Origin: Escherichia phage UoN_LG358_1
Sequence record: OK570374
Direction: 5' to 3' (one strand)
DNA: 64,000 bases
Shown here: one piece after another, positions 1 through 64,000 of the stretch
How positions within the stretch are numbered: position 1 is the stretch's first letter
Layout of the letters: every line of letters starts with the position of its first letter
Translations under genes and position numbers: made by a program
Notes under the pieces: model-generated
What the model was told of the DNA's origin: nothing
Seen by the model: the letters and a program-made list of their open reading frames with translations, nothing else
The model's database searches: none

Positions 1-595
1 GTTGCTGTTTTAACAAATCTAAACCAAGATATTCGTTACCAGCGCGAGACAGAATTTTTACATCATCTAATTCATCACCACGAACTTCGGCAAACGCCCT
101 TGCGCCATCGGCCTTAAGCTGTGCAAATGCAGGGAATTTAATATTCTTAAGAATATCTTTTTCGTTATAAGACGAAGCAAGCATTTGTGGTTGTTCTGGA
201 ATTAATCCAGCCCAAACTTTATTTGCAATAGAACGGGATGCACCACAACGAAGGTCACGAAGAAGAACCTTTTTCAATACTTCGCGGTCAGATTCATTCA
301 TTCGTTGTAATGTAGAAGCTAATTTGTCTAAAGCTGCATTTCCAGTTATTTTACGAGTAGCGAACAAATTCTCTAAAACATCTAAAGCAGAATTCAAAGA
401 AAATTGAGTTGCATTAGGCAGATAGCAATCTGGATTATTCCACTTCTTGATGTAATATTGAAGTTTTCCGTCATAAGTCATTCGAAATACGCGCTTTAAA
501 ACTTCATTATCTTTATTGCGACGAATGATTGCTTCTTTTTCTTTGGTAGAACCTATGGCTGCAATTTCATTAATAATATCTAAAATCATATTCAT
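1..595 (-). CDS. 30: DNA ligase (gp30), N-terminal ~198 codons; gene continues past window start
   Basis: - strand translation from ATG at 595 (MNMILDIINEIAAIGSTKEKEAI...FPAFAQLKADGARAFAEVRGDELDD) matches the T4 DNA ligase N-terminus as recalled; position next to rIII/31 region. Confidence 0.85.
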   Translation of the reverse strand, partial: MNMILDIINEIAAIGSTKEKEAIIRRNKDNEVLKRVFRMTYDGKLQYYIKKWNNPDCYLPNATQFSLNSALDVLENLFATRKITGNAALDKLASTLQRMNESDREVLKKVLLRDLRCGASRSIANKVWAGLIPEQPQMLASSYNEKDILKNIKFPAFAQLKADGARAFAEVRGDELDDVKILSRAGNEYLGLDLLKQQ

Positions 596-646
596 CTTCT
601 CTGTTTATAAGGATACAACTATTTTATCATATCCAGATTAAAGCTT

Positions 647-1267
647 TTAAATATTCACGTCATGCCAGCTTTTGACGTAATTGCACTCTAATTTAGGTTC
701 ATGGTTCCTTTCACCGCGAGGCATGTAAAACACCTTCGCTCGAGAATTATACTGTTTGAACACCGCTGCTGCGGAATCAGTATGTTTGCCCAAGTCATCA
801 ACGTAACAAACGACACGCTCACCATATTTTTCCATTACCTGGGTTAATAGAGCATCCTTAGATGCATTATAATCACATACTAATATTTCTTTAAATGCTC
901 CCGGAAAAAGCGCATTTAAATTAAACTGGCGATTTAGATGAGCATCAACTGAGTTACCTAACGCAGTAACCGCAACGAAATCATAAGTTTTCTTTAATTC
1001 GTTAACAACTTTCAACGCATCTTCATAAACTGATAGATACCGTATAAAATCTGAGTTGTTATATTTTAACAAAAGTTTGGTTGCGAATTCTTCTGAACAA
1101 TTAAAAAGAACTCCAGGAGCAATAAATTTTTCATCAACCATCATTTCAAGAATGTGGTTTAATGGAAGATTATATTTCTGGGCAAAATATGGCAAACCGC
1201 TTTGCCACTTAACCAAAATTCCATCAACGTCAGTAACAATTACTGGCTTTTCTTGTTCCAAAATCAT
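647..1267 (-). CDS. HAD-superfamily hydrolase-like protein (possible nucleotidase)
   Basis: 206 aa ORF; N-terminal VTDVDGIL resembles HAD motif I (DxDG); function inferred only from motif. Confidence 0.5.
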   Translation of the reverse strand: MILEQEKPVIVTDVDGILVKWQSGLPYFAQKYNLPLNHILEMMVDEKFIAPGVLFNCSEEFATKLLLKYNNSDFIRYLSVYEDALKVVNELKKTYDFVAVTALGNSVDAHLNRQFNLNALFPGAFKEILVCDYNASKDALLTQVMEKYGERVVCYVDDLGKHTDSAAAVFKQYNSRAKVFYMPRGERNHEPKLECNYVKSWHDVNI

Positions 1268-1461
1268 ACAAGTTCTCTTAACATTGTAATAGGAGAAAGT
1301 TCTTGTTCCATGTGCACAGACCGATTTCCGTCAACCCAATCAATTTCATATGCAGCTAAAACACCGTACTTAGCAATAGGTTTAATCACATGGCAGATAG
1401 TTCCAGGAATGCCAGATGATTTAAGTTGTACTGTCTGAAGTTCTTTGTATTTTGCTTTCAT
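1264..1461 (-). CDS. hypothetical protein (65 aa)
   Basis: ORF in operon orientation with 4-nt overlaps to neighbours. Confidence 0.4.
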   Translation of the reverse strand: MKAKYKELQTVQLKSSGIPGTICHVIKPIAKYGVLAAYEIDWVDGNRSVHMEQELSPITMLRELV

Positions 1462-1703
1462 ACTTTTTCAACCTTAGCCAAAATAACATCACTCCATATG
1501 CCAAACGGAGGGAGAGCTTCCTTAACTTTGTGGAATTCTGTTGTTTTATCTTCCCAGAACCATAGTTTTATTTCTCTAGTTACTTGGAAAGAATCCAGCC
1601 CCCGACCTGATGGTGAAACATCAATTACATCAAATGTTAACTTGTAAGTTGGATAAAGACGCTTAATTAACTTAGTCAATAATTTCATAATACAACCACC
1701 CAT
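1458..1703 (-). CDS. hypothetical protein (81 aa)
   Basis: ORF in operon orientation. Confidence 0.4.
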   Translation of the reverse strand: MGGCIMKLLTKLIKRLYPTYKLTFDVIDVSPSGRGLDSFQVTREIKLWFWEDKTTEFHKVKEALPPFGIWSDVILAKVEKV

Positions 1704-1884
1704 GACGGAATTTCAAAGAAATCGGGAGCATCAATTTCATACTCAACCGAATGATTGCGCACACGTACTTCAATTACATCAATCATTGGGCAATTAATCA
1801 TACGTTCAAATTTGGCAGCTACAGATTTAGCAACAGATACAATCATTTTAAATTCCTCAAGTGTTGGGCCCGAAGGCCCTTTAA

Positions 1885-2244
1885 TTAAAATTCAATTTCG
1901 TTAGCAACAACATCCCAAAGTGCTTCAAGTTGTTCTTCAGTAGCTCTTTTACCAATAGCCCGCCGTAGATAAAGCTTGACCAAAAGAGCCCGATTAGTTT
2001 TCCAAGAAGGATGAGTACTTAAATCGCGCCTGAATATTTCATCATGAAAACCAACCTTTATTTCTGAACCATTGAACTGAACATCTAAAGTTGGACCATT
2101 TTCAAAACTGATGAAAACGTAATTATCTTCCCAGTACATATCAATCTGTGCTACTGTACCGTTGTTATGTTCCCACAATAAAGTGGTAGAAATATCCCAA
2201 TCGTTGTTTTGAACGTATTTACGTCTAAAGTTAGTGAAGTCCAT
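1885..2244 (-). CDS. hypothetical early protein (119 aa)
   Basis: ORF preceded by an early-promoter module. Confidence 0.5.
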   Translation of the reverse strand: MDFTNFRRKYVQNNDWDISTTLLWEHNNGTVAQIDMYWEDNYVFISFENGPTLDVQFNGSEIKVGFHDEIFRRDLSTHPSWKTNRALLVKLYLRRAIGKRATEEQLEALWDVVANEIEF

Positions 2245-2282
2245 GTTATTCTCCGTTATATCTGTTTGTTTATTGAGTTTAT

Positions 2283-2312
2283 ACTATAACACATACAACG
2301 GAGGATGTAAAC
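2283..2312 (-). promoter_or_regulatory. T4-type early promoter (-35 GTTTAC, 18-nt spacer, -10 TATAGT)
   Basis: - strand GTTTAC at 2312..2307 and TATAGT at 2288..2283; member of repeated promoter family. Confidence 0.6.
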
Positions 2313-2314
2313 GG

Positions 2315-2803
2315 TTAGACAAAACTTATTTTGACAGTTTTCTTAGCTTCTAGCTTAAGCTCTGTGATAAAAACACGATAATTATCACTTGGTGCCATAC
2401 GTAGTTCTTCTGCAATTTTCTTGGCTTTTTCTAAAGTAAAGAGGTTCTTTTCATTTTCTTTAAAAACGACTGCACTTCCACATTCAAGAGAGCGAACAAC
2501 CATGAATGTTTCAGGTCCTTCAGTCTCAGATTTAAACTCAATTTTTCCTTGATATACTTCATCAAAATCAAACAGGTTCCAGCCATTCCACTGCGAACCA
2601 CAATCTGCACCATCATAACGACCGCGAAATTGAGCGTCCAAAAATTCTACTTCAGTGATACACTTTCCACCAACGGATACTTTAGTGGCTTTAAGCCAAG
2701 CATTTCCGAACAAACATTTGATTTTGGCGTCAAATGAGTTCAAATCGACATCCCATTTATCAGTCATACGGAATACATCACCAACTTCAAAACATGTTTT
2801 CAT
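2315..2803 (-). CDS. hypothetical early protein (162 aa)
   Basis: ORF preceded by early-promoter module at 2853-2882. Confidence 0.5.
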   Translation of the reverse strand: MKTCFEVGDVFRMTDKWDVDLNSFDAKIKCLFGNAWLKATKVSVGGKCITEVEFLDAQFRGRYDGADCGSQWNGWNLFDFDEVYQGKIEFKSETEGPETFMVVRSLECGSAVVFKENEKNLFTLEKAKKIAEELRMAPSDNYRVFITELKLEAKKTVKISFV

Positions 2804-2852
2804 AATTTCCTCATTAAATTTAAACTAAGGCGGTATTGGTTATTGAGTTTAT

Positions 2853-2882
2853 ACTATAACACACTTTTATGCTGATGTAAAC
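2853..2882 (-). promoter_or_regulatory. T4-type early promoter (GTTTAC-N18-TATAGT)
   Basis: - strand GTTTAC at 2882..2877, TATAGT at 2858..2853. Confidence 0.6.
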
Positions 2883-2894
2883 GGCAGACTTTAG

Positions 2895-2924
2895 AAACAA
2901 AAAAGGGACTCCCGAAGGAGTCCC
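2895..2924 (-). terminator. intrinsic terminator (GGGACUCC-UUCG-GGAGUCCC + U-run on - strand)
   Basis: perfect 8-bp GC-rich stem with UUCG loop followed by U-tract in - strand sense, just downstream of small basic ORF. Confidence 0.6.
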
Positions 2925-2934
2925 TAACATTGCT

Positions 2935-3114
2935 TTATGCTTTCTTACGCGGATTACCAAAAGCAGCATCATGAGCAAGAACTTTACGAGCACGAGATGC
3001 TAGCTGGTCAGCCAATGGATTGATACGAGAGTTAGACCCACGCTTGTAGCCAGCGCGTTTAGAGGTACCAACAACTTCTTTTACTGCGGTTTTTGCTTTA
3101 GATTGCTTAGCCAT
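2935..3114 (-). CDS. small basic protein (59 aa, Lys/Arg-rich)
   Basis: ORF below the 60-aa cutoff of the track, found by reading the - strand: MAKQSKAKTAVKEVVGTSKRAGYKRGSNSRINPLADQLASRARKVLAHDAAFGNPRKKA; own terminator. Confidence 0.45.
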   Translation of the reverse strand: MAKQSKAKTAVKEVVGTSKRAGYKRGSNSRINPLADQLASRARKVLAHDAAFGNPRKKA

Positions 3115-3267
3115 TTTAATATTCCATATTCGGAGTAATACAACGAACTGGTCTTATTGACATTGCCAGTTCTCAAGCCCTCGAAGGGTACTTAGCACTT
3201 TGGTAGCTTACACCCAAGGTTTTGAATTGTTAACGTGGTGATAACCTTGAACGTCCACATCATACAG

Positions 3268-3516
3268 TTACTTCAAAGTAACCACAAAATGACGAACTGC
3301 CTTACGAGCTGAACTGCATAAGCCTTTAGCGAATTTTAATTCGTCTTTTAAAAGAAGAGCATCACGAAAATCAGCTTGCACTGGATTAAGGTGTTTAAAC
3401 CCTTTCAGTACTTCAAGAGCTTCGGCCAATACATCAATTGATGCGCCGTAGTTTTCATGACCTGCATTCCAGGCAGTGCGTTGCAGAGAAAGAGCGTGTT
3501 CAAGTTGTTTGTTCAT
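3268..3516 (-). CDS. rIII-like protein (82 aa), positional assignment
   Basis: 82 aa ORF next to gene 31 where T4 carries rIII; same length as I recall for rIII; sequence identity not verified. Confidence 0.4.
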   Translation of the reverse strand: MNKQLEHALSLQRTAWNAGHENYGASIDVLAEALEVLKGFKHLNPVQADFRDALLLKDELKFAKGLCSSARKAVRHFVVTLK

Positions 3517-3617
3517 TTAAAAAGCCTCAAATGAGGTGAATAAAAGGAAGGCGGTATAAGAAGTTTAATCCCTGCGCCTTCCACCATGTAATCAGAAAGA
3601 TTACAATAATATTTATA

Positions 3618-3941
3618 TCACTTATAAACGCACGCTAACGATTTATAATGACAAGTAACAAATTTTTGTTTAATTTCTTTAGGCTGCTTAATGCCTAACG
3701 CAACCAATGGATGAGTTACATTGCGAATATTACCAACTGGTAGCGGAGTTAAATCACCAACTTCTACGAAGCCAGCGGGTACATCAGCACCAATTGAATA
3801 TACTTCACACATTTCAGGAAGTTGGCCCTGAATTTCTTTACCCAAGAAAATACCCGAATCTGAAATTTTTTCATCACCAGATTGTGCTGGTTCTGATACC
3901 AAAATAACAAATTCGCCTAGAGCTTTAATAGGAAGTTCCAT
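3618..3941 (-). CDS. 31: co-chaperonin GroES homologue gp31
   Basis: 107 aa; ...[18 protein letters not shown]...[39 protein letters not shown] closely matches recalled T4 gp31. Confidence 0.85.
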
Positions 3942-4002
3942 TCTTACAGTTTACCTTGCTTGTTAACATGAATTAATAATAACACGAATTTCTTAAAGCA
4001 AA

Positions 4003-4314
4003 TTACTGAGTAACCAATTGGACCAAATGTTCAGCCTTTACGCCATTAACAGAAATTAGTTTATCAAAACTAAAGGCGCGCCAACCTTCACTTTCCGTGT
4101 CATAAACTGGAAGCATATCAACAGCTTCTTTTCGTTTAACTTGAGATTCTTTGACTAATTCAAAATCACTAGGAAGAATATCTCGGTCACGAGTGCAACG
4201 CATTGAACGAATGGTTCCGTCTGCTTTTTCAAAAACCACCTGAGATTCGCCATTACTCAACACGGCTTTCAGAGTTTCACGAAGTTGTACTTTTTGTTCA
4301 GTTGTAAGTTTCAT
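4003..4314 (-). CDS. hypothetical protein (103 aa)
   Basis: ORF in operon orientation. Confidence 0.45.
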   Translation of the reverse strand: MKLTTEQKVQLRETLKAVLSNGESQVVFEKADGTIRSMRCTRDRDILPSDFELVKESQVKRKEAVDMLPVYDTESEGWRAFSFDKLISVNGVKAEHLVQLVTQ

Positions 4315-4318
4315 TTTA

Positions 4319-4552
4319 TTAACCTATAACAGTTTTAATTTTATGTGCGCCACGAACCTTTAATGCTTCATGAAGTTCTTGACAACGTTTAAGCCGCTCT
4401 TCAATTTTGGCTTTATTATCGATAGATACATAATCAGTTTGATAAAGTACTTTCCATTTAGAAAAGAAGTTTTTCTTATATTCTACTGAGTATCCAATAT
4501 TAACTTTAGCATAAGAACTCAATCCAGTTATTTGTACTAATCGAGTTTTCAT
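4319..4552 (-). CDS. hypothetical protein (77 aa)
   Basis: ORF overlapping cd stop by 4 nt. Confidence 0.4.
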   Translation of the reverse strand: MKTRLVQITGLSSYAKVNIGYSVEYKKNFFSKWKVLYQTDYVSIDNKAKIEERLKRCQELHEALKVRGAHKIKTVIG

Positions 4553-5115
4553 TCTTCAATTCCGCAGTATTCATTAATATTATGCCAGTTCAATTTACCG
4601 AGGCTTTTCTTGGGAACATTGAACACCTCTATACCAGCTGACTTCAAGATATTATCCCAGCCGGGTTCATTTTTATCGTAAGTTTCGCAATAAACTAATG
4701 TTTTAATTCCAGATTGAGCGATAGCTTTTGCACAGTCTGGACATGGAGAAAGAGTTACGTACATTGTAGCTCCTTCAATTGATGAACCATTACGAGCAGC
4801 GAACAAAATAGCATTTAATTCTGCATGAATTTCATTCACTTTTGACCAAGCGCTATGAGCTGCTCTATGTTTGCTAGATAAACCAACTCTCGTAGGTTTC
4901 CATGCATCTTGACGCTGGCCTGACCATTTTTCTGTGATTAACCAACCTTGGTCATCTGCGTGGTCGCAACAGTTAACTCCTCCTGCCGGAGAACCATTAT
5001 ATCCGGTAGAAATAATGCGACCATTTTTCTCAATAACTGCTCCTACTTTCCAAGAGCAACATTTCGATTCCTGAGAAACTAAGTAAGCAATTTGGAGCAC
5101 TGTTGAAGCTTTCAT
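4549..5115 (-). CDS. cd: dCMP deaminase
   Basis: 188 aa; cytidine/dCMP deaminase zinc motifs (H-AE...PCPDCAKAI); synteny with T4 cd. Confidence 0.85.
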   Translation of the reverse strand: MKASTVLQIAYLVSQESKCCSWKVGAVIEKNGRIISTGYNGSPAGGVNCCDHADDQGWLITEKWSGQRQDAWKPTRVGLSSKHRAAHSAWSKVNEIHAELNAILFAARNGSSIEGATMYVTLSPCPDCAKAIAQSGIKTLVYCETYDKNEPGWDNILKSAGIEVFNVPKKSLGKLNWHNINEYCGIEE

Positions 5116-5459
5116 TATTTTATCACCAAATAAGTTGAACGATGTGTTTTGACAAGACTTATTTCACTAAACAGTTTTTCAACTGAAAGTACTGTCCCAA
5201 TAATTATATAACAGCCATCTTTAAAGCGTTCTTTCTTATCTAATAACACATCGCCTGCAAATCTTTTACCTACTTCAATTTCTTCAGTAACCCAAGGAAC
5301 ATCTCCGAGCAGCACAGCATCGTATGTTGACGGGTCTATTGAATTAAAGCACCGGTCAAAATGCAAAAGAGTTTTTATTTCTTGGACGCCGTCTTCAGAC
5401 AAGTAAGGGCGATATTCAGTTTCACGAATTCTTTTAATAGCTTCAACTAGTGTAATCAT
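5115..5459 (-). CDS. hypothetical protein (114 aa)
   Basis: ORF, start/stop overlap with neighbours. Confidence 0.45.
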   Translation of the reverse strand: MITLVEAIKRIRETEYRPYLSEDGVQEIKTLLHFDRCFNSIDPSTYDAVLLGDVPWVTEEIEVGKRFAGDVLLDKKERFKDGCYIIIGTVLSVEKLFSEISLVKTHRSTYLVIK

Positions 5460-5692
5460 AAATTTCCTAAAATATTTGTCATGGTAACTGAACCATCACG
5501 ATTTAACTTTAACCCGGTGTGTTGAGATTTAAATCCTTGCTCAACTGAAATAATAACACCATTAGTTAACGGGTCATTTCGCATAGTAACTGAACCTCCA
5601 GGAATTTTGTTAGCAACCTGCTGCGCAAATTTTTTAGCAAGTTCTGTAAATTCAGTTCGACTAAATGTTTTATCTGATGTCATTATTCCCAC
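5456..5692 (-). CDS. hypothetical protein (78 aa)
   Basis: ORF in operon orientation. Confidence 0.4.
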   Translation of the reverse strand: MGIMTSDKTFSRTEFTELAKKFAQQVANKIPGGSVTMRNDPLTNGVIISVEQGFKSQHTGLKLNRDGSVTMTNILGNL

Positions 5693-5979
5693 CCATACAC
5701 TATTTTGAAACTAATAAAATCTTCATTAGAACTATTAAAATCATCATTATCGCATGGATAAACAATGAAGTCAAACGTATAAGAATATGAGTCGTATGAA
5801 GTTATGATACTATACTTTATATCTTTCCATAGAACACCAAAAATCGACTTGATATCAGCATCCATACGTAAGTACAGTGCATTACTTGGGCCTTGGTTAA
5901 TATAATTATCCATCACGTAAGAAATAATTTCTTTAGCAATGCCAGTATATGACAGACTACTATTTGCTCTTACTTTCAT
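5683..5979 (-). CDS. hypothetical protein (98 aa)
   Basis: ORF in operon orientation. Confidence 0.4.
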   Translation of the reverse strand: MKVRANSSLSYTGIAKEIISYVMDNYINQGPSNALYLRMDADIKSIFGVLWKDIKYSIITSYDSYSYTFDFIVYPCDNDDFNSSNEDFISFKIVYGWE

Positions 5980-6194
5980 TAGTGCACCGTATGTACGTTG
6001 ACTTTAACTACGAATTGAGTTACAACTTCTCCAATAGGATTAAACTCAACATGATACTCGCCCTTATAGCGAGAATTTAAATCTGTTCGAATTTGGGCAA
6101 GCTTATTGATAAGCGCTGGTGTCATACTCATACCTACGCATTGCTGTAAAAGCTTGTATGCTTCTTCTTCAACTTCATGATGTTTGTTATACAT
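5979..6194 (-). CDS. hypothetical protein (71 aa)
   Basis: ORF in operon orientation. Confidence 0.4.
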   Translation of the reverse strand: MYNKHHEVEEEAYKLLQQCVGMSMTPALINKLAQIRTDLNSRYKGEYHVEFNPIGEVVTQFVVKVNVHTVH

Positions 6195-6402
6195 TATATT
6201 CTTCCAAATATTCTAGCACAATTTCAACGGATTTAAAAATCCCGCCACCAATGAGTTCTTCATTGTCATAGTCCATTATGTCTAAACCAATAGTTCCATC
6301 GTTTAAACAATATGCACAAAACAGATATTCTTGTTTCTTTTCAATTTCTGTAATTAAATCAAAAATCTCTTTAAGATTATTCATAAGTCGTAGGTTTTCC
6401 AT
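6187..6402 (-). CDS. hypothetical protein (71 aa)
   Basis: ORF in operon orientation. Confidence 0.4.
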   Translation of the reverse strand: MENLRLMNNLKEIFDLITEIEKKQEYLFCAYCLNDGTIGLDIMDYDNEELIGGGIFKSVEIVLEYLEEYNV

Positions 6403-6584
6403 GGTAGAGGGATTTTAGTTTTCTTAACAGTTAACTCAATACCGGGATTTAATTTTCTCAACCTAAGACATTCATCCCATGCTTTAATTTCACTGGAAAA
6501 TGAATAAAACATACCATCTACAGTAACAATACGTTTTTCATTATTCATATTAACAATAGCCCAGATTTCATGATGAGTTGCCAT
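6381..6584 (-). CDS. hypothetical protein (67 aa)
   Basis: ORF in operon orientation. Confidence 0.4.
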   Translation of the reverse strand: MATHHEIWAIVNMNNEKRIVTVDGMFYSFSSEIKAWDECLRLRKLNPGIELTVKKTKIPLPWKTYDL

Positions 6585-7474
6585 TAAAAATCTCCAAAGT
6601 TAACTTGCCAGCATTCGACGCCAATACGTCGCCACATTTCTACCACTTGAGACCTGTCATCAACGGCAAGAACTACATTATACTTATCAGCAATATGGGT
6701 CCAAAAGATTTCTTCTTTAACTACATCATCTTTGCGAGAATCACCTTGTGCCCGCTGAAAATGGTCTTCTGGAACACAGATATGATTATCCCATAACCAA
6801 TGAAGAGTATGAATACGATACTTTAACGGTTCATCTTTAGTTCCAGATTCTCTACCAGATACAGTTATGATTTTATATCCTTTATCTGAAAGCATTTTAA
6901 GAAAATTAACAACCATTTCCCTAGGAGTATCTTCCCTAAGTTTTTCTAAGTCGAAAGGAGAACGACGGCTGTTATCTGCAAGTGTTCCGTCAAGGTCAAA
7001 GATAACTGCCTTTGGTTTAGACAAATCCGGAACGTACATTTTCTCAACTTCCATCAACTGATAGAAATGACGCAGAATATCGATTGGAACAGCCTTTTCA
7101 CCACGATACTGGTTACGCTTAAGAAGCTCAGTCCATGGTACACTAAATTTCTTGAACTCAATTTTATATTGTTCTTTAAAACGAAGTTCCCACTTTTCTG
7201 TGGTTTTTGGGTTCAAGTTCGTGTCTGCAATAATGACACCTTTGGTATGCTCCAAATTAAGTAAAGACTCCGCCGACGACATCTGAGCTGTAGTCACAGC
7301 TTTTTCGCGCTGCTTGGAACATTTGTAATTATTCCGCGCATTTAGGCCAAACAATTTCTCACGGAAATCATCTCGGCTTAGAATATACCAACCCTGGTTC
7401 TTTGATACAAACTCATTCGCCCAAGTGCTTTTACCTGAACCGGGGCAACCAACAGTCATAATAATCTTTTTCAT
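6584..7474 (-). CDS. pseT: polynucleotide 5'-kinase/3'-phosphatase
   Basis: 296 aa; N-terminal P-loop GCPGSGKST, HAD-like DxDGT phosphatase motif (VIFDLDGTLA), C-terminal ...RIGVECWQV; matches recalled T4 Pnk. Confidence 0.9.
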   Translation of the reverse strand: MKKIIMTVGCPGSGKSTWANEFVSKNQGWYILSRDDFREKLFGLNARNNYKCSKQREKAVTTAQMSSAESLLNLEHTKGVIIADTNLNPKTTEKWELRFKEQYKIEFKKFSVPWTELLKRNQYRGEKAVPIDILRHFYQLMEVEKMYVPDLSKPKAVIFDLDGTLADNSRRSPFDLEKLREDTPREMVVNFLKMLSDKGYKIITVSGRESGTKDEPLKYRIHTLHWLWDNHICVPEDHFQRAQGDSRKDDVVKEEIFWTHIADKYNVVLAVDDRSQVVEMWRRIGVECWQVNFGDF

Positions 7475-7599
7475 TTTTCACCTAAGAATTATTCAAGAGC
7501 TTCGATTTTATTATCCAAAGGGCCGAAGCCCTTATTTTGTAAAAAGTTTTACTGTATAATACACGGTTACACAAATAATTAAAACAACTAATGGGTCCA

Positions 7600-7890
7600 T
7601 CATTTACACCGCTCTTCATTTAAGTCTTTACGATAATAACATATCGTAGCATTAGCATCTTTTACGTATCTGCTTACATCATTTAACCAAATCCTCATTT
7701 CTTGAGATTCGGCAAAAGGCATTCCAACCCAAGCTTCTCCGTCGATAACTTTAACTTCCCACTTCCCATTCCATGCTGTTATTGGTTCGGGCCATGATGG
7801 ATGGATTAATGGTTTAGGGACAGCCTCTGGCTTGCTAGCACACCCTATTAGTAAAGCCATAGATACTATCAGTAACATGTTCCGAATCAT
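7600..7890 (-). CDS. putative lipoprotein (96 aa)
   Basis: N-terminal signal peptide with lipobox-like LLIGC. Confidence 0.45.
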   Translation of the reverse strand: MIRNMLLIVSMALLIGCASKPEAVPKPLIHPSWPEPITAWNGKWEVKVIDGEAWVGMPFAESQEMRIWLNDVSRYVKDANATICYYRKDLNEERCK

Positions 7891-8234
7891 CTAGTTGATT
7901 CCTGTAAATCTCTGGCAAATGAATTAAAACTCTCGTTGATTTGTTTTTCGACGAGTCTTGGCTTTGCAGCCACCACGTTGCTTTTCTTCGCGTCTTTATG
8001 CATTTTCGCATTAGAAGTTTCCGTGATTAATCTATTTGAACTACGTTTCTCATCTAAAATTTTTATATTTTTAAAATCTTCTTTGAGTTGGTCAATAGAT
8101 TTGGCCTGCTCATCTGCAACTTCTTTTACTGCATGCAAATCTTCTTTTAACCCTTCTACCCGCTGTGAAAGGTAAAAAATAGAACCTGCAACAACAATTC
8201 CAGCTATTGCTAGCGTTTTTATACTTATTTGCAT
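7887..8234 (-). CDS. small membrane protein
   Basis: hydrophobic segment TLAIAGIVVAGSIFYL; start placed at the internal Met to limit overlap with alc; start uncertain. Confidence 0.4.
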   Translation of the reverse strand: MQISIKTLAIAGIVVAGSIFYLSQRVEGLKEDLHAVKEVADEQAKSIDQLKEDFKNIKILDEKRSSNRLITETSNAKMHKDAKKSNVVAAKPRLVEKQINESFNSFARDLQESTR

Positions 8235-8725
8235 AATTTGACAATTACCTCTACAATATCGTCTTGAGATAATCCATTCCATAAGACGTGATTTGGAGCA
8301 TCTGACTGGGACACTTTAAATCCTTGAATTTCATCTGCCATTTCTGACGAATCCATATACGGATTATGAATACCTAAGCGATGCTTACCATAAATTGGGT
8401 CAACCGTTATATAGCATTTACAATCATTAATAAGCACGTTAGGCTGAGTGATATTAATAATCACTTCTGCTCCATATTTTGTAAGCTGATTTTCAAGAAA
8501 ATTTTTCATTTCTTCAACAGCTTCAGGCATCGCTTCTTGGCGAGCCTCTGTAACTTTATTGTTGTACTCTTTTTGCTTTTTGCGCTTTTTCTGATCCGTG
8601 GCGAATGCCTTTCTGAGGTCAGTTAAGTATCCAACCCGCCGGGAACCTTTGAATACCGAGATACCGTCGTGATGAGTACCATACTTTTCTACTAAAGCTT
8701 CGTTAGTGATAAGTTGTAAGTTCAT
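8225..8725 (-). CDS. alc: Alc-like protein (host transcription shutoff), positional
   Basis: 166 aa ORF between pseT and rnlA as in T4; preceded by early promoter; sequence identity not verified. Confidence 0.5.
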   Translation of the reverse strand: MNLQLITNEALVEKYGTHHDGISVFKGSRRVGYLTDLRKAFATDQKKRKKQKEYNNKVTEARQEAMPEAVEEMKNFLENQLTKYGAEVIINITQPNVLINDCKCYITVDPIYGKHRLGIHNPYMDSSEMADEIQGFKVSQSDAPNHVLWNGLSQDDIVEVIVKLCK

Positions 8726-8755
8726 TGTTAATCTCCGTTTAGTTGGTGTAAGAAC

Positions 8756-8785
8756 ATAGTATCATAACAAAACGGAGATGTAAAC
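8756..8785 (-). promoter_or_regulatory. T4-type early promoter (GTTTAC-N18-TACTAT)
   Basis: - strand GTTTAC 8785..8780, TACTAT 8761..8756. Confidence 0.6.
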
Positions 8786-8789
8786 GGTC

Positions 8790-9920
8790 TTATTCGTATT
8801 CTTTTGGAATGAACGTTTTGTGGTTCTTCATGAACAGTTCATTGACCTTCTTGATAGTTGTATCATAGTCCATGTTGTCATTGAACATCAACATCAAAAT
8901 TGTAAACAAGAACGGTAAACGTTCAGCATCAGCCAGTCTCTTTGCCTCGCCTGCGTATGTTTTACGGTCTAAACCACGAAGTTTTTGATACGACGTAGAG
9001 ATAAACGACAATGAACGGCGCAGATAATCAAGATAAACTTCTTCGAACTTATTAATTTTCTTTAAAGAATAAGCATCGTTAGAAAAAAGTCCTTTGAGGT
9101 CATCAGAAGCGTTATTCACAATAACTTCAAATAGTCTATCATTTTTTGTGATAGAGTCCTTGGTGTGATGTAAAGCTGTGTACCAATCAGTCTTTAACTT
9201 AAATCGAAGACCATTGTCCATCACAAAAACATAACCTTCAATCCCTTCCATTGCTTTAATATCGGATACAAAATCTCCTTCCGGAATTTCATACGACTCT
9301 ACCAAATACTGACGAAGAACAGGGTCTTTAGCGATTTCGTTGTATGGAACATAAGCTCCAGTATCGTTTTCCCGGATATTCAAAAGAATAAGGTCTTTTT
9401 TCTGATAAGCGAGAACAATACGATTTTCAGGAGATACGTATTCAAAGTTAGCTGTAAAACCATCACGAGCTAGTTCAAGAAGTCTCCACAACAACGCTTC
9501 ATGAGTAATGCTAGTAAGCATAGCAGAAGACAAATAAGCTTGTTCAGATTTAAGCGAAGACTTTGATTTAAAGCGAAGAATATTGCCATCCAAATAGCTT
9601 GACACCAAAGAACCATCTTCTTTCTTCATCATATGAACCGCGTTAGAAAGATCGAGGTTCATTGTAAATGGAGTTTCATTTAAATTAAAGAATTTTTCCA
9701 TTGGTCTAGAAGCAATTCTTACTGGTACTCCGTCAATCATTTCAAACATAATGCCTCGACACTCTAAAGCATCTGGAAGCAACCAATCTGAATATGAAGC
9801 ATAGTTATAACTAAAAATTCTGTACTTTAGCCCAGACGGAGAAATATCATCACGATAAAAGAATCGTGATTCGTCCGTATCATTACATAAATTCATCAAA
9901 TTGTTGAATAGCTCTTTCAT
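8790..9920 (-). CDS. rnlA: RNA ligase 1
   Basis: 376 aa; MKELFNNLMNLC...YRIFSYNYASYSDWLLPDALECRGIMFEM...RPMEKFFNLNE matches recalled T4 Rnl1. Confidence 0.85.
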   Translation of the reverse strand: MKELFNNLMNLCNDTDESRFFYRDDISPSGLKYRIFSYNYASYSDWLLPDALECRGIMFEMIDGVPVRIASRPMEKFFNLNETPFTMNLDLSNAVHMMKKEDGSLVSSYLDGNILRFKSKSSLKSEQAYLSSAMLTSITHEALLWRLLELARDGFTANFEYVSPENRIVLAYQKKDLILLNIRENDTGAYVPYNEIAKDPVLRQYLVESYEIPEGDFVSDIKAMEGIEGYVFVMDNGLRFKLKTDWYTALHHTKDSITKNDRLFEVIVNNASDDLKGLFSNDAYSLKKINKFEEVYLDYLRRSLSFISTSYQKLRGLDRKTYAGEAKRLADAERLPFLFTILMLMFNDNMDYDTTIKKVNELFMKNHKTFIPKEYE

Positions 9921-10330
9921 GGTTTAGCCTTGTGTTGAGTGTTCCATGGAGGATTAAATCTTTTAATAAACATAGGTTCTTCAAGAGACATCGTCTCTAC
10001 CGACATTGTACCAAGCTCATTGGTCATGCTCAAGTTAAAGCATTGACGAGCCCAGAATTCAACTTTTTTACCTTCCATTAAAGCTTCTAAAATCTTTGCT
10101 GATTTTACGGAATCTGAAGTCTGGTCTTTTCTGTTTATAGCAGTACGATAATAATTTATACGCTTACGAAGATTTTTTGTTTTTCCAATATAAACAAGTT
10201 CATCATCAACAGCAATTGCATAAACTACATTCTTCTTATTGGGAACCTCTATAGTTTTAATAGAGGCATCTTCTAGTAATTCAAGCTCAGCGTATTTTAT
10301 AAATGAAAATTCATTAGCAATATCTTTCAT
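9917..10330 (-). CDS. denA: endonuclease II (GIY-YIG family)
   Basis: VYAIAVDDELVYIGKTKNLRKRINYYRTAINRKD...VEFWARQCFNLSMTNELGT matches recalled T4 EndoII; start moved to the internal Met because the track's N-terminal extension runs through the nrdB terminator hairpin. Confidence 0.8.
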   Translation of the reverse strand: MKDIANEFSFIKYAELELLEDASIKTIEVPNKKNVVYAIAVDDELVYIGKTKNLRKRINYYRTAINRKDQTSDSVKSAKILEALMEGKKVEFWARQCFNLSMTNELGTMSVETMSLEEPMFIKRFNPPWNTQHKAKP

Positions 10331-10333
10331 ATT

Positions 10334-10352
10334 AAAAAAGGGGCCGAAGCCC
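10334..10352 (-). terminator. intrinsic terminator-like hairpin (GGGC-UUCG-GCCC + U-run)
   Basis: hairpin with U-tract in - strand sense in the 28-nt nrdB-denA spacer. Confidence 0.5.
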
Positions 10353-10358
10353 TTTACC

Positions 10359-11537
10359 TTAGAAATATTTTTTGAAACCAATAATTACATTGTCGTCAAC
10401 GTCGCTGTCGATTTGAGCTACTAAGTAACTTGAAATTTCAACTTCCTGTGGAGCAGATTGTACCGCATCTGAGTTTAAGTATTCACGAATCCATGGAATT
10501 GGATGACGAGTAGGAGCATCGACTATTGGACATGGAAGACCACAACTACGCATACGAGAAACTGTCAAATAGTCAACAAAATCATGCAGAATTTTTACAT
10601 TCAGACCTGGCAACCCGCCATCTTTGAACAAGTGAATAGCCCATTCTTTTTCTTGACGGTTGATTTCCATAAAAATATCAACCGCTTCTTGTTCGCATTC
10701 ACGAGTAATCTGAACCCATTCGTCCCCATCTGCGCCTTGTTGAAGCTGACGAATAATATATTGAGTACCCTTAAGATGCAACTGTTCATCACGAGCGATG
10801 AACTTCATAATCTTGGAGTTGCCTTCCATTATTTCCATATTCTTATGGAAGTTAAAGGTACAAGCAAAACTCACATAAAAACGAATTGCTTCAAGACCAT
10901 TGATGACATGCAAACACAAATAAAGCGCTTTCATTAAGTCATGCTTGCATTGGTCTACGTAATCTTTAGCAGCTTGAACGAATTCTTCGTCATGGTCAGT
11001 GCCTTCATAAAACTCTAAATCAGCTTTAGAATTTTCCCAGTAACGAGTTTTACGAATAACATCATCATAGTAACGGCCAATTGATTCAGCTCGAGCCATA
11101 ATAGCATCATCTAAAACAATTTCATCAAAAATTTTGGCCGGGTCCGCAAACAGGTTACGCATAATATGCGTGTAAGAACGAGAGTGAATCGTTTCAGAGA
11201 AAGTCCAAGTCTGGTTCCAAGTATCTAATGACGGGTCAGAAATCAAAGCAGAAAGAACTGCAGCAGGTGCCCGTCCTTGAATACTGTCTAAAAGAGACTG
11301 ATATTTCAAGTTGTTAATAAAAATATTTTTTTGATGCTCTGGGAGTTTATCAAATTGAGCTCTGTCAGTCATCAAGTTAACTTCTTCTGGGCGCCAGAAA
11401 AATGAGAGCTGCTTTTCAATCAGTTCTTCAAATGTACGGTGACGCTGAATATCATACCGTGCTAAACCAAGACCGCTTCCGAAGAACATCGGTTCATTCA
11501 AAACATTAACTGGTTGTGTATTAAAAACTGTACTCAT
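10359..11537 (-). CDS. nrdB: ribonucleotide reductase small subunit, intronless
   Basis: 392 aa continuous ORF; R2 family features; synteny. Confidence 0.9.
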   Translation of the reverse strand: MSTVFNTQPVNVLNEPMFFGSGLGLARYDIQRHRTFEELIEKQLSFFWRPEEVNLMTDRAQFDKLPEHQKNIFINNLKYQSLLDSIQGRAPAAVLSALISDPSLDTWNQTWTFSETIHSRSYTHIMRNLFADPAKIFDEIVLDDAIMARAESIGRYYDDVIRKTRYWENSKADLEFYEGTDHDEEFVQAAKDYVDQCKHDLMKALYLCLHVINGLEAIRFYVSFACTFNFHKNMEIMEGNSKIMKFIARDEQLHLKGTQYIIRQLQQGADGDEWVQITRECEQEAVDIFMEINRQEKEWAIHLFKDGGLPGLNVKILHDFVDYLTVSRMRSCGLPCPIVDAPTRHPIPWIREYLNSDAVQSAPQEVEISSYLVAQIDSDVDDNVIIGFKKYF

Positions 11538-12262
11538 TTATTCACCTTTGCTCTTCCTCTTATCCATCCTTCAGGAATAGTTTCAGAGGATTCAATTAAT
11601 TTATTCTTAAACCCGTCGTTTATACAAATTTTACCACGGGCTCCTTTATAATTTCGTGGTTTTATTTTATCAAAATTAGGAGTAAGCGAATACGACCATC
11701 TGAATCCGTAAGCATACTGGAAATGGCCTTCAGCGCAATATTTGATATTAGAACCGTTCCCATTAACTGATTTAGCAGCTTCGGATATAGAAGGAAATGT
11801 CTCTATGAAATTACCGTCTAAATCAAATTTGTGTATAGTTACAGAAACTTCTTCTGCCCTTTTAATTAATGGTAATTTAATCTTTTCTAAAGAATCTTTA
11901 GAGTGCTTTTTGCCAAGCATTCCCTTGGGGTGTGGGTTATTAGCTAAATATTCTTTCATATATTTAGAGGATTCTTCGGAAAATCTCTCTCGGTGCCAAG
12001 CATATAATCTATTATTAATTCTATTTCCGGATTTATCGGTGCACATTAAAGTGATAGCACATAATAAACCGTATGTTTTATGAATTTTATAAAGCAACTG
12101 ATGCGCAATAAAGTGTTCTCTTGCGCTCAATGCCACTAAGTTATCTTTATCATCTGAACCACCCATGCATCGGGGAATGATGTGGTGATTTTCGGTATAG
12201 CCGATGAAAGGAGAGGCTTTTCGCCTCTCCATTAAGCTATCATATATTCTTTGATAGTTCAT
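11534..12262 (-). mobile_element. free-standing HNH homing endonuclease (mobE-like) between nrdA and nrdB
   Basis: 242 aa; HNH motif HHIIPRCMGGSDDKDNLVALSAREHFIAH; start overlaps nrdA stop (TAATG); paralogous to ORFs at 43627 and 55322. Confidence 0.8.
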
Positions 12263-14517
12263 TATAATTTACAAGCTGCACAGTCATCTGCTTTTGGTTG
12301 CTCAACTTCATAGTCATCTGTGCCAGAACCATCTCTAGTGTTATGATAATAGAGACTTTTTCCGCCAAAATACCAGAAGTAAAGTAGGTCATCAAGCATC
12401 ACGCTCATTGGTACTTTACCCTTTTCATAATTCTGAGGGTCATAGTAAGTATTAGCGGAAGCGCTTTGACACAAGAACTTGGTCATGATAGCAACTTGAG
12501 TTAGGTAAGGTTTGTTACCCTGTTTAGCCAATTTCCACGCATAATCATAAAGGTCTATGTTGTGCTCAATATTGGGCACGACTTGATTAAAGGAACCCTC
12601 TTTTGACTCTTTAACAGAGACTGGTCCACGCGGAGGTTCGATACCGTTTGTACTATTTGATACTTGGCTGCTTGACTCGCATGGCATGAGTGCAGATAAG
12701 GTGCTATTACGGATGCCGTAGTTAACCAAGTCTTTCCGCAGGCTCTCCCAGTCACACACATAATTGGGCGCTGCGATTTGGTCAATCTTTTTATTGTACC
12801 AGTCGATAGGTAATTCGCCTCTAGACCAACGAGTTTCTGAATAATATTCGCAAGGTCCTTTTTCTTTGGCGAGTTTAATTGAGGCTTTAATAAGTGCATA
12901 TTGTAATCTCTCAAATAATTCATGAGTTAAATCATTTGCGTCGGCATATGATGCAAAATTATCAGCCAACCAAGCAGCGTAGTTTGTAACACCTACACCT
13001 AATGCCCGCCGCTTCTTAGCTTTCAATGCTTCTTTTACAGGATAACCTTGATAGTCCAATAAATTATCTAAAGCACGAACTTGAACTTCTGCAAGTTCTT
13101 CAATCTTGTCTTGGTCCTGCCAGTCAAAATTACCCAACACAAATGCAGCTAATGTGCACAACGCAATTTCAGGGTCATCACTACCAACGTCTTTGGTCGG
13201 TAAAGCAATTTCTAAACAAAGATTACTCTGTTTAATTGGCGATGTTTCACGAATGAACGGAGTATAACGGTTCATATTATCAGTGAACGCTGGATACACT
13301 CGAGCCGTGCCAGAACGTTCTGTCATGAACAATTCAAACAATTCAAGAGCTTTGATGCGTTTCTTGCGAATAATTGGATTTTTTTCTAGTTCTTCATACA
13401 ATTCACGGAATTTATCTTCATCCCGGAAATAAGAATCGAACAATTCGCCATTAGCCACATCTGGACTGAACAGTGTGATGTACCCATTTTTACCGAGACG
13501 TTCCATCATCAAATCATTGATTTGCAGACCATAGTCTAGATGACGAATACGGTTTTCATCTACGCCTTTGTTGTTCTTTAATACCAACAGGTTTTCAACC
13601 TCAAGATGCCACATTGGATAATAAAGAGTAGCTGCACCACCACGTACACCGCCTTGAGAACAAGATTTTACTGCAGTCTGAAAATGTTTCCAGAAAGGAA
13701 TTACGCCAGTATGTTTTACTTCGCCATTACCAATTTTTGAGCCTTCAGCTCGAATCATACCGGCGTTGATGCCGATACCAGCTCGCTTGCTGATATACTT
13801 AATAATACTGTTACTTGCCGCATTAATAGAATTCAGTGAATCGCCAGCTTCAATAACTACACAAGAACTAAACTGACGAGTAGGAGTACGAGCCCCTGCC
13901 ATAATCGGTGTAGGCAATGAAATCTGTCGAGTAGATACAGCGTCATAAAAGCGAATAATATGAGCCAGACGATTTTCTGGTTCTTCTTGGTGTAGTGCCA
14001 TACCAATTAGCATGAATGCAAATTGAGGTGTCTCGTAAATTTTACCAGTTGAACGGTCTTTAACCAGATATTTTTCTTTGAGCTGCATCGCCCCAGCGTA
14101 AGTTAAATCAAAATCACGTTCGTGTTTGATTTTTGATTCCAAGAAAGTGATTTCTTCAGCTGAATACTTGGAGAGTAATTCTGAATCATATTTACCCTCA
14201 TTAACACAATAAGAAATGTGGTCAATAAAAGACGGCGGTTCGAATTGCCCGTACACTTCTTTGCGTAATGCGAACATAGCCAGGTTAGAAGCAACATATT
14301 GATAATCCGGTTCTTCTTTTGAAATGGAGTTTGCAGCTACTTTAATAGCAGCTTGTTGAATATCCTTAGTGCTGATTCCATCTTGGATATGGCTTTTAAT
14401 ACGCTCATATAATTCATATGGGTCAATTGAAGTACCTTCAGCGGCCCATACTAAAATCTTTTGAAGTTTGGATGGAATAAATTCCTGTTTAATTCCCGAT
14501 GATTTTACTACTTGCAT
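12262..14517 (-). CDS. nrdA: ribonucleotide reductase large subunit
   Basis: 751 aa; class Ia RNR alpha features including C-terminal CxxC tail; synteny. Confidence 0.95.
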   Translation of the reverse strand: MQVVKSSGIKQEFIPSKLQKILVWAAEGTSIDPYELYERIKSHIQDGISTKDIQQAAIKVAANSISKEEPDYQYVASNLAMFALRKEVYGQFEPPSFIDHISYCVNEGKYDSELLSKYSAEEITFLESKIKHERDFDLTYAGAMQLKEKYLVKDRSTGKIYETPQFAFMLIGMALHQEEPENRLAHIIRFYDAVSTRQISLPTPIMAGARTPTRQFSSCVVIEAGDSLNSINAASNSIIKYISKRAGIGINAGMIRAEGSKIGNGEVKHTGVIPFWKHFQTAVKSCSQGGVRGGAATLYYPMWHLEVENLLVLKNNKGVDENRIRHLDYGLQINDLMMERLGKNGYITLFSPDVANGELFDSYFRDEDKFRELYEELEKNPIIRKKRIKALELFELFMTERSGTARVYPAFTDNMNRYTPFIRETSPIKQSNLCLEIALPTKDVGSDDPEIALCTLAAFVLGNFDWQDQDKIEELAEVQVRALDNLLDYQGYPVKEALKAKKRRALGVGVTNYAAWLADNFASYADANDLTHELFERLQYALIKASIKLAKEKGPCEYYSETRWSRGELPIDWYNKKIDQIAAPNYVCDWESLRKDLVNYGIRNSTLSALMPCESSSQVSNSTNGIEPPRGPVSVKESKEGSFNQVVPNIEHNIDLYDYAWKLAKQGNKPYLTQVAIMTKFLCQSASANTYYDPQNYEKGKVPMSVMLDDLLYFWYFGGKSLYYHNTRDGSGTDDYEVEQPKADDCAACKL

Positions 14518-14585
14518 TTTATATCCTTAGTTATCAGATAATTTATTTTATCATCAAAGACTTTTAGCTTATCGTTTCCTCAAAG

Positions 14586-14611
14586 ACTAAAATGGCAGCC
14601 CGAAGGCTGCC
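14586..14611 (-). terminator. intrinsic terminator (GGCAGCC-UUCG-GGCUGCC + U-rich)
   Basis: hairpin followed by U-rich tract in - strand sense, upstream of nrdA. Confidence 0.5.
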
Positions 14612-14631
14612 TGTAGTGTTATATTTATTAT

Positions 14632-14820
14632 TTAAGCTTCTATTAATACAACAACTTTAACTGGACTTCTGTTCATATCAATACTCAGAAATATTGATTG
14701 GATAATATAAAAATATCCATTAATCATTATTTGACCGCCTTCTTTCAATTCGCGACCAATATCACTTTCAGTTTCGGCAAATACTTTATCACCATGCTCT
14801 GATGTAAATTTAATAAGCAT
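14632..14820 (-). CDS. hypothetical protein (62 aa)
   Basis: ORF between td exon 2 and nrdA. Confidence 0.35.
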   Translation of the reverse strand: MLIKFTSEHGDKVFAETESDIGRELKEGGQIMINGYFYIIQSIFLSIDMNRSPVKVVVLIEA

Positions 14821-14903
14821 AATATTCCTCTATAGAAACAGATTCAACGAAATAATTATAATAAGAAAAATGATAAGCGCAATAGTTAGTTTGTTCATAG
14901 CAG

Positions 14904-15215
14904 TCATACGGCCATTTTTCCTTTAATTACTGGGTGGCTTTCATAGTTTTTAAGAATAAAGTCGTTTATCTTCATATGAGTACAAACCCAATATAACTGC
15001 ATTTCAGTATCCCAATCTTCAAAACTATCTGGAAAATTAATTTCCAGTTCGCATAACTCTTTTGGCTCTCTGCAAAGAATTTCTTTACACTGTTCTGTAT
15101 GGTTCAAATATATGTGGGTATTGCCGCCAGTAAATACTAGATGCCCTGGTTTTAACCCAGTCATTTTAGCTATGATATGAATTAAAGCTCCGTAAGACGC
15201 GATATTAAATGGTAG
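14904..15215 (-). CDS. td: thymidylate synthase, exon 2
   Basis: exon begins CUACCAUUUAAUAUCGCG (LPFNIASYG) immediately after the intron-terminal G; C-terminal TS sequence. Confidence 0.85.
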   Translation of the reverse strand, partial: LPFNIASYGALIHIIAKMTGLKPGHLVFTGGNTHIYLNHTEQCKEILCREPKELCELEINFPDSFEDWDTEMQLYWVCTHMKINDFILKNYESHPVIKGKMAV

Positions 15216-16227
15216 CATTGTGTTCAGCTGAGGACGTTAATCTCAGCCCGGAATTTATCCAGCTGCATGTCACCATGCAGAGCAGACTATATCTTCATCT
15301 CAATGAGATGTCTATCGTTTCGAGCCACTTGGCCCTACTCCCTAAAGGGATAGTCGTTCGGCATTTAGCAATAAAACCAGTTCCATTTATCAGATTTTAC
15401 ACGGTATGTAACTAAGCCTGAAGAAATCTCAAAATGTCTAGCAGCATCTGCGGCGCATTCAAAAATAATACCATCACATGAAATTTTCTTAATATTAGAT
15501 GGCTTTCTGCCCTTTGCCTTGTTAGACAATATTTCTCGTGTTTCTTTTGAATGTTCTTTACCGAAGAACGGATTACTTTGTCCTGAACGGTCTCTACAAT
15601 TTGAACAAGTTTTAAATGCTGGGCTTATTCTTTTCCCGCACTTGCAAAACTTATGTTTTTCTGGGTTCCACCGTCCATTTAATTCACCTGGTTTACCATA
15701 AATTACTTTACGTCCATCAATACCAAGTTTTTCCATCTTAGCTTTAACAGTAGCAGCTCGCTTTTTTATAATTTCTTTCTTTAATGGATAATTAGTAAAA
15801 ACATCTCCAAAAGAAGCATCTGCGATGTTATAACCATTTTGTTTTGAATTTAGTGTTTTAATCCAGAAATTTTCTCGTTCAATAATTATATCTTTTTCGT
15901 ATGGAACTTCTTCCAATACAGAACATTCAAATACATTACCATGTTTATTATAAGACCGTTGGAGTTTTATAGAATGATGTGCATTATTAGATAAATCGGA
16001 AAAATGACGTTTCCATCTTTTATCAAAATCCTTTGCACTTCCAACATAAATCTTATTGTTTAAAACATTTTTAATTTGATAAATTCCACTTTTCATAAAC
16101 ACCTCTAAATTATAGAAGTATTTATTAAAGGGCGGTCCTACACATTTAGCACGGGATTGTCTACGAGAGAGGTTCCCCGTTTAGATAGATTACAAGTATA
16201 AGTCACCTTATACCCAGGCCTAAATTA
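15216..16227 (-). mobile_element. group I self-splicing intron in td
   Basis: interrupts TS coding sequence; intron 5' end reads UAAUUUAGGCCUGGGUAUAAGGUGACUUAUACUUGUAAUCUAUCUAAACGGGGAACCUCUC, near-identical to the T4 td intron start as recalled; exon 1 ends ...CUUGGGU. Confidence 0.85.
15365..16102 (-). CDS. intron-encoded GIY-YIG homing endonuclease I-TevI
   Basis: 245 aa; N-terminal GIY-YIG (SGIYQIKN...KIYVGSA), C-terminal ...KISCDGIIFECAADAARHFEISSGLVTYRVKSDKWNWFY as in I-TevI. Confidence 0.9.
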   Translation of the reverse strand: MFMKSGIYQIKNVLNNKIYVGSAKDFDKRWKRHFSDLSNNAHHSIKLQRSYNKHGNVFECSVLEEVPYEKDIIIERENFWIKTLNSKQNGYNIADASFGDVFTNYPLKKEIIKKRAATVKAKMEKLGIDGRKVIYGKPGELNGRWNPEKHKFCKCGKRISPAFKTCSNCRDRSGQSNPFFGKEHSKETREILSNKAKGRKPSNIKKISCDGIIFECAADAARHFEISSGLVTYRVKSDKWNWFYC

Positions 16228-16776
16228 ACCCAAGAAAACATCGACACTGCGTTGATACCACTGGAGGTCCAGAAACCCATTTCTTACGTTAAATTGATAT
16301 ACCATATGGCATGGTGGAAGCGCCATCTTAGAGAGCTCTAGAGGGTTCCAAGCTGTCACAATCTGCCTTCGGTCTGCCGGCATTTCTTTTATTCTATCAA
16401 TGACTAACTTCAATTGGTCCACGCCCATGAAATCACGCCATTGTTTACCATAAACCGGTCCTAGTTCACCGTCAGTATAACCCATCGAAACAGCTTGATT
16501 TTCATAATTATCATCCCAGACGGTTTTCCCTTCTGTTCGAGAACCATGTTGAATTTCGCGGAGGTCATCTACATTTGTTGAGCCAGATAAGAACCACAGC
16601 AATTCAGCAATGCACGATTTCCACGCGAGTTTCTTTGTTGTTACTGCGGGAAATCCTTCTTGTAAATCAAACCGAAGCTGAGTGCCAAATACAGCAATTG
16701 TTCCCGTGCCCGTACGATCATCAGTCTCATAGCCTTCGTCAAAAATGTGTTGAATTAGTTCTTGATATTGTTTCAT
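16228..16776 (-). CDS. td: thymidylate synthase, exon 1
   Basis: MKQYQELIQHIFDEGYETDDRTGTGT...LPPCHMVYQFNV (TS active-site region); in-frame UAA at intron start. Confidence 0.9.
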
Positions 16777-17123
16777 TGTTTTCCAACTTTAAAGAGAATT
16801 TCAGCGCCTTTCTTTTCAAAACGTCCTTGCATCCAAAGGAGACCATTTTCAACTTTCATATAACCAAGATTAATATAGTCCAACATTTGACGATTACTGA
16901 AAAACGCTTTAAATGTTCCATGGTTAGAACGTACATATATACCATTAGTGCACGCAGAGTGGATATTCTCCAACGGCGCCCTAACCTCATAAAACCCGTG
17001 AGGAATAGTAACATATTTCTCTGGATTTCGTTTAAACTGGTCAATCGTAGGGGCCATTCCATCGATAACCAAAGCCCAGTTCTTTTGCTTCTCTTCAACA
17101 ATTAAATCTAATTTAGCAGTCAT
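16773..17123 (-). CDS. hypothetical protein (116 aa)
   Basis: ORF between frd and td, 4-nt overlap with td start. Confidence 0.45.
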   Translation of the reverse strand: MTAKLDLIVEEKQKNWALVIDGMAPTIDQFKRNPEKYVTIPHGFYEVRAPLENIHSACTNGIYVRSNHGTFKAFFSNRQMLDYINLGYMKVENGLLWMQGRFEKKGAEILFKVGKQ

Positions 17124-17135
17124 ATTATTTCCAGT

Positions 17136-17729
17136 TTAAATTTTTACATAAACATCTTCTGAAATATTAGTAAGTTCGTCAATATTATACCAATGAGTCT
17201 CAACAAGTTCCATATCTTCACTGATATTCCATATAAAATCTGCTGAGAGTTTAATATCAGAATTTACACGGTGTTTTTTGCGAATAGTTGTGCATATAAT
17301 TTTATCTGCGTAAATTCTTGAATGCTCAATAATATGTGCGCCACCAATAACAGAATAATTGGCATCATCGCGTTGAATAAAACAATTATACCCAAAATCA
17401 TGCCCAGAAACTTGAACTTTATTACCTTCTAAAAATTGTTGAAACTGTGTTTCATTAATATAGAGCTCGGCAGTTTGTCCTGATTTAGTTTTTGCATAAG
17501 GACGAGAAAAATCTTGCACTACAATATGAGAACGTCCATGAAGTTTTCCTCTTAAGCTCATAAATGTTTTTGCACCCATAATAAGAACAGTATCTTTAGT
17601 TCTGGAAGCAAAATTTTGCATGTCTTGCTTGATATGTCCCCATGGAAGACCAGTGTTTAACCCAAACGCAAATTCATTTTTATTGTCGACAGTTTTAGTA
17701 GGGCAATACGCAAAAATTAACTGAATCAT
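17136..17729 (-). CDS. frd: dihydrofolate reductase
   Basis: 197 aa; DHFR-like N-terminus (IQLIFAYCPTK...GLPWGHIKQDMQNFASRTK); synteny. Confidence 0.8.
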   Translation of the reverse strand: MIQLIFAYCPTKTVDNKNEFAFGLNTGLPWGHIKQDMQNFASRTKDTVLIMGAKTFMSLRGKLHGRSHIVVQDFSRPYAKTKSGQTAELYINETQFQQFLEGNKVQVSGHDFGYNCFIQRDDANYSVIGGAHIIEHSRIYADKIICTTIRKKHRVNSDIKLSADFIWNISEDMELVETHWYNIDELTNISEDVYVKI

Positions 17730-17820
17730 TATCCTTGCCTCATTTTACAATTAGGACAAATTCCACCTGCGAACAAAAGTCCGCTGCCGCAATATTTACA
17801 CTCCCAGTCGGTTAAAATTT

Positions 17821-18030
17821 TCATCTTAAGTTCCTAATACGTTCACGGATGATATTCAAAAACTGCCGTGTCATTTCGATGTTAGCTTCTCGCCATAAGA
17901 AGTTACTATTCATATCATTATATTCCGCGGTCACATTGTCGTTAAGCTCACATAATGCACACAATTTGCCGTGTTTTACTGCATCAGAAATTGCTTTATC
18001 AAACTCTTCTTTTGACATTGTAATTTGCAT
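17821..18030 (-). CDS. hypothetical protein (69 aa)
   Basis: ORF in operon orientation. Confidence 0.4.
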   Translation of the reverse strand: MQITMSKEEFDKAISDAVKHGKLCALCELNDNVTAEYNDMNSNFLWREANIEMTRQFLNIIRERIRNLR

Positions 18031-18356
18031 TATTTGTTTGAACCCTTTTTAGAGGCTAAAACCATGGTACGAAGCATTCTAAGGCCTTTATCAACAGCTT
18101 CAGCAATTTCGCCCGCCACGTTCTCATTGAATAGACCGAGAGTTCCTGATTTGATATCTTCCATTAAAATGTAGTTTATGTCATTTTCAGTTAAAGAAAT
18201 TTCTGGACCATTTCCACACGAAAAATTAATCTTACAAAATACATTCTGTCCACGTTGTTCTTGGTAGCGAATATTAATGTGTGTCACACCAGGAACATGG
18301 TCAAACTGACAACGAACATTAACTTCAGGAGCAGCAGAACACCAGATATCAGCCAT
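18030..18356 (-). CDS. hypothetical protein (108 aa)
   Basis: ORF in operon orientation. Confidence 0.45.
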   Translation of the reverse strand: MADIWCSAAPEVNVRCQFDHVPGVTHINIRYQEQRGQNVFCKINFSCGNGPEISLTENDINYILMEDIKSGTLGLFNENVAGEIAEAVDKGLRMLRTMVLASKKGSNK

Positions 18357-18631
18357 TATAATTCTTCCTTAGCTTCTTTAAATGATTTTTTGAAATCTTC
18401 AACATATTCGATAGGAATCCAGAACCCAGAACCATAACCGTCTTCATAGCATGGGCACATATCGCAAAACTGTTGCCAATGAACAGTTTTACCTTCTACG
18501 GTGAAGGGAGCTTCCATTTCGCACAAAGACTCTTCAATAAGTTCAATCATCGCTGGATTTTTATCATAGATGCAGAAATTCCAAACACCTTTAACTGTGG
18601 AATCTTTAATGCTTTCACGCTGTAATTTCAT
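18356..18631 (-). CDS. hypothetical acidic Cys-rich early protein (91 aa)
   Basis: ORF with conserved promoter/leader cassette upstream. Confidence 0.5.
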   Translation of the reverse strand: MKLQRESIKDSTVKGVWNFCIYDKNPAMIELIEESLCEMEAPFTVEGKTVHWQQFCDMCPCYEDGYGSGFWIPIEYVEDFKKSFKEAKEEL

Positions 18632-18661
18632 TTTATTATCCTCATTTGTTTTGATAGGGTT

Positions 18662-18691
18662 ATAGTATCATAACCATAACCCGTTGTAAAC
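18662..18691 (-). promoter_or_regulatory. T4-type early promoter (GTTTAC-N18-TACTAT)
   Basis: - strand GTTTAC 18691..18686, TACTAT 18667..18662. Confidence 0.6.
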
Positions 18692-18693
18692 GG

Positions 18694-19074
18694 TCATTTG
18701 AAAATTTTTTGTAAAAGTTCAATGATTTCGTCTACGTTTTGTTTTGTAACAACACAATGAATTTTAGTTACACCGTCAGTATCTTTACATTCGTCGTCAA
18801 GAACTGGTTCTTCATATTCGCGAAAGCAATAGAACTCATTATCGTAAAGTTCAAAATAACAATCACCTAGACCATCGTCGCAAAAGCACTCACCATTAGC
18901 GCAGACAATTTCAGTTACAAAATATTGGTTGTCAAATAATTCTATAGATTTTACTTCAAACCAACCGCCATTTTCGTGGATAATATCTACCATCTCAGTA
19001 TTATTCAAAGGGCTTAAGCCAATAAAATCATTAATAAGCTCTGGGACTAGTTCGTATTTTTTGCCTATTTTCAT
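18694..19074 (-). CDS. hypothetical acidic Cys-rich protein (126 aa)
   Basis: ORF; CANGECFCDDGLGDCYFELYDNEFYCF. Confidence 0.45.
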   Translation of the reverse strand: MKIGKKYELVPELINDFIGLSPLNNTEMVDIIHENGGWFEVKSIELFDNQYFVTEIVCANGECFCDDGLGDCYFELYDNEFYCFREYEEPVLDDECKDTDGVTKIHCVVTKQNVDEIIELLQKIFK

Positions 19075-19088
19075 TTTGATTTCCTCAA

Positions 19089-19316
19089 TTATTCTTTAAT
19101 CAAACCCATGTAAAACATTTTATCTTCAGGTTCCATGCCATCGCAGTACTCAATTTCCATAAAACGATTAATAGCTTTTAAAGGACCATTAATGACAACG
19201 TTCATGTTCCATGATTTGGAATTCTGTGAATTAGCGATACGAAGTTCTGGGTATCGATTACGAATAACTTCTTCAATGTATTCAAAATCTACAACATCAA
19301 TATCAACACTAGCCAT
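19089..19316 (-). CDS. hypothetical acidic early protein (75 aa)
   Basis: ORF with promoter/leader cassette upstream. Confidence 0.45.
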
Positions 19317-19346
19317 TTTATTTTCCTCGTTTGTTTTGATAGGGTT

Positions 19347-19376
19347 ATAGTATCATAACCATAACCCATTGTAAAC
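19347..19376 (-). promoter_or_regulatory. T4-type early promoter (GTTTAC-N18-TACTAT)
   Basis: - strand GTTTAC 19376..19371, TACTAT 19352..19347. Confidence 0.6.
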
Positions 19377-19378
19377 AA

Positions 19379-19636
19379 TTAATTGATATCACTCATATAC
19401 ATTTCGATATCTTCATATTCGCAAATTTCCAAATACTCACGGATATCTTCAACTTCACCAATGATTTCAACTAAAGGCCATCCGCCAGCGGGTCCACGTT
19501 CTGCTATAACGTTAAACTCCAATTTACCAGGAAGAATTTCCATGAACCGAGTGCAATCATCAAATTCTAAATCAATAATCATTCCGCCTTCGTCTTTGAT
19601 AATTTCACATACTAAGTCAAGTTCTAAACGTGCCAT
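19379..19636 (-). CDS. hypothetical acidic early protein, paralogue A
   Basis: MARLELDLVCEI...GGWPLVEI; start set at the second ATG because the first ATG lies inside the conserved leader (AUGAAGGA = SD). Confidence 0.5.
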   Translation of the reverse strand: MARLELDLVCEIIKDEGGMIIDLEFDDCTRFMEILPGKLEFNVIAERGPAGGWPLVEIIGEVEDIREYLEICEYEDIEMYMSDIN

Positions 19637-19667
19637 GATATTTTCCTTCATTTGTTTTGATAAGGTA

Positions 19668-19697
19668 ATAGTAACACAGTTTAAAGCGGATGTAAAC
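19668..19697 (-). promoter_or_regulatory. T4-type early promoter (GTTTAC-N18-TACTAT)
   Basis: - strand GTTTAC 19697..19692, TACTAT 19673..19668. Confidence 0.6.
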
Positions 19698-19840
19698 AGT
19701 TAATTGCAAATTTCTGCATCAACTTTACTCTTTCACAACTTAATTCATTGCCTAGAAAAATCATATACAATAGTCATTTGAACTCAATAACATCGTATGA
19801 GGTTATACCATAACTATAACCTCATAATGTAGTATACGTA

Positions 19841-20101
19841 TTATTGTTCCATAAATTCATCTAGCAACCAATCAATGTCTTCCCATTGATTATCTTCAAG
19901 CCATTTGCGGATATTTTTTTCAGACCCGCGAAGATAAATCACTGGCCAGCCGCCGCCGGTGCCTTCTTCGATTATAAGGTCAAAATCAAGACCATGGTCA
20001 ACATCATAAAAACGGCTTCCATCCTCAAAAATTAAATCAGTTGCAATTCCACGCTCATTGCGGTGAACTTCAGCTACAATATCAAGTTCTAAACGTGCCA
20101 T
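19841..20101 (-). CDS. hypothetical acidic early protein, paralogue B
   Basis: MARLELDIVAEV...GGWPVIYL; tandem paralogue of 19379-19636. Confidence 0.5.
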   Translation of the reverse strand: MARLELDIVAEVHRNERGIATDLIFEDGSRFYDVDHGLDFDLIIEEGTGGGWPVIYLRGSEKNIRKWLEDNQWEDIDWLLDEFMEQ

Positions 20102-20132
20102 TTTCAATTTCCTCATTTGTTTTGATGAGATA

Positions 20133-20162
20133 ATAGTAACACAGTTTTTGGAGGATGTAAAC
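20133..20162 (-). promoter_or_regulatory. T4-type early promoter (GTTTAC-N18-TACTAT)
   Basis: - strand GTTTAC 20162..20157, TACTAT 20138..20133. Confidence 0.6.
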
Positions 20163-20170
20163 GGTTAGCT

Positions 20171-20204
20171 CCAGAAACAACAAAGGAGCCCGTAGGCTCC
20201 TTTT
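20171..20204 (-). terminator. terminator hairpin downstream of gene 32 (GGAGCC-CGUA-GGCUCC)
   Basis: 6-bp GC stem flanked by U/A-rich tracts on both strands. Confidence 0.5.
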
Positions 20205-20208
20205 ATTA

Positions 20209-21114
20209 TTAAAGACCGTTCAAAATGTCGTCCAGGTCATCATCGTCAGATGAACTAACATCTGAAGTAGAATTGTTAGTTGTAGAACCAGATGAGAAAG
20301 CTTCCATATCTTTATCAAAAGCGTCCAGGTCATCAGCTACTTTATCAGCCTGTCGTTCAGCTTTTGCTGCGGCACCGCCCATAGCAGCAGTTCCCATAAC
20401 TTTCTCAAATTTCTTTTGGTTGTCGTCAAAAGATTTAAATTTATCTTTAGAGGTCATTTCAGTTAAATCAACCATCTGGTCATTGAGAGATTTCTGAACA
20501 GATTCATCGTCAATATTTGGGATTTCAGATTGGCCCAAGAATTTCGATTCGTCGTAGTTACTAAAGCCTGATACTTTCTTAACTTTCAGTACAAAGTTTG
20601 CGCCTTCATAAGGACAAGTTACATCAACTGGAGTTTCACCCATATCAGTATCAACTGCAATCATTGCGTTGATTTTGTCCCAAATTTTCTTACCAAAACG
20701 ATATTTGAAAACTTTACCTTCATTTTCTGGAGCAGCCGGGTCTTTAATAACCAGGATATTCGCCCAGTAAGAAGTTTTGCGTTTCAGTAGTTTATATTCT
20801 TCTTGGTTTGTGTTATAGCTGTCGTTTTTAGACAGATGCTGGCATACCGGGCAAGAATCGTAATCACCGTGTGTAGATGTGCAATTTTCAATATACCACT
20901 GATTATTTTTCTTAAAGCCATGATTAATCAAAATTGCAAACGGAGCAGCTTCTTCATTTTTGGAAGGCAGAAAACGAATCACCGCTTGGCCATTACCTGC
21001 ATTATCGAGCTTAAGTTTCCATTCACCTTTATCTGAATCTTGGAAACCACCTTTGTTACCAGACAGAGCGGCCAGTTGAGCTTGAAGTTGAGCGGGATTT
21101 TTGCGTTTAAACAT
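20209..21114 (-). CDS. 32: single-stranded DNA-binding protein gp32
   Basis: 301 aa; zinc site (H...C...CPVCQH), acidic C-terminal tail ([11 protein letters not shown]); synteny. Confidence 0.95.
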
Positions 21115-21128
21115 GGGTATTTACCTTA

Positions 21129-21782
21129 TTAATATTTACAGTTTTTTACAGTTTTTATGAACAGTTGTTTTGCTTCTAATGCATCAACATCAAGAATTTT
21201 CTTGTATGCGTTGAGCTTAGTTGAATAATTTGACCAAACTAAATTATCTGTCGCCTGGTCATGATTATTTATAATATCCAAAAATGAATCAAGAATTATA
21301 AAAGTTTCGAAAGAAATAATACTACTTTGAAGTAGTTTAAACACATATGATGTGTTGATTTTGTTATTATATACAAATATTTCGTTTAGCGTTTTAACTT
21401 CAACTTTTTTGCTAAAGTAATAAATGTTTCTGACATCTTCTTCAAACGTGCTTTTAATCATTTTCAATTTGCCGATATATTCTCTATAGAATACCAAAGC
21501 ATCGGCGTCACTGATATCTCCAATCCAAGCATCTTGGTTAGCAACCAGATTGCTCACGAAGATTATTGCAAGCTCTTTAAGCTTATATTTTTCTGACAGT
21601 TTTTCAAAGAAATATTTATCGCGGCGCTTCTGATACGCCTTATCAGAAACCCGCATACGCCAGTTGTATTTTATTACATCATATCTGCCAGCGAAATGAT
21701 TTTTTAACATCAAATACAGCAAATAGACTGATTTTCCATTGATGTATCTATCACCATCAGGCGGCATGCGGATTTTAATCAT
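21129..21782 (-). CDS. 59: helicase loader gp59
   Basis: 217 aa ORF directly upstream of gene 32 as in T4. Confidence 0.8.
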   Translation of the reverse strand: MIKIRMPPDGDRYINGKSVYLLYLMLKNHFAGRYDVIKYNWRMRVSDKAYQKRRDKYFFEKLSEKYKLKELAIIFVSNLVANQDAWIGDISDADALVFYREYIGKLKMIKSTFEEDVRNIYYFSKKVEVKTLNEIFVYNNKINTSYVFKLLQSSIISFETFIILDSFLDIINNHDQATDNLVWSNYSTKLNAYKKILDVDALEAKQLFIKTVKNCKY

Positions 21783-22102
21783 AACAGAAATTCTAATGTA
21801 TTAGTTTTTTCACCACGAGAAACACTAGGCCTTAACATGTGTTCATCTATAGCTTCAGACCTAATTTTTTCAATAATACCAGATGGAACAAATTTAGAGT
21901 ACATTGTTTCTGGAATAGAATTTTCTTCCATCCACATAGTAGTGGCTTCTAAATATCCCAGTCCATTTTCTTCAACTAAAGTTTCAATAATAAATCCGTT
22001 TTGCTGCTTATCTAGCAGCTCATTTAGTTTATCATTTTTTTCTTTAGCGGATGAAATCGGAGTTGTTTCGTCATTTAGTGAAAATAGAGTCATAAATTTC
22101 AA
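21779..22102 (-). CDS. 33: late transcription accessory protein gp33
   Basis: 107 aa ORF in T4 position between 59 and dsbA. Confidence 0.7.
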   Translation of the reverse strand: MKFMTLFSLNDETTPISSAKEKNDKLNELLDKQQNGFIIETLVEENGLGYLEATTMWMEENSIPETMYSKFVPSGIIEKIRSEAIDEHMLRPSVSRGEKTNTLEFLL

Positions 22103-22358
22103 CTACCTTATCTTTTTCTTCTTCAAATTGTTCACGAGTGTCTTTATGATACATCGCCAGCAGTTGGTTAAAAGCTTTTGAATCAACACCGAGGTCGTCT
22201 TTGGCGGATGTTTTCAAATCAGCAATTAGTACTCGATAACCGGAAATTTTCAGAAGATGGTCAGAAGCTTCTTTAATTTTCTTACGGAGGTCTTCACCAT
22301 GAATAGCTTCATCAAATTCTACAGCAACTTTCTTTTCTTTGGCCATTTTAAAACTCAT
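22071..22358 (-). CDS. dsbA: dsDNA-binding protein DsbA
   Basis: 95 aa ORF in T4 position. Confidence 0.65.
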   Translation of the reverse strand: MSFKMAKEKKVAVEFDEAIHGEDLRKKIKEASDHLLKISGYRVLIADLKTSAKDDLGVDSKAFNQLLAMYHKDTREQFEEEKDKVVEIYDSIFTK

Positions 22359-23277
22359 TAATATGATTAGTTAATTTAGAAAGACCCGACTTCACAAAGT
22401 AAGAATAAATCTTACCGCGAGGAGGTGTTTTGTATAATTCATAATATTCTATAATCGGTTTAGCAATTTCTTCTGGAATATAACTAAAATCGATAAGAAC
22501 TCTATTTTCAAGATAACGATTATATTCGGCTTCTGTTAAAAGCGATTTCATTCCTTCTGGACCAGCATCTAAGCACTGCTCGAGAAGCTTAGTTGAAAAT
22601 GAAGGAGTTCGTTCACCATCAATTTTAGTGTACCAATAATCAGAACGCACTTTAACAGACGCGACGTTATCTTTGCGATCGCCTTTTAATACTTTAGTTA
22701 AACATTCAAGTTCAGCGTCCCCGGTTTTGCATACAACGAATTTCTTCTGCATCGGTGACCATTGTTTAACATTAGGATATCTGTGAAGCTGTTTAAAGTC
22801 GCCATCAGAAGAAACAATCATAATTTTGTGTCCCTTCAAAGAAAGATGAGGAACAAGAATACCGATATGGTCATCCGCTTCATATTTGTCAATATTCATA
22901 ATAGTGTAAGGCATATATTTTTGAAATTCATCGATAATTGTGCGAATTCCAGTAAAATATCCTTCCCAATCCCATAATGACTCTTCCCGGCCTTGTTTAC
23001 GGTTCTTTTTATAATAATACGCAATATCGCGTCGCCAATAACCAGACTTAGCGTTATCAGTACAAATTACAACTTTTTCATAACCTTGTTTGCGAAATTG
23101 TAAAACATTCTTTTTAAGAGTGCTTAGAACCAGATGCCGCATCATTGCGGGTTGAATTTTCTCTTTATCAGAGAATGTATTCAGCGCTGCAGCCAAAGCA
23201 ATTTGGGATAAATCCACTAACACAACACCTTCTTTCGTTTGGTCTTCTTCGCCAAACAGACAATCTAGATTTGACAT
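22348..23277 (-). CDS. rnh: RNase H (5'-3' flap exonuclease)
   Basis: 309 aa; FEN-family acidic clusters; divergent from gene 34 as in T4. Confidence 0.85.
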   Translation of the reverse strand: MSNLDCLFGEEDQTKEGVVLVDLSQIALAAALNTFSDKEKIQPAMMRHLVLSTLKKNVLQFRKQGYEKVVICTDNAKSGYWRRDIAYYYKKNRKQGREESLWDWEGYFTGIRTIIDEFQKYMPYTIMNIDKYEADDHIGILVPHLSLKGHKIMIVSSDGDFKQLHRYPNVKQWSPMQKKFVVCKTGDAELECLTKVLKGDRKDNVASVKVRSDYWYTKIDGERTPSFSTKLLEQCLDAGPEGMKSLLTEAEYNRYLENRVLIDFSYIPEEIAKPIIEYYELYKTPPRGKIYSYFVKSGLSKLTNHINEF

Positions 23278-23310
23278 TGAATAATCTCATTCAGTAGTTA
23301 ACAGAACTAT

Positions 23311-23318
23311 TATAAATA
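23311..23318 (+). promoter_or_regulatory. T4 late promoter TATAAATA for gene 34
   Basis: exact TATAAATA 29 nt upstream of gene 34 ATG. Confidence 0.65.
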
Positions 23319-23346
23319 CATTCTATAATAGCAAACAGGAGCAATC

Positions 23347-26300
23347 ATGGCCGAATTAAAACGTAAATTCAGAGCGCAAGAAGGTCTGGACGCTGCGGGT
23401 GAGAAAGTCATCAATGTTGCCAAGGCAGATCGGACGGTCATGTCTGACGGTGTTAACGTTGAATATCTCATCCAAGAAAACACATTACAACAATATGACA
23501 GCACTCGTGGTTATCCTGCGCAGTTTGCAGTCATTTATGATAACCGCATTTGGGTATCAAATCGTGAAATTCCTGAACCAGCTGGTGATTTCACCGAGCT
23601 TTACTGGAATTCCGTTCGTACTGATGCAAAATGGAAAACAGTATCGTCTGGAACCACAAATTTGAAATCAGGTGATTTTATTTCGGCTGACACTGCCGGA
23701 AGAACGGATATGAAATTTATTCTTCCAAGTAATCCGCAAGATGGTGATACAATTTTTATTAAAGATATCGGCGGTCAGCCAGGTTACGCTTCTCTTACCG
23801 TAGATGCTTCAGTTCAATCAATACTTTGGCTTGGAAAACAAGTTAGAACTGTACAGATGACGCATCCATATTCACAAATGGTTTTTGTTTTTAGCAATCG
23901 TTTGTGGCAGCTTTACATAAGTGATAATGAAAGAGTAGCAATTACTATTACTCCCGCATCTATTCATGAAGCACAAGCTAATGAATTCTTAGTTCGTCGC
24001 TATACTTCTGGCGCTCCGGTACGTGTTAAATTACCTAAGTATGCCAACAATGGTGACATGATTAATTTCACTGATTTAGATGCTATGAATCCGCAATTTC
24101 ATCTTTATGTTGATACTTATGATGAGAATACAAGCATTGGTTCAGTTGGAACTCACCAGTTAATTTCACGCACTTCAGGTGATGGATTTATAATATTCGA
24201 TGATTCTGAAAACTTGTGGCGCGTATGGGATGGTGATCTTCGTACTCGTCTTCGTATTATTCGTGAAGACACTATTGTTAGGCCTAATGACCATGTTATG
24301 GTATTTGGTGTAAATAACACTGAAGTAAAAACAGTGACTGTCACTTTACCACCAACTCCTGCAATTGGTGATACTGTAAAAATTTCTCTGAACTATATGA
24401 GAAAAGGTCAAACTGTTAATATAACTGCATCTGGCACAGATACAATTGCATCAAATGTTGCTTTACTTCAATTTCCTAAGCGTTCTGAATATCCGCCAGG
24501 AACAACTTGGGTACAAAACAAGACAATTTCATTTAATGGCGATACGTCTTATGTTCCAGTATTAGAACTATCTTACATTGAAGATAGTTCTTTAAAATAT
24601 TGGGTTATTGCTGAAAATAATCCTACAGTTGAACGAGTCGATTCAACAAGCGATTCAACCCGTAATCGTCTTGGTGTAATTGCTTTAGCTACTCAAGCTC
24701 AGGCAAACGTAGATTATGAAAATAATCCAGAAAAAGAAAGAGCTATAACTCCAGAAACTTTGGCTAATCGTATTTCTACTAAAATTCGCCGAGGTATTGC
24801 TCGTTTGGCTACTCAAGCTGAGCTTGAAGTTAAAACTGGTGGAACTCTACTTGATGACGTTATCGTTACTCCGAAAGTTTTGAATGACCGTATTGCTTTA
24901 GAAGACAGACAAGGACTTGCTGAATTAGCAACTCAGTCGGAAACTAATGATGGTGTAGACGATTCAAGAATTGTCACTCCTAAGAAACTTAATAATCGTA
25001 AAGCTTCTGAAATTTTAACTGGTATTATCGCTTTAGTAAAAACTGGTATAAGCACTTTAGCTGGTATAAATCGTGATACGAAAGGCACAAACGTATATGA
25101 CTATACTGATAATGAAAAAGCTGTAACTCCTGCTTCTTTGTTTGAAAATAAAGCTACATATACTTCGCAAGGCGGTTCTTATTTAGCTACAGAAACTGAA
25201 GTTATTCAAGGTACTCCTCATGACCCTAAAGTACCTACAGTTGTAACTCCGGTTGAATTACAAAAGAAAACTGCTACTGAAACTCGTATTGGTTTTACTG
25301 AAACTGCTACTCAAGTTGAAGTTGACGCAGGTACAGATGATTTCAGATATGTTACTCCTAAAAAATTAAATGGACGTAATGCTACTGAAACTTTAACTGG
25401 TATTTCACGAATTGCTACAGACTCTGAATTTTCAGCTGGCACATTAGATAATGTTATTTCAACTCCGTTGAAAATTAAAAATTACTTTTCTTCTGTTGCT
25501 CGTCATTCTGTTATTCCTGAATCTGGACTAGTTGAAACAGGGAACTTCTGGGACCATTATAACCTCGATATTCAAAAAGCATCTGAAACCCAACGAGGCA
25601 CACTCGCGTTGGCAACTCAGGTGTTGACTGATGCTGGTGTTGATGATACTACAGCTGTTACTCCTAAAAAGCTTCAAGCTAAAAAGACATCTGAAACTTC
25701 TGAGGGTATTATTCAAATAGCAACTCAGGCTGAGACTGTAGCTGGTATCGTTGGTAATAAAGCTGTTCCGCCAAAGCATTTGAAGTATGCTATACAGGTA
25801 CAAGCGGATTGGGAAGCAACACCTTTACGTAGAGGCCCAATTAAATTAACGGAAGGCGCATTAAGTTTTGTCGGTGATAAAGTATTTGGTTCGGGTGTTC
25901 AATTTAATGCTTTAACCGGTCTCTATGAAAACGATGATGCTAAATTAGCGTTAGGAAATTATTTCAAATCAGGTTATGCTGTATCTCCGTTTGAAATGAA
26001 CAAGACACTTCAAAACTTTTTGCCGATAAATGCAATTGCTGTTAATTCACACAAGTTAGATAATCTTGATTCAACCCAGTTCATTCGAAGAGATATCGAT
26101 CAGACAGTTGAAGGTTCTTTAACGTTAACCAAACAAACCAACACCAGTGCACCTCTAGTATCCTCTAGTACTGCGAAGTTTGTTAGTATGTTGGTTACCA
26201 CAGAAGCTACTATCGGTGACTCTACAAGTCACTCTGTGATTAATTTGGATGCGAAAACCAATAAATGGGTTATTGATGGCCAAGCTGATTCTTTATACTT

Positions 26301-27168
26301 GGATTTCACAGCAGGCGCTACTGATGTCCTTAAGCTGAAACGTGATGGTGATGTTAACGTAGCTCAAACACTTTATGCTGGAAATAAAGTAGATGCTTCT
26401 AAAGGCTTTAGCGTTGAAGGTGGTACAATGGTTATTAACCCTACCGCCACTAATATTCAAATTGGTTCTCAATCTAAAGCTACCAATATCCAAACAACGG
26501 ATGCTGGTAATTTACAAGTAACTGACCCGTCTGGCTCGTCTGTAGTTCTGACTACGAAAAACGCAATTACTATCGTCGGTAATAATTTCGTTAATAAAGC
26601 CGGAGACTCCATGTTTGGCCGATTGGATGTTTCTGCTGCTGTGAGCGCGGTTATTACTCAGGCTAAAGCTACTGGTCCTCTTACTAATGAAACGGTAGGT
26701 AGTTGGTCTTCTGAAATAATTGACCCGTTAATTTATAACACTTTGCCTGGATTTATGGTTCCGATTTATTCAGATGAAGACGGCGGGAAAGTTATAGTTG
26801 GATACGTTGATTATGACCCGGCAGATGCTTCTAAACGTGGTATAAGAGCTCCAGGTATACTGTCTCAGATTGGAACGAGTAAAAAGGAATTTACATATCA
26901 AATATGGAACCCTCGTCCAGCTACGGCTTATCCAGATGCTAAATCTTCTCTGTGGATTAGAACTTATGACCCAGTTAAAGGCGCATTTAACGAATGGGGA
27001 AGAGTTTATACTACGGAAGCACCAGTTACATCTGCTGAAATAGGAGCTGTTTCTACTGCTGGTTCTGCGTTTAATAACTTAACAATCAGAGATTGGTTAC
27101 AGATTGGTAATGTTCGTATTACTCCTAATCCTGCAACGCAATCTGTTGATTTTACTTGGGTGCCTTAA
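23347..27168 (+). CDS. 34: long tail fibre proximal subunit gp34
   Basis: 1273 aa; internal repeats (LATQAE...VTPKKL); SD AGGAG upstream; synteny. Confidence 0.95.
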   Translation: MAELKRKFRAQEGLDAAGEKVINVAKADRTVMSDGVNVEYLIQENTLQQYDSTRGYPAQFAVIYDNRIWVSNREIPEPAGDFTELYWNSVRTDAKWKTVSSGTTNLKSGDFISADTAGRTDMKFILPSNPQDGDTIFIKDIGGQPGYASLTVDASVQSILWLGKQVRTVQMTHPYSQMVFVFSNRLWQLYISDNERVAITITPASIHEAQANEFLVRRYTSGAPVRVKLPKYANNGDMINFTDLDAMNPQFHLYVDTYDENTSIGSVGTHQLISRTSGDGFIIFDDSENLWRVWDGDLRTRLRIIREDTIVRPNDHVMVFGVNNTEVKTVTVTLPPTPAIGDTVKISLNYMRKGQTVNITASGTDTIASNVALLQFPKRSEYPPGTTWVQNKTISFNGDTSYVPVLELSYIEDSSLKYWVIAENNPTVERVDSTSDSTRNRLGVIALATQAQANVDYENNPEKERAITPETLANRISTKIRRGIARLATQAELEVKTGGTLLDDVIVTPKVLNDRIALEDRQGLAELATQSETNDGVDDSRIVTPKKLNNRKASEILTGIIALVKTGISTLAGINRDTKGTNVYDYTDNEKAVTPASLFENKATYTSQGGSYLATETEVIQGTPHDPKVPTVVTPVELQKKTATETRIGFTETATQVEVDAGTDDFRYVTPKKLNGRNATETLTGISRIATDSEFSAGTLDNVISTPLKIKNYFSSVARHSVIPESGLVETGNFWDHYNLDIQKASETQRGTLALATQVLTDAGVDDTTAVTPKKLQAKKTSETSEGIIQIATQAETVAGIVGNKAVPPKHLKYAIQVQADWEATPLRRGPIKLTEGALSFVGDKVFGSGVQFNALTGLYENDDAKLALGNYFKSGYAVSPFEMNKTLQNFLPINAIAVNSHKLDNLDSTQFIRRDIDQTVEGSLTLTKQTNTSAPLVSSSTAKFVSMLVTTEATIGDSTSHSVINLDAKTNKWVIDGQADSLYLDFTAGATDVLKLKRDGDVNVAQTLYAGNKVDASKGFSVEGGTMVINPTATNIQIGSQSKATNIQTTDAGNLQVTDPSGSSVVLTTKNAITIVGNNFVNKAGDSMFGRLDVSAAVSAVITQAKATGPLTNETVGSWSSEIIDPLIYNTLPGFMVPIYSDEDGGKVIVGYVDYDPADASKRGIRAPGILSQIGTSKKEFTYQIWNPRPATAYPDAKSSLWIRTYDPVKGAFNEWGRVYTTEAPVTSAEIGAVSTAGSAFNNLTIRDWLQIGNVRITPNPATQSVDFTWVP

Positions 27169-28355
27169 TGGAAAAAATGATGGCGAGTTTTGGTAATGGA
27201 TATACCAAAACTCAAGTTATTTCTGAAAATAATTCCATCAAATACAAAATTTCATTTGCTGCGGGGTCGGTATTTTCGACCCCATCTTCTGCATATTTCA
27301 CCTTTCAGGATACTCCTATAGGTGACCAGCAAGATGGTGCTGGTATAAATGTTAGAATTTTTAACCCAGCATTGAATACTGTATCTACAAAGAAAACATT
27401 CTTATTAACGGCTAATGATGCTGATCCAGGAAATACCGCGTTTATTGATTATTTGGCATCGTTTACACAAGATAATACAAATTTGTTAATATTCACTACA
27501 TCAGGTGATATTAAAACTAGTACTTTAATAGAGAATAAATTTAAGTCAATTTATTCAACTATGTGGCCTAATAAATGGATAACTTCACGATATAGCTGTA
27601 CTTATTGCGGATTGTTTTCTATTAAAAATAACAAAATGATTGCTGAAAACGTAACTTATTCTGATGGGGTTCTTCGTGATGAAGATATAAGGCCTGCGTT
27701 AGAATTTGTTTACGATAAAGCAAATGATATAGGAGCTACCGGATTTTCTTATAGAGCGTTGGAAGATTTTAATGAATATACTAGTTCTTCTGCTACAATA
27801 AAAAGATATCCAATAGATTCAGTGTCAGGTGTAGACATTAGTACTATCGGAATAACACCAGGAGATATTCTTTTTTGGTCATTTGAATTTTTACACGGAG
27901 ACAATATGCCTCCAGAAGTACCCGGAACAAATGACAATAAAATAAGAATAGAAATAAGATGGTTGAATTCAGCTGGAAATTGGATTAAATCTGTTAACGT
28001 AGATTCTAATCATGCAAATGCTGGAAAATGGATAAAGCATGAGCAAACCGTTGAAGTTCCAGCTGACGCAGCTCGAATAGTTGTTCTTGCTTCTAAAACT
28101 ACTCCTAGCGATACTGTCGGAACAGGCGGGGTCCGCAACATGATATTAACTGAGACTTCGAGAGCAGTTGAACCAATGACTTCTCCGGCGGCAATATCGG
28201 TCAACGGAATTCGTTTGAATTCTATAGTATCCGGCACTTACCCAACATTGCTTATTTTACCAGCAAATGAATTTGATTCATCGGGTAAACCATTACCTGG
28301 CGAAGATATTTCTGGTATAATTTATAGCTCCGATTGGAGAGAGTTTGAAAAATAA
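27168..28355 (+). CDS. 35: long tail fibre hinge connector gp35
   Basis: ORF starting at ATG overlapping gene 34 stop (TAATG); track start is an upstream TTG. Confidence 0.8.
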   Translation: MEKMMASFGNGYTKTQVISENNSIKYKISFAAGSVFSTPSSAYFTFQDTPIGDQQDGAGINVRIFNPALNTVSTKKTFLLTANDADPGNTAFIDYLASFTQDNTNLLIFTTSGDIKTSTLIENKFKSIYSTMWPNKWITSRYSCTYCGLFSIKNNKMIAENVTYSDGVLRDEDIRPALEFVYDKANDIGATGFSYRALEDFNEYTSSSATIKRYPIDSVSGVDISTIGITPGDILFWSFEFLHGDNMPPEVPGTNDNKIRIEIRWLNSAGNWIKSVNVDSNHANAGKWIKHEQTVEVPADAARIVVLASKTTPSDTVGTGGVRNMILTETSRAVEPMTSPAAISVNGIRLNSIVSGTYPTLLILPANEFDSSGKPLPGEDISGIIYSSDWREFEK

Positions 28356-28357
28356 TT

Positions 28358-28380
28358 AAGGGCCGCAAGGCCCTTTTTTC
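28358..28380 (+). terminator. intrinsic terminator after gene 35 (AAGGGCC-GCAA-GGCCCUU + U6)
   Basis: GC-rich hairpin followed by TTTTTT on + strand. Confidence 0.6.
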
Positions 28381-28395
28381 TTTTATAAAATAGCA

Positions 28396-28403
28396 AATAA
28401 ATA
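28396..28403 (+). promoter_or_regulatory. candidate late promoter for gene 36 (AATAAATA, 7/8 match)
   Basis: near-consensus late motif 25 nt upstream of gene 36 ATG. Confidence 0.35.
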
Positions 28404-28427
28404 TGAATATACTCTAGAGGACTTCAT

Positions 28428-29093
28428 ATGGCCGATTTAAAATCAAATAGTACAGTAGGCGGAGCTCCTATATGGCATAAAGGAAATTTTCCTTTATCTC
28501 CAGTAGGTGACACTCTGCTTTATAAGACTTTTAAAGTCTACACAGAATTCGATAAACCTCAGGCAGTAGATAACGATTTTGTTTCTAAAGCTGCTGGAGG
28601 AGAATATTTAAAAAACGTTAATTTTAAAGAAGGTTTATCATTTAGTGATAAAGCTGGTGCTCCGATTTTTATTGGAGTTCCTAAAAATACCACGGCGGCA
28701 GCTACTTATACAGCATCGATAAAATTAACTGGGTCATTCGCTTTAGAAACTCCCGATAATAAGCCATTTATCATATTCAACCCAATAGAAACATTCGGTC
28801 CTGATATATACCGGTTGACTGTCATGGGTGATATGATTGCTCGTCAAATTTATGACGAATCAGGTAGAGTTTTTTCTCCAGGAAATACTCCATCTAAAGC
28901 GCAGGTCGGTTTAGGATTAGTTGATAACGCAAAACAAGTTCAACTTGAGCAATCAGCCGTACAAACAATGACAGGTGTTTTGGCTGCACCGAACTTTATA
29001 AGTACTAATCCGGCGACAGCTGATAACCACGTAGCTCGTTTTGACCAGATTGTAATAAAAGACTCAATTCAAGATTTTGGATATTATAGCTAA
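28428..29093 (+). CDS. 36: long tail fibre distal connector gp36
   Basis: 221 aa ORF; synteny. Confidence 0.85.
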   Translation: MADLKSNSTVGGAPIWHKGNFPLSPVGDTLLYKTFKVYTEFDKPQAVDNDFVSKAAGGEYLKNVNFKEGLSFSDKAGAPIFIGVPKNTTAAATYTASIKLTGSFALETPDNKPFIIFNPIETFGPDIYRLTVMGDMIARQIYDESGRVFSPGNTPSKAQVGLGLVDNAKQVQLEQSAVQTMTGVLAAPNFISTNPATADNHVARFDQIVIKDSIQDFGYYS

Positions 29094-29101
29094 GAGGACA
29101 T

Positions 29102-31321
29102 ATGGCTACTATAAAGCAAATTCAATTTAAAAGAACAAAAGTAGCAGGCTCTCGTCCTACTGCAGCTCAACTCGCTGAAGGCGAACTTGCTATTAACTTA
29201 AAAGACCGCACTATTTTTACAAAAGATGATTTGAACCAAATTATCGATTTAGGTTTTGCTAAAGGCGGCGAAGTATCAGGAGATATCACGCAGGTTGGTA
29301 ATTATACCCAAACCGGAAATTATAATCTAACTGGTGATGCTAATGTATCTGGTAAAATTACCACCAACGCATTAGATGTCAGTACTATTTCAGACCTAAG
29401 ACAAACTAACTTTAGACCTGTATTAAGCACAACAGCGGGTTCTAATTTTATTATATCAAACTCCGGCGGTTTAATCAAACCAATTACTTTGACAGTAGAA
29501 GGAACAGCAACAAGCTCAAACACTATTCTTCGTCATACTGTTGATACTACTGTGGCTGCTAGCGGATTTATTGATTCAATTAATGTTTCTCTTAATCCCA
29601 CTGACGGGGCTCTGGTTACAGCTCTTAATGGTACGGTGAATATCGGTAGTTCCCTTAAAACTCCTAAACTTTCTGTTTCCGGCGCCGAAACTATTTTAGG
29701 AGATTATAGCATTTCAATCGGTGATAATGATACCGGATTTAGATGGTCTTCTGATGGAATATTCAATACAGTAACTAATGGAACTTCGATTTACACTCAT
29801 TCTAATGGGATTACTTATTCTAACCGTCCAACACATTTCCGCTATACATCAGATAATGATGCTATGACGCCAACCGCCGTGTTTGATGGCGGTTATTTAG
29901 CTTTGGTAGATACTTCCACTGATGGCAATGCTTATGGCGACGCAATGAGCTATCTCGGTTATAAAGATGCTGCTGGTTATAGTTTTTATTTCCGTGGCGG
30001 TGGAACATTTAATGTAGCTTCTAAAGGCGGATTTAATGTAGATACAGCTGCTGCTTTTTCCAAAACGGTTGATGTATCTGATATTCTAACATGCAGCTCT
30101 ATTATTAAAGCTAAAGGCCCAGGTCAAGTTGACGTTACTAGTGCTGGTAATATTGCACTTGGCGGAACTATTCAATGGGTGCCTTCGTATATGAGCGGAA
30201 GCCCAAGTAAAGCACGAGATACTATAGCTATGGCGGCGTGGGGCGATGGGGCGCAACGAGTAAACGTACTTGAGACATCTGATTCATCTGGCTGGTGGTA
30301 TTATATTCAGCGAGCGTCTCCTAGTATTTCTCCTACCGGTGTAGAAGGTCGTATTAACGGGACGTGGCAAGCTTCAGATTTAATTTCTGATAATACTCTT
30401 AAAGTGGCAGGAGCTTTCACCTGCACTAGAAGAAACTCAGCGTCATGGGGTGATAACGCTGGATGGTATGCAGGAGCAACTCCTGTTGTAGTTAATCAAG
30501 GAAACATCCAAGAAATGGACCCGGGCGTAGGAGGTTTTTATCCTGGATTTGCCCAATATAACGTGAATGGAACCGGATGGAAACAAGCGTTTATGCTAGG
30601 TTTATTAGGTCAAGGTGTACAAAGATGGCGGCGAGGAGTATTAGCTCTTAGAGGTGATGGTCCCGTTGATGCTGGACAACAAATAGCACGTTGGTATTTT
30701 AGTCAAGAAGACGGAAGTTTAGAATCAGAAGGTCCACTGAAAGCTCCTAGCGTTCAGGCCGGTCAAATAACATCTTTTGGTGTGAACGTTACAAACGCGT
30801 TAGGTAGTGCGTCTATAGCCATTGGCGATAATGATAGCGGGTTGCGCTGGGTCAGTGACGGTATTATACAACTTATGGCGAATGGAGGACCTGTTGCAAC
30901 ATGGGATTCGGGTTCATTTTATACGGCAGAGGGAAAAGGGCTTTCATCTAACGGAGCAATGTGGTGCCGCGATAACTTAGACGTCAATGATGTTTATATT
31001 CGTTCTGACATTAGAGCTAAATCAAATATCAAACTGATTGAAAATGCTCAAGAAAAATCTAAGAAATTAGGCGGTTACACTTATCTGCTGAAAAACACTG
31101 AATCTGGTGAAATAAAACCTTCTGCTGGATTGATAGCTCAAGAAGTTCAAGATGTTTTACCTGAGTTGGTCACTAAAGACAAAGACACTGGGTATTTGCG
31201 TCTGAACTATAACGGTATTATTGGTTTAAATACTGCTACAATCAACGAACATACAGATGAAATTAATTCACTTAAATCTGAAATCGCTGAACTTAAAGCA
31301 CTTATTAAATCATTAATGTAA
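29102..31321 (+). CDS. 37: long tail fibre distal subunit gp37 with C-terminal intramolecular chaperone-like domain
   Basis: 739 aa; N-terminus MATIKQIQFKRTKVAGSRPTAAQLAEGELAINL; C-terminus contains DVYIRSDIRAKSNI and coiled-coil tail typical of auto-processing IMC (S74-like) domains. Confidence 0.85.
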   Translation: MATIKQIQFKRTKVAGSRPTAAQLAEGELAINLKDRTIFTKDDLNQIIDLGFAKGGEVSGDITQVGNYTQTGNYNLTGDANVSGKITTNALDVSTISDLRQTNFRPVLSTTAGSNFIISNSGGLIKPITLTVEGTATSSNTILRHTVDTTVAASGFIDSINVSLNPTDGALVTALNGTVNIGSSLKTPKLSVSGAETILGDYSISIGDNDTGFRWSSDGIFNTVTNGTSIYTHSNGITYSNRPTHFRYTSDNDAMTPTAVFDGGYLALVDTSTDGNAYGDAMSYLGYKDAAGYSFYFRGGGTFNVASKGGFNVDTAAAFSKTVDVSDILTCSSIIKAKGPGQVDVTSAGNIALGGTIQWVPSYMSGSPSKARDTIAMAAWGDGAQRVNVLETSDSSGWWYYIQRASPSISPTGVEGRINGTWQASDLISDNTLKVAGAFTCTRRNSASWGDNAGWYAGATPVVVNQGNIQEMDPGVGGFYPGFAQYNVNGTGWKQAFMLGLLGQGVQRWRRGVLALRGDGPVDAGQQIARWYFSQEDGSLESEGPLKAPSVQAGQITSFGVNVTNALGSASIAIGDNDSGLRWVSDGIIQLMANGGPVATWDSGSFYTAEGKGLSSNGAMWCRDNLDVNDVYIRSDIRAKSNIKLIENAQEKSKKLGGYTYLLKNTESGEIKPSAGLIAQEVQDVLPELVTKDKDTGYLRLNYNGIIGLNTATINEHTDEINSLKSEIAELKALIKSLM

Positions 31322-31325
31322 TAAA

Positions 31326-31339
31326 GGGCCTTCGGGCCC
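31326..31339 (+). promoter_or_regulatory. stable stem-loop (GGGCC-UUCG-GGCCC) in 37-38 intergenic leader
   Basis: perfect 5-bp GC stem with UUCG tetraloop, no U-tract, immediately before SD GGAGG of gene 38. Confidence 0.4.
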
Positions 31340-31350
31340 TGGAGGTTATT

Positions 31351-32130
31351 ATGGCAGTTGTAGGAATTCCAGGAAATATAGGGTCATCCGCCAAGGCAGA
31401 AACAGGACAAGCAAGCATGTCAGCTGCTGCGGTACAATTAAGACTACCTGCTACCGATGTATGGATGTCGCAATTTGCTGGTCTCTCTAAAGAAGAAATT
31501 TGGGAATGGACTGGTCCAAATCACAGTTTTAATAAAGATTGGTTAATAGGCGAACTTCGTAATAGAGGCGGTACTCCTGTGGTAATTAATATAAGAGCTG
31601 ACCAGGTTTCGCATACAGCAGGAGTTCCCTTGTTTGAATTTCCTGGAGACCTTCCAAACGCGTATGTTACACTCAACATTTATGCTACTATATACGGTAG
31701 AGGCGGTAATGGAGGAGGTCGCGGTAATGGAGATAAAGGCGGCGATTGTATTCATAACTGGATAGGGAATCGGTTAAGAATTAATAACCAAGGATGGATA
31801 TGCGGCGGTGGCGGCGGCGGCGGCGGGTCATATTGGGACCCAGGTTGGGGAAATCCGCAATACGGAGCCGGTGGTGGCGGCAGACCATTTGGTGTAGCTC
31901 CTTGGACTAATTTTAATACCCCAGCAACCAATGGTACACTCGAAGCGCCAGGCCATGGTTCAAGAGGAGGCAACTTTGGCGGTGGCGACGGTGGTCAGAC
32001 TGGCGCAAATGGCGGAGGTGCTTGGGGCCCGTCTGGAGAATTATATGGCGGTGGCGCATCTGGACACGCAGTAGTAGGAACCTCTCCTCAATGGATAAAC
32101 ACTGGTAATATTGCTGGTCCTTGGTTATAA
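31351..32130 (+). CDS. 38: receptor-binding adhesin gp38 (T2-type, glycine-rich motifs)
   Basis: 259 aa; several poly-Gly motifs (GGGGGGGGS, GGGG, GGGDGG) separated by variable segments. Confidence 0.8.
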   Translation: MAVVGIPGNIGSSAKAETGQASMSAAAVQLRLPATDVWMSQFAGLSKEEIWEWTGPNHSFNKDWLIGELRNRGGTPVVINIRADQVSHTAGVPLFEFPGDLPNAYVTLNIYATIYGRGGNGGGRGNGDKGGDCIHNWIGNRLRINNQGWICGGGGGGGGSYWDPGWGNPQYGAGGGGRPFGVAPWTNFNTPATNGTLEAPGHGSRGGNFGGGDGGQTGANGGGAWGPSGELYGGGASGHAVVGTSPQWINTGNIAGPWL

Positions 32131-32133
32131 ATA
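32126..32133 (+). promoter_or_regulatory. T4 late promoter TATAAATA for holin gene t
   Basis: exact TATAAATA overlapping gene 38 stop codon, 17 nt upstream of t ATG. Confidence 0.5.
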
Positions 32134-32149
32134 TCTCTAAGGAGATAAT

Positions 32150-32806
32150 ATGGCTTCAAAAATTTCGTTACCAATAACGGATATAATTTTTGGAGTATGG
32201 GACAGAGTTTTTAAAGATAATGCATCCGGGAGGGTTTTAGTCTCCCGGGTTGTTGTTGTAATTATTTTCTTTGTACTTGGATTAGTTTGGTCAAAAAGCG
32301 ATGCAATACTAACCACTTACAGAGATTCGTCTTACGATACGTACGCGAAAATTATACAACAAGAACGCGAATCACGCTTTGAAACAACTGCTCTGGAACA
32401 GCTTCAAATAGTTCACATATCCAGCGGAGCAGATTTCACTGCTGTGTATTCGTTTAGACCCAAAAATTTAAATTATTTTGTTGATTTAATAGCGTATGAG
32501 GGTAGATTACCTTCAACCGTTTCGGAAAAAAGTCTTGATGGTTTCCCGGTTGATAAAACTACTAATGAATATTCTACACATTTAGGAGGAAGAGTTTTTA
32601 AATCATCACAAGAATTTGCTTTTCTACCGTCAAAGAAAAAAACAACTGAATTAAAATACATGTTCAGTTGTCCTTACTTCAATTTAGATAATATATATGC
32701 CGGGACTGTTTCTATGTACTGGTACGATGGAGCTCCAAGTGTAAGCCCGGAACGACTTGAATCGATATGCGGTCAAGCCGCTCGTACATTAGGAAGGTCA
32801 CGTTAG
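32150..32806 (+). CDS. t: holin
   Basis: 218 aa; one N-terminal TM segment; ...LEQLQIVHISSGADFTAVYSFRPKNLNYFVDLIAYEG...CPYFNLDNIYAG matches recalled T4 holin T. Confidence 0.9.
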   Translation: MASKISLPITDIIFGVWDRVFKDNASGRVLVSRVVVVIIFFVLGLVWSKSDAILTTYRDSSYDTYAKIIQQERESRFETTALEQLQIVHISSGADFTAVYSFRPKNLNYFVDLIAYEGRLPSTVSEKSLDGFPVDKTTNEYSTHLGGRVFKSSQEFAFLPSKKKTTELKYMFSCPYFNLDNIYAGTVSMYWYDGAPSVSPERLESICGQAARTLGRSR

Positions 32807-33075
32807 TTGTTTGTGTGCATCGTCAGATGACGATAGATATCTTCAAACCCTTCATTAAATTCTTCAACGAGCATTCCTTTCTCTTCCGCAGTTAAATCAG
32901 AAATTATTTTTCTAAAGCTACTCTGATTTAACTGCTTCCAATTTTTATCATTACTCATTGTTTCATTAATAAAAGCAATAAAGTTATCTCGTTTATCAAC
33001 AATATCATCGCGACCAAATTTAATTAACAAAGACGCAATAGTAACAACTTCACGAGCAACTTCAAACTTAGTCAT
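32803..33075 (-). CDS. asiA: anti-sigma70 factor AsiA
   Basis: 90 aa; ...TIASLLIKFGRDDIVDKRDNFIAFINE...LNQSSFRKIISDLT...EEFNEGFE matches recalled T4 AsiA. Confidence 0.9.
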   Translation of the reverse strand: MTKFEVAREVVTIASLLIKFGRDDIVDKRDNFIAFINETMSNDKNWKQLNQSSFRKIISDLTAEEKGMLVEEFNEGFEDIYRHLTMHTNN

Positions 33076-33125
33076 CTTATATCCTTTAGTATTTAATTTT
33101 TAAATCAGTAAAACAGTATAGAAGT

Positions 33126-33155
33126 ATAGTATCAAAATTTTATGATGTTGTAAAC
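33126..33155 (-). promoter_or_regulatory. T4-type early promoter (GTTTAC-N18-TACTAT), asiA
   Basis: - strand GTTTAC 33155..33150, TACTAT 33131..33126. Confidence 0.6.
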
Positions 33156-33166
33156 GGTTAAGTGAA

Positions 33167-33427
33167 CTAATTTAAAACTTCCCAACGAACCATCAGATGC
33201 TCAGGTTGAGTTACGTACTCATTTCCAGAATTGTTCACTCGAATGGCGTAGCGACCATCAATCATCGAAGCTGATATATACCATTCGGCTCCTACCGGAC
33301 GAATCCTACGTCCCATCCAGTGACAGATTTCCATGGCCTCATGAAAAGAGTAATATTCTTTGTCCATTGCCAAATTAATCATCATAGTTTCAATATAACG
33401 CTGAATTTCTACAGTTTGGTTGCTCAT
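33167..33427 (-). CDS. hypothetical protein (86 aa), in the position of T4 arn
   Basis: ORF adjacent to asiA; identity not established. Confidence 0.4.
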   Translation of the reverse strand: MSNQTVEIQRYIETMMINLAMDKEYYSFHEAMEICHWMGRRIRPVGAEWYISASMIDGRYAIRVNNSGNEYVTQPEHLMVRWEVLN

Positions 33428-33786
33428 AATTTTCCATTCAATTCTTTAGATAAAATATTATCAAAATAAATCACGGCAGCTTCGAGAATGCTTGGATTTT
33501 GATAAGTAGAAAATTTGAAATTGCATCCAGAATAAGACCCTCCCATGTACTTCACCTGAACACCGTATTTTTTATAGACCTTTTCTTCTGCCCTCTCAAT
33601 TTCGTCAGGAAAATCACTTCCAAACTTTCCAAATTTAATTACTTCAGAATTGTGTAAATAACTGTGTTCTGTAACAATATTTTTATGCTTGAAAGTCATT
33701 TGGCTTTCCTTTATGTTTTTGTTTACGTCTGGAGTCATTAGTGGATTTCTTTTTATCTTTATGAAATCCACCTTTGTTAAAATCAT
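33424..33786 (-). CDS. hypothetical protein (120 aa)
   Basis: ORF in operon orientation. Confidence 0.45.
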   Translation of the reverse strand: MILTKVDFIKIKRNPLMTPDVNKNIKESQMTFKHKNIVTEHSYLHNSEVIKFGKFGSDFPDEIERAEEKVYKKYGVQVKYMGGSYSGCNFKFSTYQNPSILEAAVIYFDNILSKELNGKL

Positions 33787-33800
33787 TTTTTGCTACTAAG

Positions 33801-33998
33801 TTATTCAACTAATTTTCCTCTTGCGTTTTTAAGCTGTTTAACTTGGTGAGCCAAATGTTGCAGTGGAATATTTTCCTCTTGGTTAAGATTTCGTCTAATT
33901 AATTCAACAAACCACTCATATTTCGGTCTTTTTGATAATTCAGCTTTAAGCTTAGCATTTTCTTGTTCAGCTATAGTAGCTCTTTGTCTATAATCCAT
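33801..33998 (-). CDS. hypothetical protein (65 aa)
   Basis: ORF in operon orientation. Confidence 0.4.
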   Translation of the reverse strand: MDYRQRATIAEQENAKLKAELSKRPKYEWFVELIRRNLNQEENIPLQHLAHQVKQLKNARGKLVE

Positions 33999-34032
33999 TT
34001 AAAATGCCTTAAGTTTTTAATTTCTTTAATAA

Positions 34033-34404
34033 TTATTTGAACCACATTTTAATTCTCATCCATAGGGATTTCTGAACAGATTTGTTTACCCCATAAGAAC
34101 GAATTACTGGTTGAGATTCTTGTAGTTCCTTATAATCAGCTTTATACACTTCACATGCTGCAGGAATAAATGAACTAATTGCTGCCATAAAGTTTTTACG
34201 TTCGCATAAAAGATTCACTGAACTATCACGAATAATCAAATATTTTCCCGCTTTAACCTTCACAATAGTTCCAAGATACGCGCCATGATACCAAATATCC
34301 CAACCTTCTGAAGTAGGTTCTACACAACGCTGAAGTTCATTCATAATTGCAAAACGGTTCATATATTCCTCACAGTGTGTCAACGGAGTTAATGATAGTT
34401 TCAA
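34033..34404 (-). CDS. hypothetical protein (up to 123 aa; start uncertain)
   Basis: ORF overlapping motA 3' end; an internal Met start would remove most of the overlap. Confidence 0.4.
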   Translation of the reverse strand: MKLSLTPLTHCEEYMNRFAIMNELQRCVEPTSEGWDIWYHGAYLGTIVKVKAGKYLIIRDSSVNLLCERKNFMAAISSFIPAACEVYKADYKELQESQPVIRSYGVNKSVQKSLWMRIKMWFK

Positions 34405-35014
34405 TATTTTCTTGAGTGCGAGCGATATCTAAGTAAATATTTCCATTTTTTGAATGCTTGGCAGTCATACCAAGGTCTTCAAAGTGCTTAACTTGGTCGT
34501 CAGTCATTTTATAACCGGAAATACGGAAGTTACCTTTATTACTAACTTCAAAACTACGAATACCAAAAGTACGTTTTTCGAGAACCGCGATAAAGTTACT
34601 ACGATAAACATCAAGTTTTTTGATTTTGAAAAGTTCTTCTTTAGTTCCAAGAAGCTCCATCATAAAATCTTTATCTGCTTCCATGTCGCCAGTAATTGGG
34701 CGGGCTTTACGAGTATTACGTTTTTCTAAAAGTTCAGGAGCATTTTCCTGCGCATAAAGTACCGCCGCGTTTGAAATGATGTCCTGTGCTTCACCTGTGA
34801 TTACTAAACCATCACCAGATTTTTCAATTAATCCCTTCTTAATCAAAACACCAATATTACTGTTAACTGAAGATGATGTCATTTTATCTTCTAACTGCTC
34901 ACGAAGTTCAGCTGAAGTAACGAAATCTTGTTTAGCGACTTTAACTAAAATCGATGCAGTTTTTTCATTAAGAACATCATTAGAAGCTTTGATGATATAA
35001 GTTACTTTTGACAT
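34370..35014 (-). CDS. motA: middle transcription activator MotA
   Basis: MSKVTYIIKASNDVLNEKTA...NSNIGVLIKKGLIEKSGDGL...AQENAPELL matches recalled T4 MotA; start set at MSKVTY rather than the track's upstream Met. Confidence 0.9.
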   Translation of the reverse strand: MSKVTYIIKASNDVLNEKTASILVKVAKQDFVTSAELREQLEDKMTSSSVNSNIGVLIKKGLIEKSGDGLVITGEAQDIISNAAVLYAQENAPELLEKRNTRKARPITGDMEADKDFMMELLGTKEELFKIKKLDVYRSNFIAVLEKRTFGIRSFEVSNKGNFRISGYKMTDDQVKHFEDLGMTAKHSKNGNIYLDIARTQENIETIINSVDTL

Positions 35015-35052
35015 TTTATTTCTCCGATAATCTATTTGTTTGGTATGAAGTA

Positions 35053-35082
35053 ATAGTAACACAGTTTAAAGCAGATGTAAAC
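35053..35082 (-). promoter_or_regulatory. T4-type early promoter (GTTTAC-N18-TACTAT), motA
   Basis: - strand GTTTAC 35082..35077, TACTAT 35058..35053. Confidence 0.6.
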
Positions 35083-35084
35083 GG

Positions 35085-35363
35085 TTAGTTGTAAAATTTT
35101 ACGATAACTGCATTACCGTCTTTGAAGAGACCGTATTCAACACCATCAATTGTGATGATTTTACAAGGATACAAACAGTTGTTAATGAAAACTTTAGATT
35201 TGCCACGAACTGCTTTAATTTCAGTCCCGACACGGTTTGCATCAACTGTTTCTTTAAAGTTATTGTAGTAAAAACCATCTTCTTTAATTACAGAAACAGT
35301 CATTACACCACCGAAAGAACGATTGAAAGCGATAAGTTTAGTAGCCATAATTTTATTCTCCAA
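35085..35363 (-). CDS. hypothetical protein (92 aa)
   Basis: ORF with early promoter upstream. Confidence 0.45.
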   Translation of the reverse strand: MENKIMATKLIAFNRSFGGVMTVSVIKEDGFYYNNFKETVDANRVGTEIKAVRGKSKVFINNCLYPCKIITIDGVEYGLFKDGNAVIVKFYN

Positions 35364-35397
35364 GTTGTTTTGTTTACCATTTATTTGGTATGAAGTA

Positions 35398-35427
35398 ATA
35401 GTATCAAATCTTAAAGCAGAAGTAAAC
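35398..35427 (-). promoter_or_regulatory. T4-type early promoter (GTTTAC-N18-TACTAT)
   Basis: - strand GTTTAC 35427..35422, TACTAT 35403..35398. Confidence 0.6.
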
Positions 35428-35664
35428 GGCTGAAGTGAAATTTTTTAAAGTTAACCAGAACGGTTTAGAGGAACGCGGAAGAAAGGATGATTAATTATAT
35501 GGACCGGGCTCTAGAATTTACTAGAGCCGTATAGAGTTATAGCAAAATGAAGAGAAGTGCAAGAATAAGGGCTAAACCGCCTAAAACTACGACGATTGAC
35601 AACAACCCAGCCACCAAGACCGGACTCGCATACCAAAGAAAAACCGCTAATGAAATTATCAGAG

Positions 35665-37002
35665 CTATTCGCATAGCTCCTCCAAATCCTTCATAAACTC
35701 AACTTCCGGAGTGGTATCTTTCCAGTACTGATATTCTTTCTTAAGCTCTTTGGCAGCCTCTACGAGTTTTTTGGCTTCATCTGACGTGATGTGATAAATG
35801 TTCATACCAACCAATTTATCAATATGAGCCTTGAACAATTCAGTTTTCTCTAGTTCTGTTACAAGCTGCTTACGAGTTTTTCCTTGAATAACAATTTCGC
35901 CCGAAATCACTTGTTTGATGAATTGAGCTTTAGCTACTGCCAAGTTCAACTGAGTCAAAACGTCTTCACGCTTAAATTCAATTCGTTTTTCAACGAAAGT
36001 CTTACGGACTTCAACAAAATGTTTAATGAGTTCAGACGCTTTTTGAAACTTGTCGTTTAACTTGCCATTTTCGTCGATGACCACAATGAACTGTGAAAGT
36101 TTTTCAATTAATTTGAAATCTCGCATTACAGCATCATGTCGTTTATCTTCGTCTGCAGGTAACCCGTAATCTTTCTTGAATTTTACTTTAAAGCCAAAAC
36201 CGGATTTTGAACAGTCATCCGTATAAGTAATAAAACCTTTGTCTTCTAATGGGTCGAGTACTTTTTCAATGTAAGTATCGCGGTCAAATTTATATGGAAT
36301 TTCACTGATATACATCTGTGTAGCTGAAGTGAATTTATATACACCATGTAATTCAACCCCGCCGTCATCAGTTGGAACTATTTTGCCATTAAATTTTGGA
36401 AATTCAACTTCCGGCTCTTTATCAAGCTTTCCTTGCAAAGCGAGTTTAGTGCATTCTACAACTGACTTAAAACTGTGCGGAAGAATATTAGTTGCATATC
36501 CAGTAGCAATACCACGAACACCATTCAATAATACGGTAGGAATAACCGGAAGATAAAAAGCTGGTGGTGTATGTTCTTCGTCTTTGTGCTTTGGAGCAAT
36601 CTCTAAGTCTTTATAAACTTTACGGAAATTGTCAGAAATACGGCAAAAGATATAACGAGACGCGGCGGCTTTTTGTACTAAACGCGAACCAAAGTTACCT
36701 TGCCCGTCCAATAAAGGGAAATTGTTATTCCATGTATTAGCCATTAATGCCCCTGCGTCTTGAGCAGAGCCTTCACCATGATGATACCCTAAATCAGCTA
36801 CTCCGCCGGCGACTGATGCAAGCTTATGAAATTTTTCTTTATTACCTTTACTGAGGTCCAATGCTCGACGAATAACAAATCGCTGCACTGGTTTAAATCC
36901 GTCAATCATGTTAGGAATTGCACGATTTTCTACCGTGTAGATTGCGAATTCTTTAGCTTCAGTGTCAATAATACTTTGTAAACTTCTTTCATTTAATTGC
37001 AT
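35665..37002 (-). CDS. 52: DNA topoisomerase II medium subunit gp52 (GyrA-like)
   Basis: MQLNERSLQSIIDTEAKEFAIYTVENRAIPNMIDGFKPVQRFVI... matches recalled T4 gp52; start set at MQLN. Confidence 0.9.
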   Translation of the reverse strand: MQLNERSLQSIIDTEAKEFAIYTVENRAIPNMIDGFKPVQRFVIRRALDLSKGNKEKFHKLASVAGGVADLGYHHGEGSAQDAGALMANTWNNNFPLLDGQGNFGSRLVQKAAASRYIFCRISDNFRKVYKDLEIAPKHKDEEHTPPAFYLPVIPTVLLNGVRGIATGYATNILPHSFKSVVECTKLALQGKLDKEPEVEFPKFNGKIVPTDDGGVELHGVYKFTSATQMYISEIPYKFDRDTYIEKVLDPLEDKGFITYTDDCSKSGFGFKVKFKKDYGLPADEDKRHDAVMRDFKLIEKLSQFIVVIDENGKLNDKFQKASELIKHFVEVRKTFVEKRIEFKREDVLTQLNLAVAKAQFIKQVISGEIVIQGKTRKQLVTELEKTELFKAHIDKLVGMNIYHITSDEAKKLVEAAKELKKEYQYWKDTTPEVEFMKDLEELCE

Positions 37003-37144
37003 ATTATTTCCAATTACCAAATGTATGAACTGATGTCAATTATAACACGTGCGAAGAAAAGCGTCATCTGTAGTGCTATAAAATACGAACTTGCGAGAAT
37101 TATTCCAAATATCACTAAACAAATTGCGAGAATTGACAAAATTT

Positions 37145-37330
37145 TCATTTAATCATGCCAGTATAAAAGAACAGACGTTCAACCGCCAAAGCAGCTATTC
37201 CGAAACACACAGCTCCAAGAACTCTTGGCGGAGGGGCTAACCCCTCCCAAATAAACATCCCAGAAACTATAAATAACGGTATCATTATAATAAACATGGT
37301 CACCCATATAGTTTTAATTGCGTCATTCAT
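37145..37330 (-). CDS. small membrane protein (61 aa)
   Basis: two hydrophobic segments. Confidence 0.4.
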   Translation of the reverse strand: MNDAIKTIWVTMFIIMIPLFIVSGMFIWEGLAPPPRVLGAVCFGIAALAVERLFFYTGMIK

Positions 37331-37347
37331 AATGTTTCCTAGATAAT

Positions 37348-37491
37348 TTAAAATTGTTTAAGCGCGGAAACAACTAAAACTACGCCAAGAGTCAATTGAG
37401 CAACAAACTGAGCCACGAATGAAGACTCTCGTGTAACTGCAGTGTAAATTGCTAAACCAAACCACACCGACGCGATTAATAATGTCAACAT
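37348..37491 (-). CDS. small membrane protein (47 aa), possibly ac-like
   Basis: hydrophobic 47-aa ORF read from - strand (MLTLLIASVWFGLAIYTAV...); below track cutoff; position of T4 ac. Confidence 0.3.
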   Translation of the reverse strand: MLTLLIASVWFGLAIYTAVTRESSFVAQFVAQLTLGVVLVVSALKQF

Positions 37492-37502
37492 TTCAAATCC
37501 TC

Positions 37503-37949
37503 TTAATATTTCTGCAGAATAAATTTAAAATTATCATTTAACATGCGATTCATTTCTTCGAGGTTCTGAAATGCATCTTCGTGCTTACGAGTGAAAGCTA
37601 AAGACAATTGACCTTTACCATAGCCCGTTGTAAGAAGTTTCATTTTTTCAGCTGGAACGAATACCACACTATAAACTTGATGATTATTGCTCAAAGTGCG
37701 GCCAAGTTGAGAGCGTCCTTGACGAAATTGCGACAAAGTATTAGAAAACCCTGTTTTAGACCGTTGACGACCAACGTAACTACGAGATACTGCAAAACCG
37801 CCGTTATTCATAATAAAATAAAACCCTGGGCGAGATAGTTCTTCTTCCATAGGAACACCACACAGCCAGTTTGCGTTTTTAATCGTGCCAATTACAGTTG
37901 CGCCAGCTTTTGATAAAGTTTCGATAGACAAAAATGTACGACGGGTCAT
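37503..37949 (-). CDS. ndd: nucleoid disruption protein Ndd
   Basis: 148 aa; ...AGATVIGTIK...PGFYF...YVGRQRSKTGFS...RSQLGRT...KMKLLTTGYGKGQLSLAFTR...LEEMNRMLNDNFKF matches recalled T4 Ndd. Confidence 0.8.
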   Translation of the reverse strand: MTRRTFLSIETLSKAGATVIGTIKNANWLCGVPMEEELSRPGFYFIMNNGGFAVSRSYVGRQRSKTGFSNTLSQFRQGRSQLGRTLSNNHQVYSVVFVPAEKMKLLTTGYGKGQLSLAFTRKHEDAFQNLEEMNRMLNDNFKFILQKY

Positions 37950-38114
37950 ATTGATATCCTCAAGTTAAGTAATTTATTATCCTATAGTATCACATCTTTC
38001 AATTGTTGTAAACAGTTATGATAGTTTCCACAACAATAAGCTAAAACAAACGCAAATCAATGGGATAGATAATATCCAAATTAAACACCAAGCTTTACTG
38101 CTCATGATTATCTC

Positions 38115-38324
38115 TTAGTAATCTGCTAGCATGTCAACAATAGAATCGCGAAAATATTTAATGTTAATACGCTTAAAATCAATATCGCACTGTTTCGCCC
38201 CGGAAATAATCATTGAATTAAGTTCAGCTTCCAAAAATTGAAGTTCTTTCACGCATTCATTTTTATACTTAGCCATACCATGTTTTGCTTTGGCTTTCTT
38301 AAGATTAGATGAAGTGAATTCCAT
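38115..38324 (-). CDS. hypothetical early protein (69 aa)
   Basis: start set at MEFTSS; the track's MCYYYLIKTNE N-terminus is the translated promoter/leader cassette. Confidence 0.45.
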   Translation of the reverse strand: MEFTSSNLKKAKAKHGMAKYKNECVKELQFLEAELNSMIISGAKQCDIDFKRINIKYFRDSIVDMLADY

Positions 38325-38354
38325 TGGTTTATCCTCATTTGTTTTGATGAGATA

Positions 38355-38384
38355 ATAGTAACACATCCTTCCATGGATGTAAAC
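38355..38384 (-). promoter_or_regulatory. T4-type early promoter with palindromic spacer (GTTTAC-N18-TACTAT)
   Basis: - strand GTTTAC 38384..38379, TACTAT 38360..38355; spacer contains CATCC-AUGGAA-GGAUG inverted repeat. Confidence 0.6.
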
Positions 38385-38393
38385 GGCTGATAG

Positions 38394-38960
38394 TCAAATC
38401 ATTAAGTACCAACCTTGATACTTACTTCTTTTGACAATTTTCTTGGTGTCTTCTGGGTCTCCAACGAACACTGGGGTAAACTCGAAGCTTCCAGTTAAAT
38501 TCTCTACCACATCTAATATAATTATACAGTCCGCAACTTGATGGTTCAGGAACGGCCCTAGATTAACCCCATACCCATAGGGAAAGTCGCCAGAGTATCC
38601 CGTAGTAACTGAAATCCACTTAGACTCTGATTGATGTGTTTTTACTTCAATGCGGAGACCACAGTATCTTGGATGCGCAAGTACATCCCATGCGAAGGTG
38701 TAAGGGTCATCATGATTTTCTTGACCATGCATTACATAACCATCAACCCATTCTGCGACGGCCTTTTCAGCTAATTGCGCTATCATGCACCTTTTAACCG
38801 CGGCCTCTTTATCTTGGCCTGGGTCTTTTGACATCGTGTAATTTACGGTGTCTTTTATTTTAACTCTATCTTCTGGAGTTAAATCATTCTTCCCGCGGAT
38901 AAATGTCGGCAGTTTCTTCAGTCTCAACAACCCCGGATTGTTCTTGTTCATTTTGCTCAC
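38394..38960 (-). CDS. denB: endonuclease IV-like protein (denB), positional
   Basis: 188 aa ORF between ndd and rIIB as in T4; identity not verified. Confidence 0.55.
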   Translation of the reverse strand: MSKMNKNNPGLLRLKKLPTFIRGKNDLTPEDRVKIKDTVNYTMSKDPGQDKEAAVKRCMIAQLAEKAVAEWVDGYVMHGQENHDDPYTFAWDVLAHPRYCGLRIEVKTHQSESKWISVTTGYSGDFPYGYGVNLGPFLNHQVADCIIILDVVENLTGSFEFTPVFVGDPEDTKKIVKRSKYQGWYLMI

Positions 38961-39210
38961 CTGTATAAACGTCTTTTACCCGAAGAATACCACAATAAAT
39001 TCGGTCATCAAAATTTAAACTTTCTTTGTTTGAGAGAGCAAATTGTATGTGTTCTTTACCAATAAAAACATCATCGCAAGTCAGTACACCATCAACATTA
39101 GGGTCAATCACCAAATCCAAAGCATATACATTTTGAGCTTTGTGATTGCCGTGCAATCGTGATTCATTAATTTTCGAATCAGAAACGTTAATCCAATTAA
39201 TCATAATCAT
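38884..39210 (-). CDS. hypothetical protein (108 aa)
   Basis: ORF downstream of rIIB terminator; overlaps denB start by 77 nt so one of the two starts is probably internal. Confidence 0.35.
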   Translation of the reverse strand: MIMINWINVSDSKINESRLHGNHKAQNVYALDLVIDPNVDGVLTCDDVFIGKEHIQFALSNKESLNFDDRIYCGILRVKDVYTGEQNEQEQSGVVETEETADIYPREE

Positions 39211-39214
39211 CTCT

Positions 39215-39239
39215 TAAAGAAAAAGGGACCGAAGTCCCT
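39215..39239 (-). terminator. intrinsic terminator after rIIB (GGGAC-UUCG-GUCCC + U5)
   Basis: hairpin with UUCG loop and U-tract in - strand sense. Confidence 0.6.
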
Positions 39240-39266
39240 TAGAATTAAATTAGCGATGCGACGGTA

Positions 39267-40175
39267 TTAGAACGTGCACCATTTGCTAGTTACATCTTCA
39301 ATTACTTGGTATTTACATGTACGCATTTTAGCATCGCCGTAATCAACCGGGATAGATACTACATCTCGCGGATGAACTTTAACTGAAACGATACGGTCAC
39401 TAGAACCACGGAAATAGCTAATATAACTCTTAGAGCAAACATGCAATCCAGCTGAACATGTACGTTCGTCATCTTCATCAACCTGGTTACGAGCCATTTC
39501 TACAGTAACCCCAGGGGAGTTATCAAAAGTGCGGCTATGGCAATCTTTGTAGTTTTCAGTAACAACTTTCCAAGCGATAAAATGGCCGTCATCAGTGATT
39601 TCAATATCGTTCGCAACCAAGAAATCAAACAGACGAGCTACAGCTTTGCGACTTGGGTTTTCCATCAAATTTTCAAGGAAAGGCATATAGAATTCGAAGT
39701 TCTCGCCCTGTTCCATGGATTTCAGGATACGCTCTGTGAGACCTGATTTAATTTCGATGTCTTTATAGAACAGACGGCCTTCGTCAATTTTAACATTACC
39801 TTTAACGTAAGAGGTCAAACCTTTTTCAGCGTTAACGATTTCCAATGCGCCTTCAATATCACCATCAATCAGGCGCTGCAGAGCAATTTTAAAACCGGGT
39901 AGTTTATCATCTGCCGGATAAGTTTTGTGAGTGCTCAAATCGGTAATTGAGATAAATTTATTAGAAGCGTTCCAGATATATTCTGGCGCAGCAACCGGAG
40001 TTTCAACTGCTTCAATTTCTTCTACTTTAGTTTCTTGAGCCATTTCTTTAACTACGCGGCGGATAGTATCTACTGAACAGTTGAAGTGCTTAGCAATCCA
40101 GTCTCGTTTGTAGCCTGAATCAACATAATCAACGATAGACAATTTCTGAGAACGAGTAAACATTTGTACGGCCAT
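39267..40175 (-). CDS. rIIB: rIIB protein
   Basis: 302 aa; ...IWNASNKFISIT...GENFEFYMPFLENLMENPSRKAVARLFDFLVANDIEIT...CSAGLHVCSKSYI...KVHPRDVVSIPVDYGDAKMRTC matches recalled T4 rIIB. Confidence 0.9.
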   Translation of the reverse strand: MAVQMFTRSQKLSIVDYVDSGYKRDWIAKHFNCSVDTIRRVVKEMAQETKVEEIEAVETPVAAPEYIWNASNKFISITDLSTHKTYPADDKLPGFKIALQRLIDGDIEGALEIVNAEKGLTSYVKGNVKIDEGRLFYKDIEIKSGLTERILKSMEQGENFEFYMPFLENLMENPSRKAVARLFDFLVANDIEITDDGHFIAWKVVTENYKDCHSRTFDNSPGVTVEMARNQVDEDDERTCSAGLHVCSKSYISYFRGSSDRIVSVKVHPRDVVSIPVDYGDAKMRTCKYQVIEDVTSKWCTF

Positions 40176-40184
40176 AATTACCTC

Positions 40185-42377
40185 TTAGATGGCGCCCTGG
40201 AGCGCCGCAATTTTCATGATGTCAGTGTAGTATTCTTCTCGAGAAATGTAGTATTCTTCAAGCATATACCAAATCACTGGGTATTTTTTAGCAAATTCGT
40301 CAGAAGCTTTATTAAAATCAGACTTTGACGATAAGATGAGTTTATTATAAATCTTATAACATAAAGCAATTTTTTTAGCAGCTTTTGACTGTTTCACTAC
40401 TGTGTTAATAGAGCGGCAATTTAATGCTTCAGCCATCTGGTTGAGAACTAAAGACTTTTCCCAGTTATCACCGGAGATAAAATTCTTCAGCAACGGATTA
40501 AGTGCCTTTATATTAATCATAGCATTGAAGCGTCTGATATTAAACAAATGCGGATGAATTAAATCATCAAGTACGTCGTCAATCAAATCTGCATAACTAT
40601 CAGCTAAAATATTAAAAACTGAAGTTAGAGAATTATTGTCTTTGACATATTTCATTGCGCTAGGACGAATAGTATAAAATTCTTTTATATCTGCCGCTTT
40701 ACATGCTTGTCTAATATTTTCAATGCTGTAACTCGTAGAGCATTCTGTTCTTAATTCAACAATGTCTTCTCGATTAATTCCAACTGCTAAACCTTCCAAT
40801 TCACGAACTTCATTTGCAGTTAAAAACAAATTAGTCGATTCCCAATGAAGTTCTGAATCCAATTTCCATAGATGAACATTCGGAGATTTTGGACGTTTAA
40901 CCGCATCTGAATTATCTGGCTTATTGATTTCAGCATCTTTGGCACGGGCTTGTTCCATATCAGAAGCTTTAAAAATAACTACTTCATCGCCTTCAAACAA
41001 CTTCTTGGCAAGTTCTACAACTTCTAAATGGTCTTCATTATTCGGGTCAATTAAAATAACTTGACAGCCTTTATGAATATTAAGGTAACTCATCCCACGA
41101 ATAGTGCTTGCTCTGCGGTTTGGCTTATCGTCAATCATAAAAACAATCTTTTTCTGATTAACATGAATTAAGCCAGATGCCGAATATCGATTACGCGTGC
41201 TCCATGAATTACTAATTTTGCGGCGTTCAGCCATATCGCCGACAAAGTAAGTATACATATTAGATGAATACATTTTATTTTCGAGAGCACGTTGGTCGAA
41301 ATAATCAAGCCATTCGCGGCAAGTTTTGCCTTGAATTTTTGATTGGCTATTACCAATAATAGCAAGAGACCTGCTGGAAAATTTCTTTAACTCACGGACC
41401 AGTTCTCGCTTATTGGTTATACTTTCAAGATGTTTGATATCGTCTCTTAGATTTGTTTCTTCGATTTTATTAATTTTATTGCGAATAGCTTCGATAGTTT
41501 CTTCATTGTAAGAAAGCTCTTCACGGCTAGGAGTAATATCAAGTTCACCTAATTCAAAATTAACATAAACTGTGTTATACTTATTATTCAACCATTCGCA
41601 TTTGATACCAGGAACTTCTTGAACCTTAATCGGATAAACAATTCGTCCATAAATCGCATATAAATTCGAATCAGTATCAAAATAAGAGCGTTGTTTATCA
41701 AACCACTGCTTTTCTGGAGTAAACTCTTCGAAATAATCAATATTGATATTAGCACCTTGAATTTCTGGTTCAACACCAGCAAATGTGCGCAAAGTACGAC
41801 GGACTTCATGATGCCACTTATCAATATCGTCAGTTTTTACCGGGACAGTAATTTCAATACCGGTGTATTCATCTTCTTCCATTGCTGTGTCAAACAGCGG
41901 AATAATTTCTGGGCCAGTATTTTTCATTATAGCGGTGTAACCGCGCTTACGGCCCTTATGACAAGAAACGACTGTAAAAGTTTTTGTATAGCTAAATGGA
42001 GATTTTGAGCCAAGACCCATTGCCCCGATGAAATCATTTGAGTCGGCTTTAGTTGAAGCAAAATAAGTATTATACAAGCCTGGAGCATCATCAGTTCCAC
42101 GAATTTGTTCATCGCTCATACCTGGGCCAAAATCGCGAATTACGAAGCGCGGGTCTATACGAGTAGGAACTTTAATAGTGAACGGACGAGTTTGACCATT
42201 CAGTTTATGAGCATCGAGACAGTTAGTAGATAATTCACGAACGATAGCGTAAATTTTATTGGTGTACAACTTGTCTGAAAGAACCATGAACGCTTTCATG
42301 TTGTTCTCAATGCCAAACTTACTTGCCTTTTGATTGGCTGAACCAAAAATCTGCTCTTCTTCTTGTTTAATAATCAT
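40185..42377 (-). CDS. rIIA: rIIA protein
   Basis: 730 aa; N-terminal GHKL-like ATPase region; adjacent to rIIB. Confidence 0.9.
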   Translation of the reverse strand: MIIKQEEEQIFGSANQKASKFGIENNMKAFMVLSDKLYTNKIYAIVRELSTNCLDAHKLNGQTRPFTIKVPTRIDPRFVIRDFGPGMSDEQIRGTDDAPGLYNTYFASTKADSNDFIGAMGLGSKSPFSYTKTFTVVSCHKGRKRGYTAIMKNTGPEIIPLFDTAMEEDEYTGIEITVPVKTDDIDKWHHEVRRTLRTFAGVEPEIQGANINIDYFEEFTPEKQWFDKQRSYFDTDSNLYAIYGRIVYPIKVQEVPGIKCEWLNNKYNTVYVNFELGELDITPSREELSYNEETIEAIRNKINKIEETNLRDDIKHLESITNKRELVRELKKFSSRSLAIIGNSQSKIQGKTCREWLDYFDQRALENKMYSSNMYTYFVGDMAERRKISNSWSTRNRYSASGLIHVNQKKIVFMIDDKPNRRASTIRGMSYLNIHKGCQVILIDPNNEDHLEVVELAKKLFEGDEVVIFKASDMEQARAKDAEINKPDNSDAVKRPKSPNVHLWKLDSELHWESTNLFLTANEVRELEGLAVGINREDIVELRTECSTSYSIENIRQACKAADIKEFYTIRPSAMKYVKDNNSLTSVFNILADSYADLIDDVLDDLIHPHLFNIRRFNAMINIKALNPLLKNFISGDNWEKSLVLNQMAEALNCRSINTVVKQSKAAKKIALCYKIYNKLILSSKSDFNKASDEFAKKYPVIWYMLEEYYISREEYYTDIMKIAALQGAI

Positions 42378-42399
42378 CTTTTTCTCTCATTCACTTAAA

Positions 42400-42603
42400 T
42401 TAATCTTGGTTACGCTTAATCAATTCTGCAACTTCTAGAAGTTCTTCTGCCGTTGCGGTGTTGTTTTGTATTTTAAACCGTATTTCCTTAAAGCGTTCTT
42501 TAAAATCTTCAGCTTCACTCATGTCAAAAAATCTTTGAATGATGCGGTACTCTTTATATACAGCGTCATCAAATAATACCATACAAACGTTAAAGCTTTT
42601 CAT
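42400..42603 (-). CDS. hypothetical protein (67 aa)
   Basis: ORF upstream of rIIA. Confidence 0.4.
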   Translation of the reverse strand: MKSFNVCMVLFDDAVYKEYRIIQRFFDMSEAEDFKERFKEIRFKIQNNTATAEELLEVAELIKRNQD

Positions 42604-42889
42604 TTCCTACCTCTCTGAGGATGGCTGCAAACTGGCTCATAGTGTGTTTTTCACGTACAGAGTAAACCAGCCTCAAAGCGGTTTGTTGTAGGTTCACCGG
42701 AATGATCTGGTTGTTTTCAACTAATACAGCAATATGTTCTATCATATTAGAGAATTTATTTAACCAGATTTCATCTGGTGTATTCTCTGTTTTATTCAGA
42801 AACATATCTTTACTATCTCTAATTGTTGCTGCTACGTTGTATAAATTAACATAACTTCCGTTAAGCATTTTCATAGCTGTAATCACCAT
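42590..42889 (-). CDS. hypothetical protein (99 aa)
   Basis: ORF. Confidence 0.4.
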   Translation of the reverse strand: MVITAMKMLNGSYVNLYNVAATIRDSKDMFLNKTENTPDEIWLNKFSNMIEHIAVLVENNQIIPVNLQQTALRLVYSVREKHTMSQFAAILREVGNEKL

Positions 42890-42890
42890 A

Positions 42891-42917
42891 CTAAAAAGGG
42901 ACTCCCGAAGGAGTCCC
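42891..42917 (-). terminator. intrinsic terminator (GGGACUCC-UUCG-GGAGUCCC + U-run)
   Basis: same hairpin sequence as at 2905-2924; U-tract in - strand sense. Confidence 0.55.
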
Positions 42918-43112
42918 TGTTATTACCATGTGGCTTTTGACACCATACCTGTAACTTTCTTCAAAGAGTTGTCCGGCTGACGAACACGAATAGTAGCTAT
43001 ATCGCCAGGGAGAGGAAGAGCATCTCCCCACATATAACCGAAACTTCCATCTACAAGCGTTACCCAGATTTGTGACATATACTCTCCTATACGGGCGGAA
43101 TGCCCGTATTAT

Positions 43113-43460
43113 TTATTCACTCATCCAGACCTTGCGAGGAGCCGCATCATTACCCATAACCATTTCAAAAAGTTCTTTCCAATTTGGCGGCAATGACACT
43201 ACGTCATAAACCGGTTGCTGAATAACTCGTTCATATTCATCTTCTTCCAAAGAACCAAGTCCTTTGATGTAACGAAGTTTCCATCCAGCAAGTTTATCTT
43301 TTTCAGCTTCATATTCGGCGGCATTGTAATACCATTTTTGTTCAGAGCCCTTTGACATAATAATCACTGGGGTTTTAACAAACCGAATACGTCCTTCTTC
43401 GAACAATTTCGGCCAATTAGCAAAGAACGCTAGCAGGCTTGGATAAATTGACCCTGTGCC
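43113..43460 (-). CDS. 60: gp60 (topoisomerase II subunit) distal coding segment, starting at landing codon GGC 43460..43458
   Basis: ...TGSIYPSLLAFFANWPKLFEEGRIRFVKTPVII...RYIKGLGSLEEDEYERVIQQPVYDVV...ELFEMVMGNDAAPRKVWMSE matches recalled T4 gp60 after the bypass; has no ATG, the track uses an in-gap TTG. Confidence 0.7.
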   Translation of the reverse strand, partial: GTGSIYPSLLAFFANWPKLFEEGRIRFVKTPVIIMSKGSEQKWYYNAAEYEAEKDKLAGWKLRYIKGLGSLEEDEYERVIQQPVYDVVSLPPNWKELFEMVMGNDAAPRKVWMSE

Positions 43461-43505
43461 AAATATCTCTATTGTGAGGTATATCAATGATTAGCCCGAA
43501 GGCTA
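43461..43505 (-). other. 60: untranslated coding gap of gene 60 (translational bypass), begins with UAG inside a UUCG-capped hairpin
   Basis: mRNA GAU GGU UAG CCUUCGGGCUAAUCAUUGAUAUACCUCACAAUAGAGAUAUUU GGC ACA GGG UCA; near-identical in layout to the T4 gene 60 gap as recalled. Confidence 0.6.
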
Positions 43506-43640
43506 ACCATCAACATCAGCATCAGTCATGATGGCAATGTTTTTATAATTCAAAGAAGAAGTTGATGTACGACGTACAATTGTCTGGGCTTTATATGATT
43601 TCATATCAATTTCAGTTTCTTTAACTTTAGCAAATTTCAT
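43506..43640 (-). CDS. 60: gp60 proximal coding segment (45 codons, ends at take-off codon GGU)
   Basis: MKFAKVKETEIDMKSYKAQTIVRRTSTSSLNYKNIAIMTDADVDG then UAG; resembles recalled T4 gp60 N-terminus including the basic nascent-peptide signal. Confidence 0.65.
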
Positions 43641-44425
43641 TTAAAACCTCATAAAATTTTTCATCAGGAGTCCAACCGTTTTTAAACTGATTGAACGCGA
43701 TTTTGAACAGTTTCGTTTTGATAGTTATATTATTAACCGTTTTCCATTTAGCAATTCCGGTTTTCTTATAACTAACTGGGTCATAAACGTTAGCATACCA
43801 ATCATAAAGGGACGGAATCAACTTAACTGCGTCTGGATTGGTTTTAGATTTGTTATACCAAGGTTTAGATTTTTCAAGGGCGGCTGCTACTTTTGTAGCG
43901 TTTAACGTGTTACCAACTCCGCATAAACCAAGGTCCTTTATTAAAGGGTCGTCCGTTCTTAGTCTATAGGTTGTGTTATCTTTATCCTTGTAAACTCCGT
44001 ATCCTTTCACACCTTCAAATTTTCTTCCGTAATTTACGCCAACCCAATCTTCTTCAGTGTATTCGCCTTTCGTCAGTAATCGACATTCTCCAGTTTCTTT
44101 ATTTCTAAGTAAAATTTTGTCACGCATGAACTCAGCAGACCAATCTGAAATCATATTAACATAATTTTTCCTGGCTATTTCATAAAGTTTAGAACGAAAT
44201 ATTGTTCCAGAATTCATTATCCGGTTCAAAGCATAAGACATTTCTTTGTTTTTATGAATTTTAAACAATAACCAGTGCGCAATAAAATGTTCGCGATATG
44301 TCAATTTTACCAAATTATCTGAAGTATCTAATCCACCCATGCTTCTTGGAAGTATATGATGAATTTCTCCTTTAACCGGCGGAACCCTGGTTTTACCCCG
44401 GGAAATTAGTTTTTCTATAATTCAT
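43627..44425 (-). pseudogene. mobA-like HNH homing endonuclease, frameshifted
   Basis: ATG at 44425 (MNYRKTNFPG, stop) is +1 out of frame with the HNH body (…KTRVPPVKGEIHHILPRSMGGLDTSDNLV…); frames cross at a CCCGGGG run; the in-frame ORF of the track starts after the first His of the HNH motif. Confidence 0.55.
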
Positions 44426-45975
44426 ACTAAGTCTTTTACTTTTTTCCAGACGCCATCAATAAAAATTTCGTCATTGATATTAACTACAATATCTTCACCG
44501 GCAACATTTACAGTATACCATTGTTCGCCGGCTTCAACTTCCGTGAATGGGTCTTCACCAATGACTAACCCAGTAATTGCACAAATATCAAAGATTTCTT
44601 TGTTTTTCAAAGCATCACCTGCAGACATTCCCCAGGTGTTCATCACTTTACCACGTAATGGATAACCGCCATGAAGGGCACGGTCACGAGTATTAATTAG
44701 ATAACCAATAGCAGAATCACCTTCTGTTAAAAACAAAGTTGTTTCTACTTTATCATTACCATATTCGCCAGCTTTGATGTGTTTATGAACTTTAGCTTTG
44801 GCCGCCTTTTTCGCTGCTTTGGTTTCTGCTGCTTTCTCTGCCGCTAGTTTACGTGCTAATGCAGCTTCAATAATCGGCATTAAAATAGCATCAGATTTCA
44901 TAATCTGATTAGAAATTTTCTTTGCATCGAGATTTAAGTGAGATTTAATTTCGCCCCATGGACTTGTAAGACGCTCTTTGGTTTGCGAGTCAAAGCGCAA
45001 GTTACTCATATCTCGAATAAACATCAACACAGTAAAACACTCTTTAATACGAGCTTTGTTTACTTCAATTTTGTGTTTACGTTTAATAGCCGGAATTAAT
45101 TCATTAGCAATTTCGTCAATAACATAATCAATATGCGAACCGCCATTCTTTGTATGAATGTTGTTAACATAAGTCATTTGACGAAAACCATCTGGAGAAT
45201 TACCTATAGCCAAAGAATAATTTTCTTCATCAATAATGATAGCATTTTTATCATACTGCTTAGAATATTTTTTGAAATTACTATCAACTTTTTTATTGTT
45301 AAATTTAAATTCAATTTTTGGATAAACGACTGCCAATGTCTGTAAACGGTCCAACATAATATCAAAATAAACATCATCAAAATTGTTCATTTCGAAATGG
45401 CTAAAATCTGGAATAAATTCTACCTTAGTTCCTTTATAAGAGGATTTTTTGGATTTCCAAGAAACATTGTCAGAATTATTGCTACAAGAAACTGTTAATT
45501 CATTTTCTCCATCAGATGTTGTACCTTTAAACATAACAGAGAAAATATTAGTCAATGAAGAACCAACACCGTTTTGCCCGCCAGTTTTACGCTCTTCATC
45601 AGCTCCAAAGTTTCCGCCTGCCTTAGTTTTCGTCCATGCTGCTACTGGACCAGGAATTTCTTCACCTTCAGGAGTAGTAACCATAGCCTGTGGAATTCCA
45701 CGGCCATTATCTTCTACGGTCACTTTGCTTGTGGAAGAATCGATATTGACTGAAATTTTATTAGCAAATTTAAAACTTGTACGGATAGCTTCATCAACAG
45801 AGTTATCGATAATTTCATCAATAAGTTTGAGAACGCCAGCTACGTATTGTACCCGCTTAAATTCGCCAAAAACAAAACGCTCATGAAATTCGTTAGATAC
45901 ACTTCCGATGTACATTCCAGGACGCTTAAGAACGTGTTCCTTGTCAGAGAGCATTTGAATTTTATTTTCAATCAT
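44422..45975 (-). CDS. 39: DNA topoisomerase II large subunit gp39 (GyrB ATPase-like)
   Basis: 517 aa; GHKL ATPase motifs (EDNGRGIP, GGQNGVGSS); stop overlaps HNH ATG (ATGA). Confidence 0.9.
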   Translation of the reverse strand: MIENKIQMLSDKEHVLKRPGMYIGSVSNEFHERFVFGEFKRVQYVAGVLKLIDEIIDNSVDEAIRTSFKFANKISVNIDSSTSKVTVEDNGRGIPQAMVTTPEGEEIPGPVAAWTKTKAGGNFGADEERKTGGQNGVGSSLTNIFSVMFKGTTSDGENELTVSCSNNSDNVSWKSKKSSYKGTKVEFIPDFSHFEMNNFDDVYFDIMLDRLQTLAVVYPKIEFKFNNKKVDSNFKKYSKQYDKNAIIIDEENYSLAIGNSPDGFRQMTYVNNIHTKNGGSHIDYVIDEIANELIPAIKRKHKIEVNKARIKECFTVLMFIRDMSNLRFDSQTKERLTSPWGEIKSHLNLDAKKISNQIMKSDAILMPIIEAALARKLAAEKAAETKAAKKAAKAKVHKHIKAGEYGNDKVETTLFLTEGDSAIGYLINTRDRALHGGYPLRGKVMNTWGMSAGDALKNKEIFDICAITGLVIGEDPFTEVEAGEQWYTVNVAGEDIVVNINDEIFIDGVWKKVKDLV

Positions 45976-46014
45976 GTTATTATCCCAGTTTGAATTTGTC
46001 TGATAATTATATCA

Positions 46015-46380
46015 TCAATTTAATTTAGCAATTAATTCATCACGATATTTCATGAGATGATGAAGCGCCGGAGCCCCATATATAGGAGAACACAAACTTG
46101 AATTAGGTTTTTTACAAAATATGGTGTGAATAGCTTGCTCTTCACTTTCGTATGAAAACGTCAAAGTTTGGCTATACCGGTCATCATAATAGGCAGCATA
46201 ATTATTTTCTTCAATTACGATAAATTCTTGAACAACTTTATAATATTTTTGTAACCAGATGCACCGTCCGTTATCCAATTTAGTCGGGAACAATGCGAAT
46301 TTATATTTTCCAATCGCTCGTTCAACTAATCTAAGCTTGCTGGCGGCATTCTTTTGAATTGAAGATTTTCCAAATATCAT
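46015..46380 (-). CDS. hypothetical protein (121 aa)
   Basis: ORF. Confidence 0.4.
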   Translation of the reverse strand: MIFGKSSIQKNAASKLRLVERAIGKYKFALFPTKLDNGRCIWLQKYYKVVQEFIVIEENNYAAYYDDRYSQTLTFSYESEEQAIHTIFCKKPNSSLCSPIYGAPALHHLMKYRDELIAKLN

Positions 46381-46401
46381 AATATTTTTCTCACTTAGCT
46401 G

Positions 46402-46581
46402 TTAAGAATAATCGCGATTTTTGTATCCGTTGTAATGAACAGCGGGCGCAGCGGTTTCTCGGAACATTTTTCCTTCACAATTCAGAAATGAACATTCAAT
46501 TGGTTCATCACGTTCTGAGACCTTGCGCATCTTTTCTACCTTTTCACCGCAGGCTTCGCACGTGTAATCATAAATTGGCAT
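46402..46581 (-). CDS. small zinc-ribbon protein (about 59 aa)
   Basis: read from - strand: MPIYDYTCEACGEKVEKM...ECSFLNCEGKMF; CxxC...CxxC; below track cutoff. Confidence 0.35.
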   Translation of the reverse strand: MPIYDYTCEACGEKVEKMRKVSERDEPIECSFLNCEGKMFRETAAPAVHYNGYKNRDYS

Positions 46582-47036
46582 TATAGTAATCCTTTTAACA
46601 TTTCAATAGCCGCTTTGACTTGATTTTTATTAGTAATTGCTAAAGTGATATGAGGAATTTCATTTTCTTCTGAAGCTTCATATTCGTCATCGTTTGCTGC
46701 TAAATTAGGTGTTTCAAACTTAAAATATTTAGCTTCTTCACGCAGGATAAGGAAATATTCATCGCTGACTTTAGCATTCAAGTATCCAGGCAATCCATTG
46801 ACTGTATCTTGGTCACCAACCAGTACGCCATTACACATTATAGCTGCTTCGGCATTACCGGTCTCGGGATTGACATAAATTACTCTAAAAAATCCGCCGT
46901 TTTTCTCAATAAAGTCAATAATTTCCTCATTGTACTTATGAGCTTTAGCAAATCCAACGTAATCGCGGATTGAATACCATTTATCTTCTACAAATTCTTC
47001 TAAATTCTGTGTAGTCATTAGATAGTTTCCTTCCAA
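46581..47036 (-). CDS. hypothetical protein (151 aa)
   Basis: ORF. Confidence 0.45.
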   Translation of the reverse strand: MEGNYLMTTQNLEEFVEDKWYSIRDYVGFAKAHKYNEEIIDFIEKNGGFFRVIYVNPETGNAEAAIMCNGVLVGDQDTVNGLPGYLNAKVSDEYFLILREEAKYFKFETPNLAANDDEYEASEENEIPHITLAITNKNQVKAAIEMLKGLL

Positions 47037-47212
47037 TAAGAAGTTCCGTTTTCATTGATGTAACGAACTACCGCATAGATTGCACGGCTGTTTTCGTAAA
47101 CGTAGGCGTATGTGTGATGTTCTAGATGTCCTTGAACTTCTTTTTGCACAATAGTCAACTCTGGATTGAACAAGATATCTTCAAACTGCTCTTGTGTTAA
47201 AATGCGGTTCAT
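47018..47212 (-). CDS. hypothetical early protein (about 64 aa)
   Basis: start set at second ATG; first ATG is part of the conserved leader. Confidence 0.4.
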   Translation of the reverse strand: MNRILTQEQFEDILFNPELTIVQKEVQGHLEHHTYAYVYENSRAIYAVVRYINENGTSYWKETI

Positions 47213-47243
47213 TTTATTTTTCCTCATTTATTTTGATAGGGTT

Positions 47244-47273
47244 ATAGTATCATAACCCTCAAGGAAAGTAAAC
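47244..47273 (-). promoter_or_regulatory. T4-type early promoter (GTTTAC-N18-TACTAT)
   Basis: - strand GTTTAC 47273..47268, TACTAT 47249..47244. Confidence 0.6.
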
Positions 47274-47275
47274 GG

Positions 47276-47728
47276 TTAAACTTTTACGCTCAGAAAACGG
47301 GTTGAACGGATTACTGCTGGGATAACTAAATCCAAATCTTTAGTAGCCATTAAAGCGTATTCACCCTGATAAACCACGTTCGCAACTTCTTCGCCGTCAA
47401 TATCATAAACCAAGGTAACTAATCCACACTTACGGTCACAAATGTGACAGTCTCCCTGACCGCCGGAATGCTCGATTGCTGCATCTGCGTTTCGAATTCG
47501 TACAATATCGCCAATTTCAATAACACAACGCTGAGAAGCTTCTTTCGTATAAGTGTTGTTTTCAGACACATAGTAGTCTTTTACATAAATTGTGTTATTA
47601 GTTTTAACATCGCGCAGACGATATCCATCACGCTTTGAATGACCTAGAACAATACCAACACGACCAGCATTTTTACCACTAATTACACGAAGTTCAGTAC
47701 CTTTAACAAACATATTATCACCTTTCAA
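47276..47728 (-). CDS. hypothetical protein (150 aa)
   Basis: ORF. Confidence 0.45.
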   Translation of the reverse strand: MKGDNMFVKGTELRVISGKNAGRVGIVLGHSKRDGYRLRDVKTNNTIYVKDYYVSENNTYTKEASQRCVIEIGDIVRIRNADAAIEHSGGQGDCHICDRKCGLVTLVYDIDGEEVANVVYQGEYALMATKDLDLVIPAVIRSTRFLSVKV

Positions 47729-47779
47729 TTTTCAGTATCAGATTTGAGAAATTATTTTATATCAAAATATTTAAAGTTG

Positions 47780-48475
47780 TTATCCACGACCTTTTGGAAG
47801 TGAAAGAGGGTCAACTTCATCACCGACCGGAGCTTCTTCTAATCCAAGCGCATATCGTTGAGCATATTTCAGCATCAGAATATCTTTAGCACAATCATGA
47901 ATACTATCATGAGCGATGAACCCGTCGAGTACACCATTACGCAATGGAGTTGTTGTTAAATTTCTAGTCATCAAAAGAGCTTCTATTGCTGTACGAATGT
48001 CTCGTTGATTCCAGAATTTACACGGTTCCAAATTAAATGTGTCAATATCTTTATCTTCAATTCCTTTCCGGAGTTCACCTTCACGTAGGATATCAACAAG
48101 AATAGGAAAGTCAAATGACTGTCCGCGGCACCATCCGAATGAGTTCCATGCATCTACTCCGTTATCTTTCAGGAATTTAAGAAGTTTATAAAGTCCTTCG
48201 ACGTGGTCAATGTCATCATCAGACGGTGCAAGGTTAGCTCTAGCTTCAGCTGACTGCTTTTTCCACCAAGCTAAAGTACTTGCACCGAATAACCGAAATG
48301 GACGCTGAGACCGGAGGTCAAACTTTAGTTTCATTCCCCTGGAAACTAGTTCGTCGAACGTTTCGATAACTTCCGGATTAGGGTCAAAAACTACCACCGC
48401 ACAGTCAATAACTGCTGATCGAGAAACGTTACCGAATGTCTCCCAATCAATAATAAAATCTTTTACGCCCGGCAT
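47780..48475 (-). CDS. dexA: exonuclease A (DnaQ-like 3'-5' exonuclease)
   Basis: 231 aa; N-terminal FIIDWETFG (Exo I motif DxE); position next to dda as in T4. Confidence 0.75.
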   Translation of the reverse strand: MPGVKDFIIDWETFGNVSRSAVIDCAVVVFDPNPEVIETFDELVSRGMKLKFDLRSQRPFRLFGASTLAWWKKQSAEARANLAPSDDDIDHVEGLYKLLKFLKDNGVDAWNSFGWCRGQSFDFPILVDILREGELRKGIEDKDIDTFNLEPCKFWNQRDIRTAIEALLMTRNLTTTPLRNGVLDGFIAHDSIHDCAKDILMLKYAQRYALGLEEAPVGDEVDPLSLPKGRG

Positions 48476-48696
48476 AGATATTCCTTAAATTCATTAATCT
48501 GTTTAGATATTTTATCATTAATTGATATAAGCGGTACTTGTCCTTGGAACCAAGCGATACTCATAGCTTCGTCGCGAATCTCGTTTAGTTGAAGCAATAA
48601 CGTAGATTGATGACCGCGCCACCAAGCATCTTCGGGTTTGTTAATTTCAATAGCATTAATCAACTTATCAAAATCATCAATATCAAGAGTAAACAT
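48463..48696 (-). CDS. hypothetical protein (77 aa)
   Basis: ORF. Confidence 0.4.
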   Translation of the reverse strand: MFTLDIDDFDKLINAIEINKPEDAWWRGHQSTLLLQLNEIRDEAMSIAWFQGQVPLISINDKISKQINEFKEYLCRA

Positions 48697-48705
48697 ATTT
48701 GTTCC

Positions 48706-50031
48706 TTATACAAAGAAAACATCATGGCGGCCACGAGTTGCACCCACATAAAGAAGTTCTAGCTTAAACTTATTATCGCTGCTTACGTGAATACACGGAG
48801 TATAAATGAAACTACTATCTACAGAAATACCCTGAGCTTTATGGAACGTTGAACAAGGTAAAGCTTTAACCTTATGAAATTTTCGTTTAGCATCCCAGAA
48901 TTCTGACCAAGGAGCTTTACCGCCTTTATTCCAGTTTTTATAAGTATCTGCCGTCTTTGCCAAGAAAAACTGAAATTTGTTCATTTCTTGTTCGTCAGAT
49001 ATTACATTAATTTTCTCACGAGCATATTCTTCATCGTCATAAGTTTCTACATCTAAAACCCAGTGACGAATTAGATGTTCACCAGATACTCCCTTTGCTC
49101 CCAAGAATGAAGATGTGTAATCTGCACTTAGAATACGAACATATTGACCATTAGTAAATAATGTTTCATGGAATTTTTTTCCCTCAAATACAAGTTCCCT
49201 CATTAAAGGTTCTTGCATAACAATAACTTCTCCTACTACGAACGCTTCTTCCGTTTGATATAAACGTCTACGAATGATAGAGTTTAATTTATCAACCGAC
49301 TTATTTGTGAATGCGAGCATTCGGTTTTCAAACAAATCTTCCGGTGATTTGACGATACTAAAATATTGCATCATAAAATCTTTAAGTGCCGTTGTACTTG
49401 TAAATCCATGCACACCATGACCATCAACAGTTTTTTCGTAAATCCATGAACCGTTTCTTATATCAGTAGCAACATCAATAATCGGAGCGTTACTGCGCAT
49501 TACTTCAGTAAGATTTAATTGTTTAAAATCTTTATGAATAAAGAAAGGAGATATATGAGCTTCTGTTTCTCCAGGGTCAACCGGACGAATTTGAGCGACA
49601 TCTCCAATAGCGACTATAGTACACCATTTAGGAATTGAAGCCATTAGTATTTTAAATAATTTGCGGTCCCACATTGAAGCTTCGTCACATATTAGCACTC
49701 GGCATGATGCTAAATCTGGCACTTCTTTTTGTTCAAACAACATACTTTCTTCATATGTTGTGGGGTTAATTTTTAAAATTTTATGAATAGTATTAGCTTC
49801 CATGCCGGACAATTTGGTTAATACTTTTTTGGCTGCATGTGTAGGAGCCGTCAAAATAATACCAGTTTCGCCAGTAGAAACTAAATGCTCCATGATAAAT
49901 TTTGTTAACGTAGTTTTACCAGTACCCGCTGGACCGTTGATAGTAACATGGTTTTTCTTTTCTTTTATAGCTCTAATAGTTTCATCAAATGCTAGTTTCT
50001 GGCCAGAAGTCAGCTGCTCAAATGTAATCAT
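48706..50031 (-). CDS. dda: Dda DNA helicase (SF1B)
   Basis: 441 aa; Walker A GPAGTGKTT; ...VLICDEASM...NKSVDKLNSIIRR...FHKAQGISVD...LLYVGATRGRHDVFFV matches recalled T4 Dda. Confidence 0.9.
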   Translation of the reverse strand: MITFEQLTSGQKLAFDETIRAIKEKKNHVTINGPAGTGKTTLTKFIMEHLVSTGETGIILTAPTHAAKKVLTKLSGMEANTIHKILKINPTTYEESMLFEQKEVPDLASCRVLICDEASMWDRKLFKILMASIPKWCTIVAIGDVAQIRPVDPGETEAHISPFFIHKDFKQLNLTEVMRSNAPIIDVATDIRNGSWIYEKTVDGHGVHGFTSTTALKDFMMQYFSIVKSPEDLFENRMLAFTNKSVDKLNSIIRRRLYQTEEAFVVGEVIVMQEPLMRELVFEGKKFHETLFTNGQYVRILSADYTSSFLGAKGVSGEHLIRHWVLDVETYDDEEYAREKINVISDEQEMNKFQFFLAKTADTYKNWNKGGKAPWSEFWDAKRKFHKVKALPCSTFHKAQGISVDSSFIYTPCIHVSSDNKFKLELLYVGATRGRHDVFFV

Positions 50032-50327
50032 ACCACTGATACCCTTTTAACACTTAATGTGTTCATAATTTGTCTGTTCATTCTACTTTCAATTTCAGAA
50101 AGCTTTTTAAACTTCATTTCAACTTTATCGAACCAGAAACGACGTTTCTTAATTGTAGTTTCTACTTTACCGACATTCAATATATGAGTAAGATAAGTTT
50201 TTAGCTGCTCATAATGCTTCACAGCATCATCAAATTTTTCATAGATTGTAGCCTTTCCAGATTCGAAGTACGGGAGTTCAAACCCGTCTTTATCTTTGTA
50301 GACTAACATGTATCCATAGTGCATCAC
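50028..50327 (-). CDS. hypothetical protein (99 aa)
   Basis: ORF upstream of dda. Confidence 0.4.
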   Translation of the reverse strand: MMHYGYMLVYKDKDGFELPYFESGKATIYEKFDDAVKHYEQLKTYLTHILNVGKVETTIKKRRFWFDKVEMKFKKLSEIESRMNRQIMNTLSVKRVSVV

Positions 50328-51106
50328 ATTTTGCCTCGGATAAGTTGTAACAATGTTGCAGAAAGTGGAAGACCTTTTTTCAGCTTCGCTTTATCCAAAC
50401 GAGATAAATTTTGGAAACGAGTAAGACCTTGAATAATAATATCATAATCTTTCACGGTGATTTCTGCTTTGCTATTCTTTTTGGATGCAGCGCCTGAAGT
50501 TACAGCTTCAGAAGACGGGTATTTTTCAAATATTCTCTTTAATGTTTTAATTCCGCCTTTGATGCGAGTTTCTAGAGAATCGCGAGTGTCTTTCTGTATT
50601 CCGGCTTGCTTAAGATGACTGCGGCGGGCCTGCACGTTTGCCCAAATGCGTTTAGCTTCTTCACGGCGGACACCGGAAATTTTAGACCAATCAGGCTCTT
50701 TGTTCCAATCATGAGTTTCTAATACAAAGTCAGAATGATTGAGGTCAACAGCAGGTTCTACAACTTTGTTTTTAGAGTCAACGGCGGAAACGATGCGCGC
50801 AGCTAGTTCTTCTTGCTTTTTAATGAGGTCATCAATTTCGAAGTTGGCGCGCAGTTTATTGTACTTCATTTTAACAGGAATAACGTTGCCTTCTACATAT
50901 CCTTTGTTGTTATCAAACCGCTCGAGAGTCATTTGGTCAGGTCCAAGTTCCTTCTTGAACTTTTCTCCTGAATATGCACAAGTATCTTGCTCCATGATGT
51001 TCATCAAGTACTTCAAAGAAAGATTAAATTCTTTACTTCTAGAAGAAGCACTTTTGTATGTATGAACCAAACGTTGAGCGATAACAATTTCACGAGGCAT
51101 GGCCAT
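50324..51106 (-). CDS. hypothetical protein (260 aa), in the position of T4 srd
   Basis: ORF with early promoter upstream; identity not verified. Confidence 0.4.
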   Translation of the reverse strand: MAMPREIVIAQRLVHTYKSASSRSKEFNLSLKYLMNIMEQDTCAYSGEKFKKELGPDQMTLERFDNNKGYVEGNVIPVKMKYNKLRANFEIDDLIKKQEELAARIVSAVDSKNKVVEPAVDLNHSDFVLETHDWNKEPDWSKISGVRREEAKRIWANVQARRSHLKQAGIQKDTRDSLETRIKGGIKTLKRIFEKYPSSEAVTSGAASKKNSKAEITVKDYDIIIQGLTRFQNLSRLDKAKLKKGLPLSATLLQLIRGKM

Positions 51107-51161
51107 AACGATATTCCTTATTTGCTTTTTATGCGAAGATGGTATAATGGTTTCAAGGATT

Positions 51162-51191
51162 ATTCTAATACACTCTATCCGGAAAGTAAAC
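51162..51191 (-). promoter_or_regulatory. early promoter-like element (GTTTAC-N18-TAGAAT)
   Basis: - strand GTTTAC 51191..51186 with weaker -10. Confidence 0.4.
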
Positions 51192-51193
51192 GG

Positions 51194-51826
51194 TTAGAAT
51201 GAATAAAAATCCAAATGATATACAGTATATGACGGAGATAAAGGGTCATACTGTAACTCTTCAATCTCCACTATCTCAAATTGTGTTCCAATAGGGAACA
51301 TCCATTCATCTTCTCCATTGACCATTTCAAGTTTATCCAGTCTTTCATCAAAAATAAAATCTGGGTCTATGCTGTGCATAAATTCTGTGTCTGGCGCAGC
51401 CAGAAGCATATTCAGTGCGTGCTCTTGATAGTTAAAAGCAAATGGGCAATTACGTAATGACAAAATAGTATGAGTACCATACACACTCCCTCCAGCGAAT
51501 TGTCTTGCTGTGGAAAAATCTGATGTAAATGACGTAACTCGGTCATCAGCAATAATTCTTCCTACAGCCATATTTTTCAACCAAGCTTCGGTACGTTTTG
51601 ACACTCCTCTGTAGAGTTCAACTGGAACGTCAGAACTAATATGCTTACGTATAATTTTGTCCAGTTCTACATGCAAAGTTTTGTCAATTTTATCATTCAT
51701 ACACTGCCAAAGTATGCTCTGTTCAAAATCACTGAACATCTTAATTTTTTCTTCATACAATCCATAGAGATTGTTATCAACTATGTTACAAACGATTTCA
51801 TTAAGCTGAGAATTTGTGTATAACAT
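51194..51826 (-). CDS. ADP-ribosyltransferase (ModA/ModB-like)
   Basis: 210 aa; R-S-E triad candidates: LYRGVS, FTSDFSTA, FEIVEIEE; position of T4 modA/modB. Confidence 0.55.
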   Translation of the reverse strand: MLYTNSQLNEIVCNIVDNNLYGLYEEKIKMFSDFEQSILWQCMNDKIDKTLHVELDKIIRKHISSDVPVELYRGVSKRTEAWLKNMAVGRIIADDRVTSFTSDFSTARQFAGGSVYGTHTILSLRNCPFAFNYQEHALNMLLAAPDTEFMHSIDPDFIFDERLDKLEMVNGEDEWMFPIGTQFEIVEIEELQYDPLSPSYTVYHLDFYSF

Positions 51827-51852
51827 AATAGCCTCCGTAGTTTACAGAAGCT

Positions 51853-51882
51853 ATCATAACACATTTTGACTGGGATGTAAAC
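51853..51882 (-). promoter_or_regulatory. T4-type early promoter (GTTTAC-N18-TATGAT)
   Basis: - strand GTTTAC 51882..51877, TATGAT 51858..51853. Confidence 0.55.
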
Positions 51883-51884
51883 GG

Positions 51885-52079
51885 TTATTCTGTCCACGGA
51901 GCCCAAGGAGGAGGGTCTAACCAGATAGAAGAGAGTTCTTCTACGAAAGTGTCGTTGAGTTTTACACCGTGCCGTAAGGCAAGAACAAAAAGCTCTTGTT
52001 TGATTTCAGCACGTCGGTTGCCAAATGCTTCTGAATTTTTTGACTGGTCTTCTTCAAATAAATCAAATAAATCCGACAT
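51885..52079 (-). CDS. hypothetical protein (64 aa)
   Basis: ORF. Confidence 0.4.
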   Translation of the reverse strand: MSDLFDLFEEDQSKNSEAFGNRRAEIKQELFVLALRHGVKLNDTFVEELSSIWLDPPPWAPWTE

Positions 52080-52564
52080 TACATACCTCTGATGTATTTG
52101 ACAGCAGTTACGGACATAGTTTTTTCTTCAAATCCATTACGACGAATTCCAGTATCATTAAAATGATGCCAAATGAATTTTTCCAATTCAACGATGTGTT
52201 CAGGAGTATTTACAATAAATTTTTTGAAGATTTTTGTGCCATATCCATCTGTATGACACAAAGCTTCGCTAAAATTGAATTCTGGAAAAATGTATTTCTG
52301 ACTGAGCAAAGTTTCTACCATACCAAACGGTGAATTTTCGCATTTGTCGATATTACAATCATGAATGATTTCTAACAATGCATTTTCGGGAATTCGCATT
52401 TTCATAAACTGCTTTTCTAGATTATTATAATGCTCGTTTGAAAAAGGTGCAGGTTCACCATACTGAGTTAGAACAACTTCAAACTTTTCTCGAGTTTCTT
52501 CTACTCGTCGATTAGTTCTTTTATAGAATTTCACTACAAATGACTTTGTTTTCATATTTTTCAT
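52079..52564 (-). CDS. hypothetical protein (161 aa)
   Basis: ORF. Confidence 0.45.
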   Translation of the reverse strand: MKNMKTKSFVVKFYKRTNRRVEETREKFEVVLTQYGEPAPFSNEHYNNLEKQFMKMRIPENALLEIIHDCNIDKCENSPFGMVETLLSQKYIFPEFNFSEALCHTDGYGTKIFKKFIVNTPEHIVELEKFIWHHFNDTGIRRNGFEEKTMSVTAVKYIRGM

Positions 52565-52578
52565 GATATTCTCTTATT

Positions 52579-52782
52579 TTATGACTTATCGCCGTAAATG
52601 TTAGTTAAAAGCTTTTTAGCTTCTATTGAAATACGTTTAGCTTCTTGTTCATTGCGCCAATTTCTAGCGTATTCTTCCGCTTCATGTTGAAGTTCTTGCT
52701 CAACTTTAGCAACCCATTCATCATCTAAATGAGTAGGTGTTTCAAACCAATTTTTGAATTCTTCGTACCATCGTTTAATCAT
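52579..52782 (-). CDS. hypothetical protein (67 aa)
   Basis: ORF. Confidence 0.4.
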   Translation of the reverse strand: MIKRWYEEFKNWFETPTHLDDEWVAKVEQELQHEAEEYARNWRNEQEAKRISIEAKKLLTNIYGDKS

Positions 52783-53018
52783 AACCAGGATGTCCCAAAG
52801 CGAATAACAGATTTTTCACCTACAAAGTGAAAGTGAGCCTCATATACGACACGTAAAGCAGTACCTTCCTCACGGTAGCAATGAATAAAGATGTCTACTA
52901 AATCATACAGATTTGGGCTATTTGTGATAAACAAATGTTCATGAATTAAGCGATTTGCAATAAGACTATTGATACCACCAACTTCTTCAACTGGCTTCAT
53001 CCAGTTAGATGTTTTCAT
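52779..53018 (-). CDS. hypothetical protein (about 79 aa)
   Basis: start moved to the internal Met; the track's N-terminus runs through the soc terminator hairpin. Confidence 0.4.
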   Translation of the reverse strand: MKTSNWMKPVEEVGGINSLIANRLIHEHLFITNSPNLYDLVDIFIHCYREEGTALRVVYEAHFHFVGEKSVIRFGTSWL

Positions 53019-53054
53019 AATATTATCCTCATTTGATAAAAGAATTATATCATA

Positions 53055-53082
53055 TCGTTTAAAAGCAAAAAAGGGACTCCCG
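53055..53082 (-). terminator. intrinsic terminator after soc (GGGACUCC-UUCG-GGAGCCCC + U-run)
   Basis: hairpin and U-tract in - strand sense 16 nt after soc stop. Confidence 0.6.
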
Positions 53083-53097
53083 AAGGAGCCCCTGCAA

Positions 53098-53343
53098 TCA
53101 ACCACCTGGTACTACTGGCGGTACGCCTTTAAACATATCAGCGTTTTTGGCAATCCAAGCGTCTCTTTGAGCTTCTTCAAAAACGGTAGAATACGCCGCT
53201 TTTTCGGAAGGGAAGAGTTGATAATGAGAACCAGCAATTTGATGCACGTCGGAGTAAAGCTTAAAAGCTACAGAAACTTCCATACCTTTTACTTCACCGT
53301 CGGCATTTGTATGGTCAAACGTTTTTACGTTAACATAACTCAT
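53098..53343 (-). CDS. soc: small outer capsid protein Soc
   Basis: 81 aa; ...YVNVKTF...EVSVAFKLYSDVHQIAGSHYQLFPSEKAAYSTVFEE matches recalled T4 Soc. Confidence 0.8.
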   Translation of the reverse strand: MSYVNVKTFDHTNADGEVKGMEVSVAFKLYSDVHQIAGSHYQLFPSEKAAYSTVFEEAQRDAWIAKNADMFKGVPPVVPGG

Positions 53344-53370
53344 GTAATTCTCCTTTGTTGATTACATGAG

Positions 53371-53378
53371 TATTTATT
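53371..53378 (-). promoter_or_regulatory. candidate late promoter for soc (AATAAATA, 7/8)
   Basis: near-consensus late motif 28 nt upstream of soc ATG. Confidence 0.3.
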
Positions 53379-53529
53379 AATAGTTATTTAAAGCCTCTAC
53401 TATATCTGCTATGATATCTTCAGAATCGCCAATAAGTTCTCGAAGAGATTTGTACTTATCTTCTGGACTTAGAGGATTTAAGCCCCAATATTTTATTAAA
53501 GCATTTTCAATATCAGAATATGAAATCAT
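53377..53529 (-). CDS. hypothetical small protein (about 50 aa)
   Basis: read from - strand (MISYSDIENALIKYWGL...); ATG overlaps gene 56 stop. Confidence 0.3.
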   Translation of the reverse strand: MISYSDIENALIKYWGLNPLSPEDKYKSLRELIGDSEDIIADIVEALNNY

Positions 53530-54047
53530 TAGTATCCTCGGTTTTGCCGCTCAAAGTTTTCAGCATTTTTCAGATAGTAAAGTTTAAAGATTTCTTCAGC
53601 CGACATGCCTAATCCTTGGAACATATTCAACACAAAGTGAAGAATATCAATCATTTCAAATTTAATTTCTAATTGGTCTTTTGAAGACATTTCAGAAATA
53701 AGACGATTGCGTAATTCTGCATGTTGTGCTTTCCATGGTTTCCAGACAGAAGAAGCAGCCTTCTCGCCATTAGACATACCGCCCAGAGAAGTCAACAGCT
53801 CACGGAATTCGTCATCGATATAATCTTTCTGATTACGTAGCCAATCAACAACTTCACCAGCTTTAGCTAAGTCATCTGGATTGCGGTTATAGTCAGGTTT
53901 ATCATTTGCTAGACGCACTTGCAATGATTTTTGCATGTCAAGCATCACTTGAAGCGGGTCAATACCAGCATTCACAGCATCATAATACGCATTTTCTGCT
54001 TTTTCATTGCCAGAGATGAGTTGAGAACATTCATTAAAATGGGCCAT
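53529..54047 (-). CDS. 56: dCTP pyrophosphatase gp56
   Basis: MAHFNEC...DPLQVMLDMQ...IDDEFRELLTSLG...DQLEIKFE...ILHFVLNMF.GLGM.AEEIFKLYYLKN.ENF.RQ.RGY matches recalled T4 gp56; start set at MAHFNE. Confidence 0.85.
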   Translation of the reverse strand: MAHFNECSQLISGNEKAENAYYDAVNAGIDPLQVMLDMQKSLQVRLANDKPDYNRNPDDLAKAGEVVDWLRNQKDYIDDEFRELLTSLGGMSNGEKAASSVWKPWKAQHAELRNRLISEMSSKDQLEIKFEMIDILHFVLNMFQGLGMSAEEIFKLYYLKNAENFERQNRGY

Positions 54048-54087
54048 TATATTTCCTGTCAAAGTATTAAATAGTTTAGGAGGATTT

Positions 54088-54297
54088 ATGTCTGAAAAAA
54101 TTAAAACCCCAGAAAATAAAAATCTGAAGTCTCAATTCGTTGAGAACAAAGGTAAATTAATCTTAGTTGGAGTTATTACAGCTGTAATAACAGCATGGAA
54201 CTATATTATCATCCCTTTCGCATTAGCATATGGGTTTACTTTACCTCCAATTCCATTGGATAAAGTTATTCATTTCATTATGCTCGGAGGATTTTAA
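54088..54297 (+). CDS. small membrane protein (69 aa) on the + strand
   Basis: strong SD AGGAGG 6 nt before ATG; two hydrophobic segments; no - strand ORF exists in this 230-nt interval. Confidence 0.35.
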   Translation: MSEKIKTPENKNLKSQFVENKGKLILVGVITAVITAWNYIIIPFALAYGFTLPPIPLDKVIHFIMLGGF

Positions 54298-55322
54298 ACT
54301 CCAATCTTTGAGTAATTCTTAAGGCGAAGTTGAGCCATCAAACCCGAAGATATATTTTCGGAAATATATTTTTCGATGTCTTCAACTTTCGCCCCTTCAT
54401 TTTTTATCATATCATTAATGTCTTTTTCTTTCCATTGAGATTTATCCCAAAACACAACTCTTTCGCCAGCGTCTATCAAACGCTTCATTCGCTTGATTGT
54501 GTCTTCTTTTCTTGGTTCATGGTCCATAATCCATACTCTATCTTCTTTAAATGGAACCAAATCCAAATCAATAGCGCCACCGGTGATGGCAATAGCATTG
54601 CCCAAGAACAATGAGTCTATCGGGCCTTCTAATACAAAAATATTTTGACCGGTCTTTGCTGTGTCTAATCCGTATATTTTTGTTGCATGTTCGTTTCGTT
54701 TAATTGTTATGTATTTTTGAGGGGCGTCTTTACGCAATGCTCTTCCTTGAAAACTTTCAATAATACCTTTCTCATTAAAGATTGGAATTACTAAACGAGG
54801 CTCATTACGTTCTGTTTTATAAGTTCCGGGATTAACGGAATTCACCAAAGCTGGCCATTCCATCGTAAAATACAAACGGTTCCAACGAGATTTTGGAATA
54901 CAACGATGTTTAACGTATTTTATAATAGGATGCTCTTCTGACAAACTATCTAAGCGGCTGCAATGAACTAATTTAATTCCTTCTGGTTCTTTAATTTCAA
55001 CTTTTTTCACCTCTGGTTTTGTATCAGGCTTAAAAGTCATTTTGTCCTTTCTGAGTTCTAAAATAAACTCACGGTATAAATCAGGTTCATATTCCTTTAA
55101 ATACACCCCAATTGGTTTTCCATAATCACAGTTATAACACTTCAAAAATACATCATCGCCCGTGCCATAAGCCCAAAAACGAGCTTTTAATGCGTCTTTC
55201 TGTGAGTCGCCACAGACTGGGCAGCGGCAGTTTAACTTGAATTGGGATACGTTGTTTACTTGACGAAAGCGAGGTAAGTGAGATAATGCACGAAATGCAT
55301 ACTCGTTATGGACCCATGACAT
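54294..55322 (-). CDS. 61: DNA primase gp61
   Basis: 342 aa; zinc ribbon CRCPVCGDS...CYNCDY; ...YLKEYEPDLYREFI matches recalled T4 gp61. Confidence 0.9.
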   Translation of the reverse strand: MSWVHNEYAFRALSHLPRFRQVNNVSQFKLNCRCPVCGDSQKDALKARFWAYGTGDDVFLKCYNCDYGKPIGVYLKEYEPDLYREFILELRKDKMTFKPDTKPEVKKVEIKEPEGIKLVHCSRLDSLSEEHPIIKYVKHRCIPKSRWNRLYFTMEWPALVNSVNPGTYKTERNEPRLVIPIFNEKGIIESFQGRALRKDAPQKYITIKRNEHATKIYGLDTAKTGQNIFVLEGPIDSLFLGNAIAITGGAIDLDLVPFKEDRVWIMDHEPRKEDTIKRMKRLIDAGERVVFWDKSQWKEKDINDMIKNEGAKVEDIEKYISENISSGLMAQLRLKNYSKIGV

Positions 55323-55954
55323 TATACTCTCCTAAAATCGTCTATAATTTTTTGATAACTAATATCCGGATATCCCAATTTAATTGCTAATTTTCTAAAT
55401 TTAACATATCCTATATTACCATTAGAGTTCCAAAGCTCTTTTAATTCATCGTAGTATTTCCATTGAGGGCCTCTTTTCATTTCTGAAATTATTTTAGAAA
55501 CATGTGGTCTACGTTTGCCATATGTTGCGCTTCCACTACCCTTTCTTTTTTCTGACCACATCTTTTTGGTTTCAATGGAATGTGTTTTTCCATAAAATGG
55601 GTTTCCTTTACCGGAGTAAAGACTAGATTGAGTTTTTGATAATTGAGTTCTAATCCAACTATATTCCTTATTGTTTCTGCTAGTATATTTTCCATTTATA
55701 GTTAATTGCTTAGCAGCGCATAATAACGAATAATATTGCTTTGTGTTCAATTTTTTATATATTTTTGATAACAATTGATGAACTACGAAATGTTCTGATG
55801 CTGTAAGCAAAACCAAATTATCATCACTATCTAGTCCTCCAATAGATTTTGGAATTATATGATGTTTTTCTGAATAAAAATTTAATTTAGATTTATCCAG
55901 TCCTCGTAATTTAGCTTTGTTGATAATAGAATCATGTATCTTTTGATAATTCAA
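55322..55954 (-). mobile_element. free-standing HNH homing endonuclease between genes 41 and 61
   Basis: 210 aa; HNH motif HHIIPKSIGGLDSDDNLVLLTASEHFVVH; start codon is TTG (AGGAGA-N5-TTG AAT TAT) where paralogues have ATG AAT TAT. Confidence 0.75.
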
Positions 55955-55966
55955 TGCATTCTCCTA

Positions 55967-55990
55967 AGTGGCCTTATTTCTAAGGCCACT
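55967..55990 (-). promoter_or_regulatory. perfect 10-bp hairpin (AGUGGCCUUA-GAAA-UAAGGCCACU) abutting the HNH SD
   Basis: inverted repeat read directly; 3' arm ends 1 nt before AGGAGA. Confidence 0.4.
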
Positions 55991-55993
55991 ATA

Positions 55994-56464
55994 TTACAAT
56001 TTCTTAAGATTAACTTTAATGCGCTTACGTTTTGAGGGGATTTGTTCTGGACCCTTGTTGGTTATTGCTCCGGTTGTGGTACCAGAGGCGATATTCTGGA
56101 CACTTCCACCGGAATCACCGGCTACCATGTCCTCGAACATAGGGAGAGCATCAAATATCTCTTTCTGTTCGGATTCGGTTATATTGTATCTAGAAGCGAT
56201 TGAAGACCAAGCCGACATCATAGAAGCTATTCCATTTAAACCGGGAACAGTTGACATCATTCGCTTCATTGAACGAACCGCAGCATGAAACGGAGTATAC
56301 GCTGCCTTTTCTTCAGGGGTTGATGGTCGTTTAAGCACGCTGCCTTTTTCGTCAATGATTTTTGCTTCATATGCGTTCCATTCGGTGAATGGTTTTTGCA
56401 TTAGACGAATAAACTTATATGCATAAACGGCATCTATACCGTTTTTAATAGTGCTCATAAACAC
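55994..56464 (-). CDS. hypothetical protein (156 aa)
   Basis: ORF. Confidence 0.45.
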   Translation of the reverse strand: MFMSTIKNGIDAVYAYKFIRLMQKPFTEWNAYEAKIIDEKGSVLKRPSTPEEKAAYTPFHAAVRSMKRMMSTVPGLNGIASMMSAWSSIASRYNITESEQKEIFDALPMFEDMVAGDSGGSVQNIASGTTTGAITNKGPEQIPSKRKRIKVNLKKL

Positions 56465-56476
56465 CTCCTACGATAT

Positions 56477-56674
56477 TTAATCAATAACAAAAACGGCTTT
56501 ATTTCCGTTTGCGTCTGTTACTTCATAAGTATCTTCGTCATAGAGAGGTATAAACCATTCTACATCAGTATCTGACATAACAGAAATAATATTTTCTGAA
56601 ATTTTTGTCATTTCGTATTCTTCAAATAAACGAAACACTTCGATATTTGTACTTGTGCAAGTTGCAGTAGACAT
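56477..56674 (-). CDS. hypothetical acidic protein (65 aa)
   Basis: ORF. Confidence 0.4.
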   Translation of the reverse strand: MSTATCTSTNIEVFRLFEEYEMTKISENIISVMSDTDVEWFIPLYDEDTYEVTDANGNKAVFVID

Positions 56675-56686
56675 TTAGCCTCTCAT

Positions 56687-56977
56687 TTAAAGTCCAATCC
56701 ATTCCAGCACTTCAGGAACTGATTTATTTTCACAATAAAGATTAGTGCCAGCAACTACCAAATCATTCTGGTCGACATCTTCAATGAGCATCTTTTGATT
56801 CGCATTAGCTCCAGCAAGAAGGTCTTTAATTAGCTTAGGTTTTACCGTATCCCAATCACCTTCGACAAATTTAAGGCATTGAATAGAATTATAATCAGCT
56901 ACTCCCGGAGTTGCATGGGCTGGAACTGCTGAACATGATGCTACTACCAATACGAGACTTGCAATTAACTTTTTCAT
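56687..56977 (-). CDS. secreted/periplasmic protein with signal peptide (about 96 aa)
   Basis: MKKLIASLVLVVASCSAVPAHA signal peptide; start set after promoter at 57006-57035. Confidence 0.45.
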   Translation of the reverse strand: MKKLIASLVLVVASCSAVPAHATPGVADYNSIQCLKFVEGDWDTVKPKLIKDLLAGANANQKMLIEDVDQNDLVVAGTNLYCENKSVPEVLEWIGL

Positions 56978-57005
56978 TATTACTCTCCAGTTTGTTGATA
57001 AAGTA

Positions 57006-57035
57006 ATAGTATCACATCCTTCCATGGATGTAAAC
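57006..57035 (-). promoter_or_regulatory. T4-type early promoter with palindromic spacer
   Basis: - strand GTTTAC 57035..57030, TACTAT 57011..57006. Confidence 0.6.
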
Positions 57036-57037
57036 GG

Positions 57038-57262
57038 TCAACTCAAACTTTTCATTGCTTCTTCAAACGTTAATTTTTTAACTGAAAGATACCGCGCCGA
57101 GCTAATTTTCTTACCATTGCTAAGGACGACCAGTGTCCCGTAGTCCCATCCTGATAAATCTATTGAGTTCCATATATCAACACATACTTGTAGTGACTCA
57201 TCCGCTACTATGAACTTCTCGTGACCATCTCGGTCACGATTGGCAATTAAAACATAAATCAA
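57038..57262 (-). CDS. hypothetical protein (74 aa)
   Basis: ORF overlapping gene 41 stop. Confidence 0.4.
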   Translation of the reverse strand: MIYVLIANRDRDGHEKFIVADESLQVCVDIWNSIDLSGWDYGTLVVLSNGKKISSARYLSVKKLTFEEAMKSLS

Positions 57263-58698
57263 AATTTAAGTTCCTCTGCAAGTGCGTCCAGCTTAGCTCG
57301 GGCTGATGTCTGGTCCGCGCGTTGTTGTCTATTAGCCTCGGCTTTTCGTTGCTGAGCTCCGGATGTTTCAGTAACTGGAGTTGGCTGAGTTCCACCTTCC
57401 TGTGCAATTTCAACCCAGCGTTGATTTCCTTTCTTAACGCCTACCGCAAACTTATTCCAAATATTTTTATCGCCATAACGAGATTTAATCTGCTTGATGA
57501 GTTGTTGTCCCATCTGAGCAAGTTCTTCTGTCTCAATCACAGCAAGCATGAAGTCCGCCGTTGCCGGTAAGCCAGCTGATTCTGCAATGTCGGACATATT
57601 CATATCAGAAGCATCCCATGCACCACGACCAACCTGAGCCGCAGACCAGACGACAGTTTCTGATTCTACCGCCAGCGCACGGAGTTCTTCGGCAATTGCT
57701 TTCACTAAAGTGTAACTGTTTTCAGTATAAACACGAATACGGCAAGAACCACATATTCCTAGATAGTCAATCATAATGATATCAGGAACAAAATTCTTTT
57801 TAAGTTTTAACTCATTTAGTAAAGCTCTAAATGTGTTCGCATTAGCTCCGCCGGTAGGATATTGTTTAATGATTAAACGGCCAAGAGTATTTTTATCTCG
57901 CCATTTTTCCATCTTACCTTTGTATTCTGCATATGACACATTGCCGTCATCAATATCATCCAAAGATACATCAAGTAAGTTAGCATCAATACGTTTAGCG
58001 CAGACCTCCTCGGCCATCTCCATGGAGATATAAAGAACATTCTTACCAGTTTGAAGATAATCAGCTGCTAAAGAACACAATCCAAGAGACTTACCAACGT
58101 TAACACCAGCCATGAGAATGTTGAGAGTGCCAGTTTCTGCCCCGCCCTTAGTGATACGGTTCAAAATATTCATCAAGAATGGAACTTTACGAGCCTTGTT
58201 CTGATACGCTAACCAACGAGCTTCATAATCTTCCATCCAATCATGACCGACATAAGAGTCAAAACTAATAGAAAGAGCTTGACGCATAATGTCTGGAATT
58301 GCTCCAACATCCGGTAATTTTTTGTTTCTTTTTTCTGGCGGTAGTTCAGCGTTCGTTTGAATTTCAATGATTTTTGATGTTGCATTATACATCGCATGAG
58401 ACTGTACATATTTCTCAGTCTCTTTTACCAACCATGCTTGGTCTTCTGGCGTATCTGCTAATTTATCAATTAATTTTTTGGCTTGTTCAGCTTCAGATTC
58501 ACCTAGAGTTGAATTGTCTAACGCAATATTCAAAGCATTGATTGAAGGGACAGATTGATATTCGTTGATATGTTTTTGTAATAAGTTAAACACATTTTTA
58601 GCCGGGCCATGTTCAAAATATTCTGAATCCATATATGGCCAAACTTTTGCGAAATATCCTTGATTAAAAATAAGATGCGATAATATTGTTTCTACCAC
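57259..58698 (-). CDS. 41: replicative DNA helicase gp41 (DnaB-like)
   Basis: 479 aa; Walker A GVNVGKS; RecA-like core. Confidence 0.9.
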   Translation of the reverse strand: MVETILSHLIFNQGYFAKVWPYMDSEYFEHGPAKNVFNLLQKHINEYQSVPSINALNIALDNSTLGESEAEQAKKLIDKLADTPEDQAWLVKETEKYVQSHAMYNATSKIIEIQTNAELPPEKRNKKLPDVGAIPDIMRQALSISFDSYVGHDWMEDYEARWLAYQNKARKVPFLMNILNRITKGGAETGTLNILMAGVNVGKSLGLCSLAADYLQTGKNVLYISMEMAEEVCAKRIDANLLDVSLDDIDDGNVSYAEYKGKMEKWRDKNTLGRLIIKQYPTGGANANTFRALLNELKLKKNFVPDIIMIDYLGICGSCRIRVYTENSYTLVKAIAEELRALAVESETVVWSAAQVGRGAWDASDMNMSDIAESAGLPATADFMLAVIETEELAQMGQQLIKQIKSRYGDKNIWNKFAVGVKKGNQRWVEIAQEGGTQPTPVTETSGAQQRKAEANRQQRADQTSARAKLDALAEELKF

Positions 58699-58708
58699 GG
58701 TAACCTCA

Positions 58709-59068
58709 TTAAAATAATTTGAAACGTTTTTTATTACGCTCAGCTAACGCTTGCTCAATTTGAATTTTAACACATTTTTCAACATGCGGAGCTAGTTCTG
58801 CTTTTCTATCTTCGGATAATGTAGAAAAATCTACAGAAATTTCGTTTCCATTGTGATTTATTGATGTGACATAAACTATATGCGAAGACCCATCTTCTAA
58901 TGTTAGCAAAATTTCTTGTACTATATTAGCCATTGCCTTTTTGACAATATCTAATGATTTTTGGTAAACTCTTTCTGTCCTCTCAAATTCCCCCTCCTGA
59001 GAGGGGGCTTCTTCGACGACTTCAAGATTTAAATCTAATTCGCTTAAATCATAATCGTCTTGTTTCAT
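58709..59068 (-). CDS. 40: gp40-like protein (head vertex assembly), positional
   Basis: 119 aa ORF between uvsX and 41 as in T4. Confidence 0.5.
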   Translation of the reverse strand: MKQDDYDLSELDLNLEVVEEAPSQEGEFERTERVYQKSLDIVKKAMANIVQEILLTLEDGSSHIVYVTSINHNGNEISVDFSTLSEDRKAELAPHVEKCVKIQIEQALAERNKKRFKLF

Positions 59069-60231
59069 TATTCGTCCATCATAGAGTCAAGGTCATCTTC
59101 AATTGCTGCCGGAGACGGAGCATGAGAACCTTCGGGAGCTTTGAAAACCTCAGTTTTTGAATTAATCAATGCATCAACTTCAGCATCAACAACCGCATTA
59201 CTATCAATTGCGCCCAGTTGATATTTACGTTTAATTGCATCACGGAATGGTTGATGCTTGAACATCGGTCCCCAGAAATCTACGCATGATGTAGCTGCGG
59301 CGCGCCATGATTTTTCTTCACGAACCATTTCACCGGTTTCAATGTCCAAATATTCGCGAGCATACCAACCATTTTTTGGTTTAACTACAAACCCAAGCTC
59401 CAATGCCATTTCAAGCAAACCGGAATACGGGTCAATACCACCATCAAATTTAACATCAATAAAGAACTTAGATTTCTCTTTAACTGTACGAGATTTTTCT
59501 GCGTTTAAAACAAACTGATAACCTTGCAAATCAGTACCGTCTTTAATCTGACGTTTGCCGATAATGAACACGGTATCTGCAGAATACATCGGGCCAGTAC
59601 CACCGGTCATTACCGTTTTACTGAACATTTCAATAGTTTCAATTGTATGGTTAACTGCAACACATGGAATGTTCTTAATACTGAAATATGGAGTAACGAT
59701 ACGGAACAGAGATTTCAATGCTTTCGCACGTGTCATATCTGCAACCGATTTTTCATTCAACGCGTCTTCAGTTTCTTTCTTGGAAGCGAGGTTACCAATT
59801 GAGTCGATGAATACAATAACCTTTTCACCACGCTCAATTTCTTCCAGCTGATTTACCATATCAATCTTAAGTTGTTCAACAGACTGAACAGGAGTATGAA
59901 CAACACGGTCAGGGTCAACGCCCATAGATTTCAGATAAGCCGGAGTAATACCGAATTCACTATCATAGAACAGACAAATTGCATCTGGATGTTTTGTCAT
60001 ATAAGCACTGACCATTGTCAGAGACATATTCGATTTAAAGTGCTTTGACGGACCAGCAAAGATTGTTAAACCAGACTGCATACCACCATCTAATGCCCCA
60101 CTGATTGCAATGTTCAGCATCGGAATTTTAGTACGGATAACGTCTTTTTCGTTGAAGAATTTTGACTTAGTTAGTTCCGCGGTCATTTTAGAAGTGGATG
60201 CTTTAATCAGACGAGATTTTAAATCAGACAT
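59068..60231 (-). CDS. uvsX: UvsX recombinase (RecA-like)
   Basis: 387 aa; Walker A GPSKHFKS; acidic C-terminus. Confidence 0.9.
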   Translation of the reverse strand: MSDLKSRLIKASTSKMTAELTKSKFFNEKDVIRTKIPMLNIAISGALDGGMQSGLTIFAGPSKHFKSNMSLTMVSAYMTKHPDAICLFYDSEFGITPAYLKSMGVDPDRVVHTPVQSVEQLKIDMVNQLEEIERGEKVIVFIDSIGNLASKKETEDALNEKSVADMTRAKALKSLFRIVTPYFSIKNIPCVAVNHTIETIEMFSKTVMTGGTGPMYSADTVFIIGKRQIKDGTDLQGYQFVLNAEKSRTVKEKSKFFIDVKFDGGIDPYSGLLEMALELGFVVKPKNGWYAREYLDIETGEMVREEKSWRAAATSCVDFWGPMFKHQPFRDAIKRKYQLGAIDSNAVVDAEVDALINSKTEVFKAPEGSHAPSPAAIEDDLDSMMDE

Positions 60232-60512
60232 TCATTTTTTCCATAAGTCTCCATTATATTTTTCTCATAGGTTTAAAGGATAGAGTAATTATATCAAAAC
60301 AAATTTAAAGCGATTTAACTTTTATTACGCACTTAATTGGTGAGTTGACCATAGATTTTCGGGGTTTAGCCATTTTAACCTCAGGTACATCCTCAGTTCT
60401 TTTAATCCAACTTTTGTATGGACAGTATTTTTCTTTCTTGGTCATGATATTTCCGGTTTAAATTTTTGAAAGAAGGTACACTAGAAGTATACCTTCGCGA
60501 AAATTTTTAAAC

Positions 60513-61589
60513 TTACAGGTCAATAGCCTTGCGGAACTCTTCTTGCCAAATTGGTTTTTCATCAAGATATTTTTGAAGAATTTTGTGCTGATATTTCAAA
60601 GTTTCAACACGGAACTCTTCATCTTCTTTAATCTTGTTGATTTTATCTACTAATTCTTGACGATTACTCACATAAAAGAAATCATTACCTTCCATGATAT
60701 TCATGTCAGGGTCAAACGTGCTATCGAAGAATGCCACTGCAGTAGATGCTAGAGCTTCCCATACACGAGGAGTGATTTGGTTGTTATCGTAGGTTTTATC
60801 ACCTAATACAATAGTAGCATACGCGGTTGAGTTGCGTTGAACCATTTCACGAGAGTCTACTTTACCGGGGAATACCGGCGGAGTCGTCCAAGGAAATTCT
60901 GGGTTCTTGAACTGTTCTGCTTTCACTGAACCAAAGAATTCAACATCCAATCCAGTATCAAATAGGTATTCAACCATTTTAGCTTCACGGTTACCAGAAC
61001 GGAAAGTGCCGCCATAAATCAGGTCTCGCATTTTGATGCCATCTGCGGCAATCTTAAAGACACTATGATACATTTTATGACGGTCCAAAGCAAAATGAAC
61101 GAATTCTAGTTTATCGGATAAACATCCAACTAAACGATCAGAATGAATTTTCTTGCATTGCTCTAGATTTCTTCCTTGAGATACAATACGCATTGGAGAT
61201 GTTACAATGAATTGTTCTTCTTTATATTTACTGGACCATTTCTTTTTAGACATCCTTCGCCAAGCTTGCTCAAACGGAAGACGAATATCGGTGAACAAAT
61301 AATAAATTTTTGATTTATACTTATTCATGAACATATAAGCTTCTTTGTTCATCTTATTTTCTTCGCCGCCATAGAAGTTCAGAGCAGCATTAACGACCAA
61401 TAAGCGGTCATACACATTCGGGTCTTTTACTGAATCGAAAGAAATTCCATACTGTGTATTTTTCATTGAAATAAGGTCAACATCAAGACCCATATCTTTT
61501 AAACATTCGGACAAATAAATTGTTTCTGAAGCAGGGGTTGTTTTAAACCCCTGGATGTTATTGCCCATATTAATAATAGCAATTTTCAT
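60513..61589 (-). CDS. bgt: DNA beta-glucosyltransferase
   Basis: 358 aa; MKIAIINMGNN...ETIYL...KYKSKIYYLFTDIRLPF...IYGG.FRSG.RE.KMVE.LFDTGL...KAIDL matches recalled T4 BGT. Confidence 0.85.
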   Translation of the reverse strand: MKIAIINMGNNIQGFKTTPASETIYLSECLKDMGLDVDLISMKNTQYGISFDSVKDPNVYDRLLVVNAALNFYGGEENKMNKEAYMFMNKYKSKIYYLFTDIRLPFEQAWRRMSKKKWSSKYKEEQFIVTSPMRIVSQGRNLEQCKKIHSDRLVGCLSDKLEFVHFALDRHKMYHSVFKIAADGIKMRDLIYGGTFRSGNREAKMVEYLFDTGLDVEFFGSVKAEQFKNPEFPWTTPPVFPGKVDSREMVQRNSTAYATIVLGDKTYDNNQITPRVWEALASTAVAFFDSTFDPDMNIMEGNDFFYVSNRQELVDKINKIKEDEEFRVETLKYQHKILQKYLDEKPIWQEEFRKAIDL

Positions 61590-62422
61590 AGTGTCGGTTC
61601 AATCTCGCTAAATTTATGAAAAGCATCTGACTTCTGCTTTTTAGCAACACACATACGAAGTACTTTCAAAGGTTCATCAGTACCAAACATAGTTTTGGTT
61701 GGGTCACCTTCTGATTTCCACCGAGCTTGAGTTGGGAAGTCAGCATGAATTTTTTCCAGCGCTCTGTTCTGTTTAGCAGCATTACGCATAGATGATACAC
61801 CGCCTGGAGCTTGTCCTTTACCTGATTTAACGAGATATTTAAAAATCGCCAAATGAGGATAACCCATATTAATGAGTTTAAGAAACGCGTATGTATCTTC
61901 GGATAGGTCTACTATACCATATCCAATGTCATCGGCAGAAAGTTTGCTTAAATCATAAAAAGTATTTGTAAACCCGTAAGAGTTCTCACGGAAATGACCC
62001 CATTTAGAGTCAATCTTGAATATTGGCAAGCGAGCGTGACCATGATAAAAGCCGCAGTCCATCGCTGTTTCAACATAAAGACAAAGATTATTAAATTCAT
62101 CCCAGGTCATTCCAACATCATGGAGAATGCGCCGGTCATCTTTTTCGCGAATTTCCGTTGTATGAATAGTAGTATCATCATCCAACATCCAAATTCGTTG
62201 TCCTTGATACATTTCGGTGATTAAACGACGAGTACCAGCAATCCCATTTACATCATCCGGGATAGTTACTATTTTAGCAATTGTGCTATATCGAGTTTCG
62301 TATTCTTCTTTTTGAGACTCGCGAACTACAAGATGAGCGACATAACCTTCAGGGAACATGTCTAGGGCAGTAACTGCCCCGGCACGATTATAACTTGGAA
62401 TTACAAATTGAATCATTTCCAA
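61586..62422 (-). CDS. GT-A fold glycosyltransferase (second DNA glycosyltransferase candidate)
   Basis: 278 aa; FVIPSYNRAG start and DxD-type motif IWMLDDDTT. Confidence 0.5.
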   Translation of the reverse strand: MEMIQFVIPSYNRAGAVTALDMFPEGYVAHLVVRESQKEEYETRYSTIAKIVTIPDDVNGIAGTRRLITEMYQGQRIWMLDDDTTIHTTEIREKDDRRILHDVGMTWDEFNNLCLYVETAMDCGFYHGHARLPIFKIDSKWGHFRENSYGFTNTFYDLSKLSADDIGYGIVDLSEDTYAFLKLINMGYPHLAIFKYLVKSGKGQAPGGVSSMRNAAKQNRALEKIHADFPTQARWKSEGDPTKTMFGTDEPLKVLRMCVAKKQKSDAFHKFSEIEPTL

Positions 62423-63150
62423 TAACCTTTGTAATCTTTCTTTGGTATATGAGTTTCACCAGTGTGATAAAAATGGTCAACTAGATAAAATTGATTTTCA
62501 TATACATGGAGGCTTCCGGCGTTCCAAATAATGTCACCAACTACATATTTTTTATCGCGACCGCAGTTAAGTGTCTGTACTAATAATTCTAATACATGTT
62601 TTTGCCAAGCATAGTCATTACGATAACCTGCCCAGCAATCGTTGCTTCTCATACTCACAACAGCATGAACTTGCTCATCGCGAATTAAGTATTGAACCGT
62701 GTTTGTACACATGAAATCACTCATACCGTCACGGTTATAATCAGTCTGCATACTTGGACGAGTATAAATCATAATTCCACGGCGAGAATCTGGATTGACA
62801 CTCAGTTCAGCCGCACAACTTGCAAATTGGCTATAATTATCTTTATTCCAAATCGCCCATCCGTAGTTTGAGTTAATCTCGCCGTTTTTGGATGAAATCT
62901 GGTCCCAAATTGCTGGAGTTTTTCCTGGAATGTCTTTAACGAATAAACTTTGAGACTTATACCATTCTAATTCGCGGGCTACATACTCATCATTAACTGA
63001 ACCAAAAATAAGTTCTTCATCTGCAACAAAAGACGCGCCGATAATTTCAATAGTTTTTACGCCAGTTTTGTCAATAACAAACTCTTCATTTTCGAGAGCT
63101 ACAGCAAATTCCTGACGAATGTCTTGTACTGTCAAAGGTGTGATAATCAT
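62413..63150 (-). CDS. 42: dCMP hydroxymethylase gp42
   Basis: 245 aa; ...DKTGVKTIEIIGASFVADE...RELEWYKSQSLFVKDIPG...PDSRRGIMIYTRPSMQ.DYN.DGMSDFMCTNTVQYLIRD matches recalled T4 gp42. Confidence 0.9.
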   Translation of the reverse strand: MIITPLTVQDIRQEFAVALENEEFVIDKTGVKTIEIIGASFVADEELIFGSVNDEYVARELEWYKSQSLFVKDIPGKTPAIWDQISSKNGEINSNYGWAIWNKDNYSQFASCAAELSVNPDSRRGIMIYTRPSMQTDYNRDGMSDFMCTNTVQYLIRDEQVHAVVSMRSNDCWAGYRNDYAWQKHVLELLVQTLNCGRDKKYVVGDIIWNAGSLHVYENQFYLVDHFYHTGETHIPKKDYKGYWK

Positions 63151-63434
63151 TTTGCCTCTTTAATTACGATAATTTGTTGAGGTTGGTTATTTTTTCGCTC
63201 GGCGACGAATGCCCAAATTAAAGCAACCAACCATCCAATGAAAGTCCAACCAAAAATAAGATTTAAAAAGAAAATTCCAACATTAGATTTTGTCCCACGA
63301 AGAAGAGCAATAATCCACGGAAGAAAATACGCTAAAAACGCTAAGAACAATGAACCAAAACCAAGTGCCGCTGTACCCAATACGATAGTTTCCATTATAA
63401 TTTCCTCTATTTTATCAAATGATTTATTTAGCAT
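63147..63434 (-). CDS. small two-TM membrane protein, Imm-like by position
   Basis: two hydrophobic helices; directly upstream of gene 42. Confidence 0.45.
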   Translation of the reverse strand: MLNKSFDKIEEIIMETIVLGTAALGFGSLFLAFLAYFLPWIIALLRGTKSNVGIFFLNLIFGWTFIGWLVALIWAFVAERKNNQPQQIIVIKEAK

Positions 63435-63870
63435 TTTTAGCCATACATTTATTAAAAGCTTTCACTTTTCCGCCTGAACGATAATGAATAACTGCCAGAC
63501 GAGTTTTATTATTTGGATTTTTGAAGTATTGTTCACGAAGAACTTCTTCATGAGCTTCTACCACAAATTCACACATTCTGATAGCTTTTTCCTTTTTATC
63601 GAGTGCAGCTTGACGTTCATCACCTTCAGCTACTGATTTTTTAATTGCAGCTTCAAGCGGACTATTCGCGCGCCGTTCTTCAATTTCTTTAATAGCGTTA
63701 AGAGTTTCCTGCGAGACTTGAGAAGTTGCACGAGTATAAACCATCCCAGAAGCTGGTTTGTAAACCAAATTACCTTCACTTCCATAATGTGGTTGCGAAT
63801 AAGGTTGAATAGAACAACCTGCTAAAGTAGTTGCTGCTAGAACAATCAGTGATTTCAAATTAAATTTCAT
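63424..63870 (-). CDS. putative lipoprotein
   Basis: MKFNLKSLIVLAATTLAGCS signal/lipobox; start set at MKFNL. Confidence 0.45.
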   Translation of the reverse strand: MKFNLKSLIVLAATTLAGCSIQPYSQPHYGSEGNLVYKPASGMVYTRATSQVSQETLNAIKEIEERRANSPLEAAIKKSVAEGDERQAALDKKEKAIRMCEFVVEAHEEVLREQYFKNPNNKTRLAVIHYRSGGKVKAFNKCMAKNAK

Positions 63871-63900
63871 TTTATTTTCCTCATTTGTTTTGATGAGATA

Positions 63901-63930
63901 ATAGTAACACATCCTTCCATGGATGTAAAC
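63901..63930 (-). promoter_or_regulatory. T4-type early promoter with palindromic spacer
   Basis: - strand GTTTAC 63930..63925, TACTAT 63906..63901. Confidence 0.6.
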
Positions 63931-63945
63931 GGTTAGAAGTCAAAC

Positions 63946-64000
63946 ATATCTTCTAACGATGCTTTCTCTTCGTAGTCCATACCAGCAGCCTCACACATGC
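63946..64000 (-). CDS. 43: DNA polymerase gp43, C-terminal fragment (gene starts beyond window end)
   Basis: - strand reads ...MDYEEKASLEDMFDF-stop, resembling the clamp-binding C-terminal tail of T4 gp43 as recalled. Confidence 0.55.

Follow-up and report, generated by a model that had tools for sequence, protein, structure and literature searches.

What is the short module that recurs, always on one strand, in front of the early genes of this phage, and why do distant copies of it resemble one another so closely? The stretch of 64,000 nucleotides analysed here (the window; sequence record OK570374) belongs to a Gelderlandvirus, an S16/STML-198-like relative of T4 with about 95% identity to the nearest records. 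The reading preferred here, with a probability of roughly 0.85 as judged from sequence, is that the modules are T4-type sigma-70 early promoters, each joined to a 5' untranslated region and a Shine-Dalgarno (SD) sequence, which are kin through descent and exchange and can act as a substrate for recombination. The design is already known in T4 relatives, and it is sometimes a crossover point for swaps of small genes.

Form, number and genes of the modules

Seventeen modules of 64-93 nt each were located in the window, all on the minus strand and all with the ATG of an early gene as their 3' end. Their invariant core, (A)CC-GTTTAC-N15-TGn-TACTAT, is equivalent to TTTACA, a 17-bp spacer and an extended -10, and a separate consensus scan read the sites in the same way (TTTACA, 17 bp, TACTAT, with TG in front). 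With one mismatch at most allowed, GTTTAC-N18-TACTAT gave 13 matches, every one exact and on the minus strand, against 0.39 expected and a maximum of 2 in shuffled sequence; four further copies carry a variant -10 (TATAGT twice, TATGAT and TAGAAT). The preliminary description had counted about 16 copies and proposed a weight-matrix search. A matrix derived from these same 17 copies, with which both strands of the window were scored, gave them 23-38 bits, all on the minus strand, and found no other site above 10 bits on either strand; the repeat is thus real and the true count is 17. The outermost copies, at 2283-2312 and 63901-63930, bound the range given in that description. The complete S16 genome holds 26 matches on the early strand, one weak match on the other and none in the late structural block (64-115 kb), and the motif was found in 625 phage records.

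A -35 (GTTTAC/TTTACA), a spacer of about 17 bp and a TAnnAT -10 are present in all 17 copies, and SD and ATG terminate every one. The TGn of an extended -10, at -15 to -13, is found in 16, the module at 51191 being without it at the correct position. The preceding open reading frame stops 3-12 nt 5' of GTTTAC in 11 of the 17 (57038, 51885, 51194, 47276, 35085, 19379, 18694, 8790 and 2315 are among these stops). No A+T-rich UP element was found at -40 to -60: A+T content from -60 to -15 is 0.62-0.64, against 0.63 for the window, and enrichment (0.73) is confined to the stretch from -15 to -5. Since A+T upstream of the -35 is no higher than in the window, the modules do not show the UP element that the T4 definition includes.

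Eight of the 17 genes served are conserved, named host-takeover genes (spans are given on the minus strand throughout): sp, or spackle (module 2, 56975..57040), a modA/modB-like ADP-ribosylase (module 3, 51824..51887, -10 TATGAT), srd (module 4, 51104..51196, the weakest copy, with -10 TAGAAT and a 49-nt leader), cef (module 5, 47210..47278), ndd (module 7, 37947..38018), motA (module 9, 35012..35087), asiA (module 10, 33073..33160) and alc (module 15, 8723..8790). The flanked genes had been described as non-core, which is loosely true, but with these eight among them they are no set of shuffled orphans. Module 1 (63868..63935; -35 at 63930-63925, -10 at 63906-63901, ATG at 63870) leads a 148-aa lipoprotein-like gene, the homologue of S16 gp27, directly downstream of DNA polymerase; module 6 (38322..38389) a 69-aa ORF between denB and ndd; and module 8 (35346..35432) an 87-aa ORF behind a 43-nt leader. 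Modules 11 (20099..20167) and 12 (19634..19702) precede MARLELD paralogues of 86 and 85 aa, and modules 13 (19314..19381) and 14 (18629..18696) homologues of frd.3 and frd.1. Modules 16 (2801..2887) and 17 (2242..2317), both with -10 TATAGT, serve a 162-aa homologue of S16 gp130 and a gene 30.7 homologue.

T4 itself has GTTTAC-N18-TACTAT before motA and GTTTAC-N18-TATTAT before asiA. This agreement of form and of gene position identifies the modules as T4-type sigma-70 early promoters, and in this respect their first description as PeSL-like cassettes of early promoter, leader and SD, with T4-type -35, TGn and -10, was borne out. Orthologous promoters in other genera precede motA, asiA, cef and alc, and the motif is labelled "predicted early promoter" in related Tequatrovirus records, fPS-65 among them. 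By analogy with T4, host RNA polymerase would fire the modules immediately on injection of the DNA; transcripts would start about 7 nt past TACTAT (start site and timing follow from homology), and an A-rich leader of 20-49 nt would load ribosomes on a host-takeover or accessory gene.

A leader of the form AUCAAAACAAAUGAGGAAAAUAAA-AUG, which includes AUGAGG, is common to seven copies at 70% identity or more, module 1 having the AUGAGG leader; the remaining copies have other leaders of 20-49 nt, so the shared leader once ascribed to the repeat as a whole belongs to 7 of 17. GGAG as SD together with an A-rich stretch, resembling a RegB target, occurs in six of the 17 leaders (57035, 51882, 35427, 35082, 8785 and 2312), including those of modules 2 and 8 and that of motA, where the A-rich stretch follows GGAG. 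S16 encodes RegB; the position of regB is outside the window. Longest-ORF calling pushes eight of the 17 gene starts into the module, as had been suspected, and creates the spurious N-termini MCYYYLIKTNE (twice), MRKNK, MRKLK, MKENI and MEGCDTITLSTNWRVI, one GTG start and one TTG start. In public annotations the lipoprotein gene has 489 nt in S16 and 447 nt in STML-198, the same discrepancy of start.

Descent of the copies and recombination between them

The copies at 38384 (module 6) and 63930 (module 1) are identical over 52 nt, from GTTTAC through GAGGA. The copy at 57035 (module 2), which had been grouped with them as near-identical over about 55 nt, has the spacer palindrome of module 1 and matches the pair at 29/30 nt in the promoter only; its leader is different. 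Three spacers share 94-100% identity and two more pairs 94%, and leader families cut across spacer families. The leader of module 2 stands behind another spacer in STML-198, ABTNLPp2 and Melville; in S16, another leader and a tiny ORF come after the promoter of module 6, and the breakpoint falls within the leader. Because many copies have sequence in common in the spacer and the leader, where a promoter imposes no constraint, and because the spacer and leader families are combined mosaically, descent and exchange are indicated, and not only convergent selection.

It may still be argued that the likeness is regulatory convergence of strong promoters and ribosome sites, that the modules have no role in recombination, and that indels fall at them only because they occupy gene boundaries. 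Comparison of the window with five relatives gave 26 indel events, of which five touch a module (per-base null, P=0.005). With 17 of the 102 minus-strand junctions carrying a module, this is the ordinary gene-junction rate (5.6 expected), as convergence would have it; most indels in the window lie away from modules and are due to homing endonucleases or microhomology, many of these non-module indels using microhomologies of 7-15 nt, and among variable genes the excess is weak (5/17 module-led against 10/85 others, P=0.07). Against this view, identities of 94-100% in spacers and leaders, parts not recognized by sigma-70, connect copies up to 25 kb apart, and the spacer and leader families have been recombined among copies. 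Moreover, three events have both ends in modules where 0.36 were expected across the five relatives (P=0.006), and two of these, deletions with 63-67 nt of overlap, left a single in-register hybrid module. Convergence with no recombination is on balance unlikely, though it keeps some plausibility.

Under the preferred reading of promoters related by descent and exchange, 35-70 nt of homology at gene boundaries would allow phage recombination to delete, insert or replace the gene in between and to leave one hybrid module. CF-SP2 is without the DNA between modules 13 and 14 (frd.2 and frd.3 are missing) and retains one hybrid module. Modules 8 and 9 form the borders of a variable cassette slot upstream of motA: in the window they flank the 87-aa ORF, which is missing from all five close relatives, while only one module stands there in S16, STML-198, ABTNLPp2 and Melville; the slot contains a different ORF in CF-SP2 and, in Moonvirus CF1, a homologous ORF plus a second one. 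In ABTNLPp2 and Melville, an additional ORF of 391 nt is inserted within the leader of module 16. As far as sequence comparison can tell, the published PeSL mechanism is shown at the CF-SP2 deletion and at the motA slot. The hotspot proposed in the preliminary description is only partly supported: comparison of flanked ORFs with relatives revealed the crossovers, the variable slot and the excess of two-ended events, but modules do not attract more indel boundaries than gene junctions in general.

Hairpins and access to the ribosome site

About 11 of the 17 modules have a hairpin or an adjacent terminator: three have a stem-loop in the spacer, three one over the -10, three a pairing of promoter with SD, and two a canonical terminator just upstream; in the other six no hairpin was detectable. 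The palindrome CATCCATGGAAGGATG, said to be frequent in the spacer, is found in three copies only, and is a trait of a subfamily that does not define the module. In module 1 it reads ACATCC-ATGGAA-GGATGT (hairpin -8.6 kcal/mol, z -2.1). Around the -10 lie the inverted repeats AGGGTTAT / ATAACCCT of module 5 (-10.7 kcal/mol, z -3.05) and GGTTAT / ATAACC of module 13, and the hairpin across the -10 of module 14 reaches -14.3 kcal/mol (z -4.65). A terminator-like hairpin, AAAGGAGCCTACGGGCTCCTTT (20182..20203, minus strand, with the plus strand also scoring), stands 14 nt upstream of module 11, and a strong intrinsic terminator, AGGGACTCCTTCGGGAGTCCCT followed by T6 (2904..2925, minus strand), 16 nt upstream of module 16.

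Could these hairpins be the main function, the modules being chiefly insulators, terminator or attenuator plus promoter, that isolate each small gene? The two canonical terminators would fit, as would the scan, in which the spacer palindrome with the U-rich -10 region scored terminator-like; the stem-loop of an RB49 PeSL also terminated transcription in a reporter assay (PMC2839356). However, the stems within modules comprise a mere 6-10 bp, at -8 to -14 kcal/mol, the sequence downstream of the -10-flanking hairpins is A-rich and not U-rich, six modules are hairpin-free, and the SD-pairing type points to control of translation, not transcription. Insulation as the chief role is accordingly judged rather improbable.

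Promoter-SD pairing is found in the modules of alc (8785), gene 30.7 (2312) and modA (51882), whose folds have z of -3.1 to -3.95. In the alc module the spacer ATCTCCGTTT is complementary to the SD region AAACGGAGAT (-13.7 kcal/mol, z -3.1); in that of gene 30.7 the spacer CTCCGTTGTAT pairs with the SD region (-19.5 kcal/mol, z -3.95); and in that of modA the -10 and discriminator pair with SD and AUG in a 16-bp hairpin (-28.1 kcal/mol, z -3.1). At all three, SD and AUG pair with sequence confined to read-through RNA, and the promoter lies between the arms. Given the predicted transcript starts, the SD has a probability of 0.70-0.77 of being unpaired, which in read-through RNA declines to 0.12-0.20 (from 0.71 to 0.20 at 51882), a drop matched by 2% of upstream shuffles at most.

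Comparison across phages bears on whether such structures are selected. Orthologous cef promoters keep the hairpin with entirely different arm sequences, across 47% protein identity, and alc orthologues show a compensatory change (CCGTTT/AAACGG vs CCATTT/AAATGG). Among early promoters of T4-like phages from several genera, about 18% have an inverted repeat around the -10, in one register and with 18 arm sequences, and about 8% a spacer anti-SD that pairs with the downstream SD. To the latter belong, besides those of alc, 30.7 and modA in the window, the promoter of regB in S16 and one, from contigs of Tequatrovirus size, that precedes an ORF starting MTRINLTL, presumably denV. It is tentatively suggested, at somewhat less than even odds, that a sizeable minority of T4-like early promoters in several genera is built into selected RNA hairpins. 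In this subset, a 5' arm present in read-through RNA would pair with the transcript start or with SD and AUG, and the ribosome site would probably be open only in RNA begun at the module itself.

A precedent is provided by the T4 e, soc, 49 and I-TevI leaders, in which long transcripts sequester the ribosome site and a promoter lies within the hairpin (Uzan & Miller 2010, PMC3014915). The modules of alc, 30.7 and modA resemble them in the pairing of SD and AUG in the long RNA and in the position of the promoter between the arms, but the internal promoter of the T4 genes is late (TATAAATA), whereas that of the window is a sigma-70 early module; the same logic would therefore confine translation to the earliest transcripts, where the T4 arrangement delays it. 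If the hairpins act at the RNA level, translation of an early gene would be set by the promoter of origin, only own-promoter RNA being translatable; read-through RNA would stay silent and might be shielded from RegB. The trick known from the T4 late genes e, soc and 49 would then extend to immediate-early genes, and the "stem-loop" of PeSLs would have a translational role and not that of a terminator.

Relation to known promoters and elements

A reading of the modules as MotA/AsiA-dependent middle promoters, not early ones, is very improbable. The phage encodes both proteins, and a MotA-box-like TGCTTTA occurs in the spacers of the modules at 35427 and 35082. In middle promoters the MotA box, TGCTT centred at -30, takes the place of the -35 and stands 11-13 nt from the -10; here the distance is 8 nt, wrong for that class. 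The S16 and STML-198 orthologues read CGCTTTA, so the box is not conserved, the other 15 modules have no MotA-like box, and motA and asiA are themselves among the genes served. The -35 GTTTAC, absent from middle promoters (PMC2988021), is intact in all 17 copies. Least probable of all is the view that the repeat, as a MITE-like element or one linked to homing endonucleases, is selfish and mobile and has promoter-like hexamers by chance: its many copies of about 65 nt are nearly identical even at distant sites, and the window has several homing-endonuclease insertions, but the modules are without terminal inverted repeats or target duplications, keep a strictly uniform orientation exactly between stop and start codons at positions orthologous across genera and in T4, and coincide with zero homing-endonuclease events.

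Read as T4-type early promoters, the 17 coordinates provide S16-like phages, employed in Salmonella biocontrol, with an early-promoter map and with corrected start codons; eight genes are liable to mis-annotation of the N-terminus. PeSL-type cassettes are extended to another genus, and T4, T2 and Moonvirus are seen to have elements of this family too. The hotspot idea is tempered, the modules being usable for crossover yet no more used than other junctions in this sample, and through the covariation-supported hairpins a link from the choice of promoter to translation becomes open to test.

The published T4 early class comprises UP, -35, TGn and -10 elements recognized by sigma-70 (Hinton 2010, PMC2988021). 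T4 early promoters and the modules share GTTTAC, TGn, a TAnnAT -10 and equal spacing, lie on the early-gene strand, and serve motA, asiA and the ndd region. They differ just 5' of GTTTAC, where T4 has an A/T-rich TTTCACAAAAC(A/G) and the window a conserved (T)AACC, usually with the upstream stop codon inside it; nor, unlike the T4 class, do the modules have a detectable A+T-rich UP-like region. At T-even internal-protein (ip) loci, conserved promoter/leader elements have been described (Repoila et al. 1994, as cited in PMC2839356 and PMC4122927). The window module has 81-84% identity over 65 nt to elements before ipI-type genes of T2, RB14 and fPS-65, and both have an inverted repeat around TACTAT; the window family is spread over many early loci, whereas the T-even family, in those accounts, is confined to ip loci.

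PeSLs are known from RB49/phi1 (Arbiol et al. 2010, PMC2839356) and from T4/PST and KVP40/nt-1 (Comeau et al. 2014, PMC4122927). RB49 PeSLs differ from the modules in near-perfect TTGACA/TATAAT boxes and G-rich stems, and the window departs from PeSLs in that only about two-thirds of its modules (11/17) have a hairpin or adjacent terminator and that, in this sample, indel association is at the gene-junction background. A stem-loop between -35 and -10, or overlapping the -10, is explicitly allowed in PeSLs (PMC2839356), and the promoter consensus of the window is that of PST/T4 PeSLs, TTTACW-N17-TAYWAT (PMC4122927). The layout is likewise common to both: an upstream stop, an early promoter, a stem-loop (in those modules that have one) in variable position, SD and ATG. 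Modules and PeSLs further agree in their traces of exchange, deletion leaving one chimeric element and cassettes being replaced between two elements.

Repeated promoter modules in the window

The repeat noticed in the preliminary description is real. There are 13 exact matches to GTTTAC-N18-TACTAT in the window, all on the minus strand, against 0.39 in shuffles, and four more copies with -10 variants bring the modules (minus-strand cassettes of early promoter, leader and SD, named here by the position of the G of GTTTAC) to 17. A weight matrix of the 17 copies scored them at 23 - 38 bits, with no other window site on either strand above 10 bits. Counted from the G of GTTTAC, the conserved core spans -5 to +30, (t)aACC GTTTAC AtC ... 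TgTG. TActAT; a separate consensus scan called each copy as TTTACA, 17 bp and TACTAT preceded by TG. Scanning with a generic sigma-70 consensus was non-discriminating (78/59/35/51 sites vs. 69/62/34/47 expected in shuffles), and the modules are separable from background only by the phage-specific matrix.

Modules are 64 - 93 nt long (64 - 69 nt in 10 of 17), and all end in an SD and ATG. Their internal uniformity was overstated: the palindrome CATCCATGGAAGGATG is present but in three copies only, the leader AUCAAAACAAAUGAGG is common to seven while the remainder have others, and 38384 and 63930 are identical over 52 nt but 57035 matches them in the promoter only. Spacer families and leader families are mixed mosaically within the window.

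An 8-kb stretch of the window is 94 - 96% identical to Proteus phage ABTNLPp2 and Salmonella phages STML-198, CF-SP2, S16 and Melville (Gelderlandvirus), and co-linear alignment places the counterpart of the window at about 700 - 64,500 of STML-198. With names taken from the annotations of these relatives' records, the gene order is the gene 30.x region, nrd/td/frd, gene 32, the long tail fibre genes (plus strand), asiA, motA, 52, ndd, denB, rIIB/rIIA, 39/60, cef, motB, dexA, dda, srd, modA, soc, 56, 61, sp, 41, uvsX, beta-gt, 42, imm and the end of gene 43. About 220 nt of the plus-strand gp38-like adhesin gene (31826 - 32047) align to none of the five relatives, which is consistent with a swapped host-range determinant in this receptor-recognition gene.

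Named by homology to the relatives' annotations, the genes served by modules are the lipoprotein-like gene after gene 43, sp, modA/B, srd, cef, a 69-aa ORF between denB and ndd, ndd, an 87-aa ORF, motA, asiA, two MARLELD paralogues, frd.3, frd.1, alc, the S16 gp130 homologue and gene 30.7. They had been described as non-core ORFs, and none is indeed structural or replicative, but about half are conserved, named host-takeover genes and not orphan cargo. The MARLELD paralogues are in tandem (19379 - 19636 and 19841 - 20101), share 42% aa identity and the MARLELD start, and have one module each; the 158 nt flanking them recur at 72% identity, a sign that gene and promoter cassette were duplicated as a unit long ago.

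The modules also affect gene calling, as had been proposed: when the longest ORF is called, 8 of the 17 genes acquire false N-termini that reach into the module (MCYYYLIKTNE twice, MRKNK, MRKLK and others). Public records disagree in the same way on the gene downstream of module 63930, at 489 nt for S16 and 447 nt for STML-198. In ABTNLPp2 (L004 ~14608; concatenated coordinate 64608), the lipoprotein-like gene downstream of the module has lost its ATG to a 5-nt deletion, and the record instead gives a longer ORF whose start is within the promoter. The frd.3 leader, AUCAAAACAAAC in the window, is a run of 12 - 16 A in STML-198 (L001 ~19933), ABTNLPp2 and Melville (concatenated coordinates 22020 and 24722, respectively), either through homopolymer slippage in the 5'UTR or as a sequencing artefact.

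Identity as T4-type early promoters

In T4 the form GTTTAC-N18-TACTAT precedes motA and GTTTAC-N18-TATTAT precedes asiA, with two more copies in the ndd region. A window module was also 81 - 84% identical to elements before internal-protein genes in hundreds of records, T2, RB14 and fPS-65 among them, and the fPS-65 record labels these elements 'predicted early promoter'. A pattern scan of IMG/VR found the motif repeated many times per genome in T4-like genomes of 155 - 175 kb. Over the complete S16 genome the matrix located 26 copies on the strand of the early genes; the opposite strand had a single weak match, and the late structural block was free of copies. T4 early promoters are UP/-35/TGn/-10 promoters (PMC2988021), and the PST/T4 consensus for the promoter-early stem-loop (PeSL) cassette is TTTACW-N17-TAYWAT (PMC4122927). 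By these matches and the published consensus, the modules are identified, at the sequence level, as T4-type sigma-70 early promoters plus leaders, and on this identity the preliminary description was largely right. Transcripts would start about 7 nt after the -10, with presumed early timing.

TGCTTTA occurs in the spacers of the motA promoter and the preceding module (35062 - 35076 and 35407 - 35421). Its distance to the -10 is 8 nt, and orthologues have CGCTTTA instead; its reading as a MotA box was rejected because the spacing is wrong and the sequence is not conserved, and it is probably non-functional.

Stem-loops and pairing with the SD

Within the window, a spacer hairpin was found in three modules (-8.6 kcal/mol, z -2.1), an inverted repeat flanking the -10 in three (-10.7 to -14.3 kcal/mol, z -3 to -4.7), and pairing of the promoter region with the SD and AUG in three (z -3.1 to -3.95). 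A canonical terminator lies 14 - 16 nt upstream of two modules, and 6 of 17 have no detectable hairpin or terminator. Three near-identical strong intrinsic terminators of the minus strand (2904 - 2925, 42897 - 42918 and 53072 - 53093; UUCG loop, AGGG(A/G)CTCCTTCGGGAGTCCCT and then a T-run) seem to be another repeated regulatory cassette besides the modules; only that at 2904 - 2925 adjoins a module.

Pairing was evaluated further in 157 non-redundant promoter instances with SD and ATG from the window, S16 and IMG/VR. Hairpins proved confined to a subset of promoters, so that counting pairs over a whole alignment would dilute the signal and counting them in hairpins chosen beforehand would be circular; register shifts and mismatched halves served as controls. 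Unbroken runs of six or more Watson-Crick pairs joining the spacer to post-10 sequence, in the single register i+j=49, were present in 29 instances with 18 distinct arm sequences; neighbouring registers gave 0 - 4 instances, register 43 gave 9, and mismatched halves averaged 3.4 and reached 10 at most (2000 trials). Promoters of cef orthologues keep the hairpin with differing arms, AGGGTTAT/ATAACCCT, AGGGCTAT/ATAGCCCT and TGGTAGGAGC/GCTCCTACCA, the last from an orthologue at 47% protein identity.

Complementarity of at least 8 bp between the untranscribed part of the promoter and the SD region (anti-SD) was found in 13 of the 157 instances (null mean 1.6, maximum 6; 300 trials), and alc orthologues show a compensatory change in this pairing. 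In the alc, 30.7 and modA modules of the window, the SD is predicted to be unpaired with a probability of 0.70 - 0.77 in the promoter's own transcript and of 0.12 - 0.20 in read-through RNA. Such sequestration is not general in the window, being individually significant in 3 of 17 modules and in the opposite direction in 5 of 17. T4 regB is tightly autoregulated at its own SD; in the S16 regB promoter (genome 56624; L007 ~28624), the spacer TTTCTCCTCT is complementary over 10 bp to the regB SD region AGAGGAGAAA.

Recombination at modules and comparison with known cassettes

Alignment of the window to the five relatives yielded 26 distinct indel or replacement events, 5 of which touch a module. 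In ABTNLPp2 and Melville the leader of module 2882 is interrupted by an extra ORF, and CF-SP2 lacks all DNA between modules 19376 and 18691, keeping one hybrid in which the upstream flank comes from one module and the leader with its gene from the other. S16 has another leader and a tiny ORF downstream of promoter 38384, and the ORF abutting module 57035 is missing in CF-SP2. The 87-aa ORF (35085 - 35348, beginning MATKLIAFNRSF) and module 35427 occur in the window only; S16, STML-198, ABTNLPp2 and Melville have a single module at this place, and CF-SP2 has a different ORF between the same two modules. Citrobacter phage CF1, of another genus (Moonvirus), has the sole database homologue of the 87-aa ORF, at 84% aa identity, in the same slot between gene 52 and motA with a second ORF. 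Since no match to it was found elsewhere in the five relatives or in IMG/VR loci, transfer between different loci is not demonstrable. Relatives also vary in the spacer of the sp promoter, with the leader constant. Together with the module-touching events and the mosaic families, this shows the modules to be real crossover substrates.

The suggestion of a recombination hotspot is only partly right. The five events exceed a per-base null (P=0.005), but modules occupy 17 of 102 minus-strand gene junctions, which predicts 5.6 events, and the apparent enrichment vanishes. Only events with both ends in modules are in excess (3 vs. 0.36 expected, P=0.006). Variable genes make up 5 of 17 module-led genes and 10 of 85 others (P=0.07). 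The remaining indels are mostly homing-endonuclease/intron events or junctions with 7 - 15 nt microhomology.

Four homing-endonuclease-type insertions that vary among relatives (15215 - 16228, 43460 - 44552, 55334 - 55958 and 11549 - 12258) comprise an ORF of 245 aa that splits td, one of 237 aa in the topoisomerase 39/60 region, one of 210 aa next to primase, missing from all five relatives, and a mobE-like gene replaced by dam methylase in CF-SP2; none is associated with a promoter module. STML-198 has a 1.57-kb insertion after denB (L001 39304 - 40871) with a DNA methyltransferase and one ORF, and with an apparent direct repeat (~70 nt) on its two sides, since window 38881 - 38951 aligns to both.

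The PeSL of Arbiol et al. consists of an upstream stop codon, an A+T-rich region, a sigma-70-like early promoter, a stem-loop, an SD and ATG, with five stem-loop positions of which the commonest are between -35 and -10 or over the -10 (PMC2839356); the spacer palindrome therefore fits the definition. The modules are T4 early promoters or PeSL cassettes of known type, here in Gelderlandvirus, for which a search of the accessible literature found no paper on early promoters or PeSLs. They differ from T4 early promoters in that no A+T-rich UP element was found upstream of the -35; a conserved AACC stands in its place, usually with the stop codon of the upstream gene within it. The stem-loops themselves are already part of the PeSL description. 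T4 e, soc, 49 and I-TevI are known cases in which the ribosome site is sequestered and a promoter, there a late one, is internal (PMC3014915); in the predicted sequestration at alc, 30.7 and modA of the window the promoter is early, a variant for which no description was found and whose putative function would be to keep the SD sequestered in read-through RNA.

Follow-up and report, generated by a model that had tools for sequence, protein, structure and literature searches.

The 59-aa open reading frame (ORF) described here is the Gelderlandvirus (T4-like Salmonella phage type) ortholog of T4 gene 30.9 (synonym 31.-2). It is followed by a predicted intrinsic terminator that, together with the early promoter behind it, makes up a cassette of the PeSL (promoter-early stem-loop) type. 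All positions refer to the window, which is the whole stretch of 64,000 nucleotides that was analyzed (Escherichia phage UoN_LG358_1, record OK570374; Table 1). Taken alone the finding adds little, as the 30.9 family is known, the hairpin is the textbook UUCG hairpin of T4, and the cassette type has been published. The less ordinary feature, compared with the gene or the terminator, is the conserved folded RNA 5′ of 30.9. In a joint reading that we hold to be somewhat more doubtful than probable, the 30.9 ortholog ends its transcription unit, is followed by the PeSL-type cassette, encodes a nucleic-acid-binding protein, and has its translation set by the leader.

Table 1. Features of the 30.9 region and the further hairpin copies in the window.
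Feature	Position	Strand	Description or basis
30.7	1885-2244	minus	PF06919, E 3e-54
Sigma-70/T4-early-type promoter (predicted)	2853..2881	minus	TTTACA-17-TATAGT with TG; promoter scan, 10/12 match
Predicted intrinsic terminator (hairpin copy 1)	2897..2925	minus	9-bp stem (6 G-C), C(UUCG)G tetraloop, 2925-2904; U-run 2903-2897
30.9 CDS, 59 aa	2935..3114	minus	ATG start, TAA stop 2937-2935; ortholog of T4 gene 30.9
Translation-initiation region	3115..3144	minus	weak Shine–Dalgarno sequence (SD) GGAA 3125-3122, 8-11 nt 5′ of ATG
Hairpin H3	3145..3172	minus	GAACUGG, 14-nt loop CAAUGUCAAUAAGA, CCAGUUC; sequence comparison
Hairpin H2	3174..3191	minus	GUA-CCC-UUCGA-GGG-CUUG, conserved flanks; sequence comparison
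Module C hairpin	3192..3212	minus	AGC-UACCAAAGU-GCU; by eye
Module D, candidate H-type pseudoknot	3208..3265	minus	covariation
rIII, upstream cistron	3268..3516	minus	lysis-inhibition accessory protein, 82 aa; annotation of near-identical phages
T4 late-promoter consensus	3610..3617	minus	TATAAATA, directly past gene 31 stop, before rIII; sequence
Gene 31, first cistron of the unit	3618..3941	minus	GroES-like head-assembly co-chaperonin, 107 aa; annotation
MotA-box-like TGCTTTA and TATTAT, 5′ of gene 31	4000-3994 and 3981-3976	minus	sequence
Hairpin copy 2 (exact)	42897..42918 (20-mer 42898-42917)	minus	past another stop codon
Hairpin copy 3	53072..53093 (20-mer 53073-53092)	minus	GGGGCUCC...GGAGUCCC; A->G change gives one G.U pair

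Identity and conservation of gene 30.9

The translation of the ORF agrees exactly with the 59-aa string of the earlier note. Its product matches PHROG 1427, the T4 gp30.9 family, over residues 1-58 (E 1.9e-29), so that the similarity extends over the whole length. A tblastn search with the product finds 1049 phage records, and the matches include genes annotated as 30.9 in T4, T2, IME08, LZ1, and Aeromonas 44RR2.8t. Salmonella phage SEA1 is 99% identical over 1.4 kb of the region and carries an annotation for the ORF. The ORF is already catalogued as a hypothetical protein of the T4 30.9 family in near-identical phage genomes. Its position is likewise that of the family, on the same strand 3′ of 31/rIII and 5′ of the 30.8-30.7 block. 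The conserved gene order reads 31.1-like, 31, rIII, 30.9, terminator with early promoter, variable gene, and 30.7.

T4 gene 30.9 (UniProt P17310; conserved hypothetical protein) shows about 61% overall identity to the ORF product, and the core SKRAGYKRGSNSRIN is identical. The two genes are of nearly the same length (58 aa in T4), both follow rIII, and both have a UUCG terminator 5-10 nt past the stop codon and then an early promoter. They differ in the C-terminal helix, which belongs to different sequence types (PLADQLASRARKVLAHDAAFGNPRKKA in the window and QTVEKIMRRARAVLRDDASRFGKQKA in T4), and in the rIII-30.9 leader, which measures 153 nt in the window and lacks T4’s module B, as opposed to 244 nt in T4. 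The gene beyond the cassette also differs, since the slot of T4 30.8 is occupied in the window by an unrelated, uncharacterized ORF of 162 aa.

No cellular relatives were confirmed in a scan of 100,044 bacterial and archaeal species, each represented by one GTDB genome. Distant members are found on phage-like contigs of 179-307 kb, where the gene adjoins tail-fibre genes and stands as an independent unit, with a promoter and a terminator to itself. A bacterial origin of these members, suggested by HMG-CoA reductase, UbiA, and PEP-utilising neighbors, was rejected. They are attributed to large phages because neighboring genes match the tail-collar-fibre PHROG 523, the other genes mostly have no Pfam match, and there is no GTDB relative. 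With a range from T4 to Aeromonas phages and unrelated large phages, 30.9 is among the most widely conserved T4 genes without known function, and the literature searched holds no functional assignment for it.

The substitution pattern supports 30.9 as a real protein-coding gene under purifying selection. Comparison with close relatives gives dN/dS ratios of 0.07-0.15; the median of 681 pairs is 0.33, and between C-terminal sequence types the ratio rises to 0.5-0.7. A comparison with L024 counts 13.5 synonymous and 3.5 non-synonymous substitutions. Even phages with a protein identity of only about 40% retain the frame, the start, and the stop, and the MAK(Q) start is conserved. T4 30.9 RNA belongs to the early class (PMC9697503 supplement, companion data set of PMC9409239), and the T4 protein has no class in the time-resolved proteome of the same supplement. 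It could have escaped proteomics because it offers too few usable tryptic peptides, with only one of at least six residues. Peptides of the window product that are suited to detection are INPLADQLASR and VLAHDAAFGNPR. A hint at a virion protein in the earlier note finds nothing in its favor, given the early class of the homologous T4 mRNA and the unclassed T4 protein.

It is very improbable that the ORF stays untranslated and owes its conservation to RNA structure or regulatory DNA. Such a view could draw on the weak SD that is able to pair in a hairpin and on the proteomic silence of the T4 protein, but this silence is accounted for by its sole suitable tryptic peptide. The mostly synonymous changes among close relatives and the retention of frame, start, and stop at low protein identity also contradict it.

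Terminator hairpin and PeSL-type cassette

The 31-rIII-30.9 unit would be transcribed from promoters upstream of gene 31 and upstream of rIII. Judged from its consensus, a middle promoter may lie before gene 31, and the late-promoter consensus TATAAATA probably acts as a promoter before rIII. For T4 rIII, promoters of the early, middle, and late classes have been described (PMC9409239), and the in vivo expression of rIII and 30.9 is the subject of Driukas and Nivinskas 2003 (Biologija), as cited in PMC9409239.

The hairpin GGGACTCC-TTCG-GGAGTCCC occupies 2924-2905, and a closing A-U pair extends its span by one position on each side. Downstream of the stem the sequence reads TTTTTTGTTT, with the U-run UUUUUUGUUU abutting the stem, and the predicted energy is about -17 to -21 kcal/mol. 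A GC-rich hairpin with an immediate U-run, on the transcribed strand and past a stop codon, is what defines an intrinsic terminator in sequence. The distance of 10 nt from the ORF stop, as previously noted, is exact. In each of the 11 phages whose homologs were examined, a GC hairpin with U-run lies 4-25 nt past the 30.9 stop; the stem sequences differ by compensatory changes and the position is constant. From gene 31 to the ORF, the terminator scan of the minus strand picks out no further candidate, and the hairpin would thus close the 31-rIII-30.9 unit as a whole. The terminator had been called the gene’s “own”, and the sequence supports it as genuine, but it would serve the entire unit and not 30.9 alone. 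The 30.9 gene would accordingly be the last cistron, with transcription stopping at the UUCG hairpin behind it.

About 10 GC-rich hairpins closed by C(UUCG)G are present in the window. Hairpins with this tetraloop were reportedly described in T4 intercistronic regions by Tuerk et al. in 1988, and the window terminator is of this standard type with no substantive difference. The 20-mer of the hairpin itself occurs three times in the window when two mismatches are allowed, twice exactly and once with a single change, but in none of 100 dinucleotide-preserving shuffles. All three copies lie on the minus strand, and in each a stop codon immediately precedes the hairpin and a U-run follows it. The second copy is exact and lies where it had been reported. 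The next ATG follows 24 nt past its hairpin, and no promoter-like element is apparent by eye in between. The third copy, with its one change, exists as well, but 10 nt away from the 53063-53082 given for it before; it is followed by TGCTTTTA...TATAAT, a middle-promoter-like motif. T4-type genomes are known for such recurring hairpins, which are not specific to 30.9.

A PeSL is described as a terminator stem-loop followed by an early promoter in T4-type phages (PMC4122927), with cassettes reported by Arbiol et al. 2010 (PMC2839356) and Comeau et al. 2014 (PMC4122927). It is known as a composite element that insulates the early units of T4 from one another and offers a point for recombination. 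The arrangement at 2853-2925, with the terminator directly before the early promoter at a distance of 23 nt, has this anatomy and identifies a PeSL-type cassette. The element GTTTACA...TAnnnT also follows the 30.9 terminator in T4 and others. Like published PeSLs, the window element is flanked by variable-region genes and is repeated near-identically. An indel lies beside it in a close relative: Salmonella phage Melville carries an extra 120-aa gene just 3′ of the cassette compared to the window and SEA1, a single case that would agree with recombination at the cassette. The dispersed near-identical copies are those of the 20-nt hairpin (0 or 1 mismatch), and in contrast to published PeSLs the full pair of terminator and early promoter is present only at copy 1. 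The PeSL-type nature of the cassette explains the two further hairpin copies in the window.

The 30.9 protein and its possible targets

The 30.9 protein has a mass of 6.3 kDa, a pI of 11.5, and a net charge of +12, and contains no Cys or Trp and no hydrophobic segment. It is characterized by the motif R20-x-x-Y23-K24-R25-x-x-N28-x-R30, with five residues that never change among 38 diverse members. An AF2 model calculated with the single sequence as input places helices at residues 6-22 and 33-52 (pLDDT 72 overall, 58 in the loop), so that the motif is predicted to form a loop between them. Both helices vary within the family, and the C terminus takes on at least four sequence types. The protein may thus be a helical hairpin whose tip bears the invariant loop, although the certainty of this picture is low. 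With equally low certainty, it would bind nucleic acid in the infected cell, RNA more likely than DNA. The segment GTSKRAGYKR bears some resemblance to GTAKSRYKAR of phi21 N, a lambdoid N-type arginine-rich motif. Lambdoid N-type peptides consist of a short basic helix with a stacking aromatic residue and bind a specific RNA hairpin.

Nucleic-acid binding had been suggested by the earlier note on grounds of composition. The basic character of the protein leaves this plausible, but homology searches provide no link to any binding domain. Pfam returns no hits for the ORF product or the family at E <= 10, and NCBIfam returns none for the protein. Among PDB chain sequences nothing falls below E 0.1, the best match being a non-significant one to a helix of SlmA (E 0.1), and a Foldseek search of the single-sequence model against the PDB gives no hits. 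In sum, no sequence or fold similarity to characterized nucleic-acid-binding or ribosomal families was found in Pfam, NCBIfam, or the PDB.

A phmmer scan of the window protein against 1.84 billion representatives lists two BRCA2-like proteins at the top (E 6e-14 and 2e-10), with a Calx-beta repeat protein higher still. The E-values for BRCA2 are an artifact of summing 13-15 repeats, each of which scores low (from about -3 bits to 7 or 8.5 bits per repeat), and the same applies to the Calx-beta protein. The likeness to the BRC repeat (PF00634) consists of a superficial G-[YF]-K-x-G ... helix ... F line-up with Plasmodium-type BRC repeats. An hhalign comparison of the 30.9 family with BRC repeats yields 2.7% probability, Pfam gives no match, and the family has G, A, S, T, K, E, or N where the BRC FxxA has its “A”. 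Homology to BRC repeats, and with it binding of the RecA/UvsX recombinase, was rejected.

Instead of nucleic acid, the target of the loop could be a conserved protein of host or phage, which it would enter as a “plug” and thereby inhibit or redirect; we consider this possible but on the unlikely side. Candidate targets would be the active site of an enzyme, a sensor of a defence system, or the machinery of transcription or translation, and the charge would be incidental or a nucleic-acid mimic. Absolute invariance of five residues within an 11-residue loop next to variable helices fits this explanation, as do the dN/dS of 0.5-0.7 between C-terminal types, the moron-like autonomy of the gene in distant large phages, and the early class of the T4 RNA, which suits genes of host take-over or counter-defence. 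However, no similarity to known inhibitors was found, and the BRC repeat, which in BRCA2 binds RecA-family recombinases and was the sole lead to a protein motif, failed. For the nucleic-acid-binding reading, in turn, an invariant short loop on a helical scaffold is no distinguishing mark, since a protein-binding motif that inhibits a host enzyme or a defence system would account for it equally well. That reading is further weakened by the modest pLDDT of its structural model and by the lack of a characterized family in the searches above.

Two other basic-protein roles are each improbable. The protein could be a histone-H1-like or nucleoid-associated DNA binder, whose Lys/Ala-rich N terminus and basic helix would coat or compact the DNA of host or phage in a non-specific manner. 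The AKxAK-type N terminus (MAKQSKAKTAVKE; T4 MAKQAKAKKAVEKK), a net charge of +12 to +14, and a pI above 11 agree with this, but conservation is lowest in the N-terminal Lys/Ala stretch, which is almost absent in members P0107 and P0108. An invariant loop with Tyr and Asn would also be unnecessary for non-specific coating, and no similarity to HU, H-NS, or H1 was found in Pfam or PDB sequences. There is a similarly slim chance that the protein docks on rRNA as a ribosome-associated factor, for instance inside or close to the mRNA channel, where it would favor phage messages. Its size, charge, and Tyr/Arg/Asn-rich motif resemble rRNA-contacting peptides such as tails of ribosomal proteins and rescue factors. 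The neighbor RIII binds ribosomal protein S1 (PMC9409239). Against this role, the best ribosomal match of the family profile among all PDB chains, many of them from ribosome structures, is the eukaryotic RPL29 at a non-significant E of 5.8, and Pfam is empty. Resemblances to bL34, RMF, rescue-factor tails, and lambdoid N-type peptides are unsupported, as the family profile finds nothing of this sort in PDB sequences and Pfam. Whatever its partner, the defined motif and predicted scaffold make 30.9 a tractable experimental target.

The rIII-30.9 leader RNA

The spacer between rIII and 30.9 is usually viewed as empty. Here, it harbors a pseudoknot candidate supported by covariation, along with further modules that have no Rfam counterpart. 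In the candidate pseudoknot, stem S1 pairs GUGG (3258-3255) with CCAC (3238-3235), and stem S2 pairs UUCAAGGUU (3251-3243) with AACCUUGGG (3221-3213); the linker CGUUAA..CAAA is conserved. S1 is paired in all 22 sequences, with five pair types. Over the whole pseudoknot 83.5% of cells are paired, compared to 32-50% when the partner is slid, and the covariation score of 0.441 (versus 0.05-0.18) is reached by none of 500 shuffles. A search of the window with the covariance model yields a single strong copy, at 63 bits. A small ORF starting from the conserved AUGAUG within the pseudoknot was rejected, because compensating indels in T4 and IME08 keep S1 yet shift the frame.

The modules that follow vary in sequence among phages. 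The stem of module C is replaced by CAC/GUG (T4), CGC/GCG, or UGC/GCA, as seen by eye. H2 has the variants CCUC/GAGG and GCC/GGC and lies directly past the rIII stop in some phages; it occurs once in the window (chance expectation 0.02-0.03), and its interpretation as a repeated operator was rejected because of this single occurrence. None of the leader modules is dispersed elsewhere in the window. At the position of H3, T4 has GCAGG/CCUGC with a near-identical loop, and other phages have GGGAGC/GCUCCC or GAGAG/CUCUC with different loops. The SD can pair with UCC at 3134-3132 in a small hairpin, for which equivalents in other phages are CCUC/GAGG, UCCAA/UUGGA, and UUUUC/GAGAA (all by eye). Leaders of other phages, Klebsiella phage KPV15 among them, additionally contain module A, a multi-helix element of 135 nt.

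Rfam gives no hits at E <= 1 in the window from 2000 to 4500, and at E <= 10 only chance-level matches in 3100-3290 (15 bits or less, where the gathering scores are 42-51). Nothing in Rfam matched the leader modules of seven related loci. A preQ1-type riboswitch, a ribosomal-protein leader, or another Rfam family was rejected for want of a match.

In the joint reading, the leader would set the translation of 30.9 through its pseudoknot (module D), the hairpins C, H2, and H3, and the SD-pairing hairpin; the certainty of this step is low. Shuffled sequence reaches a minimum free energy as good as that of the leader (z = -0.13). Structure is therefore argued from covariation, and the energy value counts against control by the leader. 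Aeromonas phages without rIII have 30.9 only 30-47 nt past gene 31 and have no pseudoknot. The modules therefore track rIII and not 30.9, which also speaks against leader control of 30.9, and the leader may serve rIII or the entire mRNA.

A more specific idea has two versions, and we give the pair little chance of being right. The gp30.9 loop could recognize the pseudoknot at 3208-3265 or H2/H3 and so exert autogenous control, or the leader modules could be a new cis-regulatory or stable RNA. The first version, if true, would represent control of the kind known for gene 32 or for ribosomal-protein operons, by an undescribed T-even regulatory pair. In the second, the leader modules, including module A, would sense a protein or a small molecule. 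Should the modules be regulatory or stable RNAs, they would be new post-transcriptional control elements in a model phage.

Structured leaders under autogenous regulation are established in T4, with the pseudoknot operator of gene 32, the RBS-sequestering hairpins of e, soc, and 49, and the gene 26-25 junction. Like these, the 5′ UTR in the window combines a covarying candidate H-type pseudoknot with an SD-pairing hairpin, and the likeness extends to the small, possibly nucleic-acid-binding product of the gene. In contrast to the T4 leaders, the candidate pseudoknot lies 95-150 nt from the start codon, its place among the other modules varies from phage to phage, and its sequence has no similarity to the gene 32 operator.

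Identity and distribution of gene 30.9

The 59-aa ORF, whose translation reproduces the string in the earlier note exactly, lies in a region shared at 99% identity with Salmonella phage SEA1 and at 93–98% with Melville, STML-198, and S16. All are T4-like members of the genus Gelderlandvirus, and their records label the ORF a hypothetical protein. Its homolog is named 30.9 (synonym 31.-2) in the records of T4, T2, IME08, LZ1, and Aeromonas 44RR2.8t, and by sequence comparison the ORF is an ortholog of this known, uncharacterised T4 gene. T4 gp30.9 has the sequence MAKQAKAKKAVEKKVGDSKRAGYKRGSNSRINQTVEKIMRRARAVLRDDASRFGKQKA; an old UniProt entry of 97 aa, "11.1 kDa protein in Gp30-rIII intergenic region," is a version over-extended at the N terminus, and the homologous proteins all begin at a conserved MAK. 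The ORF protein matches PHROG 1427 (function unknown) with an E-value of 2e-29. The neighboring 162-aa ORF has no Pfam match and is hypothetical in the annotation of related phages.

Differences from close relatives are mostly synonymous (13.5 synonymous and 3.5 non-synonymous changes against the related locus L024), with a dN/dS of 0.07–0.15 against close relatives and a median of 0.33 over 681 pairs. Start, stop, and frame are kept down to about 40% protein identity. The ORF is thus a genuine gene.

The ORF protein was matched by tblastn in 1049 phage records. The family falls into three groups: Tevenvirinae, Aeromonas Biquartavirus, and uncultured phages. In Biquartavirus, rIII is absent and 30.9 begins 30–47 nt past gene 31. 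In the uncultured phages (contigs of 179–307 kb), the gene has its own promoter and terminator and is flanked on one side by tail-collar-fibre genes and on the other by HMG-CoA reductase, UbiA, and PEP-utilising genes. No relative was confirmed in a scan of 100,044 bacterial and archaeal species (one genome per species), and the family therefore appears to be phage-restricted. Several records (e.g., OR352945, MZ502380, and the UniRef entry of Klebsiella phage PMBT63) name the homolog "1,4-alpha-glucan (glycogen) branching enzyme, GH-13-type"; this label is impossible because the protein has only about 60 aa, and it looks like a propagated annotation error.

Features of the 31-rIII-30.9 region, hairpin copies, and related modules in other loci (window positions unless a locus is named)
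Feature	Position	Strand	Remark
WYL_2-domain gene	upstream of gene 31	minus	slot of T4 31.1
MotA-box-like TGCTTTA, TATTAT 12 nt downstream	upstream of gene 31	minus	putative; consensus reading
Gene 31, GroES-like co-chaperonin	3618-3941	minus	second in gene order
Late-promoter consensus TATAAATA	3617-3610	minus	putative; consensus reading, after gene 31 stop
rIII	3268-3516	minus	between gene 31 and ORF
Candidate H-type pseudoknot	3208-3265	minus	rIII-30.9 spacer; strong covariation in both stems
Pseudoknot stem S1	GUGG 3258-3255 with CCAC 3238-3235	minus	
Pseudoknot stem S2	UUCAAGGUU 3251-3243 with AACCUUGGG 3221-3213	minus	5' strand within S1 loop
Hairpin C	3192-3212	minus	covariation judged by eye
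Hairpin H2, GUA-CCC-UUCGA-GGG-CUUG	3174-3191	minus	covariation judged by eye
Hairpin H3	3145-3172	minus	covariation judged by eye
Small hairpin pairing the Shine-Dalgarno (SD)	3123-3134	minus	weak SD GGA 3125-3123 with UCC 3134-3132; covariation judged by eye
ORF (30.9), ATG start	3114 to 2935	minus	59 aa, MAKQSKAKTAVKEVVGTSKRAGYKRGSNSRINPLADQLASRARKVLAHDAAFGNPRKKA
Terminator hairpin AGGGACUCC-UUCG-GGAGUCCCU	2925-2904	minus	10 nt past TAA stop of ORF
Hairpin copy 1	2905-2924	minus	exact core; after stop codon, before U-run
Early promoter TTTACA-17-TATAGT, extended TG	2881-2853	minus	23 nt downstream of terminator
162-aa unknown ORF	2315-2803	minus	after terminator/promoter cassette, place of T4 30.8
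30.7	after 162-aa ORF	minus	Pfam PF06919, E 3e-54
Hairpin copy 2	42898-42917	minus	exact; after stop codon, before U-run
Hairpin copy 3	53073-53092	minus	one A->G, leaves G.U pair; after stop codon, before U-run
Module A	L005 (Klebsiella phage KPV15) 434-568		also L006, L009, L013, L022, L027, L032, L038, L041, L042, others
Second spacer copy	L084 about 8100-8800; L090 about 2130-2830	L090 reverse	T4-like contigs

The rIII-30.9 leader

Although T4-type genomes are tightly packed, all rIII-carrying (Tevenvirinae-type) loci examined have a rIII-30.9 spacer of 120–416 nt (153 nt in the window, 244 nt in T4). The spacer is mosaic, built of conserved modules that follow one another in a different order in different phages. 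All 33 distinct spacers, a set collected by searching for the conserved CGT(T/A)AA core of a candidate pseudoknot module, contain that module. A conserved A-rich linker, CGUUAA..CAAA, connects its stems S1 and S2. In 22/22 sequences the outer three pairs of S1 are complementary; they occur in five types (GUG/CAC, GAC/GUC, GUC/GAC, GGC/GCC, and GUU/AAC). S2 varies blockwise (UUGUUGGUU/AACCAACGG, UUGGUAGUU/AACUACCAA, UUGUGAG/CUCACAA). In the alignment, 83.5% of the cells are paired; sliding the 3' partners lowers this to 32–50%. None of 500 shuffles reached the covariation score of 0.441 (0.05–0.18 in slid controls). Frequent G.U pairs point to sense-strand RNA, and the module is non-coding, as compensating indels in T4 and IME08 keep S1 yet shift the frame. 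The covariance model scores a single copy strongly in the window (63 bits) and detects no copy in the Aeromonas or distant large phages. The leader has no Rfam match even at E ≤ 10 on a 191-nt stretch, and in minimum free energy it does not surpass shuffled sequence (z = −0.13).

The remainder of the spacer (3115-3207, minus) is likewise modular, with stems that vary among phages while positions or loops are retained; H2 directly follows the rIII stop in L023, L025–L027, and L032. The modules co-occur with rIII rather than 30.9, and may therefore act for rIII or for the entire mRNA. The ribosome-binding site of rIII is itself placed in a small hairpin, CACCUC-AUUU-GAGGCU (3530-3545, minus), directly 5' of its ATG, with the GAGG Shine-Dalgarno paired.

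Many T4-like phages carry a further insertion in this spacer, the 135-nt module A (ACGGCAAGUGCAUGCUACC...GCUAACGGUGUGCAACAGAUAAGAG), which is absent from the window and T4. RNAalifold predicts 38 pairs, 18 of which show compensatory double changes, and a loop-loop pairing covaries by eye (GAUGG/CCAUC, UAUGG/CCAUA, AAUGA/UCAUU). No Rfam family matches module A, which appears to be a so far undescribed structured RNA that varies in presence/absence among phages. In two independent T4-like contigs, L084 and L090, a second full T4-type spacer (modules C, B, D, H2, H3, and ribosome-binding site) lies inside the tRNA gene cluster. Behind it come an ATG, to which the 27 final codons of rIII are fused, and then tttattggagatt, a string found both at the spacer start and at a tRNA gene's 5' end. 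The copy looks like an inserted, circularised rIII-3'/spacer fragment that recombined at this 13-mer.

Properties and possible function of gp30.9

The protein has a net charge of +12 and a pI of 11.5 and lacks Cys, Trp, and any hydrophobic segment. Five residues (R20, Y23, K24, R25, N28) are invariant among 38 diverse members, and two more (G22, R30) almost so. The variable parts are the Lys/Ala-rich N terminus and the C-terminal helix; the C-terminal half occurs in at least four sequence types, with a dN/dS of up to 0.5–0.7 between types. AlphaFold2 (single sequence, pLDDT 72) predicts helices at 6–22 and 33–52 and places the invariant motif in the loop that joins them, where confidence is lower. 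As modelled, gp30.9 would form a helical hairpin, with the invariant basic/aromatic loop presented at its tip.

No characterised family could be connected to gp30.9: Pfam gave no match for the ORF protein and each of 38 relatives, NCBIfam none, the family profile against PDB sequences a SlmA helix at best (E 0.1), and Foldseek against the PDB none. An exhaustive phmmer scan returned two BRCA2-like proteins that contain about 15 BRC repeats (E 6e-14 and 2e-10). Whole-sequence E-values for this short basic query are dominated by tandem-repeat proteins (Calx-beta, BRCA2, an unnamed 617-aa repeat protein); summing their 10–15 sub-threshold repeat matches can bring the E-value down to 5e-18, which makes a check of per-domain scores necessary. 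The BRC homology was rejected: a Calx-beta repeat protein scores higher, single repeats reach only about −3 to 8.5 bits, the profile-profile probability is 2.7%, and at the position of the FxxA "A" the 30.9 family has G, A, S, T, K, E, or N.

The earlier note had suggested a nucleic-acid-binding protein from composition. The charge makes this plausible, but its basis is composition, with no characterised family matched. We infer that gp30.9 may bind a nucleic acid, RNA being the likelier; a protein-binding "plug" is nearly as likely, and a histone-like coating of DNA and an association with the ribosome are lesser rivals.

The T4 30.9 transcript belongs to the early class, and the protein is not classified (supplement of PMC9697503); T4 rIII has early, middle, and late promoters (PMC9409239). 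Synthesis of gp30.9 in infected cells would be expected from the early period on. T4 gp30.9 yields a single tryptic peptide of at least six residues, so its absence from proteomic data is weak evidence. Two features are worth an experiment: the invariant loop and the leader, which is structured and covarying.

The terminator and the PeSL cassette

The UUCG hairpin and U-run were found at the distance from the ORF given in the earlier note. The stem has nine pairs, six of them G-C, is followed by UUUUUUGUUU, and has a predicted stability of −17 to −21 kcal/mol. A GC hairpin with U-run lies 4–25 nt past the 30.9 stop in 11/11 phages examined, the most distant included, with varying stems (GGGACUCC/GGAGUCCC, GGGACUC/GAGUCCC, GGGAACC/GGUUCCC, GGGAGAC/GUCUCCC, AAGCCCUC/GAGGGCUU). 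Because the position is kept and the stem changes are compensatory, there is good evidence that the hairpin is functional. It was described as the ORF's own terminator; a scan of the minus strand found no second terminator-like site from gene 31 to the ORF, and the hairpin therefore probably closes the whole 31-rIII-30.9 unit.

The 20-nt hairpin core occurs three times in the window at up to two mismatches and in none of 100 dinucleotide-preserving shuffles. The exact second copy is where the earlier note had placed it; the third, with its one change, lies 10 nt higher than reported. UUCG hairpins are common in the window, about 10 having stems of at least five pairs. A long one at 43481-43516 (minus; 16 pairs with G.U allowed) lacks a U-run and is weakly matched by the pseudoknot covariance model (17 bits, E 0.017), probably merely because it is a hairpin.

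In T4 and the other phages examined, terminator and promoter are arranged likewise after 30.9. Arbiol et al. 2010 and Comeau et al. 2014 (PMC2839356, PMC4122927) describe the promoter-early stem-loop (PeSL) as a terminator stem-loop followed by an early promoter, and PeSLs as near-identical dispersed elements that mediate module shuffling in T4-type genomes. The terminator and promoter behind the ORF match this known cassette type, which accounts for the hairpin's two other copies. Melville carries an extra 120-aa gene (L001 2030-2392) between this cassette and the 162-aa ORF that is missing from the window (about 2804-2850) and SEA1, an indel exactly beside the cassette, and an unrelated ORF occupies the T4 30.8 slot in the window. 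Both are in keeping with the shuffling role. Overall, the finding is real but ordinary: an ortholog of a known, uncharacterised T4 gene stands last in a transcription unit, with a known type of terminator/promoter cassette behind it.

Follow-up and report, generated by a model that had tools for sequence, protein, structure and literature searches.

The original paper on MobA and translational bypass is reportedly that of Bonocora et al. 2011. Within the Mob family, site-specific nicking and super-Mendelian inheritance have been shown only for T4 MobE, which nicks nrdB of phage T2 and whose promoterless gene passes to progeny at high frequency (PMC2790892), and reportedly for MobA, in work cited in bioRxiv 10.1101/2022.08.31.505936. 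The UAAUGA overlap of nrdA and mobE has been proposed to couple translation of the two genes and so to restrict MobE (PMC2988022). The MobA element, the bypass as a means of self-protection and the progressive loss of the nuclease have also been described, with phage S16 among the phages covered (Manning & Atkins 2022, bioRxiv 10.1101/2022.08.31.505936). Two further Mob paralogues of T4, MobB and MobD, are uncharacterised. Outside this family, the HNH nickases of the I-HmuI type consist of an HNH core followed by NUMOD1/NUMOD3, and I-HmuI itself is intron-encoded.

The DNA analysed here is a stretch of 64,000 nucleotides (the window) from a T4-like Gelderlandvirus, which belongs to the group of Salmonella phages S16 and STP4-a. 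We estimate a probability of roughly 85% that three of its open reading frames are free-standing HNH homing endonucleases of the T4 Mob family, and that they represent separate site-specific lineages which arrived independently, without duplication inside this genome. Public records of relatives already annotate all three as homing endonucleases, and the MobA element with its bypass cassette is already described for S16. The general understanding of mob elements is unchanged by these selfish genes, which sit among genes of DNA metabolism and are mobile elements of a kind familiar from phages.

Three Mob-Family HNH Genes in the Window

All three genes are on the minus strand. Copy 1 (11534-12262) is an intact gene of 242 aa between nrdA and nrdB (PHROG 655, 1.7e-58). 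Copy 2 (43627-44425) is a mobA pseudogene within the topoisomerase gene 39/60. Copy 3 (55322-55954) is an intact gene of 210 aa with a TTG start between 61.1 and 61, and matches NUMOD3 and PHROG 655. A first-pass annotation of the sequence had pointed out these reading frames, their common N-terminal core and their mob-type character, and this was confirmed. The motif MNY...HH(I/L)(I/L)P...GG.D..DNLV...EHF..H.LL is present in 3/3 copies. In BLASTP, copies 1 and 3 are 43% identical over 110 aa (E=3e-26), copies 1 and 2 are 41% identical over 103 aa (E=2e-18), and copies 2 and 3 are 57% identical over 49 aa (E=8e-15). PHROG 655 is matched by every copy with E values of 1e-52 to 1e-58. Twelve residues (M1, N2, Y3, E24, H26, H27, P30, G34, G35, N41, H50, and H54) are invariant across T4 MobB, MobC, MobD, MobE, and all copies. 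The HNH core aligns with the solved HNH domain 6me0 across HH...DN...H, and the Pfam HNH matches score 20.6 and 21.0 bits, marginally below the curated cutoff of 21.4.

Pairwise alignment supported homology for the N-terminal 50-110 residues, to which the similarity among the copies is confined, but not for the C-terminal halves. These are unlike one another, with NUMOD1 in copy 1, NUMOD3 in copy 3 and no detectable domain in copy 2. The I-HmuI-type nickases likewise join an HNH core to NUMOD1 or NUMOD3 modules, and a weak I-HmuI NUMOD-like match (E=0.003) was obtained; however, the window's copies matched I-HmuI significantly neither in sequence nor in fold. An AlphaFold2 model of copy 1, built on an alignment of 10 sequences, has a mean pLDDT of 58 and is usable for residues 1-80 only. 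A Foldseek search of this model against the PDB gave no match at E<=0.001, only weak matches to HNH domains.

A search of the six-frame translation with a hidden Markov model of the N-terminal domain revealed no fourth copy in the window; the next match had E=0.5, and as the model was trained partly on the window's own copies, it is informative solely for the absence of a fourth. The three copies are free-standing. They lie between genes, in the orientation of their neighbours, and have no intron or intein context. No Rfam family, group I introns included, reached its gathering threshold anywhere in the window, these loci included, at thresholds that also miss the td intron, which surfaces only below them. 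Scans for sigma-70 promoters and terminators around the three copies gave no more than the shuffle expectation on the coding strand, and the T4 late-promoter sequence TATAAATA was not found near any copy. The G+C content of the inserts is 0.289 to 0.351, compared with 0.354 to 0.418 for the neighbouring genes. The neighbours had been called essential, which is too strong a term in view of T4 genetics: nrdA and nrdB of T4 are dispensable in the laboratory, and mutants in 39, 60 and 61 have a DNA-delay phenotype.

Copy 1 between nrdA and nrdB

Copy 1 shares with T4 MobE the nrdA/nrdB site, the orientation and the UAAUGA overlap, and no promoter of its own was detected. The junctions are overlaps, TAATGA for the nrdA stop and the copy 1 start (as in T4) and ATGA for the copy 1 stop and the nrdB start, and the insert replaces a 50-nt nrdA-nrdB spacer. 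The gene is full length and agrees with the intact genes of S16, CGG4-1 and Melville; the STML-198 counterpart shows decay. It had been stated that nrdB is intronless and that copy 1 is not associated with an intron, and both points hold, as nrdB is a single uninterrupted ORF of 392 aa with no intron at the Rfam threshold. The neighbouring nrdB intron of T4 is thus lacking in the window, and no counterpart of the internal terminator of mobE was detected at copy 1.

The description of copy 1 as mobE-like fits its site and its N-terminal part, which is 52% identical to T4 MobE over 93 aa (residues 1-88), but not its full length. MobE has 141 aa, whereas copy 1 has 242 aa with a C-terminal part of the NUMOD1 type besides a weak HNH match, and its best full-length match in T4 is MobB (37.6% over 205 aa).

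The last ~117 nt of nrdA (12262-12378, minus strand) are read as having arrived with copy 1. They hold 26 of the 27 nrdA differences from STP4-a (binomial P=2e-32), and 7 synonymous changes in the last 24 nt show perfect linkage to the presence of the mob gene (5 mob-bearing versus 2 mob-less phages). The same kind of comparison revealed no mob-linked change within the first 240 nt of nrdB. T4 MobE nicks nrdB at nt 122-126, whereas the mob-linked substitutions of copy 1 are at the 3' end of nrdA. Since the 5' region of nrdB that is nicked by T4 MobE carries no mob-linked polymorphism, the mechanism of T4 MobE cannot be transferred in detail. From this indirect evidence, we infer that the target of copy 1 falls within or borders on the terminal ~117 nt of nrdA, and is likely the nrdA 3' end or the intergenic junction.

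The MobA Element in Topoisomerase Gene 39/60

The MobA element (43458-44551, minus strand) was delimited within the gene for the large subunit of topoisomerase II by alignment with S16, SEA1 and the uninterrupted gene of STP4-a. It includes a 42-aa C-terminal extension of gp39, mobA, a new 45-codon N-terminus of gp60 with homR, and the bypass cassette. Its length is 1094 nt in the window and 1105 nt in S16 (1094 plus 11 deleted), and the published length is 1097-1106 nt (bioRxiv 10.1101/2022.08.31.505936). The T4 element has the same insertion point in the Toprim region of the topoisomerase, the gp39 extension, and the 45-codon gp60 extension with homR, as well as a stop after the take-off site, a UUCG hairpin and, 6 nt ahead of the landing codon, GAG.

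The bypass cassette (43458-43508, minus strand; z=-3.4) was aligned to the T4 cassette and has the predicted features of bypassing, namely the GGT/GGC pair (two codons served by a single tRNA), the stop after take-off, the hairpin, and GAG-N6-GGC. The putative take-off codon GGT (43506-43508) is followed by TAG and a UUCG-capped hairpin, and the GAG precedes the landing codon GGC (43458-43460). The gap is in frame and has two stops inside. In T4, bypassing involves GGA/GGA and 50 nt, whereas the window has GGU/GGC and 48 nt. The GGU/GGC codons have already been reported for S16 (bioRxiv 10.1101/2022.08.31.505936).

The start of copy 2 overlaps the gene 39 stop (ATGA). The gene had been described as frameshifted, and the lesion proved to be an 11-nt deletion between 44416 and 44414, where S16 carries GTTTGATATAT. 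It shifts the frame after codon 3, at codon 4. The ATG frame therefore ends after 10 codons (MNYRKTNFPG*) at the TAA at 44393-44395, and the HNH body (43627-44421) is in the frame of gene 39, with its first ATG at 44340, past the catalytic HH. The window has no intact MobA ORF of 269-279 aa: the element is present and its nuclease gene is broken. Because S16 has an intact gene of 269 aa that is identical apart from the deletion, copy 2 is regarded as a pseudogene. The reference mobA of T4 is likewise a pseudogene but is degraded by several frameshifts and stops. From 43609 to 44730 the window has 0 mismatches to S16 besides the deletion. The 3' part of the element (43407-43608) has ~10 differences from S16, so S16 itself was not the donor.

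A sequencing or assembly artefact, with the gene in truth intact as in S16, is an unlikely explanation of the frameshift. The remaining gene is 100% identical to S16, and a very recent lesion and an artefact look alike in sequence; however, a loss of 11 nt outside a homopolymer, with a junction ambiguity of 1 nt, is atypical of base-calling errors. Expression of copy 2 by recoding, whether by a +1 shift at CCC GGG G|TAA A or by reading through the TGA of gene 39, is so improbable that we set it aside. The HNH body does follow the TGA of gene 39 directly and in the same frame, so that read-through would yield a gp39-MobA fusion, and the short ATG frame stops inside a C/G run. Against this, of the records compared, the window alone has the deletion, and pseudogenisation of mobA recurs in other phages. 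Programmed frameshifting or read-through was rejected because S16 has a plain, continuous ORF over the same bases, which makes the apparent slippery site incidental.

Copy 3 between 61.1 and 61

In T4, 61.1 and 61 are 2 nt apart with nothing between them, whereas the window has copy 3 there. The first-pass annotation had placed this gene between 61 and 41, but its upstream neighbour is a homologue of 61.1, and gene 41 is four genes further up. Copy 3 is inserted between the Shine-Dalgarno sequence and the ATG of the primase gene 61. The insert provides gene 61 with a substitute AGGAG (55329-55333), and the TAA of copy 3 overlaps the ATG of gene 61. The 39-nt spacer after 61.1 (55955-55993, minus strand) has a hairpin (GTGGCCTTA-gaaa-TAAGGCCAC, 55968-55989) and an AGGAG (55961-55965) 6 nt ahead of the TTG of copy 3. 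In mob-less S16, the Shine-Dalgarno sequence equivalent to this AGGAG serves gene 61. The proposal that each gene starts at or near the stop of the upstream gene thus applies to copy 1 (TAATG) and copy 2 (ATGA) but not to copy 3, with its spacer and its own AGGAG; the coupling of copy 3 is instead at the 3' end, by the TAATG overlap with gene 61.

Copy 3 begins with TTG AAT TAT, as had been noticed, but the reading of TTG as a mutated start does not stand. The AGGAG is optimal, and intact Karamvirus orthologues in KMB19 and VPA32 (58% identity) also start with TTG, for which reason decay was rejected; the Kp5N and PEi26 orthologues start with ATG. Judged from these sequences, the TTG reads as a weak but working start and not as a lesion. 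The view that the three genes are at different stages of decay is accordingly correct for copy 2 only, as copies 1 and 3 are full length. Full-length alignments are obtained for copy 3 with T4 MobD (34% over 255 columns) and for copy 1 with MobB. The insertion sites differ, since in T4 mobB is near alpha-gt and mobD near nrdC.11.

The first 33 nt of gene 61 (55290-55322, minus strand) hold 6 of the 7 differences from mob-less S16 over the 1029-nt gene (P=7e-9), of which 5 are synonymous and one is Y8F. This stretch may be the target-site region that is altered in mob-bearing genomes, and the target of copy 3 is likely to extend from the gene 61 Shine-Dalgarno sequence to codon 11. A broader reading, which we offer tentatively and hold to be slightly less probable than an even chance, covers both intact genes. 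Copy 1 would be a MobB-like enzyme at the classic mobE site that recognises the nrdA 3' end together with the intergenic junction, not nrdB. Copy 3 would mark a conserved homing site, made up of the ribosome-binding site and codons 1-11 of gene 61, in at least four genera of Tevenvirinae, with TTG as an expression throttle in two. If true, copies 1 and 3 represent two uncharacterised homing specificities.

Distribution among Relatives and Conversion Tracts

The comparison of insertion sites with relatives that lack the genes, which had been suggested as a check, revealed empty sites and a sporadic distribution. Copy 1 is present in STML-198, S16, CGG4-1, Melville, and ABTNLPp2, and missing from STP4-a and SEA1. 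Copy 2 occurs in S16, UTK0003 and AKM_NP4, and six other phages have an uninterrupted gene. In SEA1, mobA is deleted, and the split topoisomerase gene and the bypass are kept. Within the genus, copy 3 was found elsewhere only in STP4-a. The 61.1/61 site is also occupied in Karamvirus, Jiaodavirus and Kanagawavirus, which gives orthologues in four genera overall.

Recent duplication within this genome by ectopic insertion, which would make the three genes true paralogues as first proposed, is very improbable. The common N-terminal domain (41-57% identical) and the invariant MNY start would fit such an origin. However, copies 2 and 3 are far closer to same-site counterparts elsewhere, namely the mobA/60.1 remnants of T4 (64-68%) and the Kp5N gene (63% over 211 aa, full length), and the C-terminal halves are unrelated. 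Moreover, the copies are independently present or absent among relatives that are 95-100% identical in the flanks, with every combination seen. On the pattern of best matches, intragenomic duplication was rejected in favour of independent arrival.

The flanks are consistent with recent transfer. Over ~4.9 kb around nrd, the window has 0 mismatches per 100 nt to STP4-a. The exceptions are the insert and the final ~117 nt of nrdA, both of which match S16/STML-198. An S16-like tract around 39/60 extends from roughly 43400 to 44730, and a tight cluster of mostly synonymous changes flanks each insert. Sporadic presence together with clusters of flanking changes on a backbone identical to STP4-a are, in sequence terms, the marks of recent homing.

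Proposed Mechanism and History

Each copy is a promoterless cassette in the orientation of its early/middle operon that preserves the expression of its neighbours, through start/stop overlaps or a replacement Shine-Dalgarno sequence placed 3' in the insert. If T4 MobE and MobA are a guide, the enzyme would nick, close to the insertion point, the allele of a related phage that has no mob gene during mixed infection, and recombinational repair off the mob-bearing genome would then copy the gene and a short flank. The carrier genome would be protected because its own target no longer has the original form, owing to the insert itself, to clustered silent changes or, in the case of MobA, to the bypass cassette. 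The amount of nuclease is probably held down by weak initiation: copies 1 and 2 begin at termination-reinitiation overlaps that lack a Shine-Dalgarno sequence, and copy 3 has the TTG start.

The sequence shows an STP4-a-like backbone with copy 3 already aboard. The copy 1 cassette and an S16-type MobA element are additional, and we infer the direction (gain here versus loss in STP4-a). The 11-nt deletion later killed the MobA nuclease gene, and the split topoisomerase and the bypass have stayed, with the phage now dependent on them.

Another view is that the genes are kept chiefly for the benefit of the phage, as weapons that exclude the markers of co-infecting relatives or in some other role beneficial to the host, in which case the element with a dead MobA would persist as an immunity that has lost its weapon. 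The split does outlast the nuclease in the window and in SEA1, together with the bypass and the extensions, and persistence after nuclease loss has been reported in other clades (bioRxiv 10.1101/2022.08.31.505936). A T-even Seg endonuclease is also reported to aid immune evasion (PMC13096335). However, the sequence offers no means of telling such a benefit from selfish drive. Parasitic cycles of gain and loss fit the sporadic distribution and the decayed state of two genes, copy 2 and the copy 1 of STML-198, and retention of the split and the bypass is simply explained by a topoisomerase that now needs both. We therefore consider a benefit to the phage an improbable main cause and retain the homing interpretation.

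The window provides a modest natural experiment, in which two cassettes were acquired on an STP4-a-identical backbone with conversion tracts of only ~50-175 nt. Such short tracts locate the recombination junctions and suggest target sites for two uncharacterised Mob enzymes. The decay series of the MobA element and its bypass is also extended, from the intact gene of S16, through the 11-nt deletion in the window, to SEA1, in which the nuclease gene is gone.

Three Mob-family genes in one genome

Three putative genes for HNH homing endonucleases lie on the minus strand of the window, as does every gene treated here with these loci: copy 1 at 11534-12262 (242 aa), at the nrdA|nrdB junction; copy 2 at 43627-44425, an interrupted mobA pseudogene between the halves of topoisomerase gene 39/60; and copy 3 at 55322-55954 (210 aa), between 61.1 and primase gene 61. 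When the window was translated in six frames and scanned for HH(I/L)(I/L)P...GG...DNL, exactly three matches were obtained, all of them at these open reading frames. The copies also match each other in pairwise BLASTP (E=3e-26, 2e-18, and 8e-15), and each is assigned to PHROG 655 'homing endonuclease' by a match over nearly its full length, with E values of 1e-52 to 1e-58. With an HMM of the N-terminal domain, no further copy was found in the window, the next match having E=0.5. When the copies were aligned with T4 MobB, MobC, MobD, and MobE, residues M1, N2, Y3, E24, H26, H27, P30, G34, G35, N41, H50, and H54 were invariant, and the HNH core could be aligned to the solved HNH domain of a group II intron maturase across HH...DN...H. 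These comparisons place the predicted products in the Mob family. The genes are free-standing.

The first-pass annotation had reported these three frames with a common HNH core, and the motif scan, BLASTP, PHROG 655, and HMM results bear this out. The homology that it proposed is present in every pairwise alignment (E 8e-15 to 3e-26), but is confined to the first ~50-110 residues. The C-terminal parts consist of NUMOD1 in copy 1, NUMOD3 in copy 3, and, in copy 2, a region that matches only T4 gp60.1. Its core observation stands, given corrections to the start context and neighbors of copy 3 and to the word 'essential', which it had applied to the neighboring genes.

Homing endonuclease annotation exists in public relatives for all three genes, the S16 MobA element has been described (preprint, bioRxiv 10.1101/2022.08.31.505936), and nrdA|nrdB is the textbook mobE site. 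What is added here is the combination of inserts in one genome together with an 11-nt lesion, a MobB-like enzyme at the mobE site with linked changes in nrdA, and the finding that the 61.1|61 insert belongs to a site-specific lineage across four genera. None of the records in a 50,697-phage collection contains all three inserts together.

The nrdA|nrdB junction

The ATG of copy 1 overlaps the nrdA stop as TAATGA, the arrangement described for T4 mobE (PMC2988022), and its TGA overlaps the nrdB ATG. A 50-nt spacer parts nrdA from nrdB in STP4-a and SEA1, and the mob gene stands in its place in the window, STML-198, S16, CGG4-1, and Melville. Over ~4.9 kb, the window and STP4-a are identical save for three scattered differences, the insert, and the 3'-terminal ~117 nt of nrdA. 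Of the 27 nrdA differences from STP4-a, 26 lie in this short tract (P=2e-32), which matches S16 and STML-198 instead. The final 24 nt of nrdA carry seven synonymous changes by which the five phages with the mob gene can all be told from the two without it; in the same set, no insert-linked change was found in the first 240 nt of nrdB. T4 MobE nicks T2 nrdB at nt 122-126 (PMC2790892). From this linkage, we infer that the copy 1 enzyme occupies the T4 mobE site but has another recognition sequence, most likely the nrdA end and the spacer. Copy 1 resembles T4 MobE only in the first 93 residues (52%), and its closest T4 relative over the full length is MobB (37.6% over 205 aa). The label 'mobE-like' is thus apt for the site, but not for the protein beyond those 93 residues.

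An extra G within an AAAAGGG run (window ~11860) of the STML-198 copy 1 shifts the frame at ~codon 134, and all that GenBank annotates for this gene is a 345-nt hypothetical ORF. The extra base may reflect decay or a homopolymer read error.

As had been noted, nrdB is intronless in the window, where it forms a single 392-aa ORF. In S16 and SEA1, nrdB is interrupted at window ~10890 by a 1093-nt insertion that is annotated as an intron-like endonuclease and is absent from the window, and S16 shows 22 mismatches in the adjoining 100 nt. Within Gelderlandvirus, the mob gene at nrdA|nrdB and the nrdB insertion are found in all four combinations; therefore, the two move independently.

The MobA element

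The MobA locus was aligned with S16, SEA1, and STP4-a. The topoisomerase large-subunit gene of STP4-a is uninterrupted, and the window carries an insert of ~1.1 kb at 43458-44551, also present in S16, that is recognizable as the MobA mobile element. It comprises a 42-aa gp39 tail, the mob gene, a new 45-codon gp60 head, and a 48-nt non-coding gap. The ATG of copy 2 overlaps the gene 39 TGA (ATGA), and the last 14 nt of copy 2 are shared with gene 60. The translational-bypass ('hop') cassette of gene 60, a homologue of the T4 hop, is located at 43458-43508 (minus strand), with a take-off GGT (GGU) followed by TAG, a UUCG-capped hairpin that can be extended to 16 pairs (fold z=-3.4), and GAG 6 nt before the landing GGC. 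The gap is in frame, contains two stops, and aligns base for base with the 50-nt hop of T4 gene 60, although it is two bases shorter. The MobA element is known in six phage clades, and S16 and the GGU/GGC pair have been named (Manning & Atkins, bioRxiv 10.1101/2022.08.31.505936).

The mob gene of S16 is an intact 269-aa ORF. Across 43609-44730 the window equals S16 except for the loss of 11 nt (GTTTGATATAT) directly after ATGAATTATA, which confirms that copy 2 is frameshifted. The ATG frame now stops after MNYRKTNFPG, and the rest of the body lacks a start codon ahead of the catalytic histidines. The mob gene is wholly lost in SEA1, where the split, both extensions, and the gap are kept; in the T4 reference, several frameshifts and stops disrupt mobA. 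Progressive loss of the nuclease once the element has inserted is a published pattern (bioRxiv 10.1101/2022.08.31.505936), and the copy 2 lesion agrees with it. The reading of the three genes as stages of decay applies to this copy only.

Through the loss of the 11 nt, the body of copy 2 with the HNH motif has come into the gene 39 frame, directly past the gene 39 TGA (44340-44421, minus strand). Read-through of this codon would yield a hypothetical gp39-MobA fusion.

The 61.1|61 junction

Copy 3 had been placed between 61 and 41, but the ORF upstream of it is a gp61.1 homologue, with gene 41 four genes beyond that. A start at the upstream stop, proposed for each copy, is found in copies 1 and 2 but not in copy 3, where a 39-nt spacer comes first; this spacer contains a hairpin (55968-55989) and, 6 nt ahead of the TTG start, AGGAG. 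Copy 3 overlaps a neighbor only at its 3' end (TAATG with gene 61). The region equals STP4-a save for one hairpin base, and S16 and other Gelderlandvirus members are without copy 3. At the empty site of S16, the hairpin and AGGAG are directly followed by the gene 61 ATG, and copy 3 therefore inserted between the Shine-Dalgarno sequence and the start codon of gene 61. The resident Shine-Dalgarno sequence now serves copy 3, which provides gene 61 with a closely similar one, AGGAG at 55329-55333. Gene 61 (1029 nt) differs from its S16 counterpart at seven positions, six of which lie in the first 33 nt (P=7e-9), and five of these six are synonymous.

Four other phages have an orthologue (49-63% identity) at this very site, just ahead of the primase gene: Karamvirus KMB19 and VPA32, Jiaodavirus Kp5N, and Kanagawavirus PEi26. 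T4, by comparison, has nothing at 61.1|61. The TTG start was correctly read, but its interpretation as a mark of decay does not hold: the full-length KMB19 and VPA32 orthologues also have TTG behind AGGAG, which argues for a tolerated start that probably limits expression. The Kp5N and PEi26 orthologues start with ATG.

The hairpin at 55968-55989 (minus strand; GTGGCCTTA-gaaa-TAAGGCCAC), between 61.1 and the Shine-Dalgarno sequence, is kept in mob-less S16 and in KMB19, and is thus part of the resident 61.1-61 junction rather than of the insert. The window has a G at 55989, which gives the hairpin one more base pair than in STP4-a, S16, and KMB19.

Backbone and homing

The three mob regions share 94-100% identity with the Gelderlandvirus Salmonella phages S16, STP4-a, STML-198, Melville, CGG4-1, and SEA1, and T4 gene order is kept around all of them. 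The backbone in 10000-14900, 42500-46500, and 53900-58800 follows STP4-a almost exactly, most 100-nt bins showing 0 mismatches; on it, the nrdA|nrdB and 39/60 cassettes are S16-type. An STP4-a-like genome probably gained these two cassettes. On sequence alone the reverse order is possible, in which the inserts were lost from STP4-a through recombination with mob-less phages. If the cassettes were gained, the mobA deletion would have come later. S16 and STP4-a both disagree with the 3' part of the MobA element (43407-43608) at ~10 positions, which suggests that its donor was an unsampled phage.

In T4, Mob enzymes make a single-strand cut in the allele that has no mob gene, and repair templated on the mob-bearing genome brings the gene in (PMC2790892; bioRxiv 10.1101/2022.08.31.505936). 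The genome comparisons demonstrate that each copy is independently present or absent among near-identical genomes and that short flanking tracts travel with each insert; judged by their layout, the inserts preserve expression of the neighboring genes, and copy 2 is evidently inactivated. Likely targets are the nrdA end and the spacer for copy 1 and, for copy 3, the stretch from the Shine-Dalgarno sequence to codon 11 of gene 61. The bypass cassette shields the MobA element from its own enzyme (bioRxiv 10.1101/2022.08.31.505936). T4 mobE is promoterless (PMC2790892) and probably translationally coupled to nrdA (PMC2988022). The inserts are lower in G+C than the neighboring genes, and scans around the three copies revealed no promoter-like signal above chance. 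Low nuclease expression would be achieved via reinitiation or the TTG start.

A fourth element in td

The td gene (thymidylate synthase; 14904-16776, minus strand) is divided into two exon ORFs, 16225-16776 and 14904-15218. An Rfam scan at the gathering threshold missed the intron; a sub-threshold group I intron match lies between the exons at 15263-15440 (42.6 bits, cutoff 50, E=5e-9), as does an I-TevI-like GIY-YIG endonuclease ORF at 15365-16102 (TIGR01453, 166 bits). The td region is 100% identical to STP4-a, and its insert, absent from S16 and STML-198, is the fourth homing-endonuclease element in the window.
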